Shown: piece after piece, positions 1 to 64,000 of the stretch
Layout of the letters: every line of letters starts with the position of its first letter
Position numbering within the stretch: position 1 is the first letter of the stretch
Origin: Bacteroidota bacterium
GTDB lineage: Bacteria > Bacteroidota > Bacteroidia > Bacteroidales > JAIOZK01
DNA length: 64,000 nucleotides
Direction of reading: 5' to 3'
NCBI GenBank assembly: GCA_034521425.1
Contig: JAXHMP010000001.1
Coordinates: forward strand, 2,779,182 to 2,843,181
Translations under genes and position numbers: made by a program
Notes under the pieces: generated by a model
Told to the model about the DNA's origin: nothing
Seen by the model: only the letters and a program-made list of their open reading frames with translations
Database searches by the model: none

Positions 1-2
1 TG

Positions 3-110
3 GAAAACAAGCTTATAGCATATAACAGATCTTTGTTAAACAAACTTAAATCAAATGATCAGTGGCATGATGACTACATTGCCCGAGAAGATGAACCAAT
101 TTATGATTAA
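3..110 (+). CDS. 3' end of an upstream ORF (partial, hypothetical)
   Basis: Open frame from the window edge (..ENKLIAYNRSLLNKLKSNDQWHDDYIAREDEPIYD*) ending TAA at 108-110. No family recognised. Confidence 0.25.
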   Translation, partial: ENKLIAYNRSLLNKLKSNDQWHDDYIAREDEPIYD

Positions 111-245
111 TACCATACAATCATACAATCATACAATCATACAATCAACCAACCATACAATCCCGTCTCACCTCAGGCGAGACGAGGATCCTCGACTACA
201 AGTCGGGACCATACAATCATAAAACCATACAATCATTCAATAGCA
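111..245. repeat. CATACAAT-type STR flanking a ~48-bp double hairpin
   Basis: catacaat units on both sides of cccgtctcacctcaggcgagacgaggatcctcgactacaagtcgggacc (cgtctc/gagacg and ctcgact/agtcggg stems). Near-identical module at 8568-8690. Confidence 0.8.
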
Positions 246-247
246 CC

Positions 248-2032
248 GTGACCCTAGACCAAGCCATCGTCATCCTCGTCATCCTCTTCATCATCCTCTC
301 CCTCTATTTCAACTGGGTGGGGCCGGGATTTACGTTTACCATCGGCGTGATCGTGCTGGGGATCTTCGGGGTGCTGACACCGGGGGAGATCCTGAGCGGT
401 TTCTCCAACGAACAGATCGCCGTGATCGTGATCCTGTTAATTATTGGTGATACCATCCGGCGATCGGCCATGCTGGATGCGGTTTTCGGGAAATATTTCA
501 AAGACAGGCTCTCCTTCAGGTCCTATCTCTTCAGGATGACCACCCTGGTAGCCGGCTTCTCTGCTTTCCTCAACAACACCCCCCTGGTGGCCATCCTCAT
601 GCCCAATGTGCATGCCTGGGGAAAAAAGAACAATATTTCACCATCGAAACTACTGATACCCCTGTCCTTTGCAGCCATACTGGGCGGATGCCTCACCCTC
701 ATCGGCACCTCCACCAACTTGGTGGTAAACGGACTGGTAGCCGAGCAGGATATCTTCCCGGAATTCAAGTCGCTGAACATTTTTGATTTTACCTGGGTGG
801 GACTGCCCATGGCTGTGATCGGCATCCTCTACCTGATCCTTTTCAGCAACAAACTCCTGCCCGACAAAGAAGACGTGCTGGAAGACTTCTCCAAAAAACA
901 ACGCGAATACATGGTGGAAGTGAGGGTGAAGTCCTCATCCAAACTTTCGGGTAAAAGCATCGAAGAAGCCGGATTGCGGAACCTGCCCGGCCTCTTCCTG
1001 GTGGAGATCCGCAGGAACGAGCTGACCCTGCCGGCAGTTTCGCCCTACACGAAGATCTTTGAAAATGATGTGATGTATTTCGCCGGGGAAACCGAAACCA
1101 TTGCCGAACTGGTAAGAGAAAAAAACGGACTGCAGCTTTCACAAATGGGCATGTATGCTAAAAAAGATCATACCGAACTTTTGGAAGTGGTGGTATCTTA
1201 CAACTCCACCCTCGTCGGCAAGGTCGTGCGGGAATCCAACTTCCGGGCCCGTTTTGATGCGGCCATCATTGCCATCCACCGCAACGGGGAAAAGATCAGC
1301 GGCAAGATCGGGGATGTGAAGCTCATGGCCGGGGATGTTTTATTGCTGTTAGCCGGGGATGATTTCAAAAACCATTACAAAGAAACCAACGAATTTTACC
1401 TGATCAGCAAGGTGAAGGAATTCAACAAACCCAATGTGTTCAACAATTACTTTTTGATCGGGGGCACCATTCTGGCCATCCTGGTGGCTGCCTTCAAGCT
1501 CACCAGCCTCTTCATCTCCCTCACCATATTGCTGTCGCTCATCATGATATTGAAGATCAATTCACCCAAAAATATTGCCCGCAGCATCGACTTCAACCTC
1601 ATCATCGTGATCGCTCTGGCCCTGGCCCTGGGCACGGCCATGATCAAGACCGGCGTGGCGGCCGACCTGGCCCATTTTACCTTTGGTGTGCTGAAACCTT
1701 TCGGCATCATCGGCATCATGGCAGGGGTATACCTCATCACCACCCTGCTGGGCGCCCTGGTCACCAACAAAGCCGCCGTGGCCCTCATCCTGCCGGTGGC
1801 CCTCACCCTGGCCCTGGAAATAGGAGCCGACCCGCGCCCCTTTGCCCTGCTGGTCGCCTTCGCCGGCGCCGCCAGCTTCCTCACCCCCATCGGCTACCAG
1901 ACCAACCTCATGGTCTACGGCCCGGGAGGCTACAACTTCAAAGACTTCCTGCGCATCGGAACACCGCTCACCCTGATTTATTTGGTGGGGACGGTTTTGA
2001 TTCTGGTTTGGCAGTTTGGGCTGCATCTGTGA
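248..2032 (+). CDS. SLC13/DASS-family permease with two central TrkA-C (RCK_C) domains; possible sulfate/anion symporter
   Basis: 594-aa intact ORF (GTG start). Hydrophobic N- and C-terminal halves around two TrkA-C-like segments (VRVKSSSKLSGKSIEEAGLR.., VVVSYNSTLVGKVVRESNFRARFDAAIIAIHRNGE..). Lies next to cysC. GC-rich codon usage. Confidence 0.85.
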   Translation: MTLDQAIVILVILFIILSLYFNWVGPGFTFTIGVIVLGIFGVLTPGEILSGFSNEQIAVIVILLIIGDTIRRSAMLDAVFGKYFKDRLSFRSYLFRMTTLVAGFSAFLNNTPLVAILMPNVHAWGKKNNISPSKLLIPLSFAAILGGCLTLIGTSTNLVVNGLVAEQDIFPEFKSLNIFDFTWVGLPMAVIGILYLILFSNKLLPDKEDVLEDFSKKQREYMVEVRVKSSSKLSGKSIEEAGLRNLPGLFLVEIRRNELTLPAVSPYTKIFENDVMYFAGETETIAELVREKNGLQLSQMGMYAKKDHTELLEVVVSYNSTLVGKVVRESNFRARFDAAIIAIHRNGEKISGKIGDVKLMAGDVLLLLAGDDFKNHYKETNEFYLISKVKEFNKPNVFNNYFLIGGTILAILVAAFKLTSLFISLTILLSLIMILKINSPKNIARSIDFNLIIVIALALALGTAMIKTGVAADLAHFTFGVLKPFGIIGIMAGVYLITTLLGALVTNKAAVALILPVALTLALEIGADPRPFALLVAFAGAASFLTPIGYQTNLMVYGPGGYNFKDFLRIGTPLTLIYLVGTVLILVWQFGLHL

Positions 2033-2033
2033 T

Positions 2034-2134
2034 GATTTCGGATTCTGGATTTCGGATTTCGGATTGGCCTTTGCTTAAGTTACTGATTTTATCTAATACC
2101 TTAGTGTCACCCTGAGCGAAGTCGAAGGGTCGGG
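2034..2134. repeat. Left arm of ~100-bp inverted repeat (GGATTTC STR + gtcaccctgagcgaagtcgaagggtcgg)
   Basis: The reverse complement of 2603-2704 aligns with this arm along its length: GGATTYCGG units, ggattggccYttgcttaa.., ttagtcaccctgagcgaagtcgaagggtcgg. Confidence 0.85.
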
Positions 2135-2190
2135 TTTCGGATTTCGGATTTTTATACATAGCAACTTAGCAAGCATAGCACCTAGAAAAC

Positions 2191-2580
2191 ATGAAAATAA
2201 ATAATTTTGAAGATTTGGAGGTCTGGCAGTTAGCCAGGGATTTAAGCAAAACAATTTATAAATATTCCTCATCAAGCCCCTTTAATAAAGATTTTAGATT
2301 CAGAAGTCAAATTTTAAGTTCATCGGGATCGATAATGGATAATATTGCGGAAGGTTTTGAAAGGGATGGCAACAAAGAGTTCATTCAATTCTTAAGCATA
2401 TCGAAAGGCTCTTGCGGTGAAACCCGTTCCCAAAGCTACAGAGCTTTCGATTTTAAATATATTAATCAGGATCAACTCAACGAACTCCTTACGAAAACAA
2501 AACAATTAAGCAATTCTCTGGGAGGGTTTATTAAGTATCTAAAAAGCAGCGAAATAAAAGGAAAAAAATTTAAAAATTAA
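2191..2580 (+). CDS. Four-helix-bundle protein (23S rRNA intervening-sequence protein family, PF05635/TIGR02436-like)
   Basis: 129-aa intact ORF with family hallmarks (FEDLEVWQLARDL.., IMDNIAEGFER.., ISKGSCGETRSQ). Sits in the loop between inverted arms 2034-2134 and 2603-2704. Confidence 0.85.
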   Translation: MKINNFEDLEVWQLARDLSKTIYKYSSSSPFNKDFRFRSQILSSSGSIMDNIAEGFERDGNKEFIQFLSISKGSCGETRSQSYRAFDFKYINQDQLNELLTKTKQLSNSLGGFIKYLKSSEIKGKKFKN

Positions 2581-2602
2581 ACTAAGTTACAATTTGCGAT
2601 GA

Positions 2603-2704
2603 GCCAATCCGACCCTTCGACTTCGCTCAGGGTGACTAAGGAGTAAGTTAAATTTAGTAATTTAAGCAAGGGCCAATCCGGAATTCGGAATCCGGAATCC
2701 GAAA
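2603..2704. repeat. Right arm of the inverted repeat around the four-helix-bundle ORF
   Basis: ccaatccgacccttcgacttcgctcagggtgactaagg...ggccaatccggaattcggaatccggaatccgaaac is the reverse complement of the left arm. Confidence 0.85.
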
Positions 2705-2739
2705 CATCAAATAAAGTTTACCTCACGATTCACAAACAT

Positions 2740-3341
2740 ATGAGTAAGCCAACAAACATCCACCCCGTATTCCACCAGATCCTCACCCGCGCCGACAAGG
2801 AGAAGTTCCTCAGGCAGCGCTCCTGTGTGATCTGGATGACGGGGCTGAGCGGCAGCGGCAAAACCACCATTGCCCGCCACATCGAAATTGAACTGAACAA
2901 AAGAGGTCACCTCACCCAGGTGCTCGACGGCGACAACATCCGCACCGGCATCAACAACAACCTGGGCTTTACCGAGGAGGACCGCATCGAGAACATCCGG
3001 CGCATCGCCGAAGTCTCCAAACTCTTCGTCGACTGCGGGGTGATCTGCATCAACAGCTTCATCAGTCCTACGAAGGAGATCCGACACCTGGCCATGGACA
3101 TCATCGGCAGGGAAGACTTCATCGAGGTATTCGTAAACGCCCCCTGGAAGTCTGCGAGCAGCGTGATGTAAAAGGCCTGTACAAAAAAGCCCGGGAAGGG
3201 AAAATTAAGAATTTTACGGGCATTGACGCCCCCTTCGAAAAACCCGAAAAAGCACAAATCGAACTCCTGACCGGAAAACAAAGCATCGCAGAAAGCATGG
3301 AAGTGGCCCTGGAATACATCATTCCACGGGTGACTTATTGA
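2740..3341 (+). pseudogene. cysC: Adenylyl-sulfate (APS) kinase with one apparent frameshift
   Basis: P-loop GLSGSGKTT plus LDGDNIR, FISP motifs. The frame breaks at a C5 run (3140-3144). With one more C the ORF reads ..[40 protein letters not shown] ending at 3341. This could be a sequencing error or a recombination scar. Confidence 0.85.
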
Positions 3342-3586
3342 ATTCCTGTCTGCCGACAGGCAGGAATCCCGATGAGGCCGAATCGGGACAACAACACAAA
3401 ACAACAAACCAATTAGATCAATTAGATTAATTCGATGACAAAAAAATCCGATGATCATCATCTAATTCAACGAATTAAACGCCGCACACATCGTAATGAA
3501 ATGAAGATAGGGAATGAATGATTGGATGGATGGATGGATGGATGAATGGATGGATGGATGAATGAATGGATGGATGAATGAATGAA
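3338..3586. repeat. Composite spacer module, copy 1 (hairpins + AACAAAC + 'aattagatcaattagattaattcgatgac' block + GGATGRATG STR)
   Basis: Direct repeat of 4542-4873: ttgaattcctgtctgccgacaggcaggaatcccgatgaggccgaatcgggac...cgaattaaacgcc...ggatggatgaatg array. Confidence 0.85.
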
Positions 3587-3652
3587 AAAGTGCCTAACAA
3601 TCACACAATCCCGGGCTGATCATTTTTATTATCTTTGAATAAAGCCTTAGAA

Positions 3653-3914
3653 ATGAAAACCATAAAATACATAGTTTATAAAGATGGAAAACACTACGTT
3701 TCGCAAAGCTTAAACGTGGATATTTCAAGTTTCGGGAATACGATTGAAGAAGCAACATGAATTCTACTTTAAAAGCCAAAGAGGAAGCCATCAAAAATAT
3801 GTGAACAACAGCAAAACTGTGATTGTTCCCGCAAACAAAAAAGAGATACCCCTTGGCACATTGAATTCAATCAGCCGAAGTACAGACCATACCGACTTGC
3901 AAAAACACAAATAA
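3653..3914 (+). pseudogene. HicB/HicA-like toxin-antitoxin remnant
   Basis: MKTIKYIVYKDGKHYVSQSLNVDISSFGNTIEEAT* is HicB-N-like. It is followed by FYFKSQRGSHQKYVNNSKTVIVPANKKEIPLGTLNSISR (HicA-like core). Both parts are truncated or fused. Confidence 0.4.
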
Positions 3915-3927
3915 CTTATTAACTTTG
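3897..3927 (+). promoter_or_regulatory. Bacteroidetes-type promoter (TTG - 20 nt - TAACTTTG)
   Basis: TTG at 3897-3899 and TAACTTTG at 3920-3927, about 37 nt upstream of the DUF4160 start. The same TAACTTTG module occurs before three other cassettes. Confidence 0.5.
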
Positions 3928-3963
3928 TTAAAAGCAGATGTTTTAATAAATTACTTAAAAACT

Positions 3964-4200
3964 ATGCCTGAGATTTTTCGGAAATTTGGATTTGTTTTTT
4001 TCTTTTACTCAAATGAAGGACAAGAACCCATGCATGTGCATGTGAGAAAGGCTGGTGGTTTTGCAAAATTCTGGATCGAACCGATAGAACTGGAATTTTC
4101 CCAGGGAATGAAAGTTGGGGATATTAAAAAGGCTGAAGAACTCGTTTACGAGTATACAGAACTTATAAAAGATAAGTGGAATGAAGTACATGGTAGCTGA
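3964..4200 (+). CDS. DUF4160-family small protein
   Basis: MPEIFRKFGFVFFFYSNEGQEPMHVHVRKAGGFAKFWIEP.. matches the DUF4160 pattern. Overlaps its DUF2442 partner. The ORF-track start at 3925 is probably too early. Confidence 0.7.
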   Translation: MPEIFRKFGFVFFFYSNEGQEPMHVHVRKAGGFAKFWIEPIELEFSQGMKVGDIKKAEELVYEYTELIKDKWNEVHGS

Positions 4201-4435
4201 ACTAATGTTTAAGGCAGTGGAAGCCTGGTATGAAAAGGGTAAAATATGTATCATGTTATCTGATAATAAAGAAATCAGGTTTCCGGTTACTTTAAATAAA
4301 GAATTACGAAATGCTCCTGTTGATAAGCTGGCAAATATTGAATTAATTTGTGATGGTACAGGACTGCATTGGCCTGATCTGGATGAGGATTTATCAGTTA
4401 CGGGAATAATTGAAGGAAGATATGGCAAAGCTTGA
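4181..4435 (+). CDS. DUF2442-family small protein (partner of DUF4160)
   Basis: ..GLHWPDLDEDLSVTGIIEG.. is the typical DUF2442 C-terminus. Overlapping gene pair. Confidence 0.7.
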   Translation: MKYMVAELMFKAVEAWYEKGKICIMLSDNKEIRFPVTLNKELRNAPVDKLANIELICDGTGLHWPDLDEDLSVTGIIEGRYGKA

Positions 4436-4541
4436 GGCTGTCTTTTATTCTTAAACCTGTTCAGTGTTCAGGCACAACACCAAATTCAATGAAACCCGTC
4501 TTTCAGAAGACGACGCCAGGAGGTGAACTGAAAGTCGTTGG

Positions 4542-4873
4542 TTGAATTCCTGTCTGCCGACAGGCAGGAATCCCGATGAGGCCGAATCGGGACAACAACA
4601 CAAAACAACAAACCAATTAGATCAATTAGATTAATTAGATGACAAAAAAATCCGATGATCATCATCTAATTCAACGAATTAAACGCCACACCAATCCTAA
4701 TGAAATGAAGATAGGGAATGAATGATTGGATGGATGAATGAATGGATGAATGATTGGATGGATGAATGAATGGATGAATGATTGGATGAATGGATGGATG
4801 GATGGATGATTGGATGAATGGATGGATGGATGGATGATTGGATGAATGGATGGATGGATGGATGAATGGATGA
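4542..4873. repeat. Composite spacer module, copy 2 (longer GGATGRATG STR)
   Basis: Same module as 3338-3586, with a ~160-bp ggatgaatg/ggatggatg array at 4716-4873. Confidence 0.85.
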
Positions 4874-4880
4874 AGGGACT

Positions 4881-5250
4881 AAATTAATTTGAAAATGAGA
4901 AAATTTGAAAATTTGAAAATTAAAACCGCTACGCGGGAAATTCACCAATACCGCTTATCGTGGAAATAAGACATAAGCTTTTGGAAATAGATTTCAATAA
5001 CCAGGGTGTTTTTGCGGTGTAGAAAACGAACAACATGTTGGGTAGTTTTGTAGCCTAAGCGCCTAAATTAATTTGAAAATTTGAAAATGAGAAAATTTGA
5101 AAATTAAAACCGCTACGCGGGAAATTCACCAATACCGCTTATCGTGGAAATAAGACATAAGCTTTTGGAAGTAGATTTCAATAACCAGGGTGTTTTTGCG
5201 GTGTAAAAAACGAACAACATGTTGGGTAGTTTTGTAGCCTAAGCGCCTAA
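4881..5250. repeat. Tandem duplication of a ~185-bp unit
   Basis: 4881-5064 and 5065-5250 are near-identical (aaattaatttgaaaat..accgctacgcgggaaattcaccaataccgcttatcgtgg..tagcctaagcgcctaa). No convincing ORF. Confidence 0.85.
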
Positions 5251-5448
5251 TTATACAAACATACAGTATAGCCCCAACACAAAACATTTACACTGAGTCA
5301 TTCGACAGGCTCATGATAAACTCTGCCGAAGTGACAAACAAATTAGATCAATTAGATTAATTCGATCAATTCGATGATAAAAATCATCTGATGACAAAAA
5401 AAACTGATTAATGTTTAGTGTCTTTAACTTAAGATGAATACCAAACAC

Positions 5449-5479
5449 TTGCAAACACACATTTTACACATTAACTTTG
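5449..5479 (+). promoter_or_regulatory. Portable promoter module (TTG - 20 nt - TAACTTTG)
   Basis: gatgaataccaaacacTTGcaaacacacattttacacatTAACTTTGtaatgaattaaaaa. Near-identical to the 6875-6905 module upstream of an unrelated cassette. Confidence 0.55.
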
Positions 5480-5502
5480 TAATGAATTAAAAATAACTGA
5501 AA

Positions 5503-5709
5503 ATGTTTGATTTATCCATATTACCGAAAAAAGCTCAGGATGAGTTATTTTCTTATTATCAATACCTGGTTGAGAAGTATAGTCGTAAAAAATCAACCAA
5601 TATTCATAAGGAGAAGTCAAGAATAAAAGAAATAAACTCCTTTTTCGACAAGTATAACCTTGATTTCAAAGGATTTTCATTTAACAGGGACGAAATTTAT
5701 GAATCCTGA
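5503..5709 (+). CDS. Putative antitoxin of PIN toxin
   Basis: 68-aa ORF overlapping the PIN gene by 11 nt. No family recognised. Confidence 0.5.
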   Translation: MFDLSILPKKAQDELFSYYQYLVEKYSRKKSTNIHKEKSRIKEINSFFDKYNLDFKGFSFNRDEIYES

Positions 5710-6103
5710 AATTACTATTGACAGCAATGTTCTTGTTTATGCCTTTAGCAGCCAGGACAATACAAAAAAGTCAATTTCGAAAAAGATATTATCGGATTGT
5801 GTAAAGATTAGCATACAGTCTATTAATGAAACATTGTATGTTCTGTATCGAAAGTTTGATTTCAAAGCAGGAGAATTACTCAAAATACATAAGTTTTTTG
5901 AAGAAACATTTATCATAAAAAATCTGGACATTACAACAATTACAAAAGGTTTGGAAATTTTAAACACTTACAACTATAGTTACTGGGACAGTATGATGCT
6001 TGCTGCTGCAATTGAGTGTGATTGTAAAATCATATACTCGGAAGATATGCATCACAAACACCTCATCGAAGAAAAACTGGAGATAATAAATCCGTTCATT
6101 TGA
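5699..6103 (+). CDS. PIN-domain (VapC-like) ribonuclease toxin
   Basis: MNPEITIDSNVLVYAF (N-terminal acidic D) and ..YWDSMMLAAAIECDCKIIYSEDM.. (C-terminal acidic residues). Typical size and operon position. Confidence 0.7.
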   Translation: MNPEITIDSNVLVYAFSSQDNTKKSISKKILSDCVKISIQSINETLYVLYRKFDFKAGELLKIHKFFEETFIIKNLDITTITKGLEILNTYNYSYWDSMMLAAAIECDCKIIYSEDMHHKHLIEEKLEIINPFI

Positions 6104-6150
6104 ATGTAATTATTGGGTATTCAGCCTAATCCAAAACCCAACAATTTATA

Positions 6151-6290
6151 CTGAGTCTGCCGAAGGGCCTGTCCTGAGCCTGCCGAAGGGCCTGTCCTGA
6201 GCCTGCCGAAGGGCCTGTCCTGAGCCTGCCGAAGGGCCTGTCCTGAGCCTGCCGAAGGGCTCATGATAAACTTTGCCGAAGTAACAAACA
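6151..6290. repeat. 21-bp tandem repeat ctgagcctgccgaagggcctgtc (x5) ending in ..gctcatgataaactttgccgaagtaac
   Basis: Five head-to-tail copies. Shorter versions at 5285-5335, 14928-14965 and 24270-24335. Confidence 0.9.
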
Positions 6291-6648
6291 ACAAACACAG
6301 AAGCCGAAGACACATTCAAAACCAATGATAACTTTGCGACTCTGCGTGAAATAATTCGTGTAAATCCCTGCCTGCCGGTAGGCACGGTGTGTAATTCCCC
6401 GCTTATTGCGGGACAGGCGTGGACAAAAAATTAGATCAATTAGATTAATTCGATGACAAAAAAATCATCCGATGATCCATCATCTAATTTATCGAATTAA
6501 ACCCTGTGTAATTGTCGATATCATAGATCAAGTTGAATAGTTCAGGATTTATTACACAGGGTAAACGAATTAAACGCCGTGGCCGTCATAATGAATGGAA
6601 GAAAGGAAATATTTCACGCAAAGCCGCAAAGACGCGAAGTTTTGACGG

Positions 6649-6817
6649 AATGAACTACCCCGAGGCAAGCCTGCGGGGTATCATTATGAAACATTCATTT
6701 GATTCGCCCCAAGGGGCGGGGAATATTACCCACGAGATCCCTCGACAAGCTCGGGATCAGTTCGACTTTGCTTTTTCAGTTCGCTATCGCTCCTAAAAAA
6801 TCAGTCTCACTGATTTA
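6649..6817. mobile_element. 169-bp MITE, copy 1 (IS3-family derivative)
   Basis: aatgaactaccccgaggcaagcctgcggggtatcattatg...cagtctcactgattta. Copies also at 54156-54324 and 63114-63282. Its ends resemble those of the IS3-family element at 44970-46197. Confidence 0.75.
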
Positions 6818-6874
6818 ACGCCGCACCCGTCGTAATGAAATGTAGATAGGTAAAAACTGATGAATACCAAACAC

Positions 6875-6905
6875 TTGCAAACACACATTTTACACATTAA
6901 CTTTG
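6875..6905 (+). promoter_or_regulatory. Portable promoter module (TTG - 20 nt - TAACTTTG)
   Basis: Same ~70-bp leader as 5425-5502, here upstream of the UPF0175 gene. Confidence 0.55.
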
Positions 6906-6931
6906 TATTGAATTAAAAACAACTGAAAACA

Positions 6932-7183
6932 ATGAGTTACCGAATAACATTAGAAATACCGGATAGAGCTTTTTCCGTCTTGCGTGATAATCCGAATAAA
7001 TTTGCAAGAGAGTTATTGGAAGCAGCTTTATGTAAATGGTATGAGCAGGGTAAAATATCCCAATCTAAAGCTAGCGAAATTGCTGAAATCTCCAGGTACG
7101 AATTCCTTGAGATATTAAAAAAGCATGACGTAAATCCTTTTCAGTACACACCTTCCGACCTGGATGCAGAGATTAAACTTTAA
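6932..7183 (+). CDS. UPF0175-family antitoxin-like protein
   Basis: ..ELLEAALCKWYEQGKISQSKASEIAEISRYEFLEILKKH.. is the typical UPF0175 signature. Followed by a DUF3368 (PIN-like) gene. Confidence 0.7.
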   Translation: MSYRITLEIPDRAFSVLRDNPNKFARELLEAALCKWYEQGKISQSKASEIAEISRYEFLEILKKHDVNPFQYTPSDLDAEIKL

Positions 7184-7189
7184 CAAGGC

Positions 7190-7489
7190 ATGAAAATCAT
7201 ACTGAATGTCTTCTCCGGCAATCTTCCTGGCTAAAATCGAATTAATTGATTCGTTGCCAATGTTTTGTGATCAGCTTATCATTCCGGATGGTGTAATTAA
7301 TGAAATACAGAAACATCACGATGAAGCATCACGATGGCTTAAACAGAATGAATAATTTTAAAAATGCAACAGGCTAAATTAATCAATGACGCAACTGCCC
7401 CACTTACCAGGCTTCGTGAAAAAGGATTCAGAATAGATGATGCTTTATTTCAGCACGCTTTAAAAATAGCACATAACAACTTACACTGA
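7190..7489 (+). pseudogene. DUF3368 (PIN-like) toxin, decayed
   Basis: Starts MKIILNV.. and ends ..LREKGFRIDDALFQHALKIAH. Multiple stops and frameshifts in between. Confidence 0.55.
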
Positions 7490-7514
7490 ACACCAAACAC
7501 CAAACACCAAGCAC

Positions 7515-7748
7515 ATGCTAATATCAAAATTTTCAAAATACCTCTTCTGGTCATACCGGAAGAATGCCGACCTTCCTGAAGAAATTGTTATTCAACGGGT
7601 GTTGGCTTTTGGCGAGATAGCTGATTTGATTTTCTTAAATGATTTGGTTCCGGGAAGTAAGATTGAAGAGGTGCTGAAAAACTGGAAAGAAAAAGAGAAA
7701 TACAAGAGGCGGATTAACTTTTACAACAAAGTAATCAATCAGGCATGA
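7515..7748 (+). CDS. Small conserved protein upstream of AbiEii-type nucleotidyltransferase (antitoxin candidate)
   Basis: 77 aa with a 4-nt overlap onto the nucleotidyltransferase. A second related pair lies at 61825-62809. Confidence 0.5.
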   Translation: MLISKFSKYLFWSYRKNADLPEEIVIQRVLAFGEIADLIFLNDLVPGSKIEEVLKNWKEKEKYKRRINFYNKVINQA

Positions 7749-8410
7749 AACATCAGATAAACCTTGCGTTTATGCCCCAAAAAACTGCGCGGGTATTTAA
7801 TGTGCTTGCTCAGCAGTCTTTCATTTCAAAATATACCCTCGTAGGGGGAACAGCCCTGTCTTTGCAAGTCGGACACCGGCTCTCGGAAGACTTGGATTTT
7901 GTGATGGATGAGGAGCAAATCAATGCAAATACCATTAAGCGAAATATTGCAAAGCTGTTCCCCGGTTTCAGGATTATCAGGCAGGACAATGGGTGGCAGA
8001 TTGATTTTGTTGTTGAAGAAGTAAAACTGACGTTTTTTAGTGCAGGTGCCGTTGGGATTAATTTCGATGTACAGAAGCATGCATTTGCTTATCAAAAAAT
8101 GAGGATATGTGATATTGAAACCATTGCCAGCCTGAAGATGGCTACCATAGCACAGCGCAATACCATCAGAGATTATTACGACCTTTATATCATTGTAAAG
8201 AACCATGTGTTTTTAAAGGATATAATTGGCAAAACAAAATCCCTGATGCCGGAATTGTCACCCATTACCTACACCGAAACACTTGTTTATGCCAACGATA
8301 TAGAGGAAGAAAGTATCGCTATGCATTTGTCCCCCGCTGAAATTGTAACAAAAAACCAAATTGCCGACTTTTTCATCAGGGAACTGCGGAAGATAAAAAA
8401 TGAAATATAG
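7745..8410 (+). CDS. Nucleotidyltransferase AbiEii/AbiGii toxin family
   Basis: YTLVGGTALSLQVGHRLSEDLDF motif. 221 aa, intact. Confidence 0.75.
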   Translation: MKHQINLAFMPQKTARVFNVLAQQSFISKYTLVGGTALSLQVGHRLSEDLDFVMDEEQINANTIKRNIAKLFPGFRIIRQDNGWQIDFVVEEVKLTFFSAGAVGINFDVQKHAFAYQKMRICDIETIASLKMATIAQRNTIRDYYDLYIIVKNHVFLKDIIGKTKSLMPELSPITYTETLVYANDIEEESIAMHLSPAEIVTKNQIADFFIRELRKIKNEI

Positions 8411-8536
8411 AACCCCAAATTGACCGCCAGCAGACTGCCCCGATCATTCGGGGAAATCCCGGGAGCGCAGCGATTCGGAACACAAAACACCAAAAAAATT
8501 AGATCAATTAGATTAATTAGATGACAAAAAAATTGG

Positions 8537-8700
8537 ATGGATGATTGGATGGATGGATGTGGTAGAATCATACAATCATACAATCATACAATCCCGTCTC
8601 ACCTCAGGCGAGACGAGGATCCTCGACTAAAAGTCGGGACCATACAACCATACAACCAACCAATCATACAACCATACAACCATACAAACCTTCAATTCGT
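8537..8700. repeat. GGATGGATG STR + CATACAAT STR + double hairpin (second copy of the 111-245 module)
   Basis: cccgtctcacctcaggcgagacgaggatcctcgactaaaagtcgggacc at 8593-8641, flanked by catacaa(t/c)c units. Confidence 0.8.
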
Positions 8701-8810
8701 GACATTTGTGCAATTCCCCGCTTATTGCGAAACAGGCGTGGATAAAAAAATTAGATTAATTAGATGAAAAAAAAAATTAGATGACAAAAAAAATCCGATG
8801 AAAAAAAAAT

Positions 8811-9138
8811 TTAACACCCGCTTAACTTGACAAACCCCCATAAATGAGTAAATTTGTTACTCAATATTGATTGAAAGGGTATGGATAAAGAAGCACAAAT
8901 AACAATCGGTATTACTCAATCTTTATCCAACCTGCTGATACATCATCTTTCAGCAAGCATTGTTAGCCCCCTGTGGGAGTGAGAGGGCGGAGCTGTGATG
9001 TTGGTGCTCAGTGTTTACGACTGCCGAAACTACAAACACTTGTGTTCATTTGTGGATGAAAAAAAAGGAGAGGGGAGAAAGGAGAACAGTTAATCAATGA
9101 ACTGGGTAAGAGCAGTTATGGTAAGTATTTGCAAAAAA
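8811..9138 (+). repeat. ~320-bp conserved promoter + leader, copy 1 (upstream of AlbA_2 ATPase gene)
   Basis: TTG (8827-8829) - 19 nt - TAAATTTG (8849-8856), followed by a conserved untranslated stretch. Copies at 10931-11234 and 14750-14873. Confidence 0.7.
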
Positions 9139-9273
9139 TAATGGACAGGTAGTGAATTAAAAATAAAGTTACACAATATACATTTTGAAACTCGTAGAGG
9201 GCGCCGGCTCCATAGGCCAGATTGTTATAAAATAGAATACCAAATACCAAACACATAACACCAACCATAACCA

Positions 9274-10608
9274 TTGCTTACAGAAAACGCAAATAGTGAA
9301 TTAAAGGAAATCTGGAAGGATGATTATCTGAAGGTAATTGCAGCTTTTGCCAATACCAATGGAGGTGCGCTGTATATAGGAATCAGTAATGATGGTTGTA
9401 TTGTAGGTGTCGATAATTATAAAAAGCTACTAGAAGATATCCCCAACAAAGTTGTTCAATTTTTAGGTATAACGGTTGAACTTGATCTGATTGAAAAGGA
9501 AGGAAAACATATTCTTAAATTAGTTGTTGAACCAAGTTCGGTTCCAATTTCTTATCATGGAAAATATTATATGAGGAGTGGAAGTACGGTCCAGGAACTC
9601 CACGGGCATGAATTACGTGATTTTATTCTGAGGAAGGATAACATCACATGGGATGAAATTACAATTCCATCAGCAAAATTGGGGGAACTTGATGAAAAAC
9701 TGATACGTCGCTTCTTAATAAAAGCCGTCAATGAACAAAGGTTGTATCAGGATGCACTAAACGATGATTTTAAGGGTTCACTCGAAAACCTGGATTTAAT
9801 CAAAAATAATGGACAACTAACACGGGCAGCTATTTTGCTTTTTGGTAAACGACCTAACAAATATATCAGGACTGCAACTGTCAAAATAGGTAGGTTTGGG
9901 AAATCTGATACCGATCTGATTAGCCAGGATGTTATAGATGGTAGTATCTTGGAAATGCCCGATAAAATTATCGATATCCTAAGGACTAAATACTTGCATT
10001 CACCGATTACTTACGAAGGCATTGAGCGCAAGGAGCGACTTGAATATCCGGAAAAGGCAGTTAGAGAAGCTGTATTGAATTCCATTGTGCACAGAGACTA
10101 TACCGAACAAACAGATATTACTATCAGGCTGTACAACGACAGAATCGTCTTTTGGAATAGTGGAATACTGATTGCTCCTTTGAGTGTTGAAATGTTAAAA
10201 CAAAAACATCCCTCAAAAAGAAGAAATCCACTTATTGCTGGAATTTTTTTCAGAATTGGTTATATTGAAGCATGGGGAAGGGGAATTCAGTTAATAACAG
10301 AAGAAATGAATAATGCAGGTATGCCAGATCCGATTATTGAAGAATACGCTGGAGGATTTCAAATGACATTTCTCAATGGAGATTCTAATGGTGTGGAGAA
10401 AAGTGTGGAGAAAAGTGTGGAGAAAAGTGTGGAGAAAATAGTTGCTTTAATTAAGAACAATCCAAATATTACACAAAAAGTGTTGGCCAATCAAACAGGA
10501 CTATCAAGACGTGGCGTAGAAAAAAATATTAGCATTTTGAAAAAGAAGGGAATAATCAAACGCATTGGCCCCGCAAAAGGAGGGCATTGGGAGGTAATTG
10601 ATGAATGA
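9274..10608 (+). CDS. AlbA_2 (Schlafen-like) DNA-binding + HATPase_c_4-like + C-terminal wHTH protein (often mis-annotated 'RecG-like')
   Basis: 444-aa intact ORF (TTG start). N-terminal ELKEIW..VIAAFANTNGGALYIGI, central ..AVLNSIVHRDY.., C-terminal wHTH ..TGLSRRGVEKNISILKKKGIIKRIGPAKGGHWEV. Has an internal VEKS x3 tandem linker. Confidence 0.75.
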   Translation: MLTENANSELKEIWKDDYLKVIAAFANTNGGALYIGISNDGCIVGVDNYKKLLEDIPNKVVQFLGITVELDLIEKEGKHILKLVVEPSSVPISYHGKYYMRSGSTVQELHGHELRDFILRKDNITWDEITIPSAKLGELDEKLIRRFLIKAVNEQRLYQDALNDDFKGSLENLDLIKNNGQLTRAAILLFGKRPNKYIRTATVKIGRFGKSDTDLISQDVIDGSILEMPDKIIDILRTKYLHSPITYEGIERKERLEYPEKAVREAVLNSIVHRDYTEQTDITIRLYNDRIVFWNSGILIAPLSVEMLKQKHPSKRRNPLIAGIFFRIGYIEAWGRGIQLITEEMNNAGMPDPIIEEYAGGFQMTFLNGDSNGVEKSVEKSVEKSVEKIVALIKNNPNITQKVLANQTGLSRRGVEKNISILKKKGIIKRIGPAKGGHWEVIDE

Positions 10609-10930
10609 AAGCATAAATAGCAAGGTTGTGGGTCCAAAAGTTACACAGTGTACCACAACTTGTCCCGCCCTGGCGGGAGAGTACAGCACAGAGTAAAACC
10701 AAACACTGTGAAACTCTGTGAAAAACACCGTGTAACTCTCCCGACAATACGGGACAAGTTGTGCAACTAAAACACTGTGAAACTAAAAACAACAAACACC
10801 CCCTTGAAATATGCTTTTTCCACGAATTTCAGGAGGGAGACCCAACACCAAACAACAACCAAATTAGATCAATTAGATTAATTAGATGACAAAAAAAATT
10901 AGTTGAAAAAAAATCCGATGAAAAAAAAAT

Positions 10931-11234
10931 TTAACACCCGCTTAACTTGACAAACCCACATAAATGAGTAAATTTGTTACTCAATATTGATTGAAAGGGT
11001 ATGGATAAAGAAGCACAAATAACAATCGGTATTACTCAATATTGATTAAAAGTTTATGTTAGCCCCCTGTGGGAGTGAGAGGGCGGAGCTGTGATGATGG
11101 TGCTCAGTGTTTACGACTGCCGAAACTACAAACACTTGTGTTCATTTGTGGATGAAAAAAAAGGAGAGGGGAGAAAGGAGAACAGTTAATCAATGAACTG
11201 GGTAAGAGCAGTTATGGTAAGTATTTGCAAAAAG
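10931..11234 (+). repeat. Conserved promoter + leader, copy 2
   Basis: TTG 10947-10949 and TAAATTTG 10969-10976. Homologous to 8811-9138 with an internal deletion. Confidence 0.7.
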
Positions 11235-11337
11235 TAATCATAAGCTAAGCCAACTATATCTGATGAACTGTCAAATAGCACCCCCTAAACCCAAACTCTA
11301 AACATTTATAAAATCAACTGAATATCAAAAATTCAGA

Positions 11338-12037
11338 ATGCCAACCAACTCCACAAAAAGTATTAACAAGCTTAAATCTCAAATTCAGGACATTGCTCAT
11401 AATTGTGATCCTTCAATTTTAATTGATCTTACAGAAATGGATTCTTTATTGGCAATTGAAATTCCTGAAGGTAAAAACAAGCCTTATTCCTGTTCAACAG
11501 GTTTTTATATGCGTATGGGAGCTAATTTCCAAAAAATGAAAAGGAATGAAATATTGTCGCTTGCTATTAAATCAGGAAAAGTTAGGTTTGACGAACAAAG
11601 GTGAATTACTTTTTCCGAAAAGTGAGTTTGGCAAAAAGAGCGAAGCCAGAAATCGTTTATTGGTTGATTTACTTGCAAGAACGGATTTTATGGAAAAAGC
11701 AGGAACAGGAATTAAGCGGGTTACCAATGCGTGTATTGAAAATGGCAATGAGGTTAGTTTCGAATTCTCCGATTCTTTTTGGGTAACAATGTATTCAAGT
11801 CAGCATGTTACTGAAAATGTTACTGAAGATGTTACCAAAAATGTTACCGAAAGCAGATTGACGCTGATCATGAACGAGATGAAATTGAATCCGAAGATTT
11901 CTTACAACCAGCTTAGTAAAATTCTGAATGTAGCCCGGATGACAGTTTTTCGCGATATTGAAAGACTGAAAGAAGATGGTAGGATTAAACGCATCGGCCC
12001 CGCCAAAGGCGGCCACTGGGAAATCATTCAAGAATAA
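11338..12037 (+). pseudogene. Truncated/frameshifted paralogue of the AlbA_2-ATPase-wHTH gene
   Basis: Retains the ..KPYSCSTGFYMRMGAN.. and ..MEKAGTGIKRV.. segments and the wHTH tail (RIKRIGPAKGGHWEI). Large internal deletions and one frameshift near 11600. Confidence 0.7.
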
Positions 12038-12290
12038 CGGTCTACCTTATTCAGGCATTGTCAACTCCAAACCGAGAACACAGAACACAAAACACAGAAT
12101 ACCCCGTTGAAATATGCTCGTACCTTTATCCCGTGAAATTTTAATATTTTATTTCACTGGGATCGCATTTCACGGTTTACCCTGTGAAATCTTTTTAAAA
12201 TAATTTCAACAGGGGGTAAACAACAAACACCCCGTTGAAATATGCTCGTGCCTCGCATTTCACGGGGTAAACCAAACAACAAACAACAAA

Positions 12291-12400
12291 CATTTACCCT
12301 GTTTACCCCGCCTGTCCCATGAAACCTCATCTCACTGGATTGATCTCTTCACAATCAACCGGGTGGAATCACGAAGTGAATATTCCATCAGGGACAAACA
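12291..12400. repeat. ~115-125-bp structured repeat, copy a
   Basis: catttaccctgtttaccccgcctgtccc(g/a)tgaaac..gtttcactggg..ggaatcacgaagtgaatattccatcagggacaaac. Nested stems: gtccc/gggac, gtgaaac/gtttcac, ggaat/attcc. Confidence 0.8.
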
Positions 12401-12417
12401 ACAAACAAAAGAAACCA

Positions 12418-13551
12418 TTGCAACAAAACCCATTCAAATTCGGTAGCGTAGTAGGAGGAGAGTACTTCTACAATCGTGAGAAAGAGTTGCTAAGGATTAA
12501 GCAAACCCTTTCAGGAGGAAACGATATTACATTATATGCTCCCCGGAGATATGGTAAGTCCTCTCTGGTTAAAAAAGCACTGGATGAACTGCAGAAAGAA
12601 GGCTTTATTACGGTTTATGTTGATTTCATGAGTATTTATTCAAGAGAAACCTTTATTAAAAACTACTCCTCTGCAATAGCAAAAAATGAGCCTGCATCAT
12701 TGGAAAAGACAGTCAGCAAGCTTGCGGGGCTTATTTCAGGTATTGTTCCTTCGGTTAGTTTTGACAGTGCGGGCGTGCCATCATTTTCGTTTTCCTGGGT
12801 TGAAGGACAAAACAAAGAACAAACCCTGAATGACGTAATCGACTTGCCAAAAAAACTTTCCACCGAGAAGAAAAAATGGATTGTGGCTTTTGATGAATTT
12901 CAAGAGGTAGTGAAGCTGAATGGTGATAATTTTGAAAAAGTTGCTCAGAAGCTGCATTCAACATCATAACAATGTTTCCTATCTTTTTTTGGGAAGCAAA
13001 ACTCATCTGTTGAAGGATATGTTTAACAATAAAAACAGGGCTTTTTATCATTCGGCATCCATGATGGTGATCGGGAAGATCGACCAGAAGCAGATCACAG
13101 ACCTGGTTGAAATCCAGATTTACCGCCTCAGGAATTAAAATCAGGGATGAGGTTGCTGTACAAATCCTTGAAACAGCTGAGAATATACCCTATTTTATAC
13201 AATTCATCGCACACGAGATATGGCAGTCGGCTGTTCTTAATCAACAAACAGGAAATACAAGCTCAGCATGTATCCGAAGCAGTTGATAACATTCTTGTAC
13301 TCAAAGCGGATTATTACTGGGAGTTGATCAATAAGCAAACCGCTTACCGGAAAAAAGTACTGCATACCCTCTCACAAGTAAAGCGTGGTCTTTTCTCGGA
13401 TGAGATTGCCAGAAAATATAATCTGGGTGCAGCATCAAGCACACAAAAGGCCCTCGATAGTTTCATTGAAGAAGGAATCATTGAACGAAACAATGCAGTA
13501 TACGAATTTTCAGATCCTTTCTTCAAAAAGTTTATTCAGAACAATATTTGA
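12418..13551 (+). pseudogene. AAA ATPase (archaeal-ATPase/PF01637-like), two frameshifts
   Basis: NPFKFGSVVGGEYFYNREKEL...LYAPRRYGKSSLV (Walker A), ..WIVAFDEFQEV (Walker B). Frame breaks near 12965 and 13140. The ORF-track start at 12319 reads through the upstream repeat. Confidence 0.7.
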
Positions 13552-13676
13552 TTACGCCCACAAGCGTAACTCCGGGAGGCGTAGTAGGTGTTTGGTACTT
13601 CGGCATGAGCCCTTCAGGCTTGCCCAGCCTTCCGGCAAGCTCAGGACAGGCCTGTCGAATGGCTCGAGTATAAATT

Positions 13677-13732
13677 GTTCGGTGTTCGGTGTTCGGTGTT
13701 CGGTGTTCGGTGTTCGGTGTTCAGTGTTCGGT
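13677..13732. repeat. GTGTTCG heptamer STR
   Basis: About 8 tandem units. The same heptamer occurs at 15743-15838 and 17690-17740, and as its complement (CGAACAC/CAAACAC) at 7490-7513 and 14885-14920. Confidence 0.9.
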
Positions 13733-13794
13733 GCAGCATAACACAAAACAACAAAAACTGTAATTTTACCTAAGTATTAGCAAAAGGCGAAATC

Positions 13795-14199
13795 ATGCGA
13801 TTGAGCTCTCAAAAAATTCAATTCATTAAAAACGGTCTTAAAAACCTGGCACCCGAATCTGAAGTTTACATTTTTGGTTCCAGGGCAGATGATCAAGCCA
13901 AAGGGGAGATATCGACATATTGTGGCTGACAAAAGAAAAGATACCACAACAAAATACCAGAAAATTTAAAGTTGAGTTTTACAAGAATTTCGGATGGCAA
14001 AAAATAGATATCGTAAACTTCACTTTTAAGCAGGAAAACACTTTCAAAGATATAGCCTTAAGCCAGGCAGTGGAATTATGAATACATCCCTGAAGCTATA
14101 CAGGAGCTTGTCCCGGATGTTATAATGCTAACGGAAAGACTCGAAGAAAATATCAATACATGCCGTGAATTCCTGTTGGCTCGCAACTGGATAAATTAA
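13795..14199 (+). pseudogene. MNT nucleotidyltransferase + HEPN-like cassette, deletion derivative of the 23003-23898 cassette
   Basis: MNT ..VYIFGSRADDQAKG(fs)DIDILWL.. has a G4-versus-G5 frameshift. The second gene is reduced to ATGAATACA|TCCCTGAAGC..ARNWIN*, an internal deletion relative to 23443-23898. Confidence 0.7.
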
Positions 14200-14220
14200 T
14201 TGTTTGGTACTTCGGCAAAA

Positions 14221-14340
14221 CATTTACCCTGTTTACCCCGCCTGTCCCGCTGAAACCCTCTTCTCGTTTCACTGGGATTGATTCTCTTCACAATCAACCG
14301 GGGTGGAATCACGAAGTGAATATTCCATCAGGGACAAACA
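14221..14340. repeat. Structured ~120-bp repeat, copy b
   Basis: Same element as 12291-12400. Confidence 0.8.
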
Positions 14341-14354
14341 ACAAACAATAACCA

Positions 14355-14750
14355 AATTAGATCAATTCGATTAATTCGATGATAAAAATTAGATGACAAA
14401 AAAATCATCCGATGATCCATCATCTAATCTATCGAATTAAACGAATTAAAATTTGCTGATAATCCATGAGCCTTACCATTGACAGGATCCGCAGCAATAA
14501 CAAAAAGACCAAAGAACCTGGCAGCAAAAAATTAGATCAATTAGATTAATTCGATAATAAAAAAATAAATGACAAAAAAATCATCCAATGATCATCATCT
14601 AATTTATCGAATTAAACGAATTAAAATTTATAATAATCCATGAGCCTGACAATTGACAAGAACCAAAGCAATACGGACAAAAACCAGCCAGCAAAAAAGT
14701 AGATCAATTAGATTAATTAGATGACAAAAAAATTAGTTGACAAAAAAAAT
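14355..14750. repeat. Tandem ~170-bp units built on the 'aattagatcaattagattaattcgat..atcgaattaaacg' block
   Basis: Units at 14355-14529, 14530-14697 and a partial one at 14698-14750. Single copies of the block occur at about 3412, 4612, 5340, 6428, 8493, 8750, 10862, 16493, 17231 and 24347. Confidence 0.8.
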
Positions 14751-14873
14751 TAACAACCGCTTAACTTGACAAACCCGCATAAATGAGTAAATTTGCTACT
14801 CAATATTTGATTAAAAGTATATGTTAGCCCCCTGTGGAGTGAGCGGGCGGAGCTGTGATGTTGGTGCTCAGTG
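14750..14873 (+). repeat. Conserved promoter + leader, copy 3 (orphan, truncated)
   Basis: TTG 14766-14768 and TAAATTTG 14788-14795. Homology to 8811-9138 ends at ..ggtgctcagtgt. No AlbA_2 gene follows. Confidence 0.65.
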
Positions 14874-15013
14874 TAAGGCACAAACCCTGAACACCAAACA
14901 CCAAACACCGAACACCAAACAATTTATCCTGAGCCTGCCGAAGGGCTCATGACAGGCTCATGCCGAAGAAAAAAGAATCTGACTTATCCCTTAACTAGTA
15001 TTAATTTTAACCC

Positions 15014-15276
15014 ATGCGCCTTACAGAAGAAGAAAAAAATATCATTAAAAACACCATCGCTAATTTTATCGGAGCCCAGGTGCGCTTGTTCGGATCCAGA
15101 ACGAAGGACTAGGCCCGGGCGCAGACATTGACCTGTTGATCATCAGCAAATATTTAAAATACAAAGACAAACTGCTGATCAGGGCGGCATTGAAGGCTTG
15201 GAAATCAAAATTGATATTATCATTACCACAAAACCCGATACTGCCTTTACACGGCATGCCTATAAACAAAGCCTGA
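15014..15276 (+). pseudogene. MNT-type nucleotidyltransferase, decayed
   Basis: MRLTEEEKNIIKNTIANFIGAQVRLFGSR.. followed by multiple frameshifts. Confidence 0.6.
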
Positions 15277-15280
15277 TTTT

Positions 15281-15732
15281 ATGAGTCACAGGGATCACAT
15301 CGAAATCCTGCAAGAACACACAGAATCATTGCAAAATGCGCTTAAAAAAATGGTTGAAGCGATCATTGGAGATTTGTAAACAGCATCCCATTGACAACCT
15401 CAGTCCGGAGCAATGGATGCATACGAAGGCTTAACGAGTCGTTTTGCACGTGTATGCGATATCCTTTTTAGCAAGCTCTTCCGAACTATCTTCTTCTTAG
15501 AGCAAGGGGAAGCAGGAACATGGCTAGATGTGCTTCTGTTTATGGAAGAAAATGTCATTGACAATACGAAAGAGGCAAGGCTTCTCAAAGAACTCAGAAA
15601 TGACATTGTGCATGAGTATGCTGAACTATGAACATAATTTTCAGGGAAGTGATGGATCAAGCCCTTTTTGCTCCAATACGCAAAGGAAGCACTTCTCAAA
15701 GTTCAGAACTAAACGAAAAATTGAAAAGTTAA
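15281..15732 (+). pseudogene. HEPN-like partner of MNT, decayed
   Basis: ..AYEGLTSRFARVCDILFSKLFRTIF..RNDIVHEY (R-x4-H HEPN motif). Related to 23443-23898. Frameshifts near 15400 and 15630. Confidence 0.6.
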
Positions 15733-15742
15733 GTTACGGATT

Positions 15743-15838
15743 GTTCGGTGTTCGGTGTTCGGTGTTCGGTGTTGTGTTCGGTGTTCGGTGTTCGGTGTTC
15801 GGTGTTCGGTGTTCGGTGTTCGGTGTTAGTGCTCGGTG
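15743..15838. repeat. GTGTTCG heptamer STR
   Basis: About 13 units. Confidence 0.9.
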
Positions 15839-15872
15839 CAGCATAACACAAAACAACAAACAATTCACTATC

Positions 15873-15903
15873 TTTGAAATAAAGCTTATGCCAATTAACT
15901 TTG
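15873..15903 (+). promoter_or_regulatory. Bacteroidetes-type promoter (TTTG - 19 nt - TAACTTTG)
   Basis: TTTG 15873-15876 and TAACTTTG 15896-15903, 17 nt upstream of the ATG at 15920. Confidence 0.5.
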
Positions 15904-15919
15904 ATTAAAAACAAGGACA

Positions 15920-16141
15920 ATGAACAAAAAAGATGAAATACTTAAAGAGTTGTTGATGTTGAGTCCACAAGAAAAAGCTTTAATTATTGAAGAGCTATTG
16001 AAGAACCTCGATGAGCCTGATGCGGAGATTGATAAGTTGTGGAAACAAGAATCTGAGGCCAGAATTGATGCTTATGAAAAGGGGCAATTAAAATCTGTGT
16101 CAGCAGCTGAAGTTTTTTCAAAATATAAGAAGACCCGTTAA
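15920..16141 (+). CDS. Addiction-module antidote component (TIGR02574-like)
   Basis: ..LSPQEKALIIEELLKNLDEPDAEIDKLWKQESEARIDAYEKGQ.. is the classic family pattern. Confidence 0.7.
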   Translation: MNKKDEILKELLMLSPQEKALIIEELLKNLDEPDAEIDKLWKQESEARIDAYEKGQLKSVSAAEVFSKYKKTR

Positions 16142-16269
16142 TGAATGTCAGGTTTTTAAAAACTGCGCAGATAGAACTTGATGCAACTTTTTATTATTAT
16201 AATGAAATATTGATCATTGCAATAGCACATTTGCATCGAAAGCCCGGCTATTGGAAGAACAGAATATGA
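16141..16269 (+). pseudogene. RelE/ParE-type toxin remnant (internal deletion)
   Basis: MNVRFLKTAQIELDATFYYYNE|ILIIAIAHLHRKPGYWKNR*. N- and C-terminal ends are fused, leaving about 42 aa instead of about 100. Confidence 0.55.
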
Positions 16270-16343
16270 TTTCATTGCTCCTTGTTTTGTGTTCAGTGTT
16301 TCGTGTTCATAGTTAAGTGTTCAATGTAAGACTAAACAACAAA

Positions 16344-16466
16344 CATTTACCCGTGTTTACCCTGCCTGTCCCGTGAAACCTCTTCTTGTTTCACTGGGAT
16401 TGATTCTCTTCCCAAATCAGACCGGGGCTGGAATCTCCAGAAGTGAATATTCCATCAGGGACAAAC
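16344..16466. repeat. Structured ~120-bp repeat, copy c
   Basis: Same element as 12291-12400. A 46-bp deletion variant lies at 17161-17206. Confidence 0.8.
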
Positions 16467-16716
16467 AACAAACAACAAACAAAAAACAAATTAGATCAAT
16501 TAGATTAATTCGATGACTAAAATTATCCGATGATCATCATCAAATTTATCGAATTAAACGCCGTGCCTGCCGGCAGGCAGGAATTAATTGCCGCATCCAT
16601 CGTAATGAAATGAAGATAAGTAATTATCGTTAAACTTGTGAAGTACAGAGCAATAAATCAATGCATACGAAAGTTTTGTATCTTTGATACTACAATAGTT
16701 TAGGACTGAAAAAAAA

Positions 16717-16967
16717 ATGAGTTACCGAATAACTTTAGAAATACCGGATAAAGCTTTTTCCATTTTGCGTAATAGGCCCGATAAATTTGCAAGAGAATTA
16801 TTGGAGGCTGCCTTGTGTAAGTGGTATGAACAGGGTAAAATCTCTCAGTCAAAAGCAGCCGAAATAGCCGAATATCCAGGGACGAATTCCTTGAGATATT
16901 AAAAAAGCATGACGTAAATCCTTTTCAGTACACACCTTCCGACCTGGATGCAGAGATTAAACTTTAA
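16717..16967 (+). pseudogene. UPF0175 antitoxin-like gene, frameshifted duplicate of 6932-7183
   Basis: Near-identical N-terminus (MSYRITLEIPDKAFSILRNRPDKFARELLEAALCKWYEQGKISQSKAAEIAE). Frameshift near 16875. Confidence 0.7.
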
Positions 16968-16973
16968 CAAGGC

Positions 16974-17101
16974 ATGAAAATCATAGGCTAAATTAATCAA
17001 TGACGCAACTGCCCCACTTACCAGGCTTCGCGAAAGGATTCAGAATAGATGATGCTTTATTTCAGCACGCTTTAAAAATAGCACATAACAACTTACACTG
17101 A
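16974..17101 (+). pseudogene. DUF3368 remnant (larger deletion than 7190-7489)
   Basis: ATGAAAATCATA|GGCTAAATTAATCAATGACGC.. joins the start of the gene directly to its last ~100 bp. Confidence 0.6.
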
Positions 17102-17282
17102 ACACCAAACCCCGATGAGCTACGAATCGGGACACAAAACAACAAACACCAAACACCAAACATTTACCCTGTGGAATCACGAAGTGAATATTCCATCAGG
17201 GACAAACACAAAACAACAAACAACAAACAAATTAGATCAATTAGATTAATTCGATGACAAAAAAAATCATCCGATGATCAAA

Positions 17283-17411
17283 ATGAAATATAAGTACTCA
17301 TCACACAGCCTTGAGCAACTGCAAAGAAGACAGATAAGCAAAAAAAATGTCGATGAGGTACTTAATAATCCCGATCAGATAAAAGTTATTGAGAAATGTA
17401 CAAAAGATTGA
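17283..17411 (+). pseudogene. DUF4258-like toxin fragment
   Basis: MKYKYSSHSLEQLQRRQISKKNVDEVLNNPDQI.. is truncated at 42 aa. The family call is tentative. Confidence 0.35.
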
Positions 17412-17414
17412 GAG

Positions 17415-17602
17415 ATGAAGATAAAATACGATAAAGAATCGGATATTGTATATATCAAATTCTCCAACAGCGAAATAATCGAAAGTGACGAAAACAAACC
17501 CGGTATCATCATCCATTACTAAGAAGAGGGAATATTACAGGTATTGAAGTATTAAACGCTTCCTCAAAAATGTTACAACCGGATAGTATCATCTACGAAT
17601 AA
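17415..17602 (+). pseudogene. DUF2283-like small protein, frameshifted
   Basis: MKIKYDKESDIVYIKFSNSEIIESDE.. followed after a frameshift by ..GNITGIEVLNASSKM. Confidence 0.45.
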
Positions 17603-17852
17603 GTAGAGTCATTGGCCGTGTTTCATCATCGATCATCGCCTTGCCTGCCGGCAGGCAGGAGGTAATGTTTCGTGTTCCAGTGTTCGGGTGTTTTCATGTT
17701 CAGTGTTTCGTGTTTCGTGTTCGGTGTTCGGTGTTCGGAGCAGCATAACACAAAACAACAAACAACAAACAACAAACAATTTATACTGAGCTTGCCGAAG
17801 TACCAAACACAAAACAGAAATAACATTTGAGTAATTTGAGGACAAAAAATCA

Positions 17853-17934
17853 GTGGACAAAAAACTATAGTCCTTTTGCCAAATAGACTAAAATATTTGG
17901 AATGGACAGACCGATACGATATATTTCCTGTTTT
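17853..17934. repeat. Left copy of ~80-bp direct repeat flanking the IS (long target duplication)
   Basis: gtggacaaaaaactatagtccttttgccaaatagactaaaatatttggaatg.. matches 19561-19643, including a degenerate copy of the darT start. Confidence 0.8.
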
Positions 17935-19560
17935 CCGCATTTTTTTGGGACACCCTCTGAAACCCTTGTTAATATTGGATTTTATATTTAACTTGGGTGT
18001 CCCAAAATGTCGCTCATGTTTATTCGCAAGAAACCCAATCCTTCGGGAAGCACTTCTGTACAATTGATTCAGAAGATCAAGGGCAAGTATAAGGTGGTAA
18101 AAACGATCGGTTGCGCCACTACGTTGCGCGAAATTGAAACATTGGAACACATTGCTCGTCAGGATATTGAGTTACTGACTGCCCAGACTGAACTTTTTTA
18201 TAGCAAAGAGGATACGCTGATCGAAAATCTTGTTGCCTCGATCAGTAATGATGACATCCAAACCCTGGGCCCGGAACTCGTGTTCGGTAGGATTTATGAT
18301 AGTATTGGGTTTGATGCCATCAAGGAAGAAATGTTTCGTCACCTGGTCATAGCAAGATTGGCCTATCCTTTGAGCAAACTGAAAACCGTTGATTACTTGT
18401 ATCGTTATCAGCGGGTTTTATTGGATAGTGATGCTATATATCGCTTCCTGGACAAATTGAGCAGTAAGTTAAAGCCACAGATAGAGCAGATCGCCTTCAA
18501 GAACACGATGAAAGTTCTTCGGGGAAAAGTCAATATTGTTTTTTACGATATGACAACGCTTTACTTTGAGGCCAGTGATGAAGATGATTTGCGAAAAACG
18601 GGCTTCAGCAAGGACGGCAAGCATCAAAACCCACAAGTTTTCATTGGTCTTTTGGTAGGACTGAATGGATACCCGATTGGGTACGACATTTTTAAAGGAA
18701 ACACATTTGAAGGACACACCCTGATCCCATTCATTGAGAAGATGGCTAAGAAGTTCAACCTGGGAAAACCAGTGGTTGTGGCAGATGCTGGGTTGTTATC
18801 AAAAAGCAATATTGAGGCATTAGAGAACAAGGGATACGAGTACATTCTTGGTGCCAGGTTAAAAAACGAAACGGATCAACTTAAACTACAAATTCTTGAA
18901 TCGAAATTTGAAGACGCAACGATTCAAAGCTTCAAGCGAAAGGATAAATCAAGACTCATTGTTCATTACGCTTCAAGCAGAGCAAAAAAGGATGAGTATA
19001 ACCGCAAAAGAGGCCTGCGACGCTTAGAAAAGCGAATAAAAGCAGGCAGGTTGACCAAATCCAGTATTAACAACAGGGGCTACAATAAATATTTAAAACT
19101 GAGTGGCGAAGTAAGTATTGAAATTGACTACGACAAATTTGAAAAGGACGATCAATGGGACGGTCTGAAGGGTTATATCTCCAACACGAAAATGACAAAT
19201 CAACAAGTATTAGACAATTATAAACATCTTTGGCAAATCGAGAAAGCCTTCCGCATGTCAAAAACAGATTTGAGAATACGACCTGTTTACCACAGATTGC
19301 AAAATAGAATCGAAGCCCATATTTGCATTGTGTTTACAGCATACAGTATTTACAAGGAGCTTGAGAGGGCTTTGTATGAAGCAAATTCAACACTTTCCTT
19401 AAAGAAAGCAGCTGAGATAACACATAGGATTTATCAGATCACCTATACTTTACCGAGCGCTAAGCAAAGGAAATCCAGGTTGCTGAAAATGGACAAAAGC
19501 CAGGCGGAGTTGGTCAGAATCATCAACGAAAAATTTTAGGGTGTCCCAAAGCGGTATAAA
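17935..19560 (+). mobile_element. IS1634-family insertion sequence
   Basis: Terminal inverted repeat ccgcatttttttgggacaccct (17935-17956) versus agggtgtcccaaagcgg (19538-19554). One 510-aa transposase ORF. Long flanking direct repeats are a known trait of IS1634. Confidence 0.8.
18007..19539 (+). CDS. IS1634-family (IS4-related DDE) transposase
   Basis: Intact 510 aa. The N-terminus MFIRKKPNPSGSTSVQLIQKIKGKYKVVKTIG is characteristic of the family. Also has ..VVADAGLLS.. and ..YKHLWQIEKAFRMSKTDL..RPVYH. Confidence 0.85.
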   Translation: MSLMFIRKKPNPSGSTSVQLIQKIKGKYKVVKTIGCATTLREIETLEHIARQDIELLTAQTELFYSKEDTLIENLVASISNDDIQTLGPELVFGRIYDSIGFDAIKEEMFRHLVIARLAYPLSKLKTVDYLYRYQRVLLDSDAIYRFLDKLSSKLKPQIEQIAFKNTMKVLRGKVNIVFYDMTTLYFEASDEDDLRKTGFSKDGKHQNPQVFIGLLVGLNGYPIGYDIFKGNTFEGHTLIPFIEKMAKKFNLGKPVVVADAGLLSKSNIEALENKGYEYILGARLKNETDQLKLQILESKFEDATIQSFKRKDKSRLIVHYASSRAKKDEYNRKRGLRRLEKRIKAGRLTKSSINNRGYNKYLKLSGEVSIEIDYDKFEKDDQWDGLKGYISNTKMTNQQVLDNYKHLWQIEKAFRMSKTDLRIRPVYHRLQNRIEAHICIVFTAYSIYKELERALYEANSTLSLKKAAEITHRIYQITYTLPSAKQRKSRLLKMDKSQAELVRIINEKF

Positions 19561-19643
19561 GTGGACAAAAAACTATAGTCCTTTTGCCAAAATAGACTAA
19601 AATATTTGGAATGAGTATACCCGATACCATATATTTATTTCGC
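19561..19643. repeat. Right copy of the IS-flanking direct repeat
   Basis: See 17853-17934. Confidence 0.8.
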
Positions 19644-20245
19644 TTAATACATGTAGATAACCTTGAATACGTTCTAACCAAAGGGTTTTTAACGTGTCCC
19701 AATCATCATGCAAGGGATGAAAATTATATTAATATCGGTGATCAAACATTAATTGAAAGTCGAAATAAAAAGCAAATACCTGTTGAGCCCAGCGGATACT
19801 TTCATAACTATGTTGCGTTTTATTTTGGAGTCAGGCCACCAATGCTGTACGAAATACAAAAAGGTTTAACAAGGTTCTTAAACGACATCCCGGTGAAATC
19901 ATTTATCTGGTAACAACCTTTGATGCAGTGAAAGATGCCGGATTATCATATGTTTTTACGGATGGTCATGCTTATGATAATTTTACCCGGTTTTTTAATC
20001 ATGAAAGCGAGCTAAAACATGTAGACTGGAATGCGGTTAAGCTTAAAAGATGGAATGAAACAGAAGAAGATCCTGACCGTAAACGCAGGAAGCAGGCTGA
20101 ATTGTTGATTTATAATGAATTACCGTTAGAGATTATTAAGGCTTTTATCGCTTATGATGATACGGCTAAGAATAAAATTTTAAGTATCTTTGAAAAATAC
20201 ACTTTTAAATGTCACGTACTTGTAAAGCCACAATGGTATTACTGA
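19611..20245 (+). pseudogene. darT: DarT-like (DUF4433) ssDNA ADP-ribosyltransferase toxin, frameshifted
   Basis: YLFRLIHVDNLEYVLTKG..NIGDQTLIESR..YVAFYFGVRPPMLYEI and ..FTDGHAY..KRRKQAELLIY lie in two frames (break near 19900). The IS is inserted at its 5' end. Confidence 0.75.
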
Positions 20246-20246
20246 A

Positions 20247-21278
20247 ATGATTGAATTCAGAAAAGGAAACATAGTAAAAGCTGATGCCGAAGCCCTTGTT
20301 AATACAGAAATACTTTAGGTATTATGGGTAAGGTATTGCATTAGCATTTAAAAAGGCTTTTCCGGAAAATTATAAGCGTTACAAAGTAGCCTGTGACAAC
20401 AAAGAATTTACTATTGGAGAAATCCTCATTACGGAAACCGGAAGAATTACACCGAAATACATCATCAATTTTCCAACGAAAGCCCATTGGAAAGAAAAGT
20501 CGAAATTAGCGTATATCGAAAAGGGAATGAAAAGACTGGTGCAGGTGATTCAGGATTATGAAATCCAGTCAATAGCCATACCCCCTTTGGGATGCGGCAA
20601 TGGCAGATTAAACTGGGCAGGATGTCAAAAAAGTGATGCTTAGCGAGCTGGAGCGCTTACAGGAAAATATAGATATCATTATTTTTGAACCCGGATATAA
20701 TGACCAGACCACCGAAACCCAAAAAACCAATAACCTCACCCCGGCACGCGCGATGACTAACAGCTTTAAAGATTATCAGGTCTTAGGATATAGCATCAAT
20801 TTGCTGGTTGCTCAAAAGTTGGCCTACTTCATGCAACGCTTAGGAGAACCCTTAAGTCTGGAATATGAGAAAGGGATTAATGCCCGTATTCGCATCGCTT
20901 ACAGCATCTGCTCAAATATTTAAATGGCTCTTTTTGCAATTTCGGAACGAACAAACAAAACCCGGAACAAAAGTAACTCAATTATACGGAACAAGCCATC
21001 CATTATACACAAAACCAATTGAGCACTGAACAACAAAACCGGCTTGAAGAATTAAAGCAACTCACAGAAGGCTTTGAGTCACCCTATGGATTATAGAACT
21101 CTGGCAACGGTAGACTTTATCTACCAAAAAACAGGCATGATTGATAAGGACAAAGTTTCACAGGAAATTGGAAATGACCCACAGAAAAAGAGAATTAATG
21201 AAACCCTACCATATTGAAGTAGCCATTAATAGACTCATGGAATTTTACCAGCGCAAGCAGCTAACCCATACAGCATAA
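20247..21278 (+). pseudogene. darG: DarG-like macrodomain antitoxin, multiple frameshifts/stops
   Basis: MIEFRKGNIVKADAEALVNT..GIALAFKKAFPENY..IAIPPLGCGNGRLNW is a macro domain. The C-terminal DarT-binding part is fragmented. Confidence 0.7.
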
Positions 21279-21443
21279 TGGTTTATTGGTGATTCGCTGA
21301 TCAGTGAATAGTAGGAAGTAGTTAGTAAATAGTAGATAATAAGCAGAGTAATCCGAATTATTGCGAATGGTTTGTTCTTGTTTAGTGTTCCTTGGTGCTG
21401 ATTAGACCAAACACAGAATAAAAAACACAAAACAAAAACAAAA

Positions 21444-21788
21444 ATGACCACCTGGAAAACCTTTGAAGAAATCGAATGCTGGCAACTAGCCAGGAGCTTC
21501 TGTACAGAGATATATAAAAATATCACGCAGTATAAAGGCTTGAATACTGACTATGCATTAAAAAGATCAAATCGAATCGGTCCTCTGGTAGCATCATGGA
21601 TAACATCGCAGAAGGATACGGATGGAGGCGGCACCAAAGAATTATTAGCATCCAGCATAGCAAAAGGCAGCGCAAGCGAATCTCGTTCTCAACTATACAG
21701 GGTTCTTGACCGGCAATACATTGATCAAGAGAAACATCAAGAACTACAGGAAAAAACACGCGAACTAATTAACAAAATCGTGGACTGA
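21444..21788 (+). pseudogene. Four-helix-bundle (23S rRNA IVS protein family) gene, frameshifted
   Basis: TFEEIECWQLARSFCTEIYK.. and ..KGSASESRSQLYRVLDRQYIDQE.. The middle segment (expected ..SIMDNIAEGY..) is out of frame. Flanked by GTTTGTT/AACAAAC arrays. Confidence 0.7.
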
Positions 21789-21880
21789 TTAGCTATCTTG
21801 GAAATCTGGTATAAAAGGAACCAAATACAAATAGATTCTGTTTGTTGTTCGGTGTTTCAGTGTTTGGTGTGGCGGTAGGC

Positions 21881-22106
21881 AACAACAAACAACAAACAAA
21901 AAACAAACAAACAAAACTACAACAAACAAACAAACAGAAACAAACAAACCAAACCAAACAAACAACAAACAACAAACAACAAACAAACAAACAAACAAAC
22001 AACAAACAACAAACAAACAAACAAACAAACAAACAAACAACAAACAAACAAACAAACAAACAAACAAACAAACAAACAAACAAACAAACAAACAAACAAC
22101 AAACAA
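21881..22106. repeat. AACAAAC heptamer STR (~225 bp)
   Basis: The longest array of a heptamer that recurs in dozens of spacers. It creates spurious 100-aa ORFs on both strands. Confidence 0.95.
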
Positions 22107-22188
22107 ATGTCCAATCACGGCATATCCCAAATACTCTTATCAACTGATCATTGAAACATTAAGCAATGAGGAGCAGATACTCCAGGCA

Positions 22189-22461
22189 GTGCTATATGGT
22201 TCACGGGCTATTGGAAACGCCAGAAAAGGTTCGGATATCGACATTGCTATCAAGGCATCTACCATCAGTTATGAACTGATCAATACCCTGAGTACAAAGC
22301 TTAACCAGGAACTTCCTATACCCTATCATGTAGATGTGCAGCATTACGATACCATAAAAAATGAAGCATTGAAAAAACACATTGATGATTACGGTCAGAT
22401 TATTTACCAAAAACAACAAACACCAAACAACCAACACAAAACAACAAACACCAAACACTAA
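22189..22461 (+). CDS. MNT-type nucleotidyltransferase (minimal NTase) with STR-derived C-terminal tail
   Basis: LYGSRAIGNARKGSDIDIAI motif. The true start is probably further upstream, near 22130 at the STR edge. The last ~17 codons (QKQQTPNNQHKTTNTKH) are AACAAAC-type repeat. Confidence 0.7.
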   Translation: MLYGSRAIGNARKGSDIDIAIKASTISYELINTLSTKLNQELPIPYHVDVQHYDTIKNEALKKHIDDYGQIIYQKQQTPNNQHKTTNTKH

Positions 22462-22470
22462 AACAAAGAA

Positions 22471-22881
22471 ATGAACAGCAAAGAAATCCGCTGGAAACAA
22501 CGTTTTGATAACTTCAATAAGGCATATCTCAAATTAAAAGAAGCCATTGAAGATTTTGAAAATCTTGATCTCTTATCCAAAGAAGGATTGATCCAGCGTT
22601 TTGAATATTCCTATGAGCTGGCCTGGAAAACATTAAAGGACTTTCTTGAAAGCAGGCAGGTAGAAACAGGATTCCCCAGGGATGTCATTAAACAGGCCTT
22701 TGCATATGATATTATCGATGATGGGGAAATTTGGCTGAACATGCATAATCAGCGAAATTTATTAAGCCATACCTACGACGAAGAAAACTTTCACAAGGCC
22801 CTGGAATTAATCCGAAAACAGTATTACGAACAACTGAGTAAACTTCATCATTATTTGCAACTGCAAGTAGATAATGATTAG
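22471..22881 (+). CDS. HEPN nucleotidyltransferase-substrate-binding protein (HI0074 family)
   Basis: RWKQRFDNFNKAY..RFEYSYELAWKTLKDFL..RNLLSHTYDEE (HEPN R-x4-H). Intact, 136 aa. Confidence 0.8.
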   Translation: MNSKEIRWKQRFDNFNKAYLKLKEAIEDFENLDLLSKEGLIQRFEYSYELAWKTLKDFLESRQVETGFPRDVIKQAFAYDIIDDGEIWLNMHNQRNLLSHTYDEENFHKALELIRKQYYEQLSKLHHYLQLQVDND

Positions 22882-23002
22882 TTTTTTGTTCAGTACTTCG
22901 ACAAGCTAGTTAAACTGTTCGGTGTTCAGTGTTCCAGTACTTCGACGGGCTGAGTCTAATTTTTAATTAATTTTACCTAAGTATTAGCAAAAGGCGAAAT
23001 CT

Positions 23003-23446
23003 ATGATTTAGCTTTAAAAAATTCAAATTCATTAAAACGGCTCTAACTGCATTATTCATAAAATAGCTTAATGTACTCAAATAATGCAGGTTAACCCCGG
23101 CTTAAAAAGCTTGCAATTTGAAAACGAAGTGCATCAAATTGGTAGCTTTCTCAGTCGTGGATGAATTCAGCGTTTCACCTTTTAGGCTTATGAATTATCC
23201 GGGTTAAAAACCTGGCACCGAATCTGAAGTTTACATTTTTGGTTCCAGGGCAGATGATCAAGCCAAAGGGGGAGATATCGACATATTGTGGCTGACAAAA
23301 GAAAAGATACCACAACAAAATACCAGAAAATTTAAAGTTGAGTTTTACAAGAATTTCGGATGGCAAAAAATAGATATCGTAAACTTCACTTTTAAGCAGA
23401 AAACACTTTCAAAGATATAGCCTTAAGCCAGGCAGTGGAATTATGA
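23003..23446 (+). pseudogene. MNT nucleotidyltransferase, disrupted by a ~150-bp insertion near its 5' end
   Basis: Same gene as 13795-14081 (..VYIFGSRADDQAKGGDIDILWLTKEK..), but the 5' part is interrupted. Confidence 0.65.
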
Positions 23447-23898
23447 ATACAAATAACAGCAATCATATAGAATTACTTGCAGATAATTGGGAATTGCTGC
23501 AAACAGCTTGAAAACCTTGAAGAGATCCGTCGAAAAAGCGCAATCAATTGGTCAAAAGGAAGAATACACATTTGAAGAAATGGAAGCCTTTGATTCACTG
23601 ACATCAAAATTTAGCCGAAGCTCCGATATTTTTCTGCAGAAAATTATGCGAACGCTGTGGGAGCTTTTACATGAAGATAGAATGCCCCTGATCGATATGC
23701 TCAACAAAGCCGAAAAGCTGCACATAATTCACTCGGCAGATGCTTTGCTGGAAGTTCGTGATATACGACAGGATCTACCATGAATAGTCCCTGAAGCTAT
23801 ACAGGAGCTATCCCGGATGTTATAATGCTAACGGAAAGACTCGAAGAAAATATCAATACATGCCGTGAATTCCTGTTGGCTCGCAACTGGATAAATTA
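23443..23898 (+). pseudogene. HEPN-like partner, frameshifted (full-length version of the 14079-14199 remnant)
   Basis: ..EEMEAFDSLTSKFSRSSDIFLQKIMRTLW.. with frame breaks near 23487 and 23783. Ends ..ARNWIN*. Confidence 0.6.
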
Positions 23899-23920
23899 AT
23901 TGTTTGGTACTTCGGCAAAA

Positions 23921-24036
23921 CATTTACCCTGTTTACCCCGCCTGTCCCGTGAAACCTCTTCTTGTTTCACTGGGATTGATTCTCTTCACAATCAACCGGG
24001 GTAAAATCACGAAGTGAATATTCCATCAGGGACAAA
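23921..24036. repeat. Structured ~120-bp repeat, copy d
   Basis: Same element as 12291-12400. Confidence 0.8.
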
Positions 24037-24391
24037 CAACAAACAACAAACAACAAACATTTTTACAAGTGAACATAAAAACTTACAGAAAACACTCGAA
24101 CTAATCAACAAAATCGGAGGATTAATAGCCTATCTGAAGAAATCAAACTACAAAGGAACAAAGTTCAAATAAAACACTGAACAACAATCACCCCGTTGAA
24201 ATATGCTCGTACCTCGCATTTCACGGGGTAAACCAAACAACAAACAACAAACAACGAACAACAAACAATTTATCCTGAGCCTGCCGAAGGGCCTGTCCTG
24301 AGCTTGCCGAAGGGCTCATGATAAATCTTGCCGAAGTAACAAAAAAATTAGATCAATTAGATTAATTCGATGATAAAAATTAGTTGAATTA

Positions 24392-24570
24392 GTAAGCCGA
24401 TGAATAAGATGTCCCGGAATTGTTAAATGCATACCAAAAAAACTTCACCGCAATAAATGCGCCTTTGGAAAGTCCGGATTGTGCGGATTGAGTTGTTGTT
24501 TGGGGAGGAGAGTATTGGGGAGAGTATGAGAATGGCGTTGGAGTATATTTTGCCGCGGGTGACTTATTAA
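24392..24570 (+). pseudogene. cysC: Orphan, diverged 3' end of an APS kinase gene
   Basis: Reads ..DVPELLNAYQKNFTAINAPLESPDCAD(fs)ELLFGEESIGESMRMALEYILPRVTY*. Intact cysC reads ..[52 protein letters not shown]. About 60% of residues are identical by eye. Confidence 0.8.
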
Positions 24571-24574
24571 TTAC

Positions 24575-25240
24575 CATATTAGGAAGAAAATCATTGCACT
24601 TCTACCAATGAAAGGACACTCTGAGCGGGTTCCAAATAAAAACCTGAAATTGTTTCATAATAAACCTCTGTATCATCATATTTTGGAAAGTTTGATAAGA
24701 TCAAATATATTGTATAGATCTGCTATCAATACAGATAGTAGAGAAATTAAGGAAGATGTTAAAAAGAATTTCGACAAAAATCGAGTTATATTAATCGATA
24801 GACCTGAAACCATCAGAGGTGACTTTGTCTTAATGAGAAAATAATTCAGTATGATTTAGTATTTTGAATCAGTGCACCTACTTTCTTCAAACACATAGTA
24901 CTAATCCTCTATTAAAAACTGAAACTATTGATAAGGCCATAGAGAAATATTTTAGGTAACTAAAAGTCAAGAGTTTGACTCCCTGTTCAGTGTGACTAAA
25001 TATCAAACCCGGTTTTATAATGAGTCCGGGAAATCCTGTTAACCATAATCCTGATGAATTAATTCATAGGAATTTGCCACTATTATTTGAAATAAAATTC
25101 TAATTTTTATATTTTTTCACAACAATCTTTCAGGGATAACGGAATCGCAGAATAGGCAAAAAGCCTATCTGTTTGCAATAGACAAAATGGAATCAACTGA
25201 TATTGACGAACCTGATGATTTCTTAATTGCAGAAAACGAT
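24575..25240 (+). pseudogene. Acylneuraminate cytidylyltransferase-family protein, decayed
   Basis: ..IIALLPMKGHSERVPNKNLK.. and ..THSTNPLLKTETIDKAIEKY.., ..MESTDIDEPDDF.. lie in different frames. Confidence 0.6.
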
Positions 25241-25246
25241 ATTCAA

Positions 25247-26006
25247 ATGACTAGCCTAAAAGAAAAACTTAAAAATAATGAACTTACCATTGGTTCCTGG
25301 TTGACAATTGGTCACCATTCTATTGTTGAAATTATGGGTGCCAGCAGGTTTTGAATGGTTAACCATTGATATGGAGCATAGTGCAATGAGAATTAACGGA
25401 AGCTCAAAATTTAATTGCCCATATCCAGGGTAACGGTTTATGCAGGCACTGGTGCGTGTTGGAAAAAATATGATGGAGTAATAATAAAAAGAGTATTAGA
25501 TGCCGGGGCTGATGGTATACATTGTGCCTGATGGTTAATTCTGCTGAGGAGGCACAAACAAGCAATTCATTTCTCTAAATATCCTCCGGTAGGAAAGCGA
25601 GGCGTTGGACTCGCAGAAGAGAGGTTTATGGAACGAATTTCGAAGGCTATAAAAACAAGCAAAAAAATGAAATCAGAGGTCGTCGCTCAAATAGAGCATA
25701 TCGATGCTGTTAGAAACCTGGAACAAATTCTTACGGTTGATGGGATCGATGGGATAATCGCTCGGTCCATATAGACCTTTACAGGATCAAATGGGTAAAG
25801 CACAGGTAGGTTCGAGGACCAGGACTTTTTAGATGCTATTATCAAAATTAAGGATAAATGTAAGGAAATGAAAAAGCCTTCAGGGGTATCATATTATACC
25901 TCCTGATAATACGGAATTGAACAAGAAAATAAACGATGGTTTTACTTTTCTTGCCTTTAGTCTTGATTTCTTGTTTTTGGGTGACATAAGCAAGAACGGA
26001 AAATGA
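25247..26006 (+). pseudogene. HpcH/HpaI-family aldolase, decayed
   Basis: ..LTIGSWLTIGHHSIVEIMG.., ..AQIEHIDAVRNLEQILTVDGIDGI.. with many frameshifts. Confidence 0.6.
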
Positions 26007-26027
26007 AAAATGTAAAACTCGCAAGAA

Positions 26028-26935
26028 ATGAAAGCAAAGAAAATTATTGTATTTGGTGAGAGCTGGTTTTTTAGGAAGTTATGTCCTGTAAATGAGCTTT
26101 TTCGCAAAAGGTTATGATGTAAAAGCGGCAGATGTATCTATTACACAAGTTATACTGGCGAAGGATCTTTTCATTAAATGTGATATCACCAAAATGGATT
26201 CTGTTAAAAACTCAATACCAGATGACACAGACATTGTTTATAATTTTGCTGGGTTTGCAAATTTGGAAAAAGCCTCCAGGCGATCCCGTTTCAGCAATGA
26301 AACTGAATATTATGGGCAATCTCAATGTCCTTGAAGCATGCAGATTAAAAGGTGTTAAACGTTTTGCTTTTGCCAGCAGCGCATATGCAAAATGAGTAAC
26401 AAAGGTTCGTTTTATGGAATTAGTAAATTGTCATCACGAAAAAACTGTTGAAGAATATGAGAAGAAATATGATACTAACTTATACCATAATTAAGACATG
26501 GCTCAGTGCACAGTGGAAGGAAGTTTGAAAACGATTATATCTATAACCTTACTAGCAAAGCACTCGAAACAGGCGTTATTGAACATGATGGTGATGGTAC
26601 AGAAAGCAGAGAGTGTGTTCATGCGGCAGATGCAGACGAAACTATCAGTAGACATCATCGAAGATGAAAAATTTTACAATCAGCATATTATTTTTAACTG
26701 GCGCGGGAAAAAGTGGAGAAGAGGATAGAGTTGTTTCATATGGTTAATGAAATTCTTGGAAATAAGCTTAAAATAAAACTAAACAAATCTGGATATGAGA
26801 ACGCATTATATGACAACCCCATCTGCATTTGAGCCTCTCAGTTAGTGAAAAGCTCATTAACAAGTCCATACATTGACATGGGGCAGGGGAATATTGGAGT
26901 GTATTAAACAAATAAGCAATGGCAATACGGAATAA
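26028..26935 (+). pseudogene. NAD-dependent epimerase/dehydratase, decayed
   Basis: MKAKKIIVFG..(GxxGxxG region broken), ..NIMGNLNVLEACRLKGVKRFAFASSAYA.. Several frames. Confidence 0.6.
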
Positions 26936-27627
26936 TTGGATTTTCCCTGTCTTACGTGCTTTCAGATGACCTATCTGCTTATGCTAATGGTGATAGGATT
27001 GAAATTAAAATATTGCGGGATCAGAAGAAAAGGAGATACTTCCACAAACGGCGTGATTTTCTTTTCACCTTCCCATTTTGGAACACACATAGATTTTCCG
27101 CAAAACACATTCATTATTGAAGGGAAAAGTATTAATGATTATGAAGCTGAGGATTTTATCTTTAATGAAATAACCATAATAGATATTAGTCACTTAAGCC
27201 CCAAAGATTATCTAATCAAAATAAATGATCTAGAATTTCTTGAGGAATGAGCAATCGCAGGAATTCAGAACTTATAATATTTAAAACGGGGTTTTGTAAT
27301 GATCGTGATAGCGGGGAGATATCGGAAATATGTGGATGGGGATTTGATTTAGGTGTAGCTGAACATTTAAAAAGATTATTTCCAGGCATAAGGGCCGTTG
27401 CTTTTAGTACTCATATCACTTAATTCATTTCAACAAAGAGAAATCGGCAGAAGGGCACACGAAAGAGTTTCTTGAAGAATGCAACATCCTAATTATTGAA
27501 GATGCTGATCTAAGAGCTATTTTATTCAGAAAATACGATTATCAATCAAATAATTGTTGCTCCTTTAAGATTTGATGAAGCAGAAGGTACACCAGTAATT
27601 TTACTAGCCAATATTAACAAATCCTAA
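26936..27627 (+). pseudogene. Putative cyclase-family (kynurenine-formamidase-like) protein, decayed
   Basis: ..SPSHFGTHIDFP.. (HxGTHxDxP-like). Fragmented on both sides. Confidence 0.4.
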
Positions 27628-28258
27628 ATGATTAAAAACATTTTTTTTGATTCCGGCGGTGTGATTGCCGACTCAGGTAAATGTTAAAACCGAGGCATTT
27701 TATACAATCTATAAGCCGTTTCGGAGAATCCGTCGCTTCAGAAGGTTGTAGAGCATCACAAAAGCCAATGGCGGCATGTCCAGATTTGAAAAATTTGAAT
27801 TATCCCCACCAAAGAGTTTCTAGATTTGGATTTAAATCAAAACGAAATTGAAGAATTATCAAAAATGTTTTCGAGGAAGATTGTTTTGAATGGCGTCATA
27901 CAAGCACCAGAAGTAAAAGGCTCCCATGATTTCTTAAAGAATAAGGACCTGTATAAAATGCTTGGTGTAATTACCGGAACTCCTCACCGCTGAATCCAAA
28001 GAAATCTGTAAGGCAAGGGTATTTTTGATTGTTTTATTGGAATATATGGCTCACCCGATAAAAAGGATTTCTGGTGTAATTATCTTATAAATAAACATAA
28101 TTTAAATCCAGATGAAGACCGTTTTTATTGGGTATGCACTGGCTGATTACAATGCAGCTACTGAAAATGGATTAGAATTCTACTTTAAGAAGAATGACTA
28201 CGAAAACCTTGCCCTATTTGGAAAAATTGAAAATATTAATCGTTTTTCAAAACTTTAA
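27628..28258 (+). pseudogene. HAD-superfamily hydrolase, decayed
   Basis: MIKNIFFDSGGVIADS (DxDG-type motif I), followed by multiple frame breaks. Confidence 0.5.
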
Positions 28259-28288
28259 TGATTTTGAAAAATTAATCAGAAAGAATAA

Positions 28289-29269
28289 ATGAGAATATTA
28301 CTTACGAGCAACTTCGTTTCGAGATTGCCCTGGCAAACACCATGATAAGTTGAAAGAAACAGGGTTTACTCATTGATACACTCCGGGGGGCCAGTCAAAA
28401 GAAGATGTGCTTCTCCCGCTTAGTGCTAAATGTGATGGGAAGTTGTCGGAGAGTGATGAATTCAGTCGCAAAGTGATAAAGAAAAAGGTAAAGAGAGGGA
28501 AGCTTAAAGTAATCTCTAAATATGGTGTTGGAGCTTGATAAGATAGATCTTGAAGCTTGCAAAAGAATTTGGTGCTCCAGTATTTAATACACCCGGTATT
28601 AACCAGGTTTCCTGTTGCAGAGCATACACTTAGCTTTAATTTTGTCATACCTTAAAAATATCCCTGAAGAGCTATCATTAACAAAGTCCGGCCTATGGAA
28701 AAGGAAAAGTTGGAAAGGACGTTAAATAACAAAAAGATTGGTGTTTTCGGTTTAGGAAAAATTGGCAAAGAATTAGTTAAACGGCTTTGAGGGTTTAATG
28801 TTAAAATATTTGCTTATGATCAATTTTATGACCCATTCATTTAATCAAGAATATAAAATAATCCTTACTGATTCATTGCATGAACTTATAAGTAATGTTG
28901 ATATATTAAGCATTCATGTCCCTTTGACGCAAGAAACGAACAGAATTATAAAATTTTGAAATGCTCAAAGGAATTAATGGTGAGTTAAAGTAATAATAAA
29001 TACCTACAAGAGCAAATATATGTTGATCAGTAAGCATTAATCTGGGCACTTAAAAGTTGAAAGGATTGCAGCATAGTGTTACGGATGTAATGGATATAGA
29101 ACCTATGCCACGCAAGCATCCTCTGGTGAGTTTCGACAATGTATATATTACACCACACGTTGCTTCAAGAACTTACGAAAATGTTGAGAAACAAGGATTA
29201 TTAGCGATACAAAACCTAATCGACTATCTGAAAGATATTTCTCATTGTAGACGAAATGAACAGATTTAA
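28289..29269 (+). pseudogene. D-isomer-specific 2-hydroxyacid dehydrogenase, decayed
   Basis: ..FGAPVFNTPGIN.., ..DILSIHVPLTQETN.., ..DNVYITPHVASRT.. are spread over three frames. Confidence 0.6.
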
Positions 29270-29305
29270 AGAGTATTACTGCTTCATTATTACATATAAC
29301 AAATT

Positions 29306-30313
29306 ATGAACACTTCTTTAAAAAGTAAGGTACTAGTCATCGTGGCGCCGATGGTTTCATCGGATCGCCACCTGACCGAAGCATTAGTAGAAAAAGGTTA
29401 CCAGGTAAGGGCTTTATCTTATTACAATTCCTTTAATTATTGGGGGCTGGCTGGAAGACATACCTGAAAATGATCAACTGGAAATTGTAACAGGTGATGT
29501 ACGTGATCCCGACTTACTGCGAAGAAATCGTTAAAGGAGTTGATGTAATATTCCATTTGGCAGCACTTATTGCTATTCCTTACTCGTATGTTGCCCCAGA
29601 CGCATACGTGGATACCAACGTGAAAGGCACCCTGAACATATGCCAGGCAGCGAGGGAAAATGGAAATATAAGAGTTATTCATACCTCCACCTTTGAAGTA
29701 TACGGCACTGCTCAATACGTGCCCATTGACCAAAAGCACCCCAAACAACCACAATCCCCTTACAGTGCCAGTAAAATAGGTGCCAGACATGATGGCCATG
29801 AGTTTTTACAATGCTTTTGGATTACCGGTGACCATTGCACGACCTTTTAACACTTACGGTCCCCGGCAGTCTGCCAGGGCGATCATTCCAACCATCATCA
29901 CCCAGATAGCCAGCGGAATGAAGAGATCAAATTCAGGAGATCTAACACCCACCAGGGATTTCAATTATGTGAAAGATACCTGCACAAGGTTTCATTGCAC
30001 TGGCTGAATACTGAAAGTACATTGTAAGGAAAATAGATCAATGTTGCCTCTAATTTTGAAATTTCCATGCAAAGATACCCTGGAACCTAATCAAGCAAAT
30101 CATGAATTCCGATGTTAAATTTGTTACGGAAGAACAAAGGATCCGGCCGGAAAACTCTGAGGTATTTCGCTTGTGGGGAGTAATCAATTGATCAGGGAAC
30201 TGACAGGATTCAGGCCTGAATACAAAATTGAAGACGGTCTCAGGGAAACCATTAAATGGTTCCAGGACAAGAAAAACCTGGAAAAATACAAAGCCGGGAT
30301 TTATAACCTGTAA
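29306..30313 (+). pseudogene. NAD-dependent sugar-nucleotide 4,6-dehydratase (LegB/PseB/RfbB-like), decayed
   Basis: ..VDVIFHLAALIAIPYSY.., ..SPYSASKIG.. (YxxxK region), ..PVTIARPFNTYGPRQS.., ..DGLRETIKWFQD.. Confidence 0.6.
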
Positions 30314-30316
30314 ACT

Positions 30317-31545
30317 GTGGAAGAGCAATTTTCTCAAATCCGTTAGTTCATCAGAGAACTCTATAACCAACCGGAGGGAGTCATCCCTTTGCACGCACCT
30401 GTATTTCTGGGAAATGAAAAGAAGTACGTGAACGAATGTATTGACTCTACTTTTGTCTCAAGTGTAGGTAAGTTTGTAGATCGTTTTGAAGAAATGGTAG
30501 CCGAGTACACAGGTGCCAAAAGAGCCATTGTAACAGTAAACGGAACAAACGCACTTCATCTGGCTTTGTTAATGGCCGGTGTAAAAAGGGATACAGAAGT
30601 AATCACACAACCTCTAACCTTTATTGCAACAGCCAATGCCATTTCGTATTGCGGTGCAAAGCCCGTCTTCCTGGATGTTGACCTGGATACCATGGGTTTA
30701 TCCCCTGCAAAGCTTCATGATTGGCTAAAAGAAACACACATACGTAACATTAATACTGAGCGAAGCCAAGTAACAAACAACAAACAATTAACAAATCAAC
30801 CAAGTAAACCTATCACCGCCTGCGTTCCAATGCACACCTTCGGCCATCCCTGCCGCATTGATGAGATCGTTGAGATATGCGATTCATATAACATCCCGGT
30901 TGTTGAAGATGCCGCCGAAAGCCTTGGAAGTCTTTATAAAGGGAAGGCATACTGGAACTTTTGGAAATTCGGCATCTTAAGTTTTAATGGTAACAAAACC
31001 CTAACAACAGGCGGGGGCGGAATGATCCTGACCAATGATAGGGATTTGGGGAATCACATCGAACATTTAACAACCCAGGCCAAGGTTTCACATCCCTGGG
31101 AAATACGTGCATGATCATGTTGGATATAATTACCGGATGCCCAATATTAATGCTGCTTTGGGTGTTGCTCAAATGGAGACGCAATTGAAGAAATCATCGC
31201 AAACAAGCGTAAAACAGCCCAGTCTTATACGTTTTTCTTAAATGAAGGCAAGCTTTATAACAACGAACAACAAACAATAAACAACAAACAAATAAAACAC
31301 TACACTGAACCTCCCAACTCACGCTCCAACTATTGGCTCAACGCCATATTACTAAACAACAAACAGGAACGCGACGAATTTTTAAAATACACCAACGAAA
31401 ACAGCATCATGACCCGCCCGGTGTGGGATGCAATTGAATAAACTGGAAACGTTTAGAAGAATGCCCAAACCGGAAATCGGAGAATGCGGAATGGCTGGCC
31501 GATAGCGGTAGGTACAATTTGCCAGTAGTAGTATTCAGAAATTAA
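30317..31545 (+). pseudogene. DegT/DnrJ/EryC1 (LegC-type) PLP aminotransferase with in-frame stop, frameshifts and STR insertions
   Basis: ..PLHAPVFLGNEKKYVNECIDSTFVSSVG.., ..SFNGNKTLTTGGGGMIL.. (PLP-Lys), ..YNYRMPNINAALG.. TAG at 30344-30346 is in-frame. AACAAAC-type modules at 30755-30812 and 31255-31300. Confidence 0.7.
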
Positions 31546-31558
31546 TACAATAATTATA

Positions 31559-32244
31559 ATGAAAGTATTAGCTGTATCCAAGTTTCATCCTGATGAGCGA
31601 AACACTACGCAGGTACGCGGTGGGTCTTTATTAAAGCATCAAGTAAAATGGCGATGATATCGATTGTGTTTTTGTTACTGATGGGAACTGATTTCACAGC
31701 CAAAACCCATTTGAAAAACTCCGGTGAATCGTATGCTTTGATTAATCAGTTATCGATTAGGCTTTCCTCGAGCTAAAGCTGTATAATCTCCTTGAAATGA
31801 GTTAGTACCGGCGTTACGCCAATGTAATTCATCAAGTTCAACCCGAGCTACTTCTATATATCCAAATGCTGAAAGTAGATGTTCACTCTGACCATAGAAG
31901 AACATTTGAAGCGCTCAGTGGCGAGTTGACAAAATCATTTAGATTTCCTTTTATTCAAGAAAATTTTGATGTGCGAGGTGATTTCAGAAACGGATTTTGC
32001 TCCGGCACTTACAGAAAATGTTTTTCAACCCAATGTTTTTAATGATATTTCTAACTTTTTCGAAAAGAAATTGGATATACTTAAAATATTTGAATCAGAG
32101 CTTTTCGATTCACCTTATACCCGCAGCATAAAAGGCTGTCAAAAAGCACACAATCAATATCGAGGGTCATCAGATTGCATGCTTCATTGTGCTGAGGCGT
32201 TTTATGTTATTAAAAGAAATAAACAGATAAAATGGATAAGCTGA
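31559..32244 (+). pseudogene. PIG-L/LmbE-family deacetylase, decayed
   Basis: MKVLAVS.(F)HPDE.. and the C-terminal ..RGSSDCMLHCAEAFYVIK pattern. Confidence 0.5.
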
Positions 32245-33095
32245 AAAGTTATATTTATTGGAAGGATTAACCAACGGAAGCATTGTTTACAAATACCTGG
32301 AAAAAAATAAATTTGTTGATTTGTCATTGGTTATAACTTATCCTGATAATACCCATAAGCCCAGGTTTGTAACATTTCCTGATAATGATAATGTTATCAA
32401 AACAGATTCTGCTAATAAGTACATTGAAAAAGTTAAGCAAATAAATCCGGATTTGATTTTTGTGGCCGGTTGGTCAGAACTTTTGAGCCATGAATCTAGT
32501 AGCTATACCAAATAAAGGCGCTATCGGTTTTCATCCTTTTTCGAAACTTACCTTATGATAGAGGCAGGTCGAGCTTCAGCCTGGCAGATTGAAGATGGTT
32601 CTACAGAATCTGCGTTAACAATGTTGTGCCGACGATGAATTGCCCGATGGAGGAGATATGATTGCCTCAGAAAGGTTTTTTATAGAAGAAAATGATTACA
32701 TAAAACGATGTTTTGAATAAAGTAGATGATTAAGCTTGTCGTAGCCTAATTGAGTTCCTACTTTCCATTAATCAGACAAAACCAAGCACCGCGCGTAAAA
32801 CAAGATGTTAATGAGGGCAACTTCAGAAGGTTACGAAAAGAACGTGATTCATGGATTGATTGGAATAAAAAACTCCGAAGTTATTTTTAATAAAGTCAGG
32901 GCGATATACTAATCCATATCCGGGAGCGAAAAGCCAAGGTAAATGGAGAAGAAATAAAAGTTTTAGAAGCTGAAGTCGTTAATTTTGAATATATTGGGTT
33001 AGAGGCACAACCGGGTACAGTTGTTGCCAAAATTGTTTGATAACAGGTTAATCATAAAAACAAAGGATTCATTCCTGAAGATCAACAGATATGAA
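32231..33095 (+). pseudogene. Formyltransferase-family protein, decayed
   Basis: ..INPDLIFVAGWSELLS.. and ..GAIGFHP.. in shifted frames. Confidence 0.5.
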
Positions 33096-33775
33096 AAATA
33101 ATAGTAAAGATATAGTTATCATAGGCGGTGGCGGCCATGCAAAAGTGCTATATTCTTTTATTTAAATCGAATACTAATTTAAATTATTTAGGTTATGCCG
33201 ATATATATGATAAAGGCGTTATACCTAATTATATTGGAAATGATGATTTTCTGACTAACTAATAGTGCACAATATAAATATTTAGCATTAGGAATAAAGT
33301 TATGTGAATAAGGATCCAAGATAATATAAGAAGAAATATTATCAGACAAGTATTACAAAAATTGATGCCTTTAATAGCTTTCCTGTAATAAAATCGAACA
33401 ACTGTTATGTGTAGATTGAAGAGTGTAACCATAGGAGATGGAACTGTGATGGTAATGAATGGGTGTACAATCAATCACAGGCTCTAAGGAATATTAGTGA
33501 TTTTTGTGTAATAAAATACCAATTCAAGTATCGACCGACTGATTGTATAATCGGTTTCAATACCCAAATTTCACCCGGAGCAATATTGTCAGGAAATGTC
33601 AGTGTTGGTAAAAATGTGTTTATCCAAGGTGCAGGTACAACTATCTTAGACGATATAAATATCCGATTGGTATAATATTATCGTAGGTGCGGGTTGGTTA
33701 GTAGCTGAAGATTTGACTAAACCTGGTGTATATTTTACGGGTTGGCCCGATTTACAAAAAACTATCAGAAGAAAT
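33091..33775 (+). pseudogene. NeuD/PglB-family sugar acetyltransferase (LbH), decayed
   Basis: MKNNSKDIVIIGGGGHAKV.. and hexapeptide segments ..ISPGAILSGNVSVGKNVFIQGAG.. Confidence 0.6.
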
Positions 33776-33779
33776 AGCG

Positions 33780-34973
33780 TAATTTTGCAATTAAAACTAG
33801 CTATCTTTACTGGCCTTACCCGTGCTGAATCTGGACTTTTTTCTCCCTTGCTTAACCAAATTGGAGAAAGACGAATCATTTTGAATATGCCCTGTTTGTT
33901 GGAGGAACACATTTGGAAAAAGGAATATGGCAGGACGGTTGAAGAGATCGAAAGAAAGGATATCAAATAACAGCGACTTTTGATTATCTGTCAGTAAGAT
34001 AAGACTGCTGCAGGATTGACACAATCTTTGGCCCGGGAAACAGAACAACTCTGAATGTGATTTTTCAAAAGAAGCATTTGATTATGTATGTGCGTGTTTC
34101 AGGCGACCGCTATGAGTTATTACCTATTGTTCAGGCTGCCATAATCTATCATAAACCCATTATCCATATTCATGGAGGGGAAGCAACGCAGGGAGCGATT
34201 GACGAACAAATAAGACATATGATCACCAAAGCAGCGCATATTCATTTTGCTTCTTGCGAAGAATACGCCCAAAACATCAGAAAAATGGGGGAAGAATCTT
34301 GGCGGGTTTTTAATACAGGAGCTTTGGCGGTTGAGAATATGCAAGAAATTTCAAGCCTATACGGATAAAGCAAATCTAAGTTTAGAACGGATTGGGCTAG
34401 ATCGAAACAAGAAGACCTTGCATTGATGACCTTACGTCCACCCAGTCACGCCTGATGCCTTCCATAACACCCACTGAACTAATTGACAATGTATTTAATG
34501 CATTAAAATCTTACGAAGGACAGGTATTGGTTACCGCCCCGAACGTAGATGAAGGAGTGGCAGGAAATCGTTGAAGCAATCCAAAAGCACGTGGACGGCA
34601 AGTATGTTTTTTACGTGGAATCTCTGGGCGCCAAGCGATACTTAGGGATGCTGAAATACGTTTGATTCCGGTATCGGCAATTCATCCAGCGGGCTGCTCG
34701 GAAAGGCGCCGATTTTAGAACAGTCCCACCATTAATATTGGTAAACGCCAGCAGGGAAGGATAAGGCATCAAAGTGTTATAGATACCGGATATTCAGTGG
34801 ATGAAATCGATGATGCGATACAAAAAGCACAGAGAACTGACTTTAGAGAGCAATTACAGAATATGACCTATAAATTTGGAGATGGAAAAGCTTCAACAAA
34901 AATGCTGGAAGCGCTGAAAAAAGTTCAGAGTCATAAAGAGTTATTAATCAAAAAACTGGATTTTCCATGCTAA
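33780..34973 (+). pseudogene. neuC: Hydrolysing UDP-sugar 2-epimerase (NeuC/LegG-like), decayed
   Basis: ..LAIFTG(T)RAE.GL.., ..SGDRYELLPIVQAAIIYHKPIIHIHGGE.. Many frame breaks. Its stop overlaps the neuB start. Confidence 0.65.
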
Positions 34974-35996
34974 CCAACCATACTTTTATTATCGCTGAAG
35001 CCGGTGTTAACCATGACGGTGACATGAACAAAGCCAAAAAGTTGATTGATGCTGCCGTGGAAGCCGGAGTGGATGCTGTAAAGTTTCAGAGTTTTAAGGC
35101 CGATACAACCGTATCAAAATCTGCTGATAAGGCTGCGTATCAAAAGAAGACCACAGAAGCGGGCGAAACGCAATACGAAATGATTAAACGGCTGGAATTA
35201 AGTGTCGGAGGATCATTAGTATACTGATAAGATTATTGCAACTGAAAGGGAATCAAATTCTTATCATCTCCTTTTGATATAGACAGCATTCAATTGTTAG
35301 ATCAACTTGGTTTGGATACCTTTAAAATCCCTTCCGGCGAAATAGTCAATTTACCTTATCTTGAGGCCATAGGGAAATTAAATAAGCAAGTCATAATGTC
35401 CACCGGAATGGCTAATTTGGGAGAAATAGAAGATGCCTTAAGCGTTTTAATGCATGCCGGAACAAACAAAGAAAATATAACCGTGCTGCATGTTAATACT
35501 GAATACCCTACGCCAATGCAAGATGTAAACTTGCTGGCGATGAACACTATCCGTAATGCCTTTCAGGTTAATGTTGGGTATTCCGACCATACCCTCGGTA
35601 TTGAAATCCCCATAGCAGCAGTTGCATCAGGAGCCACAGTGATTGAGAAACACTTTACGCTGGATAAAACGGCTAAAGGCCCCGACCATAAGGCATCACT
35701 TGAACCGGATGAATTGAGGCAAATGGTGCTTGCCATTAGAAATATCGAAGAAGCCGAGGGGATGGTTTAAAACAGCCTCGAATACCTGGAACAAACCCAA
35801 TAAGCCATTGGTACGAAAAAGTATTGTTGTGCAGCAGAATAATATCAGAAGGAGAGAAATTTACGACCGAGAATCTGGGCTGTTAAACGACCTGGAAACG
35901 GAATTATCGCCCATGAGATGGATGAAGTTGCTGGGCAAAACAGCAATCCAGGATTTTGAAAAGAAGATGAACTTATTGAATTATAGAATGTCATGA
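34967..35996 (+). pseudogene. neuB: Nonulosonic acid synthase (NeuB/LegI/PseI family), decayed
   Basis: FIIAEAGVNHDGDMNKAKKLIDAAVEAGVDAVKFQ.., ..FKIPSGE.., ..GYSDHTLG.. An in-frame TAG and at least 2 frameshifts near 35215-35290 and 35760. Confidence 0.75.
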
Positions 35997-37052
35997 AGAA
36001 ATATCAAGACCCATATTATTCATCAGACACGCTCCCATGATAAAAGCATTGGAGCAATTAAATAATTTACCTGAAAACGCTTACGCTTTTTGTGGTGAAT
36101 GAGAACAAGCAATTAGTAGGAACATTGTTACTGATGGCGATATCGCAGAGAGGTTTCTTAATGGAAGAACCTGGACGACAAAGTAGGTCGCTTTTACCAT
36201 GGAAGTTTTCATTATCTGGACAATGGGATTGATGTTAAAAAGTAAGAAATTACGTGAACAAGGGCATACGGCTATTGCCTGTATTGAATGAAATAAGCAA
36301 ATTGAGAAAGTGTATGATCTGCATTACGCTGAATTCCGTCTTGCCTTTAGATGCTGTCATTATGGCAGGGGGCCTTGGTCAAAGACGGCTAAACCCATTA
36401 ACGATAATCCTCGAAACCCATGTTTAAGTTGGGAAGCAAGCCCATCATAGAGCATACCATTGACCGGTTGATTTCTTATGGTAGTTGAAAATATTTATAT
36501 TCGCGTAAATTATTTGAAAGAACAGATCATCGAGTATTTCGGCGACGGTGCATCAAAAGGAATAAATATCCAATACATCGAAGGAAGACAAGCCACTTGG
36601 CACGGCCGGAGCCTTATCGTTAGTTAGATGATTTTGAAAGTGATATACTTCTGACCAACTCTGATTTGTTTACCAATATTGATTATGAAGACTTCTACCT
36701 GGCCTTTTTAAGAGCAACAAGCCGATATGGCCAGTTGCTTCGATTCCCTACACAGTGAATATTCCCTACGGCTGTTCTGGAGGAAGAAGAAGGGAACGAT
36801 CGAAAGAGCTTTAAAGAAAAACCAACGCAGACGCATTTATGCGAATGCGGGAATTTACCCTAGATTTAAAAAGTAATGATTAAGGCCATACCCAAAAATG
36901 AATTTTATAATACGACGGACTTATTACAGGAAATGATTAACTCCAGGAAAAAGTAATCCACAATTCTTTAATAGGGTATTGGATTGATATCGGGAAACAT
37001 GAGGATTTAAGGGCAGAGGAAGATTGTAGAAGCATATCTAGAAATGATGTGA
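35993..37052 (+). pseudogene. CBS-domain + sugar-phosphate nucleotidyltransferase, decayed
   Basis: ..DAVIMAGGLGQR(L).., ..EDKPLGTAGAL.. Heavily fragmented. Confidence 0.5.
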
Positions 37053-37770
37053 ACAAAATTCAAACAGATATTTTTTGTAATACCCGCCAGAGGAGGTTCC
37101 AAAGGTTTACCGACGGAAAAACATCCTGCCTTTAAACGGTAAACCTACTGATACATTAGACAATCGACGCTGCAAGAGGCGTCACCGATGATGAAAATAT
37201 TTGTGTGAGCACCGACGATGAAGAAATAAAGCAGGTAGTGGAAGACCTATGGGTTGAAAAGTCCCATTTATTCGCCCTGCCGAATTACAACGGATACGGC
37301 CGGATCAAGAGAAGTACTCCTTCACGCCATCATTGGATTTTTATCAAAATGAACTCAATGGCAGCTTTAAGAAGGTCTGTCTTTTGCAGGCAACCAGTCC
37401 TTTTGCGTACTGCTCAGCATATAATTGAAGCGCATCAGCTTTGGCAAGATGATTTGGAAATGGTGGTTTCGGTGAAAGAGACTAAACCGAATCCTTATTT
37501 TAGCTTGTTTGAAGAGAATAAGCAAGGCTATATTGAAAAATCAAAAAAAGGAAATTTTACCAGAAGGCAAGATTGCCCGAAAGCGTGGGAGTTTAATGGA
37601 GCAATTTATTTTATAAATATACAGACCTTAAGAAAAGCGGATAATTGCACAATTTGAAAAGGTGAAAAATTTGTGATGTGTGACGCAAGTTCGGTGGATG
37701 TGGATAATTGATGGACTTAGAATTAGTGAAGTCCTCTTAATGAGAATCTAGAGTTCAAATTCTGAATGAG
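37047..37770 (+). pseudogene. neuA: CMP-nonulosonic acid synthetase (NeuA/LegF-like), frameshifted at the 5' end
   Basis: ..PARGGSKGLP.. (shifted), then ..CVSTDDEEI.. and ..LQATSPLRT-like.., ..RRQDCPKAWEFNGAIYFINI.. Confidence 0.65.
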
Positions 37771-39185
37771 CAAAATCCTCAAATACAGCCTATTACACAA
37801 TTGGCATTTTACCTCTAAAGCTGTAAATTTTTTATTGCTGCCTTTATATACCAGCTATCTCACACCCGATGAGTACGGCATTGTAAACTCCATGCAGGTA
37901 TTTTCGAAATATCCTGCTCATATTTTTCACATTGGGGCTTGAAAGAGCTATTTACCGCTTATACCATGATTACAAAACAGAAAAGGGACAAAAGGATTTT
38001 CTGGGAACCGTTTCAATTAGTATCGCGGTTATATCGCTTTTGGTTGGAGGAATTTTGTTCTTGTTAAATAGCCCGATTGTAAAATTTATAAATCAATCGA
38101 ATTTCATCCTATTACACATACGCCATTCTAACCACATTTTCATGACTTATGAGCTGGTTCCTAAAATCAGTTTTCAGGTGAAAGAACAAGCCGAATAAAT
38201 TCCTTGTTCTTTCTCTGGTAATTTTAGCGTTCAGGGTACTCGCCGGTTATCTGGCAGGTAGTTTACCTTGAAGCGGGTGCGGCTGGGGATGTTAAAAGGG
38301 GCAATGACTGGAGAATGCGGCTACTATTAATATTTATCATTCCGTTAACTTTAAAGCAGATTAACCTTCGTGTTGATTTTCAAATATTAAAAAACACGCT
38401 AAAATATTGCCTTCCTTTTAATTCCTATGATTGTTTCAGCGTGGGTAGTAAACATGTCGGATCGTATTTTTATTGAGCGTTATTTTTCTACTTACGATGT
38501 AGGCATTTATTCATTGGGCTATAAAATTGGCCAATTGGTTCAGTTTCTTTCAGTTTCAATACTGATGGCCTATAACCCTTATTTCTACAAACTGGCCAAT
38601 TCTAACCATCAGGTTACAGCCAAAAAAAAATTATACAAAGTAAACAATGCAAGCATTGTTTTTTTAATGTTTATTAGCTTTCTTGGTTGCTTTTTTTTCC
38701 AAGGATATCATACATCTTATTTTTTAATGAAAAATACCACGAAACTATAAAATCATACCAATTATTGTATTAGGTATTTCTTTATACAGCTAATATCATT
38801 ACAAAACGTTCTTTTTATCAAGAAAAAAAAACAACATAAATGATGTCAATAAACATAATAGGAGCGACAATTAATATCACATTAAATTTTTTACTGATAT
38901 CTAAAGTTTCATTTGAGAGCACCATTCATCGTCGACATTAATAACCCAACTAATATTATTTCTAATAATGTATAATCAATCAACAAAATATTATTTTATA
39001 CCTTACAACTGGAAATTACTACTACCTATATTATTTTTATCTGTTGTATTTGTAAGTATATGCATTCTTTATATCCTGTCAATACAAATATATTTACAAT
39101 AAAATTTATTTTTACTGTAAGTATTATTATTTTAATATCTCTCCTTTATAGGAAAAAAGTTAAATCCATTTTCTATAAAAACTGA
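37766..39185 (+). pseudogene. Polysaccharide flippase (Wzx/MOP family), decayed
   Basis: MSKILKYSLLHNW..LLLPLYTSYLTPDEYGIVNS.. and hydrophobic segments over several frames. Confidence 0.55.
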
Positions 39186-39187
39186 AA

Positions 39188-40175
39188 ATGCTGATATTTT
39201 GTATTTCTAATCTGTTCATACCTACAACTATATCTCTAATTAGCAACTTCAAAGAAAAGAGAATACTTACAATATATACTGACCAAATCGGGATATGTAA
39301 TTTTTTCAAAGAGATTAATTTTGAAAATGTTGAGATTTATTATCGGGAACAAATAGCTCTTAATTTAAATCCTATTCACGATTTAGTTACATTTTAAAAA
39401 GAAATAAAACATTAATTGAAATTAAAAAAAATACCATTTAGTGAAATATTTTTTTTTCACAGGGCATTTGGTCTTTTTGAAAAATGGTTAATTTCAAAAC
39501 TTTACTTCGATAAAAATATTTACTGCCCTGTTACAAGTCCGCTTAAATTTAAAAAAAGATACCTTTAAATCATTTACATTAAGAACAATTGCTAAATTAT
39601 TCATAACACCGAAGTTATTTCATTATGGAACGGTGAAAAGATATATTAATTCTTTATCTGATGATTTTATTCAAAAAATAAATGCAGATAAAACAAATAT
39701 TGTTATAAATAAAAAATTAATAAATTCATTAATAAAAAAATAAATTCAAAATCAAAGCTCATACAAATATGTGCTTCTAACAGGCTCAGTGGTTAAACTT
39801 AATCAAGTACAAATAAATGATTATACGCAAAAAAATGACGAATTAATAGAAACGCTAGGAATAAATAATACTGTTATTAAACCACATCCAAGATTCCCAG
39901 ATAAATTTTCGAAAGAAAACGAGCTTAATCAATAATGGATTTTATCCCTGCAAATGTTCTTTTTTCAAAATATAATACGTTTATTGGTTATAGCAGCACG
40001 GTTTTATCAGAAGCTGCAAACGAAGGTTTAACATTGTATTGCATTATTAGTATCACTATATGAATATTTACTGAACGAAGAAAAAAATACAAGGAATATT
40101 TATTATCAAACCTTAAACATGGCACAATTCATTTTCCAGATATTAATCAAATAAAACAACTATTAAATATTTGAC
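39188..40175 (+). pseudogene. Hypothetical glycan-locus protein, decayed (family not recognised)
   Basis: A 69-aa opening ORF followed by broken frames. Very AT-rich. A sialyltransferase-like role is only a positional guess. Confidence 0.25.
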
Positions 40176-40177
40176 CA

Positions 40178-40855
40178 ATGAGAAAATTAAAAGTTTTAAT
40201 AAGATACAGAATATTAAAATCGTTGGTTTTTCAGCTTTAAAATGCTTCCATTGAACAAGCTAAAAAATTACCAATATTGTTTATTAATAAAACCAGGTTT
40301 ATTCATCTTAAAGGAAAAAATTGAGAAATGGGCCAATTAAAAGAGGAATGATTATGATTGGCAGCTATTTATTTGAGATGTTCACACCAATGTATAATAC
40401 AATTGACCTTAAAGGTAAAATAATCTTTAATGGTTCCATTAAAATTGGCTGTGGCGTTTTACTGAGAACCGAAGATAATGGCACAATTACATTTGGGAAA
40501 CAAAATGTTATTGGAGCCAATTGTAAAATTTTCAGCGAAAAAAAAATAACCATAGGTGATTACACACGAATTGGCTGGGAAACTCAAAATATTCGACACT
40601 AATTTTCATTATTTGCGGGATACATCTACCAACAACATTTTACCAAAAGTTAATGCAGTATCAATAGGGAAGTATAACTGGATAGGAAATCGCACAACAA
40701 TTATGAAAGGTATGAAAACTAATGATTACACCATTGTTTCTAATAGTTTTACGAATAAAGACTATACTAATATTTATAAACCAGAAAGCATAATTGGGGG
40801 TACACCAGCAAAATTAATTTCTATTAACAAAATAAGAATCTTTGATAAAAACTAG
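40178..40855 (+). pseudogene. Left-handed beta-helix acyl/acetyltransferase, decayed
   Basis: ..GANCKIFSEKKITIGDYTRIGWE.., ..IGKYNWIGNRTTIMKG.. hexapeptide repeats across two frames. Confidence 0.55.
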
Positions 40856-40884
40856 ATCAAAAATTGACGAAAAATCTATGTAAA

Positions 40885-41046
40885 ATGAATCATGTAGCCG
40901 TATTAATTACGTGTTTTAACAGAGTAAAAACTACAGTCGAATGTTTGACAAATCTTCTAAAGGCAGACCTTCCAGATAACATTTCTTTCGAAATCTTTCT
41001 TTTAGATGATAATTCTCCTGACAATACGGAGAGAAAAACTTCGTAA
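40885..41046 (+). pseudogene. Glycosyltransferase family 2, orphan 5' fragment
   Basis: MNHVAVLITCFNRVKTTVECLTNLLKADLPDNISFEIFLLDDNSPDNT.. then truncated by an IS3-family remnant. Confidence 0.65.
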
Positions 41047-41074
41047 CGCATGTTTCCTAGCATCAATAACCTAC

Positions 41075-41515
41075 ATCCCAATGCAGATGGTTTTATGTAC
41101 CTGGGTCGCCATTATCGACCTTTATAGCCGCTTTGCGGCAGCCGGTGCATCCAATTTGCTTTAAAATAGATTTTTGTATAGATGCTGAAAAACAGGCCAT
41201 CAAATTAATATGGGAAGCCTGATATTTTCAACACCGATCAAGGGTTCAATTTACCTGTGAGGAATTCATTGAAGTGCTTAAAAAGAATGAGATCCAGATC
41301 AGATGGATGGTAAGGGCCGGGCAATAGATAAAGTATTTCATTGAATGATTATGGCGCAGTGTAAAATATAAAGACGTATATTTACATGCCTATAAAGATG
41401 GCTTGGATTTATACCAGGTATGAAAAAGTACTTTGGCTTTTACAACTATCACCGGGTTTCACCAGGGAATTGATTACCTGATTCCGGAAGAACTGCTCCA
41501 GAAAGCGGCTTGAGT
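41075..41515 (+). mobile_element. IS3-family transposase (OrfB, rve) C-terminal remnant
   Basis: ..IFNTDQG(S)QFTCEEFIEVLKKNEIQIS(M)DGKGRAID..YKDGLDLYQ..FYNYHR.HQGIDY.. with frameshifts. Confidence 0.65.
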
Positions 41516-41791
41516 TATGAACATATTAACAGATATGAACAAAGAAAAGTAATAAGCAAAACAAGAAAAGGCTTCATCCGAGAATAACTCTTTGAGTTAT
41601 TTCCCGTCTAAAGCCCGTTAAACAACAACTGTCTTTAACTTTCCTGTTCTAAGAAAAGGGAGTACTATATACTATACATCAGTCCAGAATGTATAACAGG
41701 AGGTACACCGCTGGAAGCTTATTGCAGAAAATAAATTAGAATATTTGTTTAGAATGTTGAATTAGAACTTGATGAAAAATTTAAATTAAGA

Positions 41792-42535
41792 ATGCAATCC
41801 ATAGCTGTTTTTAACGAAATGTCAATAGAGTAGCCACTTCTATTAAGTGCCTGGATCATTGATTTAAAGCCGACATGCCTAGGATTTTTCACTTGATGTA
41901 TTCCTTGTAGATGACAATCCGCCTGACAATACTGGAAAGAGAATTAATGTAGATATCCCCAAATAAATGTAATTAAAGGAGCCGGTAATTTATATTGGAG
42001 TGGAGGTATGAGGTTAGCTTGGAGTCAGGCTATTATCAATAAGCCGTACGATTTTTATTTATGGTTAAATGATGATACCTTTATTAAGAAGAATGCAATA
42101 ATTCAAATGTTTAAAGACTATAATTACTTAGGTAAAGCTTGTATTTTAACTGGATCGTGTTGTTTGCCAAGTAAATAAGTTTTCATATGGTGGCAAAACG
42201 AATACGGGACCTGTTTTACCAGATGGAAAACCAAACAAATGTGAAGTTATTAATGGTAATTTGTACCGAATTCTGAAACAAGTATATCAATACGTTGGTA
42301 ATATTTCGTCAATTTTTACTCATTCTTTAGGTGATTATGATTATGCCATGAAGCTCAAAATCCTGTCTTTTCTTTCTTTTACTACTTCCTATTATGTTGC
42401 TGAGTGCAATATTAATCCCACTCCAGCATGGAGGAATACGAAAATTCCATTAAAAGAAAGACTGAATCAGTTACATAACCCTAATGGATTACTATTAAGC
42501 GAATTACTATTATACATGAAAACAGATCCATAAAG
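41792..42535 (+). pseudogene. Glycosyltransferase family 2 (second, diverged 5' end + body), decayed
   Basis: ..VFLVDDN(S/P)PDNTGKR.., ..GNLYWSGGMRLAW.., ..WLNDDT.. (DxD region), ..GDYDYAMK.. Confidence 0.6.
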
Positions 42536-42640
42536 GTAAAATAGCTGGGCAAGGGAAAGTACATGGTTTCTTATATATTTTCGAGTTTTATTTCCAAATA
42601 CATTTTCAATAATTAAAAATAAATTAACTAATTTAAAATA

Positions 42641-43891
42641 ATGCTATTACTACAAAGTTCAGCTTTTAATAAAAATAGTAGTAAATCAAGAATAGCTGTT
42701 TTCTCATTTTACAGTATATTGTCAATCTCTATACCCAGCAGAGTGCTATTCGGATACTCAAAGGAACTTACCTCCTTACTCATCCTAATTATTATATTAC
42801 TCACATATTACTATATATACAATAATCAAACATTAAATCAAGTATGCTCATATTATTAATGCTGATATCAATAATTATGGGATATTTAAACAGTTTGAAT
42901 TGGGATGGATTAAATTTTATAGAAAAAATAAAAATAAATATTTTATGGCCAAGTATTCATTACCTCTATATTTCTACTGTCAATTACTAAGCAAGAAAGA
43001 TATAATAATATATGTAAGATTCTTTTTCCCATTTATTATGCTTGTTTTAGTCATTGGGGCATGGGTGGCATTTTTTATCATAGAGCATTAGGTGGGTCAC
43101 CAACTTTTCTCGCTTTTAAAGGTGATAGTAGCACTGCTTACTATTTTTTTCGTAAGTAGTTTTGTTAAATATTATTGGGGGCAATTATATATCAGACCAA
43201 GTGCAAATATTTGATGAACCTGGTACATTCTCCTTTATCATATGTTTTATTGCATTAGTGAGACATTTGTTAAACATGGATAAAAAGTTGACATGGATTC
43301 TTTTAGAGCTTAGGATTTATAACATTTTCATTAGCACATTTAATTTATTCAATTTTTCATTTGCTAAGTGAAAAACGCAGAAATATTATTGCTACTTCGA
43401 TTGCTATTCTATCTCTATATTTGTCCTGGTTAGTATTTTTGAAAATAAACTTTATTATGGATTTAATGATTTGCTTTTCCATAGGTTTGAGCAAAAACAA
43501 GGGAAAAAAATAAACTATTAATTTCTGGGGATAATCGAAGTCTGACCTCCCGTTATTGCGGCTAATAATGTAAGTTTTAATTCAATAATTTATGGTAAAA
43601 AATTGGATTTGCGCTATAAATAAACCAGCATGCAACGCTAAATATGGGAATATGGGAGAGTATCCTCTTTGGCCTATTGTAAGTAAAGGAATACTTGTAT
43701 CATGGCCATACTACTTTTTTCTATCTCTAATTTTTTTCCTAGGAATAAAATCAAAGAAAAATATTGTATTTATTGGTTTTATGGCTTTATTAATACAGAG
43801 GCCATATATACTGGACTTGGGTTATTCATTTATGTCCATTCTCCCCCTTTACTATTATTATAATGAAAATGTTAAAAGACTAAGCTCTTGA
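42641..43891 (+). pseudogene. O-antigen polymerase (Wzy)-like membrane protein, decayed
   Basis: A series of hydrophobic ORF fragments in different frames. The call rests on position and composition only. Confidence 0.35.
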
Positions 43892-44017
43892 AAACGTTAA
43901 TTAAAACTCTAACTTAATAATTATTCTAATTGTAAATTTAATACTACATTAATAATTTGGTTATTTAAATTACAAATTTTTAATTTAAAAATAATTTTTT
44001 TTAAACATTTAATATTA

Positions 44018-44935
44018 ATGAGTTTAAACATAATTATACCAACACATAATAGAACGAATGAACTAGAAAATGCATTAAACAGCTTGAATAATCAAACTCG
44101 AGCTTCCTATACTGAGGTTATTATTGTTGATGATGGATCTACCAAACCTGTAGCGGAGGACGTTTTGGTAAAAACGTTTCAAAAACTAAAGTTAAAAGTG
44201 ATCAGAAATGATAAACCACTTGGAGCAAATAATGCAAGAAATCAAGGAATTTTAGAGGCAAAAAGTGATTGGATTGCTTTCCCTGATGATGATGATGAAC
44301 TAATCAAGAATACAGAGTACAAAGAATAAATTCAATCATTAAAGAAAAAAGGAAATTTATTAGATGTGATTTATCATCCTGCGGAATATAATATGGTTAA
44401 TGAGAATATAACTTATTATACAAAACCAAGGCAAATAAATAACAATAAAAACACTTTTAAACAGCTGCTAAACAAAAACTATATTGGTGCATCATCAATG
44501 GTTATTGTAAAAAAATCAAAACTTTTAAAAGTTAAATCTTTTGATGACAATTCACCTGCAGTTCAGGATTATGGGGCTTTGGCTTAGACTGGCCGAAAAC
44601 AAAGCTTATTTTTATTTTGTTAATGAGACTCTTTTTCAAGGTATAACTGCATCACAAATAAAAATAGTATTTCAAAATACAGTTAATAAAATGACTTCGG
44701 CAATGGAGTAGATAGAGAATAAGTATAAGGATAGACTTTTTAAGCTTAACAAGAAAGAAAGAAAGAATTGGGAGCAGTTAAAAATGGAATGATAATTCAT
44801 AAAGCTTATTTAAATAATAAAATTTCCCTAGCTATTAAACTTAATTTGATATCATTTATACGATTTAAAAAAGTCAAATATCTATTTGCTGCTATCGTTT
44901 CGGTGTTTCGGAAAATAGACTAATCTTTTATACTA
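44018..44935 (+). pseudogene. Glycosyltransferase family 2, decayed
   Basis: MSLNIIIPTHNRTNELENALNSLNNQT..VIIVDDGS.., ..FPDDDDEL.. (DxD), then frameshifts. Confidence 0.65.
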
Positions 44936-44969
44936 AGGAAGGATTTTTGGAATACCGAGATAATTGTTT

Positions 44970-46197
44970 TGAATGGACTCTCCCCGCCGCAGAGCCGCGG
45001 GGTATTTTAAATGGAATATTTAGAAAGCACTCTCAGGGCGGGGAATTAACTTTTGTCCGTGTGCCTCAGGCGGATTAAAACAGGCAGAGACGGGAACAAA
45101 AATTTGAAGAGGTCTGCAGGAAAATGGGAGTTCGCGAGGCAACGTTTTACAACTGGAAGAAAAGATATGGTGGTAAAGGTGTGTCTGAACTAAGAAAATT
45201 AAAGCAACTGGAGGAAGAAAACTTCAAGTTAAAACAGATTGTAGGAGATTTGACCCTGGACAAGCATATGCTACAGGATGTGATCAAAAAAAGCTCTGAA
45301 GGCCGGCTCAGCGCGAAGAGTTTAGCAGAAGATACTTATGGAAAGTTATAGAGCTTCGGTACGCAGATGTCGCAGAATGGCAATGTTATCCCATTCTGTA
45401 TGGTATTATAAGTCAGTCAGCCAAGGATGATTCTATATTGCGAATGAGGATCAGGGAAATAGCAAATATTGAGGATCCGTTATGGATTCTGGCGGATATT
45501 TATCCTACTCCTTCGAAGAGAAAGGGCTGGCGTGATAACCGTAAACGAGTTTGCAGGCTTTATAAGGAAGAAGGTTTAAACCTAAGAAACAAACGGCCCC
45601 GCAGGAATAAATCTGCTGCACATCCGAATGGAAAGACCAGCAGATTTCTTATATTCATCAATGTTGGAGCATGGATTTTGTGTGTGATCCAGCTTTTTGC
45701 GATGGTAGCCGGTTCCGTGCCTTACTATCAGTGGGATACTCTTCTGTGGAAAATGCCTGGCCATTTTCCCTGGAAAGTCCATCCCGGGGACAAGATGTTG
45801 TTGAAGTTATTAATGAGGTAGTTCAAAAAGAAAACACATTACCTGAAAGAAATCCAGAGTAGGTGATGGGAGCGAGTTTATTTCCAAAGCCTTAGACAAA
45901 TGGGCTTATGATAATAAAGTAACATTGAATTTCGTCAAGAACCATGAAAGCCAACAGATAATCCATATATTGAATCGTTTAATGAAAGTTTCCGGGATGA
46001 GTGTTTAAATACAAATTGGTTTCTATCTTTGTTGGTCGCAAGAGAAAAAATTGAACTATGGAGGAAGGAATATAATGAGTTCCGACCTCATAGTTCTTTA
46101 AATTATCTAACACCTTCTCAGGTGCATGAAAATATGAAAAGATCAGTTCCGATTTCTCTACTTTGACACTTCTGTCGGTTGATGGGAGGAGGTCACA
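44970..46197 (+). mobile_element. IS3-family insertion sequence, decayed
   Basis: IRL TGAATGGACTCTCCCC. OrfA ..ATFYNWKKRYGG..LEEENFKLKQIV.. with an A7 slippery run near 45287. OrfB ..DNPYIESFN(G)[18 protein letters not shown].. is fragmented. The right end is approximate. Confidence 0.7.
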
Positions 46198-46259
46198 GCT
46201 TCTGCCAATATTAAAGTGTAGTTGCGTTGGTATTGGAATGGATTACATATATTTGTTAC

Positions 46260-47490
46260 TTTGCAATTCAAAATAGCATATTAATAATGAGAGCAATATT
46301 TTTCGACTCCCAGCGCAACTATGCTTGCCAAAAATCATTTGCCGATATCGCGGATATGTTTTTAAGTAAAATTAAGGATTTTGAAGCAATTTTTATTTCA
46401 GCAGAGGTTTCAAGCAATTTAGACAAAGGATGTTGAAAGGAAATCGCAGCATAAAAATTGTTGCGAATACGTCGTACACCTTTATGGAACTAAATACCTT
46501 CGATAGAAAACAAATTGAAAAAATAATTAGTAAATCAAACCGGATTCTTTTTTTATTTTTAGGTGCATATAGATTTTATGATCAGCTTTGGACGGCAATT
46601 TCAAAAAATAACAATATAAAGGTTTATAAGCTTCAACATGGTTTTGAGATTGACTCTGTGTTTTATAAACCACTTGCTGTGATATCAAAACTTATTAAGA
46701 GTACACGGCTAATATTTGCTGCATATAACCTTGCAAAAGGTGACAAAATCCAATGTTACATTAGATCCTGGTCTGCCGAATACTCTTCAGATACATGTTT
46801 AAAGGAACAAGACTTAAAGATACTTTATTGGACAACCATCTTGCTCATCCTTCTAAAACTTTTGTATATTACAAAATACTATATCGAATTCTGGCACAAT
46901 AAATTCGGAATAGATAAGTCTTCGATGTCGATAATCACACCTCAAGATTTTTTATTAATTAGTGACGCGTTGAAAAAGGAAAAAATATCGATGGTTGCTG
47001 TTATTTATCTCGAGACTTTGGTTGAAGACAGAAGAATGTCAGTTAACGATTTTAATAAAATGCTTGATGGTTATGAAAATCTCAGTAAAAGCTGTAAATA
47101 AATTTATTTTATCAAATCGCATCGTCGTGCTAATGCAATTCACTATCGACGTTTTCTAGAATATGAAAATGTAGAAATAACCCGAGAGCTCCCAAACTGT
47201 AAATATTATCTAACACACTATTCATCAATGAGATATGCTGCTGCTTTTTTTTCTAATATATTAATTATTCATGGACTTGATGGACACCCTACTCATGAAA
47301 TATTTGAATCACTGTTGCATCTGATATTGTTCATGATACAAACGATATAGTAAGAATACCTTGAGAGAAAACAAGATGTAGTGATACCTCCTTTTGAAGA
47401 ATTAAAGAAAAAGATTGAATATTTTGCAAGCTTTAAGAATAATCAACCATACAATATTATATATCAGAAAATTATTGCTGATTTAAATTA
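46260..47490 (+). pseudogene. Hypothetical glycan-locus protein(s), partly decayed
   Basis: ORF 46430-47101 (223 aa) plus broken extensions. No family recognised. Confidence 0.25.
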
Positions 47491-47641
47491 GTCCTAGATA
47501 TTTTCATGTGTCTCTATACGAAAACTTAAATTACAAATCAAAGAACGTATTGATCTTTTATTGTTCGTATTATGCTTTCAGAAAAATTAGTGTTGCTTTT
47601 TTCGCATCGCGACTATTTTTAATTTATACAAATTAACATCA

Positions 47642-47781
47642 ATGAATAAGATTGCACTAATTACAGGAATAACCGGTCAGGACGGCGCCTACCTAGCCGA
47701 ATACCTGATCAAAAAAGGATACATTGTCCATGGGATCAAAAAGAAGAGCTTCCCTGTTCAGATACCGACAGGATGGATCAT
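47642..47781 (+). pseudogene. gmd: GDP-mannose 4,6-dehydratase 5' fragment, copy 1 (most diverged)
   Basis: [34 protein letters not shown].. breaks at ..ggatcat|gaggtaacgaagc. Confidence 0.85.
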
Positions 47782-48419
47782 GAGGTAACGAAGCTATGAG
47801 AGGTGAGAGGTGAGAGGTGAGAAGTGAGAGGTGAGAGGTGAGAGGTGAGAAGTGAGAGGTGAGAGGTGAGAGGGTGAGAGGTGAGCCTGCTAACTTCATA
47901 ATTTAAAGTACTAACACCATGAGTCAACTTGGAGATAGCGATGAGAGATGAGTGGTGAGAGGTGAGACTGCTAACTTCATAATTTAAAATACTAACACCA
48001 TGAGTTCAAATTGGAGATAGCGATGGAGATGAGGGTGAGAGGTGAGACTGCTAACTTCATAATTTAAAATACTAACACCATGAGTCAGAAATGGAAATAG
48101 CAGTGAGAGATGAGAGGTGAGAGATGAGATTTGAGAGATGAGAGGTGAGAAATGAGCTAGCCAAGTTCAATATGTAAAACATCAACACCATGAGTTAGAA
48201 TGGAAATAGCGGTGAGAGATGAGCGGTGAGAGATGAGATCTAGACTAAGCGTGCAGATAGATATAAACATCAAACCGCCCCTGTCCGAATACGAGAGATG
48301 AGAGGTGAGAATGATTGAAGATGAGCTCACGAGAGAATGCAGTAAGTGACCGACATATGTCAAACTCTCATTCTGCCAGTTTCACCACTCATGAAAGATC
48401 GCTCATAACTTAAAAAACC
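47782..48419. repeat. GAGAGGT STR interleaved with ~60-bp core units that each contain the four-helix-bundle gene start
   Basis: Four units of ..ctgctaacttcataatttaaaatactaacaccATGAGTCAGAA..ggaaatagcg + (gagaggt/gagagat)n. Confidence 0.85.
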
Positions 48420-48794
48420 ATGAGTCAGATTAACAGTTTTAGGGATTTGATTGTATTTAAAAAAGCCTATGAAGTCGGAATGGAAATTTTTGAGATAACA
48501 AAGAACTTTCCCAAGGAAGAAAAGTATTCGCTTACAGATCAGATTCGAAGGTCTTCAAGATCTGTCACATCAAACATAGCCGAAGCCTGGGCTAAAAGGA
48601 TATATGTCAAATCTTTTGTCAGCAAGCTGAGTGATTCACTCGGCGAGAGAATACGAATCAGAGGTCTGGTTGGACTATTCCAGAGATTGCCGATCATTAA
48701 TACAGAAACCTACAATTCACTGATAAACAAATACAACGAAGTCAGGAAAATGCTAATCGCAATGATCAATAGTCCAGAAAAATTCTGCAAGTGA
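48420..48794 (+). CDS. Four-helix-bundle protein (IVS-protein family) with a compensated double frameshift
   Basis: 124 aa, about 90% identical to 50555-50929. The exception is 17 codons (ERIRIRGLVGLFQRLPII versus EEYESEVWLDYSRDCQYI) caused by +1 (near 48647) and -1 (near 48692) indels. Possibly non-functional. Confidence 0.65.
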   Translation: MSQINSFRDLIVFKKAYEVGMEIFEITKNFPKEEKYSLTDQIRRSSRSVTSNIAEAWAKRIYVKSFVSKLSDSLGERIRIRGLVGLFQRLPIINTETYNSLINKYNEVRKMLIAMINSPEKFCK

Positions 48795-48822
48795 GTACAT
48801 CTTAAAAATAAACGACCCCCTA

Positions 48823-48868
48823 ACTCACTACTCACCTCTCACTACTCATCTCTCATCTCTCAAATCTC
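48823..48868. repeat. Inverted STR (CTCACYW / ACCTCTC)
   Basis: Complement orientation of the GAGAGGT family, immediately 3' of the ORF. Confidence 0.85.
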
Positions 48869-49100
48869 AATAACCTCAAACATTGCTGAAGCCTGGGCGA
48901 AGAAAATATATGTCAAATCTTTTGTCAGCAAGCTGAGCGATTCACTCGGCGAGGAATACGAATCAGAAGTCTGGCTGGACTATTCCAGAGATTGCCAATA
49001 CATTAATACAGAAACCTACAATTCACTGATAAACAAATACAACGAAGTCAGAAAAATGCTAATCGCCATGATGAACAACCCAGAAAAGTTCTGCAAATAG
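48869..49100 (+). pseudogene. Four-helix-bundle gene, 3' two-thirds fragment
   Basis: ..SNIAEAWAKKIYVKSFVSKLSDSLGEEYESEVWLDYSRDCQYINTETYNSLINKYNEVRKMLIAMMNNPEKFCK* has no 5' end. Confidence 0.8.
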
Positions 49101-49104
49101 CAAA

Positions 49105-49158
49105 ACTCACCTCTCATCTCTCATCTCTCATCGCTCACCTCTCACCGCTCACCGCTCA
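49105..49158. repeat. Inverted STR (CTCAYCK)
   Basis: ctcacctctcatctctcatctctcatcgctcacctctcaccgctcaccgctc. Confidence 0.85.
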
Positions 49159-49232
49159 AATCTTTTCATCATTGTCCAAAAATATGTACATTTGATATTA
49201 CGTTAGTTCAGAAGTAAATAAAGCCGATAATA

Positions 49233-49460
49233 ATGGAAACACTAAGGATACATCCCGAAAATAATGAACAAATGAAGGCAATTAAAGCTGTGTTGAAAGC
49301 TTTAAAAATTCCATACGACGAAAAAGAAAGTCCGTATAATCCCGAATTTGTTAAAAAGCTTTACGATGCCGAGAAAGACAGCAAGGGTGCTTCAGTCCTG
49401 AACAGCGATGAGGATATAGACAATTATTTCAAGAATCTTGAAAGTGATGTACAAGATTGA
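49233..49460 (+). CDS. Antitoxin partner of YoeB-like toxin
   Basis: 75 aa, overlaps the toxin gene. The family is not firmly recognised. Confidence 0.55.
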   Translation: METLRIHPENNEQMKAIKAVLKALKIPYDEKESPYNPEFVKKLYDAEKDSKGASVLNSDEDIDNYFKNLESDVQD

Positions 49461-49713
49461 GGTTTTACCACAAGCTGATAAGGATATACGATCTTATCAA
49501 AAGGCTGGAAACAAAGCTGCATTTAAAAAAATTCAGGATATATTCAAAGAACTCAGGAATCATCCTACCTCAGGAATAGGGAAACCGGAGCAACTTAAAT
49601 ATGAACTCACAGGATACTGGAGCCGACGGATTGATAAAAAGAACAGAATGATCTATAGAATTGAAAAAGAAAGGGATGCCGTAGTAGTAGTTTCGGCCTC
49701 AGGACACTATTAG
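49447..49713 (+). CDS. Txe/YoeB-family toxin
   Basis: ..HPTSGIGKPEQLKYELTGYWSRRIDKKNRMIYRIE..VVVVSASGHY* is the YoeB signature. ATG at 49447 is preferred over the ORF-track TTG at 49438. Confidence 0.8.
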   Translation: MYKIEVLPQADKDIRSYQKAGNKAAFKKIQDIFKELRNHPTSGIGKPEQLKYELTGYWSRRIDKKNRMIYRIEKERDAVVVVSASGHY

Positions 49714-49760
49714 AAAATGCTAATATACATGAGCAACAACCCAAACAACTTCTGCAAATA
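49714..49760 (+). pseudogene. Last ~15 codons of another four-helix-bundle gene
   Basis: KMLIYMSNNPNNFCK* versus [15 protein letters not shown]. This suggests the TA pair displaced most of that gene. Confidence 0.6.
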
Positions 49761-49823
49761 GCAATCCTTTTTCCCTTTTCCCTTTTCCTTTCTCCCTACT
49801 TTGCTTTTAAAAAAGAAAATTAA

Positions 49824-50554
<731 letters not shown>

Positions 50555-50929
50555 ATGAGTCAGATTAATAGTTTTAGGGATTTGATTGTATTTAAAAAAG
50601 CCTATGAAGTCGGAATGGAAATTTTTGAAATAACCAAACATTTTCCAAAAGAAGAAAAATATTCGTTAACCGATCAAATTCGAAGATCATCCAGATCAGT
50701 AAGCTCAAACATAGCCGAAGCTTGGGCCAAAAGGATTTATGTCAAATCTTTTGTCAGCAAGCTGAGTGATTCACTCGGCGAAGAATACGAATCAGAGGTC
50801 TGGCTGGACTATTCCAGAGATTGCCAATATATTAATACCGATACCTACAATTCATTGATAAACAAATATGACGAAGTCAGAAAAATGCTAATCGCTATGA
50901 TCAATAGTCCAGAAAAATTCTGCAAGTAA
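50555..50929 (+). CDS. Four-helix-bundle protein (23S rRNA IVS protein family)
   Basis: Intact 124 aa: FRDLIVFKKAYEVGMEIFEITKHFPKEEKYSLTDQIRRSSRSVSSNIAEAWAKR.. Confidence 0.85.
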   Translation: MSQINSFRDLIVFKKAYEVGMEIFEITKHFPKEEKYSLTDQIRRSSRSVSSNIAEAWAKRIYVKSFVSKLSDSLGEEYESEVWLDYSRDCQYINTDTYNSLINKYDEVRKMLIAMINSPEKFCK

Positions 50930-50956
50930 GAACATCTAAGAACAAACGATCCCCTA

Positions 50957-51073
50957 ACTCATAACTCATCTCTCACCACTCACCACTCACCGCTCACTAC
51001 TCATCTCTCACCTCTCATCTCTCACTACTCACTACTCACTACTCACCGCTCACCTCTCACCGCTCACCTCTCA
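50957..51073. repeat. Inverted STR (CTCAYYR heptamers)
   Basis: ctcataactcatctctcaccactcaccactcaccgctcactactcatctctc... is the complement of the left-arm heptamers. Confidence 0.9.
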
Positions 51074-51138
51074 ATATCTAAAAGCTTTAACTCAATTAAC
51101 AAGATAAACGATATTAACAAAAACACAAACTCAACAAC

Positions 51139-52366
51139 ATGCAAAAAACCGCACTAATAACCGGCATCACCGGCCAGGATGGCGCCTACCTCGCCGAGTA
51201 CCTGATCAAAAAAGGATACATTGTCCATGGGATCAAAAGAAGAGCTTCTCTGTTCAACACAGACAGGATCGACCACCTTTACCAGGATCCACATGTGGAG
51301 GACCGGAACTTCATCCTGCATTACGGCGACATGACCGACAGCATGAACCTCACCCGCATCATACAGGAAGTGCAGCCGGATGAGATCTATAACCTGGCTG
51401 CACAAAGCCATGTAGGCGTGAGTTTTGAAACGGCAGAGTATACGGCCAATGCAGATGGTGTGGGTACGCTCAGGATATTGGAAGCAGTCCGTTTGCTTGA
51501 TTTAACGAAGAAAACCAGGATCTACCAGGCTTCTACTTCCGAGCTCTATGGCATGGTGCAGGAGGTGCCACAAAGCGAGAAAACGCCTTTTTATCCAAGA
51601 TCGCCTTACGGGGTGGCCAAGATGTATGCCTACTGGATCACGGTCAACTACCGGGAGGCCTATGGCATGCATGCCAGCAATGGCATCCTGTTCAATCATG
51701 AGTCGCCCATACGGGGCGAAACCTTCGTCACCCGCAAGATCACCCGGGCCATCGCCAGGATCGCCCTGGGCATGCAGGAAAAGCTCTACCTCGGCAACCT
51801 CTCCGCCCAACGCGACTGGGGCCACGCCAAGGATTATGTCAAAGCCATGTACCTCATCCTCCAGCAAGACGAGCCGGATGATTATGTCATCGCCACCGGC
51901 ATCACCACACCGGTCAGAGACTTTGTGCGGAAAGCCTGTGCAAACCTGGGAATAGAGGTCTCTTTCGGAGAAGGAAAGGAGGAAAAGGGCTACATCACCG
52001 CCATCGATGAAACAACATTCAAAGAAAAAGTCGGGAGCAAGTATCTAGAAAAAATCAGATCCCATATCGCCCCTTCGCCCAGTCGCCCCATCGCCCCATC
52101 GCCCAGTCGCCCCATCGCCCCCTCGCCCCCTCGCCCCCTCGCCCCTTCGCAAGCTATTGTTGCGGTGGATCCACGCGTATTTCCGTCCAACAGAAGTGGA
52201 ACTCCTCATCGGAGACCCGACCAAAGCCAATACCAAACTGGGCTGGAAACCGGAATACGACCTGGATGGCTTGATCAAGGACATGATGCAATCGGATATT
52301 GAGTTGATGAAAAGGGATAGTTATTTGCGGGATGGGGGGTATCGGGTGATGAATTACTTTGAATAG
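51139..52366 (+). pseudogene. gmd: GDP-mannose 4,6-dehydratase, full length but with a repeat insertion and one frameshift
   Basis: Canonical GMD sequence throughout (..[32 protein letters not shown]..). An extra G near 52177 splits ..AVDPR|[17 protein letters not shown].. into two frames. This may be a sequencing error. Confidence 0.85.
52066..52150. repeat. TCGCCCC(N) STR inside gmd, in frame ([27 protein letters not shown])
   Basis: About 11 units. Located in the variable loop just before the conserved ..IVAVDPRYFRP.. segment. Confidence 0.85.
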
Positions 52367-52410
52367 TCGCTAATTATTGCGAATTTTATGCGAATTTATG
52401 CGAAGTTTTT

Positions 52411-52806
52411 ATGGCTGAGATTGTATATAAAGAAGAAAGTTACAGAATCATTGGTGTATGCATGAAGGTTCATAAGACCCTTGGTGAGGAGTTTCTTGAG
52501 GCAGTTTATCAAGAAGCATTGGAAAAAGAGTTCAGGGAGCAGCAAATACCATTTGAGAGTCAGAAAAAGCTATCATTGTTTTATGATGGTCAGCAACTCA
52601 AAAAATATTACAAAGCAGACTTTCTTTGTTTTGATAAAATTATTGTTGAAATAAAGTCAGTGAGTTTTTTGAACAATGATTTCAGAAGGACTTTGTTCAA
52701 CTATCTTAAAGCTACTCAATTAAAACTTGGATTATTGATCAACTTTGGGAATAAATCTCTTGAATATAAACGCATCCTCAATCCAAGCGTCCCCCCTTCG
52801 CATTAA
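52411..52806 (+). CDS. GxxExxY protein (PD-(D/E)xK nuclease-like, TIGR04256-type)
   Basis: ..IGVCMKVHKTLGEEFLEAVYQEALEKEF.. contains the GxxExxY signature, plus ..DFLCFDKIIVEIKS.. Flanked by inverted GCGAATT-type repeats (52368-52405 and 52795-52842). Confidence 0.8.
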   Translation: MAEIVYKEESYRIIGVCMKVHKTLGEEFLEAVYQEALEKEFREQQIPFESQKKLSLFYDGQQLKKYYKADFLCFDKIIVEIKSVSFLNNDFRRTLFNYLKATQLKLGLLINFGNKSLEYKRILNPSVPPSH

Positions 52807-52855
52807 TTCGCCTTAAATTCGCTTTAATTTGTATAAATATTAAAATTACAATATC

Positions 52856-54041
52856 ATGCAAAAAAACAGCAAAATATACGTCGCCGGCCATACCGGCCTT
52901 GTAGGAAGCGCCCTTGTAAAAGCCCTGCAAAGAAGAGGCTATTCAGAACATCATAGGTAAAACAATCAATGAACTGGATTTAAGAAATCCCTATATCGGT
53001 AAGTAACTTTTTTCGAATCATTCGAAACCCGAATACATCTTCCTGGCAGCGGCCAAAGTAGGTGGCATCGTCGCCAACAACATCTACCGCGCCGAGTTCA
53101 TTTACGACAACCTGATGATACAGAACAACATCATCAATGCAGCCTATGAATCAGGGGCCAAAAAACTCCTCTTCCTGGGCAGTACCTGCATCTACCCCCG
53201 CGAATGTCCCCAGCCCATGAAAGAGGAATATCTGTTAACGGATGTATTGGAGTACACCAACGAACCCTATGCCATCGCCAAGATCGCCGGCATCAAAATG
53301 GTCGAAAGCTATAACCTGCAATACGGCACCAATTTCATTTCCGTCATGCCCACCAACCTCTACGGTCCCAACGACAACTTCGACCTGGAAAAATCTCATG
53401 TATTGCCGGCATTGATCCGGAAAATTCATCTCGGCAAATGCCTCGAAGAAAACAACTGGGAAGCAATAAGAATAGACTTAAATAAACGTCCAATAGAAGG
53501 AATTAGTGGTGAGGCATCACAGCAAGACCTACTTAATATTCTTGATAAATATTCAATACGTCAGGTTAAAAGAGACGGTGTCATACTGAGCGAAGTCGAA
53601 GTATGGGGAAGTGGCGCTCCCATGCGCGAATTCCTCTGGAGCGAAGAAATGGCCGATGCATGTGTTTTCCTGATGGAAAATGTGGATTTCAAAGATTTGA
53701 TACAAAGTCAAATGTCAAAGGTTGAAAGTCACAAGTCGAAAGTCAAAAGTCAAAAGTCAGATACTGACCTTCGACCTTCGACCTTAGACCTTGGACATTC
53801 GACTGAAATAAGAAACACCCATATCAACATCGGTACCGGCAAAGAAATTTCCATAAAAGACCTGGCCCATCTGATCAAAGAAAGCATCGGCTTCCGGGGC
53901 GACCTGGTCTTCAACACCGAAAAACCGGACGGCACCATGCGCAAACTCACCGACCCCTCCAAACTGCATGAGCTGGGCTGGCATCATAAGATTGAGATAG
54001 ACGAAGGAATAGAGAAGATGTATGAGTGGTATCTGTCTTAG
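52856..54041 (+). pseudogene. fcl: GDP-L-fucose synthase, 5' end frameshifted, palindromic STR inserted in frame
   Basis: [21 protein letters not shown].. At least 3 frame breaks in 52940-53040, then an intact 308-aa ORF (..LGSTCIYP..EPYAIAKIAG..PTNLYGPNDNF..). Confidence 0.85.
53706..53804. repeat. Palindromic STR inside fcl (AGTCRAA xN / TTCGACC xN), in frame
   Basis: agtcaaatgtcaaaggttgaaagtcacaagtcgaaagtcaaaagtcaaaagtcagatactgaccttcgaccttcgaccttagaccttggacattcgact encodes SQMSKVESHKSKVKSQKSDTDLRPSTLDLGHST. Confidence 0.85.
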
Positions 54042-54155
54042 GAAGCGGTGAGAGGTGAGACTGCTAACTTCATAATTTAAAATACTAACACCATGAGTCA
54101 GAATTGAAATAGCGATGAGAGATGAGTGGTGAGAGGTGAGACTGCTAAATTCATA
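54042..54155. repeat. GAGAGGT STR + core units (left arm of the next four-helix-bundle cassette)
   Basis: Starts 6 nt after the fcl stop: gcggtgagaggtgagactgctaacttcataatttaaaatactaacaccatgagtcagaattg.. Confidence 0.85.
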
Positions 54156-54324
54156 AATGAACTACCCAGAGGCAACCCTGCGGGGTATCATTATGAAACA
54201 TTCATTTGATTCGCCCCAAGGGGCGGGGAATATTACCCACGAGATCCCTCGACAAGCTCGGGATCAGTTCGACTTTGCTTTTTCAGTTCGCTATCGCTCC
54301 TAAAAAATCAGTCTCACTGATTTA
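54156..54324. mobile_element. 169-bp MITE, copy 2, inserted inside a core unit
   Basis: Splits ..ttcataa|tttaaaatactaacacc.. The uninterrupted version occurs more than 8 times elsewhere. No target duplication is evident. Confidence 0.8.
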
Positions 54325-54463
54325 AAATACTAACACCATGAGTCAGATTAATAGTTTTAGGGATTTGATTGTGTTTCAGAAAGCCTATGAAGTTTCGATG
54401 GAAATATTTGAAGTAACCAAGAAATTCCCAAAAGAAGAAAAATATTCCTTAACTGATCAAATT

Positions 54464-54718
54464 CACCCTGTCAAATAATTCAATATTATTATGGATTTTT
54501 ATTACGTATATATTCTTCAAAGTGAACTTGATAATAAATTTTATACAGGTTATACTAAAAATATTGAATTAAGATTTGAGCAACATCAAAAAGGGCAAGT
54601 TCACCCTGTGAAATAAAATTAAAAATTTTAATGCGTAGCATTATTTCACAGGGTAAAAAACTCATTATGGGAAAATGTTTATTAAAAACAGGCTCAAATC
54701 TTATTTGACAGGGTAAAG
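54464..54718. mobile_element. 255-bp element with 13-bp terminal inverted repeats (ACCCTGTCAAATA) carrying a truncated GIY-YIG ORF and a nested mini-hairpin element
   Basis: caccctgtcaaata...tatttgacagggt. The inner accctgtgaaata..tatttcacagggt element lies at 54602-54657. A related left end occurs at 63011. Confidence 0.75.
54491..54615 (+). pseudogene. GIY-YIG nuclease-family gene, N-terminal 37 codons only
   Basis: MDFYYVYILQSELDNKFYTGYTKNIELRFEQHQKG.. contains the YVYIL..FYTGYT (GIY..YIG) motif. Truncated by the nested hairpin element. Confidence 0.7.
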
Positions 54719-54989
54719 CAGATCATCCAGGTCAATAACCTCAAACATTGCTGAAGCCTGGGCGAAGAAAATATATGTCAAATCTTTTGTCAGCAAGCTG
54801 AGTGATTCACTCGGCGAGGAATACGAATCAGAGGTCTGGCTGGACTATTCCAGGGATTGCCAATATATTAATTCCGATACCTACAATTCATTGATAAACA
54901 AATATGACGAAGTCAGAAAGATGCTCATCGCAATGATCAATAGCCCCGAAAAATTCTGCAAGTAAGAACATCTAAGAACAAACGATCCC

Positions 54990-55178
54990 TAACTCACTAC
55001 TCACCGCTCATCTCTCATCTCTCACCGCTCATCTCTCATCTCTCATCTCTCACCGCTCATCTCTCATCTCTCATCTCTCACCGCTCATCTCTCATCTCTC
55101 ATCTCTCACCGCTCATCTCTCATCTCTCATCTCTCACCGCTCATCTCTCATCTCTCACCGCTCATCTCTCATCTCTCA
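54990..55178. repeat. Higher-order STR (28-bp = 4 x 7: ctcaccg ctcatct ctcatct ctcatct)
   Basis: About 6.5 units. Inverse orientation to the GAGMGRT array at 56666-56757 on the other side of the ATPase gene. Confidence 0.9.
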
Positions 55179-55324
55179 AAAAAACCCCCAATAATAAAAC
55201 CAAAAACCACCCACCCTTACTCAATGTCGCCAAAACCGGAAGTAAAAAGACGCCAAAACCAGAAGTAAAAGTTTGCCATTATCGGAAGTTATAGTATATT
55301 TACAATACGAAAGCGGTTATCAAA

Positions 55325-56593
55325 ATGAATAAAAAGCCCTACATGCCACGAATATGTGATGCTGATTTGCAGCTTGCACTGCAATCATCAGGGGCGGTAT
55401 TAATAGAAGGAGCTAAATGGTGTGGGAAAACAAGTACATCAATGAATGCCTCGCGCAGTGTGTTGTTTATGCAGGATCCGGATAAAACAAGCGCATACCT
55501 GGCTATGGCAGACACAAAACCATCATTACTGCTTAAGGGAGATACTCCACGATTGATAGATGAGTGGCAAATGGCTCCGGTATTATGGGATGCTGTCAGG
55601 TTTGAAGTTGATAAAAGAGCAGAAATGGGGCAGTTTATTTTAACCGGGTCTGCTGTTCCCTCCGACAATGTTACTGCTCACACAGGTACAGGCAGGATAT
55701 CCCGTTTGCTGTTGCGCCCTATGAGTCTTTTTGAATCGGGGGAATCAAATGGAGAAATATCCTTGCGTGCTTTGTTCAATGGTGATCTTACAGTAGAGGC
55801 CATTTCAGATTTAAGCATAGAAGACATTGCTTTTGTTCTGTGCAGAGGAGGATGGCCGGCAAGTGTTCAGCAGAAAAAGGCAGCAGCTTTACGAATGGCA
55901 GTGGATTATGTGGAAGCTGTGATCAATCATGATGTGTCGAGGGTTGATGATGTTGAGAAGAATCCTGAAAGGGTTCGTATGTTGTTACGGTCATTGGCAC
56001 GTAACATTTCGACAATTGCCACTTATCAGACGATTAAAGATGATATGGAAGCAACCGATATAACTATATCCGATAAAACAATAAGTTCGTATATGAATGC
56101 GCTGCGCAGGATTTTTTTAGTTGAAGATTTGCCGGCATGGGCACCATCATTGCGCTCAAAAACAGCTATTCGAACTTCCCCCAAAAGGCATTTTGTAGAT
56201 CCATCCATTGCTACAGCTGTATTAAGGTCGAATCCGGAAGGAATATTAAACGATTTTCAATATTTTGGGTTCCTGTTTGAATCCTTGTGTACACGCGACA
56301 TCAGGGTGTATGCACAAACAAACGATGGCGATGTTTTTCATTATCGTGATAAAAGTGGTCTGGAAGCTGATTTAATTATACAACTCCACAATGGCAGATG
56401 GGCTGCAATTGAGATAAAACTGGGTCAAAAACAAATAGACTATGCCGCTGAAAATCTTTTAAAGCTTAAAAGCCAGATTGATAAGGATAAAATGGGTAAA
56501 CCATCTTTTTTGATGGTTCTTACAGGCGGGGAATACGCTTACCGGCGTGAAGATGGTGTTTTAGTTGTGCCCATTGCATGTTTGAAACCATAA
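55325..56593 (+). CDS. AAA ATPase with DUF4143-type C-terminal domain
   Basis: Intact 422 aa. Walker [10 protein letters not shown], ..RLIDEWQ.. (Walker B-like). Architecture typical of orphan Bacteroidetes ATP-binding proteins. Confidence 0.7.
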
Positions 56594-56665
56594 AGTATAC
56601 TGAATAATATAGGTTTATACTATTACTCCTTAAAAATTTCCAGGAGATGAAAAGTATGTTTTGAT

Positions 56666-56757
<92 letters not shown>

Positions 56758-57186
56758 AGGTAAAAGGAAAAGGGAAAAAGGAAAAAGGAGGGGAACGTCA
56801 TCGTTGAATTTTTGAATCAATGTTCATTTAGATATTTCCGGCGCAATTCACCCGGTGACTAAAGAAAAACGGGCATAGCTCAAAGTCACCGGGTGAATAA
56901 TCCGTCACATTAAGCTTGATATGACACTATTTTGTTTACGTTCTCCTGAGTTGAGGCGATACTGCAATACCCCAAAAATCGCTAAATCCTGCCTGCCGGC
57001 AGGCACGGCTTTCAATCGCGCAATTAAAAAAGATGTAACGATTGAGCGATGTAGCGATATAACGATATTCGAAGTAGGTAGCAATTCCCTTTTTCCATTT
57101 TCCTTTTTACTTTTTCCCTCCATGACCAACAATCCCGAAAATTCTGCTAACAACTCACCGCTCATCCCTCTCCCTATCTCCCTCAC

Positions 57187-58515
57187 TTAAAAAACATCCT
57201 CCAACGAAAAGCCTCTGTAGCTGATTTGAAAAGCGGATAGTTCGTGATCAAGAACACTGGCTTTAGCCTTGAGTTTCCTGATATTTATTTTTTCATTATT
57301 TCTTTTTACTTCGGCGATCAGGCCCTTTTTCCCCATCTGGTTTACAGCAACAATATCCATTTCCTTTTCGCCTTTCCTGTCCCAGTATCTTCCAATAATA
57401 TTGTATTCCTTCCGCTCAGACAATACCTGCCTGAAATATTTTTCAAGATACGGGCCGCTGTATGTTTCAAAGTCACGTTGAACGATCTGCTTAACATAGT
57501 CAAGATTGTTGATCTCTACGGCAGAACGGTACTTATAAATAAACCTGAACCAAAAAGCCAGGAAGTTATCGGCAATCATATATTTTAAAAGTCTGCCACC
57601 CGCTTTGGCAAAGACAGGACGGATGGATTCAATGATGTTGTATTCTTTCTCCAGACGATTGAGATATCCTCCAATGTCCTTTTCAAGAATGCTTTCTACC
57701 TCTCCCCGGGATGTTTTTCCTGAAGCAATGAGGGCAAGTATTGAAAAGTAGGTCAAATAGTCCTTTCCAAATTCTTCAATAAGAATGTTCCTGCCTTCCT
57801 CCAGCAGTAATGAATTGGGCCGTAATATTTCATCCAGCATGTCCTCCAGGCTAAAGCACTTTTTATCAACAAAGATCTCTACATATTTTGCCACGCCCCC
57901 TGTTATGGTGTAAAAAGCAATGAAATTTTCAGCTGTTACAACTTCAGCATAGTCTGTATAGATACTCTTCAAAACATCTGCAGTGAATGGCTGCAAGTGG
58001 ATTTTTTCATTGGCTCTTCCAAACAAAGGTTCCCGTGCATTTTCAAAGATCCTTTTCATCAGGCTGTATACCGACCCGCATAATACCAGGTTCATTTTTG
58101 AAATTTCCTGATCCCGACCCATTGTATACCGGTCCCACAGTTTTTGCATGTCACTGTATACGGAGGGATTGGATTGGTAAAACTCCTGAAATTCATCTAT
58201 AATCAGTGTAATGGCTTCCTCTTTCGACCGTTCCAGCAAAAACTCGAAGAGTTTGGCAAAAAACCGAAATTCTCCCAGGACCTTTTTCTCAAAAACCCGC
58301 TCTATTTCTTCCTTAAATTCAATGCATAAAAGAGATTCATTTTTCCGGGCAATAAAGAAATAAAGGAACTTCTGCTGCTGAAATGCTTTCAGTACCAAAC
58401 TGGTTTTCCCGATTCGCCTTCTGCCAACAACAAATGACATCCTGGGTTTTTCAAGCGAAATTTTTCTTGTTTTCTCGAGTAATTTCAATTCCTCCTGACG
58501 ATTGTAAAATTTCAT
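57187..58515 (-). CDS. AAA ATPase with DUF234-type C-terminal domain
   Basis: MKFYNRQEELKLLE...GRRRIGKTSLV (Walker A), ..LIIDEFQEF.. (Walker B), C-terminal ..MDIVAVN..LIAEVKRN.. The start was moved to M37 of the ORF-track model. This is the only credible minus-strand gene in the window. Confidence 0.75.
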   Translation of the reverse strand: MKFYNRQEELKLLEKTRKISLEKPRMSFVVGRRRIGKTSLVLKAFQQQKFLYFFIARKNESLLCIEFKEEIERVFEKKVLGEFRFFAKLFEFLLERSKEEAITLIIDEFQEFYQSNPSVYSDMQKLWDRYTMGRDQEISKMNLVLCGSVYSLMKRIFENAREPLFGRANEKIHLQPFTADVLKSIYTDYAEVVTAENFIAFYTITGGVAKYVEIFVDKKCFSLEDMLDEILRPNSLLLEEGRNILIEEFGKDYLTYFSILALIASGKTSRGEVESILEKDIGGYLNRLEKEYNIIESIRPVFAKAGGRLLKYMIADNFLAFWFRFIYKYRSAVEINNLDYVKQIVQRDFETYSGPYLEKYFRQVLSERKEYNIIGRYWDRKGEKEMDIVAVNQMGKKGLIAEVKRNNEKINIRKLKAKASVLDHELSAFQISYRGFSLEDVF

Positions 58516-59836
58516 AATCTTCAAATTTTTTGTAAACTTACGAATTATTGTAACAATGGTTACAGTAATGGCTGTTACTTTTAACCGATCAAATACGCAG
58601 ATCATCCAGGTCAATAACCTCAATTATTGCCGAGACCTGGGCTACCACACCCGTCAGGCTGAACACCCCACCCGTCAGGCTGAGCGAAGTCGAAGCCCCA
58701 TAACTTGCTCACCAACAACGCATCTCGACTGCGCTCGATGTGACTGAGAGACAGACAATCAAAAAAATGATGTAACGATTGAGGGATTGCACGATATAAC
58801 GATATTCGAAGTAGGGCCCGAGCAAATCGCTAAGTCGTTAAATCGCCCAATCGATCAATCGCGCAATAAAAAAATGTTTTGCGAAAAGGCTGAGCACCTC
58901 ACCCGTCAGGCTGAGCACCCCACCCGTCAGGCTGAACACCCCTCCCGTCAGGCTGAGCACCGCGCCCGTCAGGCTGAGCGGAGTCGAAGCCCCGTAAATA
59001 CCTCACCAACAGCGCATCTCGACTGCGCTCGATGTGACTGACAGACAGACAATCAAAAAAAAATGATGTAACGATTGAGGGATTGCACGATATAACGATA
59101 TTCGAAGTACGGCCCGAGCAAACCGCTAAGTCGTTAAATCGCCCAATCGATCAATCGCGCAATAAAAAAATGTTTTGCGAAAAGGCTGAGCACCCCGCCC
59201 GTCAGGCTGAGCGAAGTCGAAGCCCCGTAACTTGCTCACTAACAGCGCATCTCGACTGCGCTCGATGTGACTGACAGACCGCATTCACCAACAAAAAAAC
59301 GGCTGCAACGATTCAGTATTCAGGCATGTAACGAGTACCTCAACAGTCAGGCTGAGCACACCACCCGTCAGGCTGAGCACCGCACCCGTCAGGCTGAGCG
59401 AAGTCGAAGCCCCGTAACTTGCTCACCAACAGCGCATCTCGACTGCGCTCGATGTGACTGAGAGACAGACAATCTGATGTAACGATTGAGGGATTGCACG
59501 AATAACGATATTCGAAGAGCCCGAGCAAATCGCTAAGTCGTTAAATCGCCCAATCGATCAATCGCGTAAAAAATGTTTTGCGAGCAGCACCGTCAGGCTG
59601 AGCACCGCCCCCGTCAGGCTGAGCACCGCTCCCGTCAGGCTGAGCGGAGTCGAAGCCCCGTAAATACCTCACCAACAGCGCATCTCGACTGCGCTCGATG
59701 TGACTGAGAGACAGACAATCAAAAAAATGATGTAACGATTGAGGGATTGCACGATATAACGATATTCGAATTGGGTACGAGCCATGATAGCAAAATGCAT
59801 TAACTATCTTTGTAAAATAGCTATTGAAAATGCGTA

Positions 59837-60001
59837 ATGACAATTAAAAAAGGCACAGAAAAGGATCAAATAAAAGCTATACTTGAGAAAATCAGGAGAA
59901 AAAGGGTAAGAAGAAAAACTGATTTAAGCAAATATTGCGGTGTATTATCGTTGAACGAAGACCCTTTGGAATTACAAAAAAAGTGGAGAGATGAATGGTG
60001 A
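59837..60001 (+). CDS. Putative antitoxin of PIN toxin
   Basis: 54 aa (MTIKKGTEKDQIKAILEKIRR...DPLELQKKWRDEW*). Overlaps the PIN start by 11 nt. Confidence 0.5.
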   Translation: MTIKKGTEKDQIKAILEKIRRKRVRRKTDLSKYCGVLSLNEDPLELQKKWRDEW

Positions 60002-60372
60002 TCAGCTTTTTCTTGATACGAATATCATTCTGTATTTTCTGAATGGTGATAAATCGCTATTGCCAAATTTAGAAGAAAAGCAATTATTCATTTCTTTTAT
60101 CACTCAGATGGAGTTGTTGAGTTTTAAAGAAATAACTAAAAAGGAAATAAATTTAATAGAGGGTTTCCTTACAAATTGTCTGATTATTGAAATGTCTTTA
60201 CGGATTAAAGAAAATGCAATTTTTGTTCGCAGGAAATATGGTTTAAAGTTGCCTGATGCCATTATTGCCGGGTCTTCAATATGTCCTGAACGTTCCACTA
60301 TTTTCTGCTGATAAAGCAATGTCCAGAATTTCAGAAATTGATCTAATTTATTATCAGTTTGATACAGAATGA
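59991..60372 (+). pseudogene. PIN-domain toxin, C-terminal frameshift
   Basis: MNGDQLFLDTNIILYFL.. (N-terminal D), ..SFITQMELLSF.., ..LKLPDAIIAG.. The frame shifts near 60275 and then reads ..NVPLFSADKAMSRISEIDLIYYQF. Confidence 0.65.
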
Positions 60373-61824
60373 GGGAAAGGAAAAATCCGGAATCCGAATA
60401 GCTCAAAGTCACCGAGTGAATAATCCGTCACATTAAGCTTGATATGACACTATTTTGTTTACGTTCTCCTGAGTTGAGGCGATATTACAATACCCCAAAA
60501 ATCGCTAAATTGCTATGTCGTGCAATCGCCCAATCGATCAATCGCGCAATAAAAAAATGTTTTGCGAAAAGGCTGAGCACCGCACCCGTCAAACTGAACA
60601 CCGCCCCCGTCAGGCTGAGCACCCCACCCGTCAGGCTGAGCGGAGTCGAAGCCCCGTAAATACCTAACCAACAGCGCATCTCGACTGCGCTCGATGTGAC
60701 TGAGAGACAAGGTTCACCAACATCAAAAACGCTAATAAGCCATTGTCAACCACCAACCACCAACCACCAACCACCAACCACCAACTACCAACCACCAACT
60801 ACTCATCTCAAATTCTGCGATCATCTGCGCAAAATAACATCCTTTTGCGACTTTGCGGCTTTGCGTGAAAAATTACAAGACACGCCTTGCAAACACACGC
60901 CAGCTGAGCACCGCACCCGTCAGGCTGAGCACCCCACCCGTCAGGCTGAGCGGAGTCGAAGCCCCGTAAACACCTCACCAACAGCGCATCTCGACTGCGC
61001 TCGATGTGACTGAGAGACAGACAATCAAAAAAATGATGTAACGATTGAGGGATTGCACGATATAACGATATTCGAAGTACGGCCCGAGCAAACCGCTAAG
61101 TCGTTAAATCGCCCAATCGATCAATCGCGCAATAAAAAAATGTTTTGCGAAAAGGCTGAGCACCCCGCCCGTCAGGCTGAACACCGCTCCCGTCAGGCTG
61201 AGCGTAGTCGAAGCCCCGTAACTTGCTCACCAACAGCGCATCTCGACTGCGCTCGATGTGACTGAGAGACAAGGTTCACCAACATCAAAAACGCTAATAA
61301 GCCATTGCCAACCACCAACCACCAACCACCAACTACCAACCACCAACTACTCATCTCAAATTCTGCGATCATCTGTGCAAAATAACATCCTTATGCGACT
61401 TTGCGGCTTTGCGTGAAAAATTACAAGACACGCCTTGCAAACACACGCCAGCTGAGCACCGCACCCGTCAGGCTGATCACCCCTCCCGTCAGGCTGAGCG
61501 GAGTCGAAGCCCAGTAAATAGCTCACCAACAGCGCATCTCGACTGCGCTCGATGTGACTGAGAGACAAGGTTCACCAACATCAAAAACGCTAATAAGCCA
61601 TTGTCAACCACCAACCACCAACTACCAACCACCAACTACTCATCTCAAATTCTGCGATCATCTGTGCAAAATAACATCCTTATGCGACTTTGCGGCTTTG
61701 CGTGAAAAATTACACACCCAAAATCGCTAAATCCTGCCTGCCGGCAGGCAAGGCGCTATGTCGTGCAATCTTTCAATCGAACAATCAAAAAAAATGATGT
61801 ATCTTTGAATAAGCAACTTAAGTT

Positions 61825-62127
61825 ATGGGTAGTACAAACACAAAACAAATGGATAAGCTATTGGAACAGATCAGTTGGGATTATAACCTATCTGTTGACG
61901 ATGCCCGTGCTTTGGTTGAAGGTAAGAGTGACCGTGCAGGCCATTATACCAGGCAGGCATTCTTTAAAAAGCTTCTGGAGTCCTATCCATGGTTTAGTGT
62001 TTTAAAAATTCTTCCTGCTACTGAGATCAAAAAATTACTGACAAGTGAAGTAATTAATAGTTTACGATCCCCTTCCTTAAAACAAAAGTATGAGTTCATC
62101 AGCCGCCGACTTAACGAAGTTATATAA
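61825..62127 (+). CDS. Small conserved protein upstream of AbiEii-type nucleotidyltransferase (antitoxin candidate)
   Basis: 100 aa. Same genomic pairing as 7515-7748 / 7745-8410. Confidence 0.5.
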   Translation: MGSTNTKQMDKLLEQISWDYNLSVDDARALVEGKSDRAGHYTRQAFFKKLLESYPWFSVLKILPATEIKKLLTSEVINSLRSPSLKQKYEFISRRLNEVI

Positions 62128-62809
62128 ACTGCAGGATCGCTTCCTGGAATGGTTTGTGACATTGAAACTACCTTTTTATCTTACGGGAGGCACAGCATTG
62201 GGCCGGTTTTATCTGAATCACCGTTATAGCAATGATCTGGACTTCTTTGTGAATGATGATTCCGAATTTCAGCTTCATGTTCAACAAATCAACAAAACGA
62301 TCAGAGAACATTTTATGGTAAACAATCAGCAAAGTCTTTTCTCAGAAGACTTTTCCAGGATTTTTATTGAAGATCGTGAAATTGCTTTAAAAATAGAATT
62401 CGTGAATGAAGTGAAATACCGGGCAGGAAACCCAATTGAATTCAGGTATGGCCTCCTTGATACACCGGAAAACATTCTATCCAATAAAATTTCTGCAATT
62501 TTAGGAAGAGACGAACCCAAGGATATTTTCGATATTATCTGCATGGCTGAAAAATACTCCTTTAACTGGGAGGAAATGTTTTATCACACCAAGAACAAGG
62601 CAGTTATCAATGAAGTGGATGTTGAAAGAAGACTGATTGAATTTCCGGTGGAGTGGATAAAAGATTTGCATTGGTTAAAAGAGCCTCCGGATATCAAGGA
62701 GCTCAAAAAGCATCTTAATACCATTGCCAATGATTTCCTCCTGGGAAAAGACAATTCTTTGGCAGAAAATAAAAAACCCATACAAAAAGCCAGGCCCTTA
62801 AAGATTTAA
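62090..62809 (+). CDS. Nucleotidyltransferase AbiEii/AbiGii toxin family
   Basis: ..FYLTGGTALGRFYLNHRYSNDLDFF.. motif. 239 aa, intact. The start codon is uncertain. Confidence 0.75.
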   Translation: MSSSAADLTKLYKLQDRFLEWFVTLKLPFYLTGGTALGRFYLNHRYSNDLDFFVNDDSEFQLHVQQINKTIREHFMVNNQQSLFSEDFSRIFIEDREIALKIEFVNEVKYRAGNPIEFRYGLLDTPENILSNKISAILGRDEPKDIFDIICMAEKYSFNWEEMFYHTKNKAVINEVDVERRLIEFPVEWIKDLHWLKEPPDIKELKKHLNTIANDFLLGKDNSLAENKKPIQKARPLKI

Positions 62810-62908
62810 GAAATAATAATCCACAGATGTTCACAAATACTGACACAGATTTTCACAGATAAAAATTTGTGACCATCTGTGTGAATCTGTGGATAAAAAT
62901 AACATACC

Positions 62909-63010
62909 ATGAAAACAAATTACATCTTCAAAGAAGAATGCTCCCGCATTATAGGTGCATGTTATGAAGTACACAATCAATTAGGTCATGGCTTCCTCGA
63001 AACAGTTTAC
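62909..63010 (+). pseudogene. GxxExxY protein gene, 5' 34 codons, truncated by element insertion
   Basis: MKTNYIFKEECSRIIGACYEVHNQLGHGFLETVY| then cctgttaaataattc.. (element end). Preceded by an inverted CACAGAT-type repeat at 62820-62895. Confidence 0.75.
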
Positions 63011-63113
63011 CCTGTTAAATAATTCAATATGAAGCATGTTTAAGTCAACAAGATGCGACTCATAGAGAAAAATATTCACGGTAAAATGTTTCTAAGAAAC
63101 AGGCTCAAATCTT
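63011..63113. mobile_element. Left part of an ACCCTGT(C/T)AAATA-IR element (relative of 54464-54718)
   Basis: The segment ..ggtaaaatgtttctaagaaacaggctcaaatctta matches 54668-54703 of the other copy. Its right end is replaced by MITE copy 3. Confidence 0.6.
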
Positions 63114-63282
63114 AATGAACTACCCCGAGGCAAGCCTGCGGGGTATCATTATGAAACATTCATTTGATTCGCCCCAAGGGGCGGGGAATATTACCCACGA
63201 GATCCCTCGACAAGCTCGGGATCAGTTCGACTTTGCTTTTTCAGTTCGCTATCGCTCCTAAAAAATCAGTCTCACTGATTTA
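63114..63282. mobile_element. 169-bp MITE, copy 3
   Basis: Near-identical to 6649-6817 and 54156-54324. Confidence 0.8.
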
Positions 63283-63348
63283 AAAAATGATTGACCATTC
63301 CAGCTCAAAAATCAAATTTGTATATTTGTACACAGAAAATGAAATTTT

Positions 63349-63555
63349 ATGAAGTATTCAATTACAATAGACGATAATACCAAAACCGGTGCGGGGCTTT
63401 TAGAAGTTGCAAGGAGTATTGCAAAAAAATATAAATCAGTTAAAGTAATACCGGTAAGCGACGAAGATGAATGGCTGGCTGCAGAAATTGAAAAATCGAA
63501 AAAATCCGGCAAAGCAGACAAACAAAAGATATTGGATCGCTTTAATATTCAATAA
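63349..63555 (+). CDS. Putative antitoxin of RelE/ParE toxin
   Basis: 68 aa, directly abutting the toxin gene (stop TAA, then ATG). Confidence 0.5.
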   Translation: MKYSITIDDNTKTGAGLLEVARSIAKKYKSVKVIPVSDEDEWLAAEIEKSKKSGKADKQKILDRFNIQ

Positions 63556-63825
63556 ATGAAGGTTGAATTTTCCAAATCATTTGACAAACAAACTTCGCGG
63601 ATTAAGGATAAAAAACTTCTACATAAAGTGAGGGAAGTTATCAGAAAAGTGATAGAATGTGATTCACTTGCAGAATTAACAAATATTAAACCTTTAACCG
63701 GTTATCCGGGATATTATCGCATCCGGTTGGGAAATTATAGAATTGGTATTTCACTTGAAGGAGATACAGTTTGGTTTCACTTCTTTGGTAAACGGGATGA
63801 ATCAACTTACAAGAATTTTCCGTAA
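63556..63825 (+). CDS. RelE/ParE-family toxin
   Basis: ..IKPLTGYPGYYRIRLGNYRIGISLEGDTVWFHFFGKRDESTY is the classic RelE/ParE C-terminal pattern. Confidence 0.75.
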   Translation: MKVEFSKSFDKQTSRIKDKKLLHKVREVIRKVIECDSLAELTNIKPLTGYPGYYRIRLGNYRIGISLEGDTVWFHFFGKRDESTYKNFP

Positions 63826-64000
63826 TAATTACCTGGTTATACCGTTGCCACCTCCGCTGGCGCAAATTTGTAATGTGTGCTTCTTTTGTCTAAAGGACTC
63901 CAATGGAGAACAAAAGAAAATCGGTTCACCGCCAAAAAACTCTGGATCAAGGTCTGCCACATAGAAGCCGGATTACGATCAGGCGACCTTCATATGCCCG

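Follow-up and report, generated by a model that had tools for sequence, protein, structure and literature searches.

The junction between a permease gene and cysC in a Bacteroidota genome is best explained, at a probability of about one in two, as carrying a module that resembles the intervening sequences (IVSs) of rRNA, in which a promoterless four-helix-bundle (4HB) gene is surrounded by an inverted repeat of tandem heptamers and a locus-specific 65-nt core. The module was analyzed within a window of 64,000 nt, the whole stretch of DNA under study, and was compared with homologous loci from other genomes. IVS-like modules and STRR-type hairpins were already known; for the enclosure of a 4HB gene by matching inverted heptamer arrays, a literature search, with most subscription journals outside it, turned up no description.

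The module occupies a narrow gap between two genes of a sulfate-assimilation operon. Upstream lies a CitMHS/SLC13-type permease gene with two TrkA_C domains (248-2032, + strand; PF03600 at 208 bits, PF02080, and the Na-sulfate symporter profile PF00939), whose TGA stop codon (2030-2032) is in the base of the stem, and downstream, starting 31 nt past the stem, lies the APS kinase gene cysC (2740-3340, + strand; PF01583, 144.9 bits), which has an apparent frameshift near 3140. Frameshifted genes in the window, namely cysC, gmd and much of 24-47 kb, suggest indel errors.

The earlier note had claimed an inverted repeat of ~100 bp at this junction and had staked its proposal on the complementarity of the two arms. 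Gapped alignment bore this out: the arm pair 2030-2143/2597-2709, which begins at the permease stop codon, is complementary over ~105 columns, of which 91 match and 13 mismatch, with two gaps of 1 nt and 2 nt, and the left arm matched the right arm by blastn at E 3e-16. A repeat search recovered the arms as 2036-2105/2635-2704 (70 nt, 83%) and 2106-2136/2606-2636 (31 nt, 97%), and a 24-nt stem core was found at two sites only in the 64-kb window, with 0 expected. Folding of the region, which had been suggested as a check, paired the arms with each other. The RNA fold of 2025-2715 reached -238.9 kcal/mol, compared to -149.6 +/- 5.8 for shuffles (z -15.5), with arm-to-arm pairing that was nearly unbroken and began at 2030, while neither arm formed local hairpins when folded singly (z -0.2 and -0.35). 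An integron attC cassette was considered and rejected, as the arms pair across the ORF and not as local attC hairpins, and no integrase is present. The stem is the longest and cleanest of 81 examined, and its two strands, ~470 nt apart, enclose a whole gene.

All parts of the module are given on the + strand. The outer part of the left arm (2030-2065) consists of the stop codon and ~4.6 tandem heptamers GGATTYY identified by TRF, and pairs with 2675-2709 in the fold. It is followed by the locus-specific, non-repetitive core (GGCCTTTGCTTAAG...CACCCTGAGCGAAGTCGAAGGGTC; 2066-2129), which is complementary to 2609-2672, and by three inner TCGGATT heptamers (2130-2151, TRF), the first of which alone has a right-hand counterpart to pair with. 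A 39-nt leader (2152-2190) without a recognisable promoter, containing neither a sigma-70-like nor a TAnnTTTG motif, then precedes the ORF (2191-2580). A short spacer after the ORF stop (2581-2596) is not paired to the left arm in the fold, and the right arm (2597-2709) comprises the reverse complement of the core (2606-2672) and then (AATCCGR) heptamers (2675-2701), as defined by alignment, fold and TRF. GGATTYC heptamers are thereby confirmed in the arms. With terminal inverted repeats that form an extended stem around the element, the module has the stem layout of an IVS, and with period-7 arrays at 2034-2065, 2130-2151 and 2675-2701 (TRF) it also has the tandem 7-nt intergenic units that define STRRs. 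Outside this locus, the left-arm core was found in the 64-kb window and 147 loci searched only at one orthologous locus (L085), and it was absent from the flanks of the closest 4HB homologues.

The ORF lies between the arms on the same strand as the permease gene and cysC, as had been described, and encodes a 129-aa 4HB protein, supported by profile match, AlphaFold and Foldseek, that is 100% identical to an NCBI Bacteroidota MAG protein. Its assignment to PF05635/TIGR02436 stands, since both profiles matched far above their cut-offs: PF05635 gave 120.5 bits against a cut-off of 33.8, with profile positions 1-105 of 106 aligned, and TIGR02436 gave 115.6 bits against a cut-off of 24. The AlphaFold model (pLDDT 91.6) has four helices, and its best Foldseek matches were 2GSC, 2RLD and Avd 4DWL, in agreement with the claimed kinship by fold to the DGR accessory protein Avd. 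TM scores against Xcc0516 (2GSC) were 0.76-0.82 query-normalised and 0.88-0.92 target-normalised, and phmmer matched the protein to 2GSC at E 3.7e-7. The fold is similarly like that of Avd (TM 0.74 query-normalised and 0.88 target-normalised against 4DWL), whereas sequence identity to Avd is just 10-14%, and the focal locus had no NF033474 match and no reverse transcriptase or template/variable repeats nearby. Relative to the family motif GxxRxxxSxxxNxxE, attributed to Lin 2006 in the form quoted in PMC3936711, the protein keeps the S, N and E (SIMDNIAE). At the basic position of the motif, all 15 close homologues compared have R, K or H, whereas the focal protein has L, and a conserved D near it is S; the ORF may be decaying. 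PADLOC assigned neither the 4HB nor the GxxExxY proteins to a defence-system model. At the gathering threshold, no Rfam family, rRNA included, was found anywhere in the 64-kb window, and 1950-2800 searched at E <= 10 gave only noise.

The earlier note had held that transcript data showing no processing and an independent promoter and terminator for the ORF would argue against its reading. A sequence scan of 1900-2850 revealed no promoter- or terminator-like sites above chance around the module, and an intrinsic terminator was dropped as a candidate for want of a U tract. Upstream of 4HB genes generally, the Bacteroidetes -7 box TAnnTTTG was depleted (2 of 81 vs 6.9 expected from shuffles), and in homologous loci the 5' array lies a median of 20 nt from the ATG, which leaves too little room for a promoter.

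The module, arms included, is found again in a close relative on L085, an independent metagenome contig, and the focal structure is therefore not an assembly artefact. We give next to no credence to chance or to an artefact such as a foldback chimera of an error-prone long-read assembly, for which the many frameshifted genes in the window might speak: L085 already contradicts it, about 80 further assemblies have analogous structures, and shuffles never came near the observed fold energy. Because L085 kept the stem and lost the ORF, the two loci constitute a natural experiment on which part matters. The L085 ORF has lost 246 nt between short direct repeats, and its long stem still folds despite this deletion (z -12.9). 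The two loci diverge by 1.2% in the left-arm core, 5.9% in the right arm and 2.6% in the leader (97% identical), and 2581-2602, the spacer and a few bases of the right arm, is 100% identical. For the flanking genes, dS is 0.585 (permease) and 0.384 (cysC), and identity amounts to 62-86% at third codon positions and to 58% in another intergenic region. Judged by these divergences, the arms are conserved far better than neutral sites. The high identity begins exactly at the module boundary, next to a permease 3' end with 64% identity at third positions. Since identity is not high into this 3' end, a simple tract of homologous exchange that takes in the neighbours was rejected, and replacement of the module alone would be compatible with the pattern. 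The near-identity at every arm position, without compensatory change, fits recent module replacement as well as it fits constraint.

The onset of identity at the module boundary also favors a less probable alternative at the DNA level: the arms would be terminal inverted repeats of a non-autonomous foldback- or MITE-like cassette, or a recombination substrate, with the RNA stem as a by-product and with complementarity kept by concerted evolution through slippage, hairpin template switching and gene conversion. Arm-to-arm copying and unit duplication at the DNA level are visible in L085, whose left arm has an extra unit similar to the right arm read as its reverse complement, and they count in favor of this explanation. 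Variable occupancy of the junction points the same way. When the junction was compared among relatives, as the earlier note had advised, it was found present, absent or differently occupied: the permease-cysC gap is only 0-81 nt in L094, L095, L096 and L118, L116 and L129 have a repeat hairpin without an ORF, and L130 has an unrelated 4HB module with GGTTACT arms. From these comparisons the focal module looks like an insertion. The suggestion that it is possibly mobile drew indirect support from this variably occupied junction, but there is no direct repeat at the borders that would represent a target-site duplication at 2030/2709, and no other copy of the focal arms was found beyond L085 in the 64-kb window and 147 loci. 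Foldback elements have long arms of tandem repeats. Like MITE, foldback and REPIN elements, 4HB modules have inverted ends, lack a transposase of their own, are intergenic, and are present or absent between relatives. Unlike them, they contain a conserved ORF, lack a target duplication, do not share arms between copies, and have no associated transposase identified; neither a transposase nor a recombinase lies in or beside the modules.

4HB genes with inverted tandem heptamer arrays on both sides were found in about 80 other genomes, mostly of Bacteroidota and including a Nostoc plasmid. In these, (RTTYNRR)n lies upstream of the 4HB gene and its reverse complement downstream, with a heptamer that varies from locus to locus and agrees between both arms of one locus. 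For the 25 loci with strict arrays on both sides, the mean reverse-complement unit mismatch was 0.8 within a locus vs 2.66 between loci. Period-7 arrays of >=14 nt within 150 nt were found upstream at 65% and downstream at 60% of homologous loci, compared to 7% of distal controls, and no other array period was enriched near 4HB genes. The tandem heptamer array is the conserved feature of the arms, which the earlier note overlooked. Flank inverted repeats scored >10 points over the best of 20 shuffles at 46 of 76 homologous loci, and flank duplex energies were better than those of shuffles (p = 7.6e-12), in line with the proposal that the stem-plus-ORF module is general and not rRNA-specific. 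The median distance from the stop codon of the preceding gene to the arrays is 7 nt, and that from the arrays to the start codon of the following gene is 11 nt. Of the homologous loci surveyed, about a fifth show no arms, among them L009, L023, L040 and L078, which are assigned to lineages outside the Bacteroidota. Many arms in the family are short and AT-rich (18-35 nt, ~400 nt apart) and are marginal RNase III substrates.

The survey bears on the DNA-level alternative in both directions. Array lengths vary freely between the two sides of the ORF, as that explanation would allow, and at least 8 4HB copies or fragments lie within the 64 kb of the window, some of them truncated, nested or duplicated in tandem. 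On the other hand, arms differ between loci even where the proteins are 70-72% identical, phage genomes gave no tblastn match, and plasmid matches amounted to 23 records only, from Riemerella and cyanobacteria. The order sufB-4HB-sufC is stable across genera and fits vertical inheritance, and the strong purifying selection on this protein (dN/dS 0.087) indicates that the 4HB ORF is not generally dispensable.

A short segment between inverted repeats, together with the location of several modules in polysaccharide loci (gmd/fcl in the window and wzc/rmlA in L001), might instead indicate an inverton, in which recombination between the arms flips the ORF segment and so switches read-through to downstream genes on or off. 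The phase-variable promoters of Bacteroides polysaccharide loci are the model for such invertible segments. This is very improbable here: both neighbours are co-oriented with the 4HB ORF in 57 of 68 loci and the ORF is opposed to both in 1 of 68, no invertase or recombinase gene is adjacent, and no promoter was found inside. To our knowledge, known inverton repeats are unlike tandem-repeat arms of up to 100 bp.

Mismatches within the stem carry a strand signal at the focal locus. All nine of nine transition mismatches would form G:U pairs on the + strand, with 0 C.A, and the sense fold (-238.9 kcal/mol) was better than the antisense fold (-217.3 kcal/mol) by 21.6 kcal/mol; in the L085 stem, sense G:U mismatches prevailed 5:1. 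The 9:0 bias argues against a purely DNA-level origin, but part of it could come from transcription-linked C-to-T and A-to-G coding-strand bias. Across the family there was no sense-strand G:U excess (49 vs 56 transitions), as the DNA-level alternative would have it, and no sense-duplex advantage (sense better in 37 of 81 loci). Because the family-wide G:U excess is lacking, RNA pairing may not maintain most arms.

Under our preferred reading, that of an IVS-like module in an operon junction, the module would be transcribed by read-through from the permease gene, which would place both arms on one RNA together with the ORF. The arms of this RNA would pair into a duplex of ~100 bp, and RNase III, by analogy with the stems of rRNA intervening sequences, might cut it, releasing the ORF-bearing loop and separating the permease and cysC messages. 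The stem, and not the protein, seems to be the part kept in the focal lineage, and the heptamer arrays may arise and stay matched partly via DNA-level slippage and arm-to-arm copying.

A further possibility, which we judge decidedly unlikely, is that the heptamers (RTTY conserved, NRR variable) are putative RNA or DNA sites for the encoded, presumably pentameric 4HB protein, through which the module would regulate itself or control its neighbouring cistrons; the inverted layout would put two arrays on one oligomer, and the duplex would be secondary or antagonistic. The strict period of 7 and the four-base part conserved across loci suit such sites, as does a median array of 31 nt, or ~4-5 units, given a fold family that forms pentamers and includes Avd, a component of DGR RNA-protein particles (2GSC, 4DWL, 8UB7-8UBE). 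Moreover, the GxxExxY family appears to use another repeat period (~10, n=4), TGAGAGR is the unit of a separate 4HB subfamily within the window, and post-transcriptional regulators have been proposed to act at heptamers just 5' of start codons (PMC4679880). However, the variable heptamer positions differ among close homologues, so that recognition could involve RTTY only, ORF-less hairpins exist (L116 and L129), the L085 arms persist with the ORF deleted, and the focal arms are mostly non-repetitive core.

The IVS-like reading draws on known systems. rRNA IVSs with an S23p/PF05635 ORF occur in Leptospira and Coxiella burnetii, and have been reported as insertions in CPR 16S and 23S rRNA; the ORF is promoterless and transcribed within the host RNA, and ORF-bearing and ORF-less forms are sporadically distributed (PMC4990558; bioRxiv 10.1101/2024.02.27.582315). 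In the Coxiella IVS, a 28-bp terminal stem is cut by RNase III and the ORF, of the same family, is decaying (PMC4990558). Like the focal module, rRNA IVSs hold a protein of this family in the loop of a terminal-inverted-repeat stem, they provide no separate promoter for the ORF, and the element persists while the ORF decays. They differ in that their host is an rRNA helix, whereas the focal module occupies an intercistronic mRNA junction between two protein-coding genes, and in that the 28 bp of the Coxiella stem contrast with ~100 bp built with tandem heptamers. RNase III cutting is known for IVSs and would apply to the focal stem by analogy. Similarly, 23S_rRNA_IVP genes in cas operons, e.g. 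in Pleurocapsa between cmr3 and cmr2 (PMC3936711), are wedged among co-oriented operon genes as the focal ORF is; they were read in that paper as CRISPR-Cas-associated, and flanking repeats were not described there.

STRR and other intergenic heptamer repeats have been reported from cyanobacteria, Beggiatoaceae and some Bacteroidetes, where they often abut start codons, and STRR hairpins between the co-transcribed hupS and hupL were suggested to act in transcript stability or translational coupling (PMC2670836, PMC4679880). The ORF-less hairpins of L116 and L129 are STRR-like. However, the repeats in those reports were not tied to 4HB genes or to paired inverted arrays enclosing an ORF, whereas 4HB modules each have a unit of their own, which covaries between the upstream and downstream arrays. 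With respect to the proposed cleavage, the focal stem would, as a double strand between cistrons, split a polycistronic RNA in the manner of intercistronic RNase III stems, but it differs from them in having strands ~470 nt apart with a whole gene between. Such stems, in the early region of phage T7 and in bacterial operons, are local hairpins of 20-30 bp that split polycistronic mRNAs; intercistronic RNase III processing was reportedly described by Dunn and Studier in 1973, whom PMC4990558 cites.

A broader interpretation, which we put forward tentatively and regard as rather unlikely, is that inverted short-tandem-repeat arrays with a 4HB gene form an ancient, cross-phylum, self-insulating operon insert, of which ORF-bearing rRNA IVSs and the STRR hairpins of cyanobacteria would be special or decayed cases. 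The protein, presumably as a pentamer, would bind the RTTY heptamers on the RNA that encodes it and so control stem formation and cutting. PF05635/TIGR02436 has been known for 30 years only via some rRNA intervening sequences and its kinship to Avd, and a homology search returned at least 8000 matches, all significant. If the interpretation were true, this very large family would gain a role in RNA processing. If 4HB genes and heptamer arrays belong together, the function of both becomes directly testable, annotators gain a rule for spotting inserts, and 4HB genes in cas, suf and polysaccharide operons are explained without a pathway role. For assemblers and repeat finders, it would account for the contigs that often break, and the arrays that are falsely called, at such sites.

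Besides the focal ORF, the window contains at least 7 more 4HB copies or fragments, all described here on the + strand. A second module type (47797-49158) has (TGAGAGR)n arrays with 81-nt units, a 4HB ORF (48420-48794) and inverted (CTCAYCT)n, and then a 4HB 3' fragment (48831-49097) with its own inverted array. A third module of the same type (49996-51073), with arrays, a 4HB ORF (50555-50929) and inverted arrays, lies directly upstream of gmd. The 4HB copies at 48420 and 50555 matched NF033474 weakly, under its cut-off. The fourth module (54046-55178), located after fcl, has arrays, a split 4HB ORF (54338-54466 and 54735-54962) and a 187-nt (TCTCATC)n; the insert that interrupts its ORF is small, has inverted repeats at its flanks and contains a GIY-YIG-like fragment. 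A divergent, probably degenerate 4HB ORF (21444-21788; TIGR02436 at 40.5 bits, partial) has GTT-type and AAC-type repeats around it. Finally, a GxxExxY (TIGR04256) ORF (52411-52806) with weak inverted repeats of ~10 nt period lies between gmd and fcl, where another family of small genes occupies a similar position.

The permease (CitMHS/TrkA_C, 248-2032), the small four-helix-bundle (4HB) ORF (2191-2580) and the APS kinase gene cysC (2740-3340, with an apparent frameshift near 3140) were assigned by profile search, all on the plus strand. The ORF gave a clear match to PF05635/TIGR02436, and the complementarity of its two flanks begins at the permease stop codon (TGA, 2030-2032). An inverted-repeat search returned arm pairs at 2036-2105/2635-2704 (70 nt, 83%) and 2106-2136/2606-2636 (31 nt, 97%), which a gapped alignment merged with 91 matches, 13 mismatches, one 1-nt gap and one 2-nt gap. 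A 24-nt core of the arms has only two sites in the window, one in each arm (0 expected). The RNA fold of 2025-2715 pairs the left with the right arm nearly without a break and reached -238.9 kcal/mol, compared with -149.6 +/- 5.8 for shuffled sequences (z -15.5); neither the left nor the right arm was structured when folded singly (z -0.2 and -0.35). These results bear out the earlier note, which had described an ORF of this family enclosed by an inverted repeat and co-oriented with both neighbors. Reading of tandem repeats placed GGATTYY heptamers in the outer left arm (2034-2065), their complement in the right arm (2675-2701) and an additional heptamer array at 2130-2151. An assembly artefact was ruled out, because an independent metagenome contig, L085, has the same module.

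We then compared 80 loci with close homologues (53-67% identity) on one-genome-per-species contigs, mostly from Bacteroidota. Of 76 usable loci, 46 had flanks forming an inverted repeat whose score exceeded the best of 20 shuffles by more than 10 points, so that the design is general rather than specific to rRNA, as had been proposed, and the flank duplex energy was better than that of shuffles (p = 7.6e-12). The arms were nearly always built of tandem heptamers: the mean best score for period 7 was 10.8 upstream and 12.1 downstream versus 4.1 in controls, and all other periods around these loci stayed at control level. Within 150 nt of the ORF, arrays of 14 nt or more were present upstream in 65% of loci and downstream in 60%, compared with 7% of distal control segments. 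R-T-T-Y-N-R-R describes the upstream unit, whose final three positions vary by locus (GTTTCGG, GTTCCGT, GGTTGCG, GTTTATC and ATTTCAA, among others). Strict arrays flanked the ORF on both sides in 25 loci, in each of which the downstream unit was the reverse complement of the upstream unit, and arm units differed by a mean of 0.8 mismatches within a locus versus 2.66 between loci, indicating that the two arms covary. The same inverted-heptamer design was found around 4HB genes of a Nostoc plasmid, as (GGGAAAA)n/(CCCTTTT)n, a Riemerella replicon and a Paceibacterota contig (L077). The closest homologues of the focal protein also share it, with different heptamers and without the 65-nt core of the focal arms. 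The focal arms are thus an ordinary heptamer pair plus an inverted duplication specific to this locus, and their stem is the longest and most stable among the 81 loci compared.

Genes of another abundant small family, GxxExxY (TIGR04256/PDDEXK_3), occupy similar positions at operon junctions (e.g. window 52411-52806; loci L011, 526-840, and L039, 462-821) and are flanked by inverted arrays with a period of ~10 nt (n = 4; example units CCACAGAGNN / NNCTCTGTGG). This second case hints that each small-gene family has its own repeat type.

Both neighbors share the orientation of the 4HB gene at 57 of 68 loci. In median distances, the 5' array begins 7 nt past the upstream stop codon and ends 20 nt before the ATG, and the 3' array begins 15 nt past the 4HB stop codon and leaves 11 nt to the following start codon. 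The module with its arrays therefore occupies exactly an operon junction that would otherwise be tight. Upstream of 4HB ORFs, the Bacteroidetes -7 promoter box was rarer than expected (2 of 81 versus 6.9 in shuffles), and no promoter-like or terminator-like site in the focal region rose above chance. Judged from these sequence features, the focal ORF must be expressed by read-through. The gene order sufB-4HB-sufC was found in eight loci from Algoriphagus, Flavobacterium, Leptobacterium, Ohtaekwangia and other Bacteroidota, with ATTTGAA-type arms that differ by species. The order is common to several genera, and two Algoriphagus orthologues show strong purifying selection (dN/dS 0.087); outside the focal lineage, the 4HB protein is clearly functional.

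The focal protein was modeled as four helices (pLDDT 91.6) that superpose on Xcc0516 (2GSC), BT_0352 (2RLD) and Avd (4DWL), and is 100% identical to a protein of an NCBI Bacteroidota MAG. It carries L where 15 of 15 close homologues have R, K or H, and S at a conserved D position, which hints at relaxed constraint on the protein in the focal lineage.

A scan with the permease sequence showed that the permease-cysC junction is variously occupied in relatives. The two genes are adjacent in some, either overlapping (L118) or 17 nt (L095) or 81 nt (L094/L096) apart; cysQ lies between them in L105 and L132; and L129 and L116 carry repeat-built hairpins without an ORF (109 and 191 nt). L130 contains a distantly related 4HB gene (32% identity) whose GGTTACT x3 and AGTAACC x3 arrays abut the stop codon and the next ATG. 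L091 (4780-5515) has the AGCTTAG/GGCTGAG arms of L116 (1135-1340), and its loop is longer by ~430 nt of unassigned sequence that a 9-nt direct repeat (TTTTGGCTC) bounds; the difference arose either by insertion with target duplication or by deletion between repeats.

In L085, whose permease is 95% identical to that of the window, 246 nt of the ORF have been deleted between AAGCAAAACAATT direct repeats, leaving 47 codons, while the arms are retained with a duplicated left unit and still fold into the long stem (z -12.9). The window differs from L085 by 1.2% in the left-arm core, 2.6% in the leader, 0% in the spacer, 5.9% in the right arm and 7-14% in the ORF remnants; dS was 0.585 for the permease and 0.384 for cysC, third codon positions were 62-86% identical, and the intergenic region upstream of the permease was 58% identical. 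Identity becomes high only from the module border on: over the final 132 nt of the permease, third positions agree at 64%. Two readings fit, strong constraint on the arms or replacement of the whole module, which would then be younger than the divergence of the two genomes.

One explanation for the arms is that they are kept for pairing in the sense transcript. On the plus strand, all nine transition mismatches of the focal stem read as G:U and none as C.A, the corresponding ratio in L085 is 5:1, and the sense fold of the focal module is 21.6 kcal/mol better than the antisense fold. Since read-through would place both arms and the ORF on a single RNA, a duplex of ~100 bp is expected between the arms, and by analogy with rRNA intervening sequences (IVSs) we infer that RNase III would cut it. 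In the Coxiella IVS, RNase III cleaves in the middle of a 28-bp stem, and the ORF is in reductive evolution (PMC4990558). However, mismatch types were balanced over all significant arms (49 versus 56), and the sense duplex was better than the antisense duplex in just 37 of 81 loci. Furthermore, DNA-level processes are visible: array lengths are unequal on the two sides, units are duplicated, the extra left unit of L085 is similar to the right arm in reverse complement, and in the gmd region of the window a unit of gmd 5' fragment and module is repeated in tandem. We propose that slippage and arm-to-arm copying at the DNA level create and homogenize the arrays, and that, at least at the focal locus, selection also acts on pairing in the sense transcript. 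Altogether, the interpretation as a general cassette excised from RNA finds support in part: the arrangement is general, resembles an insertion and is embedded in operons, but the family as a whole gives neutral evidence on the putative RNA-level excision.

Four known systems are closest in kind. The focal module has its protein family, its stem and the absence of a promoter in common with ORF-bearing rRNA IVSs, but the host RNA differs; it lies outside any rRNA gene and was therefore rejected as an IVS proper. In cyanobacteria, heptamer repeats of the STRR type fold into hairpins between co-transcribed genes (PMC2670836; PMC4679880). Avd shares the fold, but its retroelement is absent here. 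Foldback/MITE elements share inverted ends, whereas the focal module has no target duplication and its ends differ between copies. PF05635 genes have also been found wedged in cas operons, where they were taken as CRISPR-associated (PMC3936711), and in rRNA insertions of CPR bacteria (bioRxiv 10.1101/2024.02.27.582315). The searchable literature, which excludes much older work, contained no link of 4HB genes to inverted heptamer arrays; their association ties the PF05635 family and the intergenic heptamer repeats, both long unexplained, to one testable design.

The window holds at least eight 4HB genes or fragments. Those at 48420 and 50555 and a split copy at 54338-54966 have (TGAGAGR)n upstream and (CTCAYCT)n downstream, a heptamer different from that of the focal arms. 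The first ~46 codons of gmd occur in triplicate within 47700-51140, as a degraded copy (47700-47785), an intact fragment (49849-49985) and the full gene (from 51139). The fragments all end at one junction (…RIDH/GAGGTAACGAAGC), followed by heptamer arrays and a 4HB module, which looks like tandem duplication of the 5' end of the gene together with the module, or like several insertions at a single site. Tandem 81-nt units (47860-48240, 49996-50520 and 54046-54141), several copies of which precede real 4HB ORFs, join the 4HB leader and first ~10 coding bases (…taacaccATGAGTCAGA…) to (TGAGAGR) heptamers; each could encode a mini-ORF of ~10 codons. The split copy is interrupted by a nested small element of ~270 nt (54466-54735), bounded by inverted TTCACCCTGTCAAATAA-like repeats and holding a GIY-YIG-like fragment (YVYILQSELDNKFYTGYTKNIELRFEQHQKGQV). 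A 187-nt (TCTCATC)n array (54992-55178) and an 89-nt (TGAGAGG)n array (56666-56754) bracket a 422-aa ORF (55325-56593), a putative AAA/DUF4143-type ATPase from its translation. Their CTC…GAG order is opposite to that flanking 4HB genes, and they probably mark where one module ends and the next begins.

The C-terminus of gmd (51139-52302) is frameshifted and contains an in-frame 24-nt x3 repeat (IAPSPSRP), and polysaccharide genes at 24-47 kb are fragmented into short ORFs. The frameshifts in these regions and in cysC are likely indel errors of a long-read assembly, with widespread pseudogenes as the alternative. A 249-nt direct repeat (95%) at 3338-3586 and 4542-4790, ending in (GGATGRAT)n arrays, brackets a cassette of small genes with a HicA/HicB-like pair (3635-3914) and DUF4160/DUF2442-like ORFs (3925-4435); a shorter repeat containing AATTAGATC recurs at 5323, 6411 and 8479. 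At 58550-61640, many copies of a ~270-nt repeat are interleaved with (CAACCAC)n heptamers. Its translations (…AEHPTRQAERSRSPVTCSPTAHLDCARCD / …GFDFAQPDG…) include an FDFAQ-type motif resembling the translated GC-rich core of the focal arms (ETRPFDFAQGDT), with no DNA match to that core within 3 mismatches. A 224-nt (AACA)n array (21884-22107) directly follows a degenerate 4HB ORF, and a 23-nt unit (CTGAGCCTGCCGAAGGGCCTGTC) is repeated 4.8 times at 6151-6260. Finally, upstream of the permease (114-241), a 48-nt GC-rich segment containing two small hairpins has (CATACAAT)n octamer arrays on either side, directly oriented, and a near copy lies at 8566-8687.

Follow-up and report, generated by a model that had tools for sequence, protein, structure and literature searches.

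How did one gene of a polysaccharide operon come to have two 3′ ends 21 kb apart? The window analyzed here, the whole 64,000 nt stretch of Bacteroidota DNA, contains a Bacteroidales UpxY-type polysaccharide operon in which the adenylyl-sulfate kinase gene cysC is followed by a long array of small cassettes, and a second, orphan cysC 3′ end stands at the far border of this array, before the glycan locus. The features at the two borders, in window coordinates, are:

2740–3341, + strand: cysC (adenylyl-sulfate kinase, PF01583 match), complete except for a one-base deletion
3140–3144, + strand: run of five C with a −1 frameshift (six C expected), a single-base gap relative to the related loci L001 and L003
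3207–3341, + strand: the duplicated tail of the intact gene, codons 157–200 plus stop (BLASTP residues 157–200)
3327–3339, + strand: terminal 13-mer CGGGTGACTTATT, copy 1, the same sequence in both cysC copies
24438–24570, + strand: orphan cysC 3′ end, a pseudogene of 44 codons plus TAA with G/T-ending codon style
24556–24568, + strand: terminal 13-mer CGGGTGACTTATT, copy 2, at the end of the orphan
24575–24841, + strand: first gene of the glycan locus (5′ part), an acylneuraminate-type cytidylyltransferase (PF02348 profile positions 1–60)

The orphan is real. Encoded on the same strand as cysC and translating to KNFTAINAPLESPDCAD / IELLFGEESIGESMRMALEYILPRVTY followed by the stop, it matches residues 157–200 of the intact CysC with 30 identities over 44 residues (BLASTP, E = 2e-20) and is recovered by tblastn within the window (E = 1.5e-8). 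This significant pairwise alignment bears out the initial annotation, which had reported a second cysC end at this place with a small deletion of its own. Indeed, a −2 nt frameshift lies at about 24487, and the invariant NFTGIDxPFE motif has become NFTAINAPLE through three changes. The duplicated piece is ~135 nt long and its end lies at most ~15 nt from the cytidylyltransferase (CTP_transf_3) reading frame, whose product (83 aa) shares 99% identity with P0121, encoded on a Bacteroidota MAG contig. Homology had been placed from the codons ..RDV.. onwards (about 3155), 10–15 bp from the C run; it starts instead at K157 (3207 in the intact gene, 24438 in the orphan), upstream of which the best local alignment of the two copies is no better than that of shuffles (p = 0.44–0.59).

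The actual gap between the C run and the start of homology is thus at least 60 bp, which argues against the suggestion that the cysC frameshift is a junction scar. At 3140–3144 a single C is missing relative to L001 (GCACCCCTG) and L003 (GCCCCGTTG), the protein sequence is conserved on either side, and with one C restored the product shares 94% of its residues with the adenylyl-sulfate kinase of the closest relative (P0001). Single-base homopolymer deletions recur across the alignments of the window to its relatives, and the glycan genes are heavily broken by frameshifts, the cytidylyltransferase gene among them further on. The C-run frameshift therefore looks like a homopolymer error of the kind seen throughout this assembly.

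Between the two tails lies the island:

3342–24437, + strand: co-oriented toxin-antitoxin and defence cassettes with repeat-rich spacers (Pfam matches)
3412–3484, + strand: first spacer-repeat copy (ATTAGATCAATTAGATTAATT...), one of 12–13 copies, all on the + strand, between 3412 and 24347
18007–19539, + strand: intact IS transposase (DDE_Tnp_1, PF01609, E = 6e-17; 510-aa ORF)
24347–24405, + strand: last spacer-repeat copy, truncated at the orphan junction, with the 3′ hairpin arm lost

All Pfam matches of the island are on the + strand and none on the − strand; they comprise HicA, DUF4160/DUF2442, PIN, UPF0175 (twice), DUF3368, AbiEii, SLFN AlbA_2/HATPase_c_4 (twice), ATPase_2, Polbeta/NTase_sub_bind, Unstab_antitox, DUF4258/DUF2283, DarT with Macro, and 23S_rRNA_IVP. 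Full spacer-repeat copies fold into an imperfect hairpin and lack attC-type R″/R′ boxes. The last copy, which folds no better than shuffles (z = −0.13), ends at about 24405, and the orphan does begin just after a spacer repeat, as described. The initial annotation had further stated that no recombinase gene was present: this is correct for integrase and resolvase domains, absent from either strand of the island and from the sequence adjoining either border, but overlooks the intact DDE transposase, which lies at neither border.

What do the two tails reveal of their history? They differ at 12, 6 and 34 first, second and third codon positions, respectively, corresponding to 24 synonymous versus 14 non-synonymous codon differences. 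Because the differences fall mainly on third positions, the tails must have diverged as working genes, under selection, in separate genomes; they are different alleles, and the intact cysC is itself a mosaic, its identity to the sister locus L001 dropping from ~95% (nt 1–330) to 83% and then to ~70% (Fisher p = 1e-11). The intact tail favours A/C-ending codons (third-position G+T 0.32), is of ordinary composition and shows the usual distance from outgroups. Only the L001 working tail (0.84) matches the orphan, whose third-position G+T is 0.82; the remaining tails range from 0.32 to 0.41. The orphan's nucleotide identity is 70.5% to the L001 tail versus 60.6% to the window's own. In L001, whose tail is confirmed by independent assemblies, the G/T style sets in abruptly after codon 158 (LLR 25), and the orphan starts at codon 157. 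This likeness could be compositional convergence, as 17 of the 28 amino-acid-identical codons match between orphan and L001, about what composition alone would give. The excess divergence of these two is spread roughly evenly over codon positions (13/6/20). Window and L001 tails are identical at 40 of 44 amino acids, yet differ at 30 of 44 third positions, a combination that no model accounts for.

A different signal comes from the very end of the gene. The 13-mer CGGGTGACTTATT occurs twice in the window, at the two cysC ends, and nowhere else in it; its codons CGG and ACT are window-specific, and it is not conserved among the cysC ends of relatives. Among the 29 amino-acid-identical codons with synonymous alternatives, only five are the same codon in both tails, four of these being the last four codons (clustering p = 2e-4 for the terminal position, 5e-3 for any position).

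Relatives were examined with flanks limited to 10 kb, a range in which no distal island border was seen. In L077 (cysC 88% identical), glycan genes follow cysC directly and there is no island; in five others (L081, L082, L085, L087 and L003), different cassette arrays occupy the same spot. Window and L001 carry sister islands: only these two are rich in the ATTAGAT spacer, both start with a DUF4160/DUF2442 cassette, and in L001 the G/T-codon tail is directly linked to this sister island. The collections searched held no empty-site genome with the window's cytidylyltransferase and no close relative of its glycan locus, and no circular form and no donor genome was seen.

These data support the 21 kb being an insertion relative to an ancestral adjacency of cysC and glycan genes, and its entry by recombination within the cysC end. 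The initial annotation had proposed such an insertion, and its bracketing by two allelic tails holds; the confident identification of the orphan as the original end does not. We lean towards the orphan being a passenger, brought in from the donor along with the island. This fits at least as well, since the intact tail is ordinary, the window-specific 13-mer is common to both copies, and the G/T style of the orphan has the same extent as that of the island-linked L001 tail. In the version that we prefer, to which we give a probability of about 40%, the cassette block recombined into the cysC end by a single crossover. For RecA-type exchange, 13 identical nt make a short stretch, and the break in window–L001 similarity at nt ~330–375 means that this version needs a separate recombination event.

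That same break is a strength of the somewhat less probable converse, in which DNA of a related strain, comprising the cysC 3′ third and the island, crossed over near nt 330–375 with the resident cysC body as anchor and was joined illegitimately at its far end to resident codon ~157. Such C-terminal displacement by homology-facilitated illegitimate recombination, a documented mechanism that has been put forward to explain orphan arrays of T6SS and Rhs loci (PMC5361080), would make the working tail the import and the orphan the original end. The fall in identity from ~95% to 83% lies upstream of the orphan's left edge, as required; the orphan groups with the L001 tail, as expected if the G/T tail was native to a common ancestor, its divergence from that tail is even across codon positions as in neutral decay, it adjoins the glycan gene, and the joint cuts the last spacer repeat short. 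However, the identical, window-specific 13-mer at both 3′ termini is not predicted, and the near-agreement of the orphan's left edge (codon 157) with the L001 change-point (codon 158) becomes a coincidence. Displacement also requires a donor with an A/C tail on an L001-like island, of which no genome was seen, and the L001 island directly following a G/T tail implies a common ancestor in which no G/T tail abutted the glycan gene.

The 13-mer would find a ready role, as att core, if the island had been integrated site-specifically by a tyrosine or serine recombinase, since lost or encoded elsewhere in the genome, with the cysC-like arm as part of attP, as in e14/icd or tRNA islands. When e14 integrates into icd, a 3′ end of icd is left stranded. 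Direct repeats of the target 3′ end with an identical 13-nt block at both borders, insertion exactly at the stop codon and islands at the same spot in relatives all fit this scheme. We nonetheless regard it as unlikely: both island strands and the border regions are devoid of integrase or resolvase domains, small cassettes are patched together with no phage or conjugative genes among them, relatives' cysC ends do not conserve the 13-mer, and one fixed crossover cannot give a G/T tail that is stranded in the window and working in L001. It is similarly doubtful that the orphan belongs to the glycan side, having come with a horizontally acquired locus through one-sided recombination of the mirror-image type, with glycan genes as anchor, or being the remnant of a second cysC paralogue truncated by the island. 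Its tight, operon-like spacing to the cytidylyltransferase gene, its codon style, foreign to the window's own cysC, and the variability of these loci (the genes after cysC in L077 differ, with an epimerase and an aminotransferase common at ~70%) would agree with such an origin. Against it, within 10 kb, relatives have no further free-standing cysC, and the one additional APS-kinase domain is that of the cysN fusion, at ~35% identity; cysC was nearby in 0 of 80 loci with a related cytidylyltransferase; and orphan and resident gene share clade-specific residues as well as the terminal 13-mer. Finally, the many single-base indels of the window might suggest an artefact of an error-rich long-read MAG, or the similarity might be due to chance. 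Either is highly improbable, given a 44-residue match with E = 2e-20 that lines up with the true C-terminus and stop codon, a DNA identity of only 61%, which makes strain collapse impossible, and the same gene model in a public record (P0121).

Under the preferred single-crossover reading, the cytidylyltransferase gene of the ancestor would have begun within about 15 nt after cysC, both inside a long UpxY/NusG-led polysaccharide operon that supplies its own sulfate activation (cysD, cysN, an SLC13 transporter and cysC). The cassette block would have entered by recombination in the last ~135 bp, between two diverged cysC alleles, with the incoming DNA bringing the cysC tail of a previous, L001-like host. 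A Campbell-type crossover in or next to the terminal block would have kept the resident cysC intact, only its stop codon (TGA at 3339–3341) and the downstream sequence coming from the insert; the donor tail, now of no use, would have remained at the far border as a relic and decayed since. The relic's left edge, fused to the truncated spacer repeat, would mark the closure junction of the incoming piece. What we infer from these comparisons is which way the event ran, where the crossover lay and whether the incoming DNA was circular or linear. Candidate activities are short-homology recombination by the host and a recombinase from elsewhere in the genome, as no island gene qualifies; internal duplications, an IS insertion and cassette turnover would afterwards have remodelled the array.

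Stranded gene ends recur in the window, as had been proposed:

47642–47780, + strand: stranded 5′ piece of gmd (fragment a), matching the start of intact gmd at 51139 with 84% identity
49848–49985, + strand: second stranded 5′ piece of gmd (fragment b), 94% identity, sharing its junction with fragment a

The common junction of the two reads GATCAT joined to GAGGTAACGAAGC, then (GAGAGGT)n; intact gmd occupies 51139–52302, and a diverged duplicate of a GT2 5′ end is likewise present.

Several known systems resemble this locus in part. Jackson 2009 and Poole 2011 reportedly also describe C-terminal displacement and orphan 3′-end arrays. Such arrays are known in Rhs, CDI and T6SS effector-immunity loci (Kirchberger 2017, PMC5361080). 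Common to these arrays and the present locus are a constant 5′ body, an incoming module with its own 3′ end and an older end stranded downstream, mosaic divergence inside the gene, and array growth at one locus that differs between close relatives. In contrast, the gene here encodes a kinase of housekeeping type within a polysaccharide operon instead of a polymorphic toxin, its single relic lacks a cognate immunity gene and may be the incoming rather than the displaced copy, and the two ends are set 21 kb apart by unrelated toxin-antitoxin and defence cassettes.

Integrative elements such as e14 and phage 21 in icd, and islands targeting tRNA or tmRNA genes, insert into gene 3′ ends and supply a substitute end. 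They too leave an intact gene, its 3′ end directly repeated at both borders with a short identical block in both copies, and occupy the site in several relatives. The present island differs in having no integrase, excisionase, phage or conjugation genes, in repeats that are only 61% identical outside the 13-nt block, and in a crossover position inconsistent between window and L001. Chromosomal integron arrays and CALINs share the many small, co-oriented, toxin-antitoxin-rich cassettes, the directional inter-cassette repeat and the variation in content among relatives; unlike them, the window has no intI, its spacers mix short tandem repeats and hairpins without R″/R′ boxes or attC-like architecture, and the array is embedded in an operon, behind a metabolic gene. 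Hitch-hiking mosaicism beside hypervariable surface-polysaccharide loci, as in gnd next to the E. coli O-antigen locus, similarly shows divergence climbing towards the variable region and recombination end-points within the flanking gene, although no gene end is duplicated in ordinary replacement recombination. The cysC duplication is thus a gene-end scar of a known kind, here without an integrase gene in the island, and since all cassettes lie in the operon direction, transcription towards the glycan genes may continue through it.

Searching the window against itself recovered a second cysC 3′ end just ahead of the glycan locus (E = 1.5e-8), and tblastx likewise returned the pair.

Features at and between the two cysC ends
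2740–3341: cysC, adenylyl-sulfate kinase (PF01583 match), 200 aa with one C added back to a C5 run; working tail at 3207–3341
3342–24437: island of small toxin-antitoxin and defence modules, all + strand
18007–19539: intact DDE_Tnp_1 transposase, mid-island
24438–24570, same strand as cysC: orphan cysC 3′ end, reading KNFTAINAPLESPDCAD and, after a −2 nt shift near 24487, IELLFGEESIGESMRMALEYILPRVTY and stop

BLASTP aligned the orphan peptide to residues 157–200 of the intact kinase with 30 of 44 identities (E = 2e-20), in register with the true C-terminus and closed by its own stop codon, which bears out the initial annotation's description of a second 3′ end with a lesion of its own. On E-value and stop-codon register we reject chance similarity or an assembly artefact, to which we assign next to no probability. 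Since it covers residues 157–200 only and its copy of the invariant NFTGIDxPFE motif is mutated (NFTAINAPLE), the orphan is a cysC fragment rather than a member gene; the CTP_transf_3 cytidylyltransferase frame, the first glycan gene, opens within about 15 nt 3′ of it. The duplicated piece measures about 135 nt, with its left edge at K157 (3207 and 24438). Homology had been proposed to start further upstream, at the RDV codons and 10–15 bp from the C5 run, but 3120–3206 (or the equivalent segment of L001, a locus of the closest relative) matched 24360–24437 no better than shuffles did (p = 0.44–0.59), and the actual distance is at least 60 bp. Neither the window nor the relatives' islands over their first 10 kb yielded further cysC relics. 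No candidate in a 5.8-billion-protein set shared three words with the orphan peptide, so an intact gene ending in an orphan-like tail is not known. Just 5′ of the orphan lies another stranded 3′ end (24083–24172), comprising the final ~30 codons of a 23S_rRNA_IVP gene (ending in LELINKIGGLIAYLKKSNYKGTKFK and stop) with 87% DNA identity to a gene in the island of a second relative (L003).

Adenylyl-sulfate kinases were recognized by an APS_kinase domain with P-loop and NFTGIDxPFE motif at a full length of about 200 aa, and the intact cysC encodes such a protein. Its restored product is 94% identical over 200 aa to P0001, the kinase of the closest public relative, Bacteroidales MAG Tobar13.5m-G7 (L001/L082). 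The frameshift consists of one C missing from the C5 run at 3140–3144, where L001 reads GCACCCCTG and L003 GCCCCGTTG, and the protein is conserved on either side; single-base homopolymer gaps occurred wherever the window was aligned with relatives (e.g. CACC-G, CAAA-C, GGGG-A). Given this single missing base, its distance from the homology start and the ubiquity of such gaps, the earlier idea of a junction scar was abandoned: a sequencing error or very recent mutation is much more likely. Across 24575–47000 nearly all glycan-locus genes are frameshifted every few hundred bases (e.g. 29300–30310), whereas the IS and the GC-rich transporter, cysC and gmd genes remain intact or almost so, and the bases absent relative to relatives are mostly singles in homopolymers. 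Long-read assembly error most likely accounts for the broken glycan-locus genes, and 'pseudogenes' there should not be taken at face value. As a practical warning, the cysC frameshift and many of the window's 'pseudogenes' are probably assembly errors.

Pfam matches in the island (3342–24437, + strand)
HicA, DUF4160/DUF2442, PIN, UPF0175 (two), DUF3368, AbiEii
Schlafen AlbA_2/HATPase_c_4 (two), ATPase_2
Polbeta nucleotidyltransferase with HEPN-like partners (three)
Unstab_antitox, DUF4258/DUF2283, DarT with macro domain, 23S_rRNA_IVP

The intact transposase calls for a correction of the initial statement that no recombinase gene is present. A Pfam scan covering every stop-to-stop segment from 35 aa upwards on the + strand and from 60 aa upwards on the − strand revealed no integrase or resolvase domain on either strand from the SLC13 transporter to the glycan locus; terminal inverted repeats of the IS were not found with the repeat tool, nor were there tRNA/tmRNA or Rfam elements as insertion targets. 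The modules are parted by spacers of short tandem repeats and hairpins. One spacer motif, ATTAGATCAATTAGATTAATT, is present in 12–13 copies, every one on the + strand and confined to 3412–24347; complete copies form an imperfect hairpin, and the last, just 5′ of the orphan, is truncated and folds no better than shuffles. In its extended form (ATTAGATCAATTAGATTAATT(C/A)GATGA..ATCTAATT..CGAATTAA) the motif comprises three 9-mers in tandem, and its abundance is restricted to the window and sister L001 (L082 10848–20075). Intergenic spacers are also dense with 7–9 nt tandem repeats, namely (ATGGATGA)n, (TGTTCGG)n, (AACAAAC)n, (GAGAGGT)n and (CTCATCT)n, and an A/C-rich array often stands opposite a G/T-rich one with a cassette between them. 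Whole cassettes with their spacers have been duplicated within the island at 90–99% identity; these duplications are recent, and the array is therefore under remodelling in place.

Tandem-repeat spacers and island duplicate pairs
3490–3610, 4690–4900, 13660–13740, 15726–15834, 21870–22120: tandem-repeat spacers
47764–47900, 50923–51108, 54958–55220, 56633–56790: tandem-repeat spacers
13838–14355 and 23204–24053: duplicate pair
3338–3586 and 4542–4790: duplicate pair
8749–9142 and 10871–11238: duplicate pair
6926–7501 and 16711–17113: duplicate pair

A separate 170-bp element occurs three times at 99–100% identity (6649–6818, 54156–54325 and 63114–63283), with many GC hairpins (RNA fold z = −2.8); it matches no Rfam family and is possibly a MITE-like repeat.

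The robust reading is that the island was inserted where cysC and the glycan genes originally adjoined. Three related loci (L082, L081 and L087) share the order NusG/UpxY-like gene, ugd and/or epimerase, cysD, cysN-APS kinase fusion, SLC13 transporter, cysC and toxin-antitoxin island, and the readable part of L003 and L085 comprises transporter, cysC and island; island content differs in each genome, always in the orientation of the operon. As the relatives keep this gene order, the window sits inside a Bacteroidales-type polysaccharide operon supplying its own PAPS. L077, with a cysC 88% identical and no island, shows an island-free state of the locus: its glycan genes start 670 bp after cysC, among them epimerase and DegT aminotransferase genes that share about 70% identity with the window's, but the immediate downstream gene is different. 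The same cytidylyltransferase neighbour, or a close homologue, was found in no genome besides the source genome (P0121, its product); a metagenome scan with the cytidylyltransferase N-terminus gave a best identity of 68% and cysC nearby in 0 of 80 loci, and the window's transporter was not on record. Within 10 kb either side, L001/L082, L003, L077, L081, L085 and L087 contain no second stand-alone cysC; two complete cysC copies flanking the region, the arrangement named beforehand as speaking against insertion, are thus absent from these relatives over that range. That the orphan arrived with the glycan locus, or descends from a paralogue since lost, is in our estimate improbable.

Small 23S_rRNA_IVP (four-helix-bundle) and PDDEXK_3 genes, which may be mobile gene-sized inserts, are wedged at varying positions between nearly all operon gene pairs; the operon genes so separated in the clade are ugd, epimerase, cysD, cysN, transporter, cysC, gmd and fcl.

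Wedged 23S_rRNA_IVP/PDDEXK_3 genes
L082: 1946–7991
L077: 1452–4264
Window: 2191–2580, 52411–52806

Comparison of the two tails revealed 12, 6 and 34 differences at the first, second and third codon positions, with 24 synonymous and 14 non-synonymous codon changes. Judged from this pattern, which is that of working genes and not of a decayed recent duplicate, intact tail and orphan are different alleles, and the orphan has still decayed somewhat (−2 nt shift, altered motif). cysC itself is a mosaic relative to sister genome L001: identity is ~95% from nt 1 to ~330, ~83% over nt 331–510 and ~70% at the 3′ end (12 differences in 320 nt versus 61 in 283 nt; p = 1e-11), and past nt ~375 the window is no nearer L001 than L003 or L077. 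Third positions differ at 29 of 151 codons before K157 and at 30 of 44 after it (p = 2.5e-9), exceeding every 45-codon window of the adjoining transporter gene. When outgroups were used to polarize the window-L001 differences, those at nt 321–480 were balanced (12 versus 14), and those in the tail were L001-derived (22 versus 11).

The tails fall into two codon styles. Third-position G+T is 0.84 in the L001 working tail, a sequence confirmed by two independent assemblies, and 0.82 in the orphan, versus 0.32–0.41 in the working tails of the window and of every remaining relative. In L001 this style sets in abruptly after codon 158 (fraction 0.27 to 0.86; LLR 25); as the orphan starts at codon 157, the G/T segment is equal in extent in both genomes. 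At the DNA level the orphan resembles the L001 tail most (70.5%) and the window's working tail least (60.6%), with 17 of 28 codon matches to L001, about what common composition alone would yield. The two working tails (3207–3341 and L001 12375–12509) encode 40 of 44 identical residues and differ at 30 of 44 third positions, nearly all A/C in the window and G/T in L001, the latter found otherwise only in the orphan. This divergence is greater than two-fold-site saturation allows and is accounted for by none of the models considered.

Intact tail and orphan use the same codon at only 5 of 29 amino-acid-identical positions with synonymous alternatives, and four of these five are the last four codons, CGG GTG ACT TAT (p = 2e-4 at this position; 5e-3 if the run of four may lie anywhere). 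The corresponding 13-mer, CGGGTGACTTATT, occurs in the window only at 3327–3339 and 24556–24568, and its codons are absent from the relatives compared, which encode Arg by AGG and carry ACG, ACA or AGT as the penultimate codon. Beyond it, the intact cysC continues into GAATTCCTG, a truncated copy of a spacer module complete at 4494–4790 and in L081, and the orphan into AATTACC, running into the cytidylyltransferase gene. One conserved stretch of spacer (AAACCCG.CTTTCAG.AG.CGACG.CAGGAGGTGAACTGAAAG.CGTTGGTTGAATT; window 4494–4560, L081 10721–10800) holds a 10-bp inverted repeat and is missing from the copy fused to the cysC stop codon. The window has it in common with L081, a more distant relative.

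The island entered by recombination between two diverged alleles within the last ~135 bp of cysC, leaving one redundant, decaying tail. Insertion at the cysC 3′ end with one stranded tail, as initially annotated, thus holds; the confident assignment of the orphan as the original end is not supported. We tentatively prefer (probability about 0.4) a single crossover at the terminal block, which would have inserted a piece of an L001-like island bearing its former host's G/T tail, the orphan being that donor tail. This would explain the 13-mer in both tails, the equal G/T extent in L001 and the orphan, and the sister islands (same spacer family, same first cassette) alongside an ordinary working tail in the window, but the divergence break at nt 330–375 would then require an event of its own. 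That break is neatly accounted for if, as first proposed, a new tail came with the island and the old one was stranded through homology-facilitated illegitimate recombination or C-terminal displacement, as suggested for T6SS and Rhs orphan arrays (PMC5361080). Displacement of the original end would also fit the grouping of the orphan with the sister genome's tail, but it leaves both the terminal 13-mer and the equal G/T extent unexplained, and we consider it possible but rather unlikely.

Stranded gene ends are not restricted to cysC.

Duplicated gmd 5′ ends
47642–47780: gmd 5′ fragment, 84% identity, upstream of intact gmd
49848–49985: gmd 5′ fragment, 94% identity, upstream of intact gmd
51139–52302: intact gmd

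Both gmd fragments break at one junction, GATCAT/GAGGTAACGAAGC, run into (GAGAGGT)n and are followed by a 23S_rRNA_IVP/bAvd-like four-helix-bundle gene (48420–48794 and 50555–50929), and a GT2 N-terminus has a diverged colinear duplicate (~40763–41037 and ~41666–41943). L085 carries another stranded piece at the island border, a 132-aa Epimerase_2 (UDP-GlcNAc 2-epimerase) fragment between cysC and island (4820–5218; 384 aa in the L077 homologue). With stranded ends at gmd, GT2 and the L085 Epimerase_2, the initial idea that insertions in this lineage repeatedly duplicate gene ends as a by-product is reasonable.

One gene-end-duplicating insertion is e14 in icd. Like e14/icd-type elements, the island has target 3′-end direct repeats at both borders (3207–3341 and 24438–24570), but it lacks the integrase at one border. 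Its counterpart of the att core would be the 13-nt CGGGTGACTTATT at both termini, significantly clustered but short and not conserved in relatives, and that of the empty site the island-free L077, where downstream genes differ. A site-specific recombinase acting in trans is in our view a minor alternative. With C-terminal displacement arrays (Rhs/CDI/T6SS) cysC shares the stranded 3′ end and the within-gene divergence break; their variable end, however, is a toxin domain with an immunity gene, whereas the cysC tail is an ordinary APS kinase C-terminus followed 3′ by a spacer or the cytidylyltransferase gene. Integrons and CALINs were recognized by attC sites between cassettes and intI next to the array. 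No intI lies between the SLC13 transporter and the glycan locus, and a search for R″-L″...L′-R′ pairs (RYYYAAC...GTTRRRY) from −60 to +160 nt of 12 spacer repeats found none (island total 2, versus 4.1 ± 2.3 in shuffles); for lack of attC-like boxes we reject an integron. The feature behaves like e14/icd-type insertions and displacement arrays, yet belongs to neither, as it has no integrase and no toxin/immunity logic. The opposite synonymous codon styles of the two tail classes are its unexplained element.

There is a slim chance that a family of integrase-less toxin-antitoxin cassette islands spreads among Bacteroidales polysaccharide operons with a synonymously recoded spare copy of the target 3′ end. 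If so, the ~130-nt G/T-codon cysC module would be that spare copy, working in L001 and stranded in the window; it would offer a homology arm to the inserting island and leave a whole target gene behind under either outcome of the crossover, and the flanking copies would be unable to recombine and delete the island because almost every synonymous site differs. More generally, the opposite codon styles of near-identical peptides might be a sign that duplicated gene ends are subject to selection or to a mutational process. The locus preserves a dated, base-level scar of a 21-kb selfish array entering the middle of a long surface-polysaccharide operon with its landing gene kept, and shows that such an array can enter with no integrase of its own. 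Within a family-level clade of Bacteroidales the position following cysC is a hot-spot and is therefore a possible natural system for studying the exchange of defence and toxin-antitoxin islands.

Follow-up and report, generated by a model that had tools for sequence, protein, structure and literature searches.

The region between 3.3 and 24.4 kb of the window, by which we mean the whole 64,000-nucleotide stretch analysed, is a variable segment, rich in toxin-antitoxin (TA) and abortive-infection (Abi) genes, of a long co-directional polysaccharide locus. It is probably a cassette hotspot whose evolution is driven by homologous recombination between the repeats of its spacers, with orientation held by the host operon. 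We base this reading on the conserved position and variable content of the array, on cassettes that exceed the core genes in identity between relatives, on permuted cassette order, on breakpoints that lie in repeats, on exclusively direct repeat pairs, on the similarity of spacer units within a genome, on a relic of cysC at the right edge, and on the absence of an integrase gene from the window and the relatives' flanks. The initial annotation, which saw here an integron-like array and perhaps a different cassette-shuffling system, was partly supported.

Gene content and host locus

The array sits inside a co-directional polysaccharide locus of the capsule or O-antigen type, preceded by cysC and followed by the sugar-modifying genes; the host is an uncultured Bacteroidales lineage, and the product is probably a sulfated polysaccharide. 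The conserved layout comprises an UpxY-family antiterminator, UDP-glucose dehydrogenase, a CapD-like gene, cysD, cysN/C, an SLC13 permease, cysC, the array, and the sugar-modifying genes. In relatives the UpxY-family gene heads the locus (NF033644 scores of 171.7 and 164.6 bits, against a profile cut-off of 100 bits); the window's own UpxY gene lies beyond its edge. Embedding in so long a co-directional locus would be a simpler cause of the array's one-directionality. The array itself (3.3-24.4 kb, 21 kb long) holds about 31 genes and gene remnants of TA/Abi families, all on the + strand, in about 18 cassettes of one or two genes each. Gene calls thus bear out the earlier description of TA/defence cassettes separated by spacers of recurring modules (put at about 20 cassettes), with all credible genes between 3.6 and 23.9 kb on the + strand. 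The features are as follows.

248..2032, +, SLC13/CitMHS permease, conserved left-flank core gene; 100% identical to MDZ7742714.1 (Bacteroidota MAG, 4.09-Mb contig)
2191..2580, +, four-helix-bundle / 23S rRNA IVS protein gene, inserted between permease and cysC
2740..3341, +, cysC (APS kinase), final conserved gene ahead of the array; 1-nt frameshift next to a C run
3338..3586, +, 249-nt direct repeat, left copy, 95% identical to 4542-4790
3653..3914, +, HicB/HicA cassette, both truncated
3925..4435, +, DUF4160/DUF2442 pair
4542..4790, +, 249-nt direct repeat, right copy
5503..6103, +, antitoxin (68 aa) and PIN toxin; portable TAACTTTG promoter upstream at 5440-5481
6429..6502, +, complete "empty" module: L arm, ATCATC-N-GATGAT core, R arm
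6932..7490, +, UPF0175 and DUF3368 (184-nt deletion in DUF3368); 91% identical to the L025 cassette
7515..8410, +, DUF6922-like gene and AbiEii
8749..9142, +, 394-nt direct repeat, 90% identical to 10871-11238; the pair encloses the AlbA_2 cassette
9274..10608, +, SLFN_AlbA_2 + HATPase_c_4 + wHTH protein, 444 aa
11338..12037, +, second AlbA_2/HATPase_c_4 gene, two pieces
12319..13551, +, ATPase_2-type AAA ATPase, three frames
13795..14200, +, MNT/HEPN cassette, deletion derivative, 96-99% identical to 23204-24053
14415..14729, +, two ~135-nt R-linker-L units in succession, the tandem unit of the module family
14990..15700, +, MNT/HEPN remnants, 86% identical to L024
15920..16270, +, Unstab_antitox antitoxin and short toxin remnant
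16717..17113, +, second UPF0175/DUF3368 cassette, degraded; duplicate of 6926-7501 within the array
17283..17600, +, DUF4258/DUF2283 remnants
17905..19559, +, IS4-family insertion sequence, 510-aa DDE transposase; flanked by a ~53-nt DarT-leader duplication
19611..20640, +, DarT (two pieces) and DarG macrodomain (frameshifted)
21444..21788, +, IVS / four-helix-bundle protein gene
21884..22107, +, (AACA)n / A/C-only tract, largest of the array's 31 A/C-only tracts
22189..22881, +, MNT (Polbeta) and HEPN (NTase_sub_bind) pair
23204..24053, +, duplicate MNT/HEPN cassette, then a 120-nt repeat copy
24438..24567, +, cysC 3' end relic, degenerate (peptide ...ALEYILPRVTY*), array right edge
24608..24844, +, CMP-sugar cytidylyltransferase fragment, first of the polysaccharide genes downstream

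Pfam and PADLOC back most of the families that had been named from the sequence: HicA, DUF4160/DUF2442, PIN, UPF0175 (two copies), AbiEii, SLFN_AlbA_2 with HATPase_c_4 and wHTH (two copies), ATPase_2, Unstab_antitox, DUF4258/DUF2283, DarT with Macro/DarG, 23S_rRNA_IVP and Polbeta/NTase_sub_bind (MNT/HEPN), along with the IS4-type DDE transposase. The named ParE partner and DUF3368, however, had no Pfam match within the window; DUF3368 is intact in the relative L030. Many genes are broken, a point not stressed before: DarT and the second AlbA_2 gene lie in two pieces and ATPase_2 in three, HicB and HicA are truncated, DUF3368 has its 184-nt deletion, and cysC is frameshifted. Long-read assembly errors might account for the single-base frameshifts; the large deletions are genuine. 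About half of the cassettes have a Bacteroidetes-type TAnnTTTG promoter of their own, the G+C content of the array is below that of the flanking core genes, and the window contains neither tRNA genes nor Rfam matches. The array does occupy the interval first assigned to it (3338-24391), but its right end at 24.4 kb is not sharp, and TA/defence genes with different repeat families appear again at 47-63 kb.

Repeat modules of the spacers

The spacers are built from direct repeats specific to the lineage, namely A/C heptamer tracts, the AATTAGAT L-core-R module with its R-linker-L unit of near-constant length (about 135 nt), a 120-nt repeat, and a 390-nt promoter-like element. Allowing up to three mismatches, AATTAGATCAATTAGATTAATT gave 13 matches where none was expected, all on the + strand between 3411 and 24367 (L arms starting at 3411, 4615, 5341, 6429, 8497, 10862, 14355, 14530, 14697, 16489, 17230 and 24346). 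The AATTAGAT block is thus recurrent and confined to the array, with no copies in the rest of the 64-kb window, but the "at least 13 copies" first counted collapse to 12 sites. Its arms are made of 9-mer iterons (AATTAGATN / AATTCGATN), which run as direct repeats in the L arm and as inverted ones in the R arm, and the stop codon of the preceding gene often adjoins the module. The R-linker-L units are imperfect inverted repeats, and the linker between them is also conserved; they are most alike within one genome, which points to concerted evolution. The attC-like folding that had been raised for the module is not borne out, since the units fold weakly and a search for covariation among them found none.

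Five copies had been reported for the 120-nt repeat, a number that holds for its 3' part but not for its 5' part (three copies), all on the + strand. The portable promoter recurs in two exact 42-nt copies, and heptamer and 21-23-nt tandem repeats were found as described. A/C-only tracts of at least 14 nt number 44 on the + strand and 1 on the - strand, and they mark nearly every junction, immediately 5' of promoters or start codons; the array has 31 A/C-only tracts, all +. After genes, (TGTTCGG)n tracts lead into complementary A/C tracts. Elsewhere in the window, inverted heptamer arrays stand on either side of other IVS-protein genes. All 25 repeat pairs of at least 90 nt in the array are direct, and several enclose cassettes. 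The 249-nt pair encloses the first two, and its copy at 3338-3586 contains two small hairpins, an A/C tract, the AATTAGAT module and (TGGA)n; the 394-nt repeat carries a promoter-like element, TTGACAAAC...GAGTAAATTTG, common to all relatives. A 170-nt element with sharp ends has three copies, 99-100% identical, and an H module is found in both orientations. Neither the main module nor the 120-nt repeat turns up in the remaining 43 kb of the window, and in public collections (GTDB representative MAG, JGI metagenome collection) the module was found only in matching arrays and three short contigs.

Variation among relatives and its possible causes

Five relatives (L024, L025, L026, L028 and L030) carry an all-plus TA/defence array right after cysC, with a different gene set in each, and more distant genomes (about 60% permease identity) have no array. 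The comparison proposed in the initial annotation is therefore positive: cassettes are gained, lost and reordered across five related genomes at the same locus. Cassettes exceed the core in identity in most comparisons, with 91% against 77-79% for the window and L025, 86% against 71-75% for L024 and L026, 90% against 71.5% for L025 and L026, 93% against 79% for L024 and L025, and 98-100% against 93.8% for L025 and L030. Taken in L025 order, the L030 blocks lie at 19.4, 15.3, 13.1, 16.6 and 14.2 kb, a permuted order despite about 94% core identity, and MNT195 and MNT99 exchange positions between L021 and L024. The relatives' contigs are short-read assemblies in which mis-joins at repeats are possible in principle, a worry countered by the recurrence of the L025 and L030 arrangements, each in more than one assembly. 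Between close relatives, breakpoints coincide with various shared repeats or modules, A/C heptamer tracts among them, and keep to no one fixed site. The L025/L030 breakpoints sit in A/C tracts that have no module; left breakpoints vary, and the right breakpoints of MNT99 and MNT195 lie about 13 nt past the stop codon, within the ATCATC-N-GATGAT palindrome. The AATTAGAT block is absent from the L026 and L030 arrays. The relic at 24438-24567 matches the end of L024 cysC (72.7% identity, E = 2e-15), which indicates that the segment entered or was exchanged via recombination in cysC.

In the explanation that we favor, homologous or microhomology recombination between spacer repeats, presumably of the RecA type, would cause cassette gain, loss, duplication and reordering. 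Inside one genome the route would be unequal crossover, or loop-out followed by re-entry; between genomes it would be uptake of relatives' DNA and crossovers in shared spacers or cysC. Co-orientation would be imposed by the host operon through selection, because antisense insertion or inversion would block read-through transcription into the downstream genes. TA modules protect the arrays of chromosomal integrons from large deletions, and by analogy those found here probably guard the array.

It is unlikely, judging from the sequence, that the spacer repeats serve the operon mainly as functional RNA or as transcription signals, with recombination a by-product. They could serve as insulators, as Rho-utilisation or translation-enhancer A/C tracts, as terminator-like GU/AC hairpins, or as RNase III stems like those beside rRNA IVS genes; the strand bias and placement of the A/C tracts, the paired (TGTTCGG)n and A/C tracts after genes, the heptamer arrays flanking IVS-protein genes elsewhere in the window, and the antiterminator gene that opens the locus in relatives would all suit such roles. 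However, Rfam returned no matches, even close relatives have different module families, as would not be expected of a conserved signal, and cassette exchange would be left unexplained. Signaling roles are compatible with recombination between the repeats.

Quite unlikely is an integron-like system, not itself an integron, in which the L arm, core and R arm, or the 135-nt R-linker-L unit, would be the recombination site of a putative site-specific recombinase or transposase whose gene would lie in another part of the genome. The array-confined module with iteron arms on a single strand (12 copies, and likewise confined in both public collections), the constant unit length, the contact with stop codons and the two breakpoints inside the palindrome would fit a site-specific system too. 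Yet the L026 and L030 arrays have the same architecture and shuffling without the module, the L025/L030 breakpoints are module-free, left breakpoints are variable, and the units are homogenised within genomes and not consistently tied to a neighboring gene, show no covariation and fold weakly. A recombinase was found in neither the 64-kb window nor the five relatives' flanks. We see no evidence for the distinct machine implied by a "different cassette-shuffling system," and we reject the AATTAGAT block as an attC equivalent: it is absent from L026 and L030, breakpoints between close relatives keep to no one fixed site, the units are homogenised and lack covariation, and no recombinase lies nearby.

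We think it very unlikely that the spacers are ordinary dispersed MITE/REP-type selfish elements accumulated in a non-essential region. The several small palindromic repeat families, the sharply bounded 170-nt element, the IS4 insertion and the two orientations of the H module would agree with this, but the main module and the 120-nt repeat keep to the array and to one orientation, are missing from the remaining 43 kb, and the module's public occurrences are limited to matching arrays and the three short contigs; target-site duplications are not evident, and the inter-unit linker is itself conserved.

The initial statement that intI and canonical attC sites are lacking withstood both searches: no integrase was found in any window ORF of at least 90 aa or within the 10-kb flanks of the five relatives' locus, and a rule-based scan returned 0 RYYYAAC...GTTRRRY attC-like pairs (0.14 expected in shuffles). 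Lacking integrase and R''/R' pairs, with a module that folds weakly and without covariation, the array is not read as an integron. attC sites span about 57-141 nt, a range that includes the imperfect inverted repeats of the spacer units. A degenerate true integron (an attC cluster without integrase, or CALIN, with atypical attC sites) is nevertheless highly improbable, for although the array shares with VCR arrays a single cassette orientation, abundant TA genes and species-specific repeats, it lacks pairs with inner L boxes and, in window and flanks alike, intI, many cassettes have their own promoters, tandem "empty" units are not an expected product of attC x attC excision, and Bacteroidetes only extremely rarely carry complete integrons (PMC9024848).

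Comparison with known systems

Bacteroidales capsule loci with UpxY resemble this locus in having an UpxY-family NusG paralogue at the head (here in the relatives) and a long co-directional run of polysaccharide genes whose downstream part is variable; unlike in those loci, an upstream invertible promoter or recombinase is not seen here. A targeted literature search found no description of a 10-20-kb TA/defence array in the middle of an UpxY locus, and we know of no such locus. Defence islands and the flexible islands near O-antigen or capsule clusters likewise gather TA/Abi genes at a conserved hotspot (here including AbiE, DarTG, MNT/HEPN and the PADLOC candidates PDC-S01 and PDC-S27), turn over between strains, and have a lower G+C content than their core flanks. 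In contrast to them, the array is strictly one-directional, has modular repeats as spacers, and sits inside an operon rather than at a tRNA gene or mobile-element integration site.

The likeness to a sedentary chromosomal integron or CALIN, such as the Vibrio superintegron with its VCRs, was well drawn: both are long, co-oriented arrays of small cassettes rich in TA/defence genes, with lineage-specific, array-confined repeats between cassettes and duplicated cassettes within the array, relatives differ in content and order, and stabilisation by TA genes is plausible. Unlike those arrays, this one has no IntI, attI or canonical attC (R''/R' boxes), gives many cassettes their own promoter, contains tandem "empty" units, joins its cassettes by heterogeneous mosaics of several repeat families with no fixed breakpoints, and lies within another operon. 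In the "minimal mobile elements" of Neisseria, cassettes without mobility genes are replaced after DNA uptake by homologous recombination between conserved flanks, much as we propose here. The homology in the present array differs in being supplied by short repeated spacers and cysC rather than by two conserved flanking genes, and many cassettes are joined in a chain.

Polysaccharide locus that hosts the array

The toxin-antitoxin (TA) and phage-defence array of the window (3.3-24.4 kb) lies in a locus that we found again in related genomes through permease homologues. In all of these relatives the order is a NusG-like gene, UDP-glucose dehydrogenase, a CapD-like gene, cysD, cysN/C, SLC13, cysC and then an all-plus-strand array of TA and defence genes, followed in L024 by polysaccharide genes (FdtA, sulfotransferase and DegT) on the 3' side. 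Genomes with about 60% permease identity have another arrangement and no array.

Relatives with the array at the same locus, and identity of their permease
L024 (NPIE01011603.1): 95% amino-acid identity
L028 (Bacteroidales MAG Tobar13.5m-G7): locus includes L021
L025 and L030/L031: 85%
L026: 75%

The NusG-like gene is an UpxY-family antiterminator (NF033644, 171.7 bits in L024 and 164.6 bits in L028, with a cut-off of 100), and NusG-domain genes are present in L026 and L030. The position of UpxY at the head of the locus was scored in the relatives, the matching region of the window's own genome being upstream of the window. The second mark of an UpxY-type locus, a co-directional run of polysaccharide biosynthesis genes downstream, is found in the window itself: CTP_transf_3, epimerases, DegT, Epimerase_2, NeuB, a flippase, GT2 and GDP-mannose dehydratase follow on the plus strand from 24.6 to 54 kb, many of them fragmentary. 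Because the array is embedded in a co-directional locus, its one-directionality is a property of the whole locus, and the array sits in a long operon-like unit, probably under processive antitermination.

Most of the polysaccharide genes checked between 24600 and 46000 are fragments (CTP_transf_3, 78 aa; epimerase, 118 aa; DegT, 241 aa; Epimerase_2, 103 aa; NeuB, 158 aa; flippase, 107 aa; GT2, 103 aa), which reflects either decay of the locus or many indel errors of a long-read assembly. Small genes for four-helix-bundle proteins (23S rRNA IVS protein, TIGR02436) and one GxxExxY/PDDEXK_3 gene occupy intergenic gaps of the conserved operon, in L028 and L030 as well as in the window, at positions that differ among relatives. 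The IVS gene at 48.4 kb is surrounded by inverted heptamer arrays, (TGAGAGG)n on the 5' side and (CTCACYN)n on the 3' side, which resemble the stems of true rRNA intervening sequences. A second TA- and defence-rich stretch, from 47000 to 63000, has repeat families of its own (81-, 109-, 270- and 296-nt units and 21-mers).

Intergenic insertions and genes of the second TA- and defence-rich stretch
2191-2580, 21444-21788, 48420-48794, 50555-50929, 52411-52806: IVS-type or GxxExxY insertions
49438: YoeB
55325-56593: PADLOC candidate PDC-S01
57187-58623, minus strand: PADLOC candidate PDC-S27
59991: PIN
62090: AbiEii

The initial annotation had placed every credible gene from 3.6 to 23.9 kb on the plus strand, which proved correct, and almost all of the TA and defence families that it named were confirmed by Pfam and PADLOC. 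The two together identify HicA, DUF4160/DUF2442, PIN, UPF0175 (two genes), AbiEii, AlbA_2-HATPase_c_4-wHTH (two genes), an ATPase_2 AAA protein, Unstab_antitox, DUF4258/DUF2283, DarT with a DarG macrodomain, an IVS/four-helix-bundle protein, several MNT/HEPN pairs and an IS4-type transposase. HicA, DUF4160/DUF2442, PIN, UPF0175, AbiEii, Unstab_antitox, DarT, Macro, Polbeta/NTase_sub_bind and DUF2283 score above the Pfam gathering score, and AbiEii, DarT and DarG are PADLOC matches. Judged by family matches above curated thresholds and by the two-gene arrangement, the array genes are predicted type II/IV toxin-antitoxin and Abi genes, many copies of which are broken. The 184-nt deletion in DUF3368 is certainly real, and single-base frameshifts, such as that in cysC beside a C run, may be assembly errors. 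The IS4-family insertion is bracketed by a direct duplication of about 53 nt of the DarT leader, including its ATG (17852-17904 and 19560-19613), far longer than the target duplication expected for an element of this family.

Spacer repeats and the main module

Spacers make up roughly a third of the 21-kb array, and the repeat modules that the initial annotation saw in them are real and far beyond chance. The main module is the AATTAGAT / AATTAGATCAATTAGATTAATT block, with an L arm, a core and an R arm. There are 12 sites of the AATTAGATCAATTAGATTAATT block, every one on the plus strand and within 3411-24367, where none would be expected by chance; the block is recurrent, as described, and confined to the array, with a count of 12 sites in place of the at least 13 copies reported. 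A 120-nt repeat (five copies, on the plus strand and in the array only) and a 42-nt portable promoter (two copies) also agree with that description. Of the 25 array-internal repeat pairs of at least 90 nt, all have direct and none has inverted orientation; cassettes lie between the two copies of several pairs, and two cassettes are duplicated with their copies about 10 kb apart.

Direct repeat pairs that bracket cassettes
3338-3586 with 4542-4790: 249 nt, 95%
8749-9142 with 10871-11238: 394 nt, 90%

The SLC13 permease, the first gene of the window, is 100% identical to MDZ7742714.1 from a 'Bacteroidota bacterium' MAG with a contig of 4,086,901 bp, so the window is part of a closed genome, presumably assembled from long reads, and short-read artefacts do not account for its repeat structure. 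The window bears Bacteroidota marks, namely TAnnTTTG -7 boxes, A-rich leaders without a Shine-Dalgarno sequence and a G+C content of about 38%.

The L arm consists of three direct 9-mers, AATTAGATC AATTAGATT AATTCGATGA, and then an A run; the core is the short palindrome ATCATC-N-GATGAT, and the R arm holds inverted 9-mers, CATCTAATTNATCGAATTAAAC. From the R arm to the next L arm runs a conserved linker of about 95 nt, which makes the R-linker-L unit about 135 nt long. Genes lie between the L arm and the palindrome, which their stop codons often adjoin, and 'empty' R-linker-L units in tandem are also present. The proposed check of whether such blocks fold like attC bottom strands gave no support for this in the main module, whose single strands fold weakly (-8 to -14 kcal/mol, z -1.5 to -4), the two strands alike. 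Across nine units, a single position of the arm-arm pairing varies, with one change compensated and two pairs broken, and alignment folding of these units detected no covariation in the arms. R-linker-L units are closest to units of the same genome and less close to the unit beside the same gene in another genome, and we found no consistent association of the unit with either the upstream or the downstream gene.

Elsewhere, in GTDB representatives and JGI metagenomes, the full module was matched only in arrays homologous to this one and in L013, L014 and L022, all three short contigs. Searches of plasmids and phages with module plus linker (blastn, distant mode) and a scan of viral contigs for the module returned nothing. 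Rfam gave no match at the gathering threshold in the whole window or at E <= 1 in 8.4-9.3 kb, and no tRNA genes were found in the window.

A/C-only tracts of at least 14 nt number 44 on the plus strand and 1 on the minus strand of the whole window, mostly in spacers just 5' of genes, and 31 of them lie in the array, at almost every junction. This extreme strand bias suggests that the spacers may have a further role in RNA, such as Rho loading, the start of translation or processing.

Two further elements were observed. A promoter-like element, TTAACTTGACAAAC-N8-AATGAGTAAATTTG followed by a GCTGA...TCAGC stem and then GGGCGGAGCTGTG, is kept in all related arrays, L026 included; Rfam gives no hit for it, and it may represent either a small RNA gene or a promoter and leader that the arrays share. 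The second, a 170-nt element with sharp boundaries, has three plus-strand copies of 99-100% identity. It runs from ATGAACTACCCCGAGG to CACTGATTTAA with several hairpins, is without an Rfam match and resembles an ncRNA gene or a small mobile element that was active recently.

Positions of the two elements
8795-9140, 10915-11235, 14735-14885: promoter-like element, window
L021 1615-1800; L025 7050-7230; L026 13330-13470; L028 12940-13170; L030 12815-12990: promoter-like element, relatives
6649-6818, 54156-54325, 63114-63283, plus strand: 170-nt element, window

Exchange of cassettes and its likely mechanism

Comparison of the relatives upholds the proposal that the cassettes are mobile: array content is unlike in every genome, and cassette order is permuted. 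Shared cassettes are closer than core genes in most comparisons, the exception being the MNT cassette of the window and L024 (86%, with core genes also at 86%). Blocks of L030, taken in L025 order, lie at 19.4, 15.3, 13.1, 16.6 and 14.2 kb; both arrangements were recovered in more than one independent assembly. The MNT195/HEPN and MNT99/HEPN cassettes are swapped between L021 and L024, and DUF6922/AbiEii precedes the two in L021 and follows them in L024.

Identity of shared cassettes and of core genes
Window and L025: cassette 91%, core 77-79%
L024 and L026: cassette 86%, core 71-75%
L025 and L030: cassette 98-100%, core 93.8%

Junctions between L025 and L030 fall in (AACAAAC)n-type A/C tracts just 5' of cassette promoters, where the AATTAGAT module is absent. 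The left breakpoints of MNT99 and MNT195 are variable, in the promoter box or an A/C tract, and their right breakpoints lie about 13 nt past the stop codon, within the ATCATC-N-GATGAT core. At the right edge of the array, just 5' of the first polysaccharide gene, 24438-24567 repeats the final ~130 nt of cysC in degenerate form, with a peptide that ends in ESMRMALEYILPRVTY and a stop codon. This relic is closer to the cysC end of L024 (72.7% identity, E = 2e-15) than to the window's own cysC. It is the trace of a recombination event within cysC through which the array was introduced or replaced. Pieces of polysaccharide genes are also seen within or at the start of relatives' arrays (a 209-aa CapD-like Polysacc_synt_2 at L030 17626-18255 and a 132-aa Epimerase_2 at L025 4820-5218) and suggest that arrays grow by recombination that drags in pieces of other polysaccharide loci.

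These observations on composition, order and breakpoints fit a model in which the portable direct repeats would be the substrates of homologous and microhomology recombination, with cassettes exchanged inside one genome as well as with DNA taken up from relatives, and in which the host operon would select against inversions and antisense insertions. Alternatively, the R-linker-L units could be the recombination sites of a putative site-specific recombinase or transposase, as their 9-mer iteron arms and a core that abuts the preceding stop codon might suggest. Such an enzyme stays a candidate because the module is confined to arrays, the unit has a constant length and two breakpoints fall within the core. 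The module is nevertheless dispensable for array architecture: the arrays of L026 and L030 lack it, and in L025 it occurs only beside cassettes that seem to have come from the L021/L024 lineage. We regard a dedicated enzyme as improbable; were it real, an integron analogue would have evolved independently in Bacteroidales, inside a polysaccharide operon.

Other identities for the repeats were rejected. MITE- or REP-type repeats are scattered over a genome in many copies and both orientations, with target-site duplications for MITEs, whereas the main module and the 120-nt repeat are, within the window, array-only and plus-only. The module arms have no relation to the terminal inverted repeats of the IS4 element (TTGGGACACCCT / AGGGTGTCCCAA). 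Matches to a 22-mer in CPR, Gammaproteobacteria and other MAGs lie in unrelated 9-mer AT-rich tandem repeats, and among the 22-mer matches the real module was seen outside the window only in L021 and the same three short contigs. In unrelated genomes, L002, L005, L007, L010, L012, L015, L017 and L020 (CPR and other MAGs), very similar 9-mers, AATTAGATCAATTAGATTAATTAGGTCAATT, form intergenic runs beside further short tandem repeats and inverted copies, TAATTGACCTAA...TTAGGTCAATTA; AT-rich palindromic spacers of this kind may be a widespread class of their own. Cyanobacterial STRR-type repeats, guessed from the heptamers, were dropped in view of the TAnnTTTG promoters, the leaders and the Bacteroidota/Bacteroidales matches.

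Comparison with integrons

The array is not an integron. A complete integron has an intI tyrosine recombinase gene beside the array; no ORF of at least 90 aa in the 64-kb window has a Pfam match to Phage_integrase, and no integrase is encoded in the 10-kb flanks of L024, L025, L026, L028 and L030. An attC site is an imperfect inverted repeat that carries an R'' box (RYYYAAC), an R' box (GTTRRRY) and inner L boxes, and whose bottom strand folds with some bases left extrahelical. When both strands of 3.3-24.6 kb were scanned by rule for RYYYAAC...GTTRRRY pairs enclosing inner stems, there were 0 candidates, compared with 0.14 in shuffles. The initial annotation, which had reported neither intI nor canonical attC, is thus borne out on both points. 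Integron cassettes are mostly promoterless, with a common Pc promoter beside attI, and the array departs from this pattern: a TAnnTTTG box lies 20-50 nt 5' of 5 of the 14 cassette starts examined (a sixth is only 3 nt from the start), and no attI/Pc region is identifiable at the array. Complete integrons are very rare in Bacteroidetes (PMC9024848).

The array is best filed as an unusual TA and defence hotspot that is operon-embedded, single-orientation and repeat-spaced. Targeted literature searches for TA arrays in UpxY-type polysaccharide loci and for integrase-free, repeat-spaced TA cassette arrays returned nothing comparable. Should our reading hold, no integrase is needed for integron-like features (one orientation, modular cassettes, fast shuffling and horizontal transfer of TA and defence genes) to arise, the homology being supplied by portable repeat spacers and the orientation enforced by the host operon, probably under processive antitermination. 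The array also physically ties the turnover of phage-defence genes to the locus for the surface polysaccharide, itself a likely phage receptor, a testable idea on how uncultured Bacteroidales manage phage pressure. In practice, such arrays would escape IntegronFinder-type tools and be fragmented by short-read assemblies. The array differs from a sedentary integron array on every defining test of membership, but the two work alike.

Follow-up and report, generated by a model that had tools for sequence, protein, structure and literature searches.

What is a palindrome of short tandem repeats doing inside the reading frame of a conserved enzyme, where did it come from and why does it persist? 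The question arises in a 64,000-nt stretch of a Bacteroidota genome (the window), in which a gene for GDP-L-fucose synthase (fcl) is read through such a palindrome and through a second, smaller hairpin upstream of it. The closest precedent is provided by the Rickettsia palindromic elements (RPEs), which Ogata et al. reportedly described in 2000 from intergenic DNA as well as in frame within conserved proteins. RPEs form defined families of about 100–150 bp that are restricted to Rickettsia and are not tandem heptamers, and they occupy permissive surface regions while leaving the open reading frame (ORF) open. An initial sequence-only reading of the window proposed that the intergenic repeat family of this genome colonises coding sequence in a comparable way. 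Here we compare the locus with its orthologues, with solved and predicted structures and with hairpins in other genes; the fcl locus on its own is modest and possibly a pseudogene, and the pattern that results is broader than that reading proposed.

The gene lies on the forward strand, where a 308-codon open ORF (53115–54041) encodes only the C-terminal four-fifths of Fcl. The ORF product is a member of the Pfam Epimerase family (E = 2.4e-36), matches the solved Fcl structures 7anh_A (E = 1.2e-85) and 1e6u from Escherichia coli (E = 1e-68) and is 70–86% identical to its Fcl orthologues; by homology it belongs to GDP-L-fucose synthase (Fcl/GMER, extended SDR). The true start is the ATG at 52856, and a tblastn search with the Fcl of a relative (P0001) recovers the N-terminal part at 52856–53114, including the nucleotide-binding GxxGxxG segment (AGHTGLVGS, encoded at 52856–52942), which falls outside the 308-codon ORF. 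The two parts are separated by three 1-nt indels, namely an extra T near 52944, another near 52991 and a T-run at about 53010–53015 that is one base short, with an in-frame TAA at 53004–53006. No intact full-length fcl ORF that includes the GxxGxxG segment is present in the window copy, which may carry sequencing (long-read indel) errors or be a real pseudogene. Both fcl and gmd (51139–52302) sit in a polysaccharide-biosynthesis cluster; gmd has a 1-nt frameshift about 25 nt past its own repeat insert, and many genes of the cluster at 24–47 kb of the window are fragmented, as fcl is. In a scan of GTDB genomes the top Fcl identity was only 71%, and the source species thus has no close relative among the scanned representatives; exact look-up of the window Fcl ORF, an AAA-ATPase ORF and P0121 in a contig index returned no record.

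The main element is an inverted repeat over its whole length. Its left arm (53704–53759), identified by TRF and as direct repeats, comprises 8.0 imperfect heptamers with the consensus AAAGTCA and encodes QSQMSKVESHKSKVKSQKS; a loop, GATACT, follows at 53760–53765; and the right arm (53766–53804), delimited by TRF (array call, 53766–53803), inverted-repeat search and folding, comprises 5.4 heptamers with the consensus GACCTTC and encodes DLRPSTLDLGHS. Both arrays have more than the three tandem 7-nt copies that define a heptanucleotide simple sequence repeat (SSR), and both are imperfect, with 77–87% matches and just two to three identical consecutive units. The segment at 53706–53804 had been described as a near-perfect palindrome, which is too strong a term: the 40-nt arms found by inverted-repeat search (53706–53745 and 53765–53804) are 78% complementary and contain A·C mismatches. 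The palindrome itself lies well beyond chance. RNA of the forward strand folds at −35.3 kcal/mol (z = −4.9) and that of the reverse strand at −49.5 kcal/mol (z = −7.6), with none of 200 shuffles as stable in either case. The strands differ because the right-arm unit is GACCTTC and not GACTTTY, and is therefore not the exact complement of AAAGTCA; the A·C mismatches of the forward strand become six G·U pairs among 39 pairs on the reverse strand. An off-consensus left-arm unit, AAATGTC, opposes the right-arm variant GACATTC. No target-site duplication is evident at the edges of the element, which are themselves uncertain.

At the protein level, the palindrome fills a hypervariable loop (loop 2; ORF residues 195–231, encoded at 53697–53807 on the forward strand) that we delimited by orthologue comparison, alignment with 7anh_A and predicted local confidence (pLDDT). 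Between two conserved anchors, F-x-D and E-I-R-N-T-H-I-N-I-G, loop 2 measures 37 aa in the window versus 7–8 aa in the shortest of 80 genome-derived orthologues, exemplified by Maribacter sequences with CYSQDTKE. Thirty-two residues (197–228) have no counterpart in 7anh_A, and the ORF at 53115–54041 remains open across the palindrome. These comparisons bear out the proposal of an unbroken ORF with an in-frame insert of about 33 codons and show that, compared with Fcl proteins at large, the segment is an insertion. AlphaFold assigns pLDDT values below 50 to residues 206–236 of the window ORF. That model is poor overall (pLDDT 65), with residues 1–86 unmodelled because the N-terminal domain is missing, and the full-length Fcl of Prolixibacter sp. 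NT017 was modelled instead. There, mean pLDDT is 77, most of the surrounding core is confident, and ten-residue block means fall to 53–64 in the loop-1 insert and 41–63 in the loop-2 insert. The loop-2 insert is accordingly predicted to be disordered. Its expected position in a surface loop, away from the catalytic centre, is suggested by the fold and not by a measured distance. Whether the enzyme tolerates the insert, as had been assumed, cannot be read from the window copy, which is frameshifted upstream; the intact 411-aa gene of the Prolixibacter sp. NT017 genome does permit such a reading.

A second, smaller stem–loop, found by repeat search and orthologue alignment, lies in frame at 53582–53605 in another hypervariable loop (loop 1) and encodes part of GVILSEVEVW. 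Its stem pairs CATACT (53582–53587) with AGTATG (53600–53605) around a 12-nt loop, GAGCGAAGTCGA, for which a resemblance to a hammerhead core or a GCGNAGC mini-hairpin was considered and, finding no support, dropped. At 53586–53601 the 16-nt string CTGAGCGAAGTCGAAG exactly repeats a 16-mer with 12 occurrences in the window when up to two mismatches are allowed, against 0.01 copies expected by chance, which upholds the earlier view that this piece is the motif of the intergenic hairpins read in frame. The intergenic copies retain the 12-nt loop but have other stems, ACCCT/AGGGT and GGCT/AGCC. Fcl orthologues have the hairpin at identical codons with compensatory changes: in Maribellus (L205) the stem is CACACT/AGTGTG, an Ile-to-Thr change (ATA-to-ACA) being paired with a synonymous GTA-to-GTG change, and stems elsewhere are ACACT/AGTGT (L206) and CACATT/AGTGTG (L207). 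In an alignment of 16 sequences, 15 of them distinct, every distinct sequence retains all four inner pairs, and two of these pairs show covariation, with a score of 0.411 compared with 0.113 for shuffles, none of 500 of which reached it. The closest relative of the window (L081) has the loop-1 hairpin base for base. The loop-1 hairpin is an old member of the window's intergenic hairpin family, carried in frame.

The main palindrome has a different relation to the window. With up to two mismatches allowed across the 64 kb, 13-mers of the left arm have a single weak match outside the element, at 44189, and those of the right arm have none. The abundant inverted arrays of the window are built from other units (TGAGAGG/CCTCTCA and TGTTCGG/CCRAACA) and flank small genes, two 23S_rRNA_IVP genes (48420–48794 and 50555–50929) among them. 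Because the AAAGTCA/GACCTTC units are missing from the rest of the window, they are not the intergenic repeat family of this genome; the proposal that this family colonises coding sequence holds for the 12-copy loop-1 motif and fails for the main heptamer, which is unique in the window. The insert would instead have been inherited or transferred along with fcl, and not recently made by the genome's own intergenic repeats. The neighbouring gmd contains an array of its own, (ATCGCCCC)×10.6, with an 8-nt unit (52066–52150) that encodes IAPSPSRP three times, and GMD orthologues are hypervariable exactly where the window gmd has this array.

Copies of the AAAGTC…GACCTT hairpin occupy loop 2 of fcl in several other assemblies. 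They are present in Prolixibacter sp. NT017 (L082) and in a Bacteroidales metagenome-assembled genome (MAG) and a Logan assembly (L083 and L084), so that three independent assemblies (the NT017 genome, MAG GCA_014860665.1 and a Logan assembly) hold the element; the Prolixibacter-clade proteins P0003–P0005 also appear to have it, judged from the peptide. The Bacteroidales MAGs that share the hairpin encode an Fcl about 70% identical to that of the window. Details are shared as well: GTCAGAT forms the junction in the window, in Prolixibacter (L082) and in Roseimarinus (L023); GACATTC appears as a variant unit close to the 3′ end in the window and in both L082 and L083; and the window has the string GAAAGTCACAAGTC in common with L083. 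A further copy of the hairpin sits in loop 1 of Prolixibacter, and in Roseimarinus sediminis (L023) a copy begins 5 nt past the fcl stop codon. The closest relative, assembly GCA_015657915.1, has a permease 95% identical to that of the window and an Fcl (P0001/L081) 81–86% identical, and its fcl lacks the loop-2 hairpin. In a neighbour-joining tree of 121 Fcl sequences, hairpin-bearing genes appear in at least three places; the tree is star-like and not robust, and does not separate a single ancient insertion followed by losses from repeated insertion, either of which may apply. The occurrence of the same hairpin at the same loop in other Bacteroidales argues that it is old or moves with the gene, and not that it is a recent colonist. 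On these comparisons, the loop-2 element predates the window genome and travels with, or moves around, the fcl locus. The sequence-only reading had held that orthologues from unrelated taxa with the same segment would mark it as an ancestral loop and not an insertion; this applies in part, orthologues in Prolixibacter and the Bacteroidales MAGs having the segment, yet we do not favour an ordinary ancestral loop as the reading of the locus.

Beyond fcl, we scanned metagenomes for AAGTCNNAAGTC followed, after a gap of 3–30 nt, by GACCTTNGACCTT, a pattern in which the AAGTC/GACCTT core was fixed in advance, and found at least 120 loci with an fcl-type heptamer hairpin. Among the loci listed, 32 hairpins lie in ORFs that continue for 80 aa or more in both directions, 66 are not spanned by any long ORF and 22 are too close to a contig end, giving an intragenic share of 27% of all listed loci and a third of the classifiable ones. 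Pfam confirms as hosts a DnaE2 with three inserts, a fused GlyQS (in its linker), two PurL proteins, MutS2 and two radical SAM enzymes. Several contigs share an insert at one and the same site of a protein, three each for MutS2 and a HemW-like enzyme and two for a B12-type radical-SAM enzyme, and linkers of 2-oxo-acid dehydrogenase E2 proteins, identified by eye, also contain the insert. The DnaE2 host belongs to the Acidobacteriota (Pyrinomonadaceae/Blastocatellia), and the combined left-plus-right peptide signature occurs in 50 of 120 DnaE2 homologues, at 86 sites, and is absent from all of the 120 SLC13 permeases that served as a control. Loop sequences between the arms vary among the listed hairpins. 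The contigs also contain heptamer hairpins built from unrelated units, which suggests that the architecture is more general than the AAAGTC unit on which the scan pattern was fixed. Taken together, the sequences place AAAGTC-type heptamer hairpins, both intergenic and intragenic, in at least Bacteroidota and Acidobacteriota. The likening of the element to RPEs is thereby strengthened, the same type of hairpin being found between genes and in frame in many unrelated proteins elsewhere.

How the two arms evolve together is visible in their units. In one locus (L004, its loop identical to that of P0095) both arms consist of 8-nt units, GAAAAGTC and GACYCTTC, and in its tree neighbour (P0075/L083) the units are of 7 nt. 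The variable seventh base of the arms is Watson–Crick concordant in 71 of 119 listed metagenome hairpins and of the transition (wobble) type in 24 more. Read from these sequences, the arms share a history or are homogenised, and covariation alone does not prove selection for structure. Probably, concerted evolution at the DNA level maintains their complementarity: replication slippage would spread unit variants inside one arm, and hairpin-templated (quasi-palindrome) correction would then copy the variants to the opposite arm. Both are established mutational processes.

The reading that we favour, with a probability of roughly 0.6, is that the palindrome is a neutral or selfish heptamer-array element tolerated in a permissive, disordered loop, most likely without an enzymatic role. 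Its anatomy, frame, homologous copies, arm covariation and dispersal are observed directly, unlike its neutrality, which we infer. The element would persist because the loop is permissive and disordered, with selection keeping only in-frame, stop-free and hydrophilic versions. Peptide-level selection may also explain the imperfect pairing, through T-to-C changes that turn GACTTTN into GACCTTN and introduce A·C mismatches into the sense strand. Complementing AAAAGTC exactly would give GACTTTTGAC, which contains TGA (a tandem TGA on direct reading), and an exact complement of GAAAGTC would encode the hydrophobic DFRLSTF; GACCTTC encodes DLRPSTF. Among listed in-ORF metagenome copies, the orientation that places A·C mismatches in the mRNA occurs 23 times versus nine for the opposite one, a bias consistent with such a filter. 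An intragenic share of about a quarter is far below that of random placement in a gene-dense genome, as purifying selection against most insertions predicts. We also considered whether the antisense strand is always the well-paired one, an idea rejected on the occurrence of in-ORF copies in both orientations.

Several other explanations deserve weight, and each draws on part of the same evidence. Retention of complementarity across genera and through a change in unit length, the very stable antisense fold and the true compensatory changes of the loop-1 stem, including the synonymous GTA-to-GTG change with ATA-to-ACA, are what one would expect of a selected cis-acting nucleic-acid structure, whether it serves processing by RNase III or otherwise, stabilises the mRNA, induces pausing or acts in antisense; the arrays that flank 23S-rRNA-IVS-protein genes likewise recall RNase III-processed intervening sequences. 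We consider such a structure unlikely all the same, since an Rfam 15 scan of the whole window found no structured RNA family at gathering score, the closest relative's fcl lacks the loop-2 hairpin, in-ORF copies have mixed orientations with no single strand consistently well paired, and loop sequences are not conserved. Quite improbable, too, is a phase-variation contingency locus in which 7-nt slippage shifts the fcl frame and so toggles GDP-fucose supply and the fucosylation of surface polysaccharide. The placement of fcl and gmd within a polysaccharide-biosynthesis cluster would suit such a switch, as would units that are not multiples of three (7 nt in fcl; 8 nt, 10.6 copies, in gmd) and array lengths that vary among orthologues, but the imperfect arrays, with so few identical consecutive units, are poor substrates for slippage, the frameshifts of fcl and gmd fall outside the arrays, and the same hairpin type is found in the essential purL and glyQS, where switching off would be harmful.

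Alternatively, no repeat was ever inserted and the segment is an ordinary, ancestral low-complexity linker of an Fcl subfamily whose palindromy is incidental. Similar peptides do stand at the same site in other genera, and many orthologues end the loop with …STE; the inverted symmetry at the DNA level (the z-scores above), the same DNA element at the second fcl loop and in the fcl 3′ flank of other genera, its occurrence in unrelated genes and intergenic DNA, and the many different translated repeat families that these loops contain by lineage together make this account very improbable. That the hairpin is an assembly artefact of a long-read MAG, for instance a small fold-back chimera, is hardly credible: the window does come from a MAG contig full of gene-breaking 1-nt indels, but independent assemblies show the element at the same codon positions, with the frame kept. 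A tolerated neutral or selfish element thus remains the preferred reading, and it can be extended, doubtfully, to a cross-phylum, self-propagating class of AAAGTC hairpins that repeatedly insert into genes or spread locally around them, create disordered loops and are mechanistically tied to the 23S-rRNA-IVS-protein (bAvd-like) cassettes that arrays of this kind flank, with solo hairpins of the fcl type as gene-less derivatives and complementarity actively kept because the hairpin would be the substrate for mobilisation or processing. In five of the 120 listed metagenome loci a 23S_rRNA_IVP gene lies 17–540 nt from the hairpin, and in a sixth 1,586 nt from it, these being raw counts; PD-(D/E)XK GxxExxY genes showed no association among the same 120 loci. 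For the fcl-type element the analysis identified neither an insertion event nor a target-site duplication or mobilising enzyme, and we infer its mobility from distribution alone.

Among known repeats, RPEs are the nearest in behaviour, the fcl element being likewise an in-frame palindrome in a conserved protein with copies elsewhere, here in other organisms. Its host and build set it apart, as a 7-nt array of variable copy number in Bacteroidota and Acidobacteriota, and by analogy we regard it as RPE-like, without claiming membership. Tandem 7-nt units connect it to the heptanucleotide SSRs (cyanobacterial STRR, TAACTGA and GGGAATC), which are mainly intergenic, have other units and are G4-forming or stop-containing; in the fcl element, by contrast, the inverted arrays adjoin each other and fold into one hairpin, and the reading frame runs through them. 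GGGAATC arrays of Xanthomonas form 70–75 convergent inverted pairs per genome, which are potential stem–loops, but are intergenic and under-represented in genes (PMC4692102), and TAACTGA arrays are common to Beggiatoaceae, Cyanobacteria and Bacteroidetes (PMC4679880). REP/REPIN sequences, GTAG/CGTC-tagged palindromes (PMC3116915, PMC3733652) and MITE-like sequences (PMC2229807) are short dispersed hairpins, as the fcl element is, and are thought to be non-autonomous mobile DNA that is occasionally intragenic (PMC3116915, PMC3733652, PMC2229807); the arms of the fcl element differ in being internally repetitive, and a RAYT, a transposase partner and a tetranucleotide head are not among its identified features. 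Borg tandem repeats (PMC9879509) and PARCELs (PMC2996958) similarly show DNA repeat processes adding low-complexity, disordered peptide in frame. Unlike the fcl element, however, Borg repeats are direct, and those within genes have unit lengths divisible by three (PMC9879509). PARCELs show palindromy at the coding level but are larger, amphipathic modules that repeat in surface proteins (PMC2996958). A literature search found no description of in-frame palindromic heptamer arrays.

If the favoured reading is correct, in-frame colonisation by palindromic repeats would be recurrent in free-living Bacteroidota and Acidobacteriota, and not a curiosity of Rickettsia, and heptamer arrays would generate disordered loops and linkers in housekeeping enzymes. 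The covarying arms offer a natural system in which to study hairpin-templated concerted evolution, and the inserts point to permissive sites of potential use in protein engineering. They also inflate and diversify protein length, which spans 355–417 aa in Fcl and 1106–1323 aa in DnaE2, and can mislead alignment and structure prediction.

In Fcl, translated repeats accumulate in loops 1 and 2. Both vary from 7–8 aa upwards among the 120 protein homologues and 80 genome loci compared, loop 2 reaching 50 aa, and they contain arrays of period 7 or 8, for example PEPGTRNPKPETRNPKPE and SPSRPVAQSP. Other loop peptides, including SFDKLRMT, SLRGGTTKQS…VVRNDG, LSVAERSRS and GVTLSE, we take to be translations of other dispersed hairpin repeats. 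In Marinilabiliales-type orthologues, to judge from these sequences, both loops are hypervariable and amount to 'museums' of translated repeats.

At window positions 47791-49164, 50158-51073 and 54114-55178, long inverted heptamer arrays, with TGAGAGG on one side and CCTCTCA on the other, enclose small members of the 23S-rRNA-IVS-protein (bAvd-like) gene family, two of them at 48420-48794 and 50555-50929 and the third a fragment from ~54339. This array-gene-array layout is reminiscent of rRNA intervening sequences, and both gmd and fcl, the genes for GDP-mannose 4,6-dehydratase (GMD) and GDP-L-fucose synthase, are positioned between the array-bracketed cassettes. Tandem modules of 81 nt and 109 nt are present at 47860-48239 and 49996-50386, each containing a copy of the IVS-protein genes' 5′ leader and start codon (…AAAATACTAACACCATGAGTCAG); the leader is found again at 54090 and 54320.

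The spacer between gmd and fcl itself carries a small gene across genera, either a PD-(D/E)XK GxxExxY gene (PDDEXK_3) or else a 23S_rRNA_IVP gene. Such a gene lies at 52411-52806 in the window, at 2531-2908 in the Maribellus locus (L205), at 4561-4935 in Prolixibacter sp. NT017 (L082) and at 4534-4905 in a Bacteroidales metagenome-assembled genome (L083). In the closest relative (L081), a gene of one of these two types, at 1611-1988, occupies the stretch immediately upstream of fcl. The spacer looks like a site where small and possibly selfish genes land repeatedly.

Individual cases of a 23S_rRNA_IVP gene near an AAAGTC-type hairpin were also observed in metagenome contigs (L113, at 7547-8251, L203, L124, L151 and L191). 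In one arrangement, gene and hairpin are 17 nt apart; in the other, the gene lies 300-540 nt upstream of a gene with an in-frame AAAGTC-type hairpin. The gene in L113 has such a hairpin on both sides.

Within gmd (51139-52302), 10.6 copies of the 8-nt repeat ATCGCCCC, organized in a 24-nt super-unit, span 52066-52150 and are read in frame as three copies of the peptide IAPSPSRP. At this site, the GMD orthologues in L082, L083 and L205 carry repeat-like inserts of other kinds. Past the repeat, gmd has a separate 1-nt insertion near 52176 that shifts the frame, and the true GMD C terminus is encoded by the ORF at 52157-52366.

Loop 2 of the Prolixibacter fcl (L082, 5900-5945) contains a repeat inside a repeat: the 36-nt piece GAGCAAAGCGAAATCCCGACCTTAGGCGTCGGGGTC, with a small palindrome of its own, is nested within the heptamer hairpin's left arm and is not present in the close relatives P0003-P0005. 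Repeats of ~296 nt at window 58650-61700 contain 21-nt tandem sub-repeats (GTCAGGCTGAGCACCCCACCC) that finish in a GAGCGNAGTCGA hairpin, in which the loop N position is A, G or T depending on the copy, followed by a conserved tail (…CATCTCGACTGCGCT).

Elsewhere in the window, a polysaccharide-biosynthesis cluster (24000-47000; epimerases, DegT aminotransferase, NeuB-like, UDP-GlcNAc 2-epimerase and glycosyltransferases) is split into many short ORFs, which could be due to sequencing indels or represent pseudogenes; at 38-44 kb, GC content falls to 28-35%. A 510-amino-acid transposase ORF of the IS1634 family (18007-19539) is intact and flanked on both sides by the short palindrome TGGACAAAAAACTATAGTCCTTTTGCCA (17854-17881 and 19562-19589).
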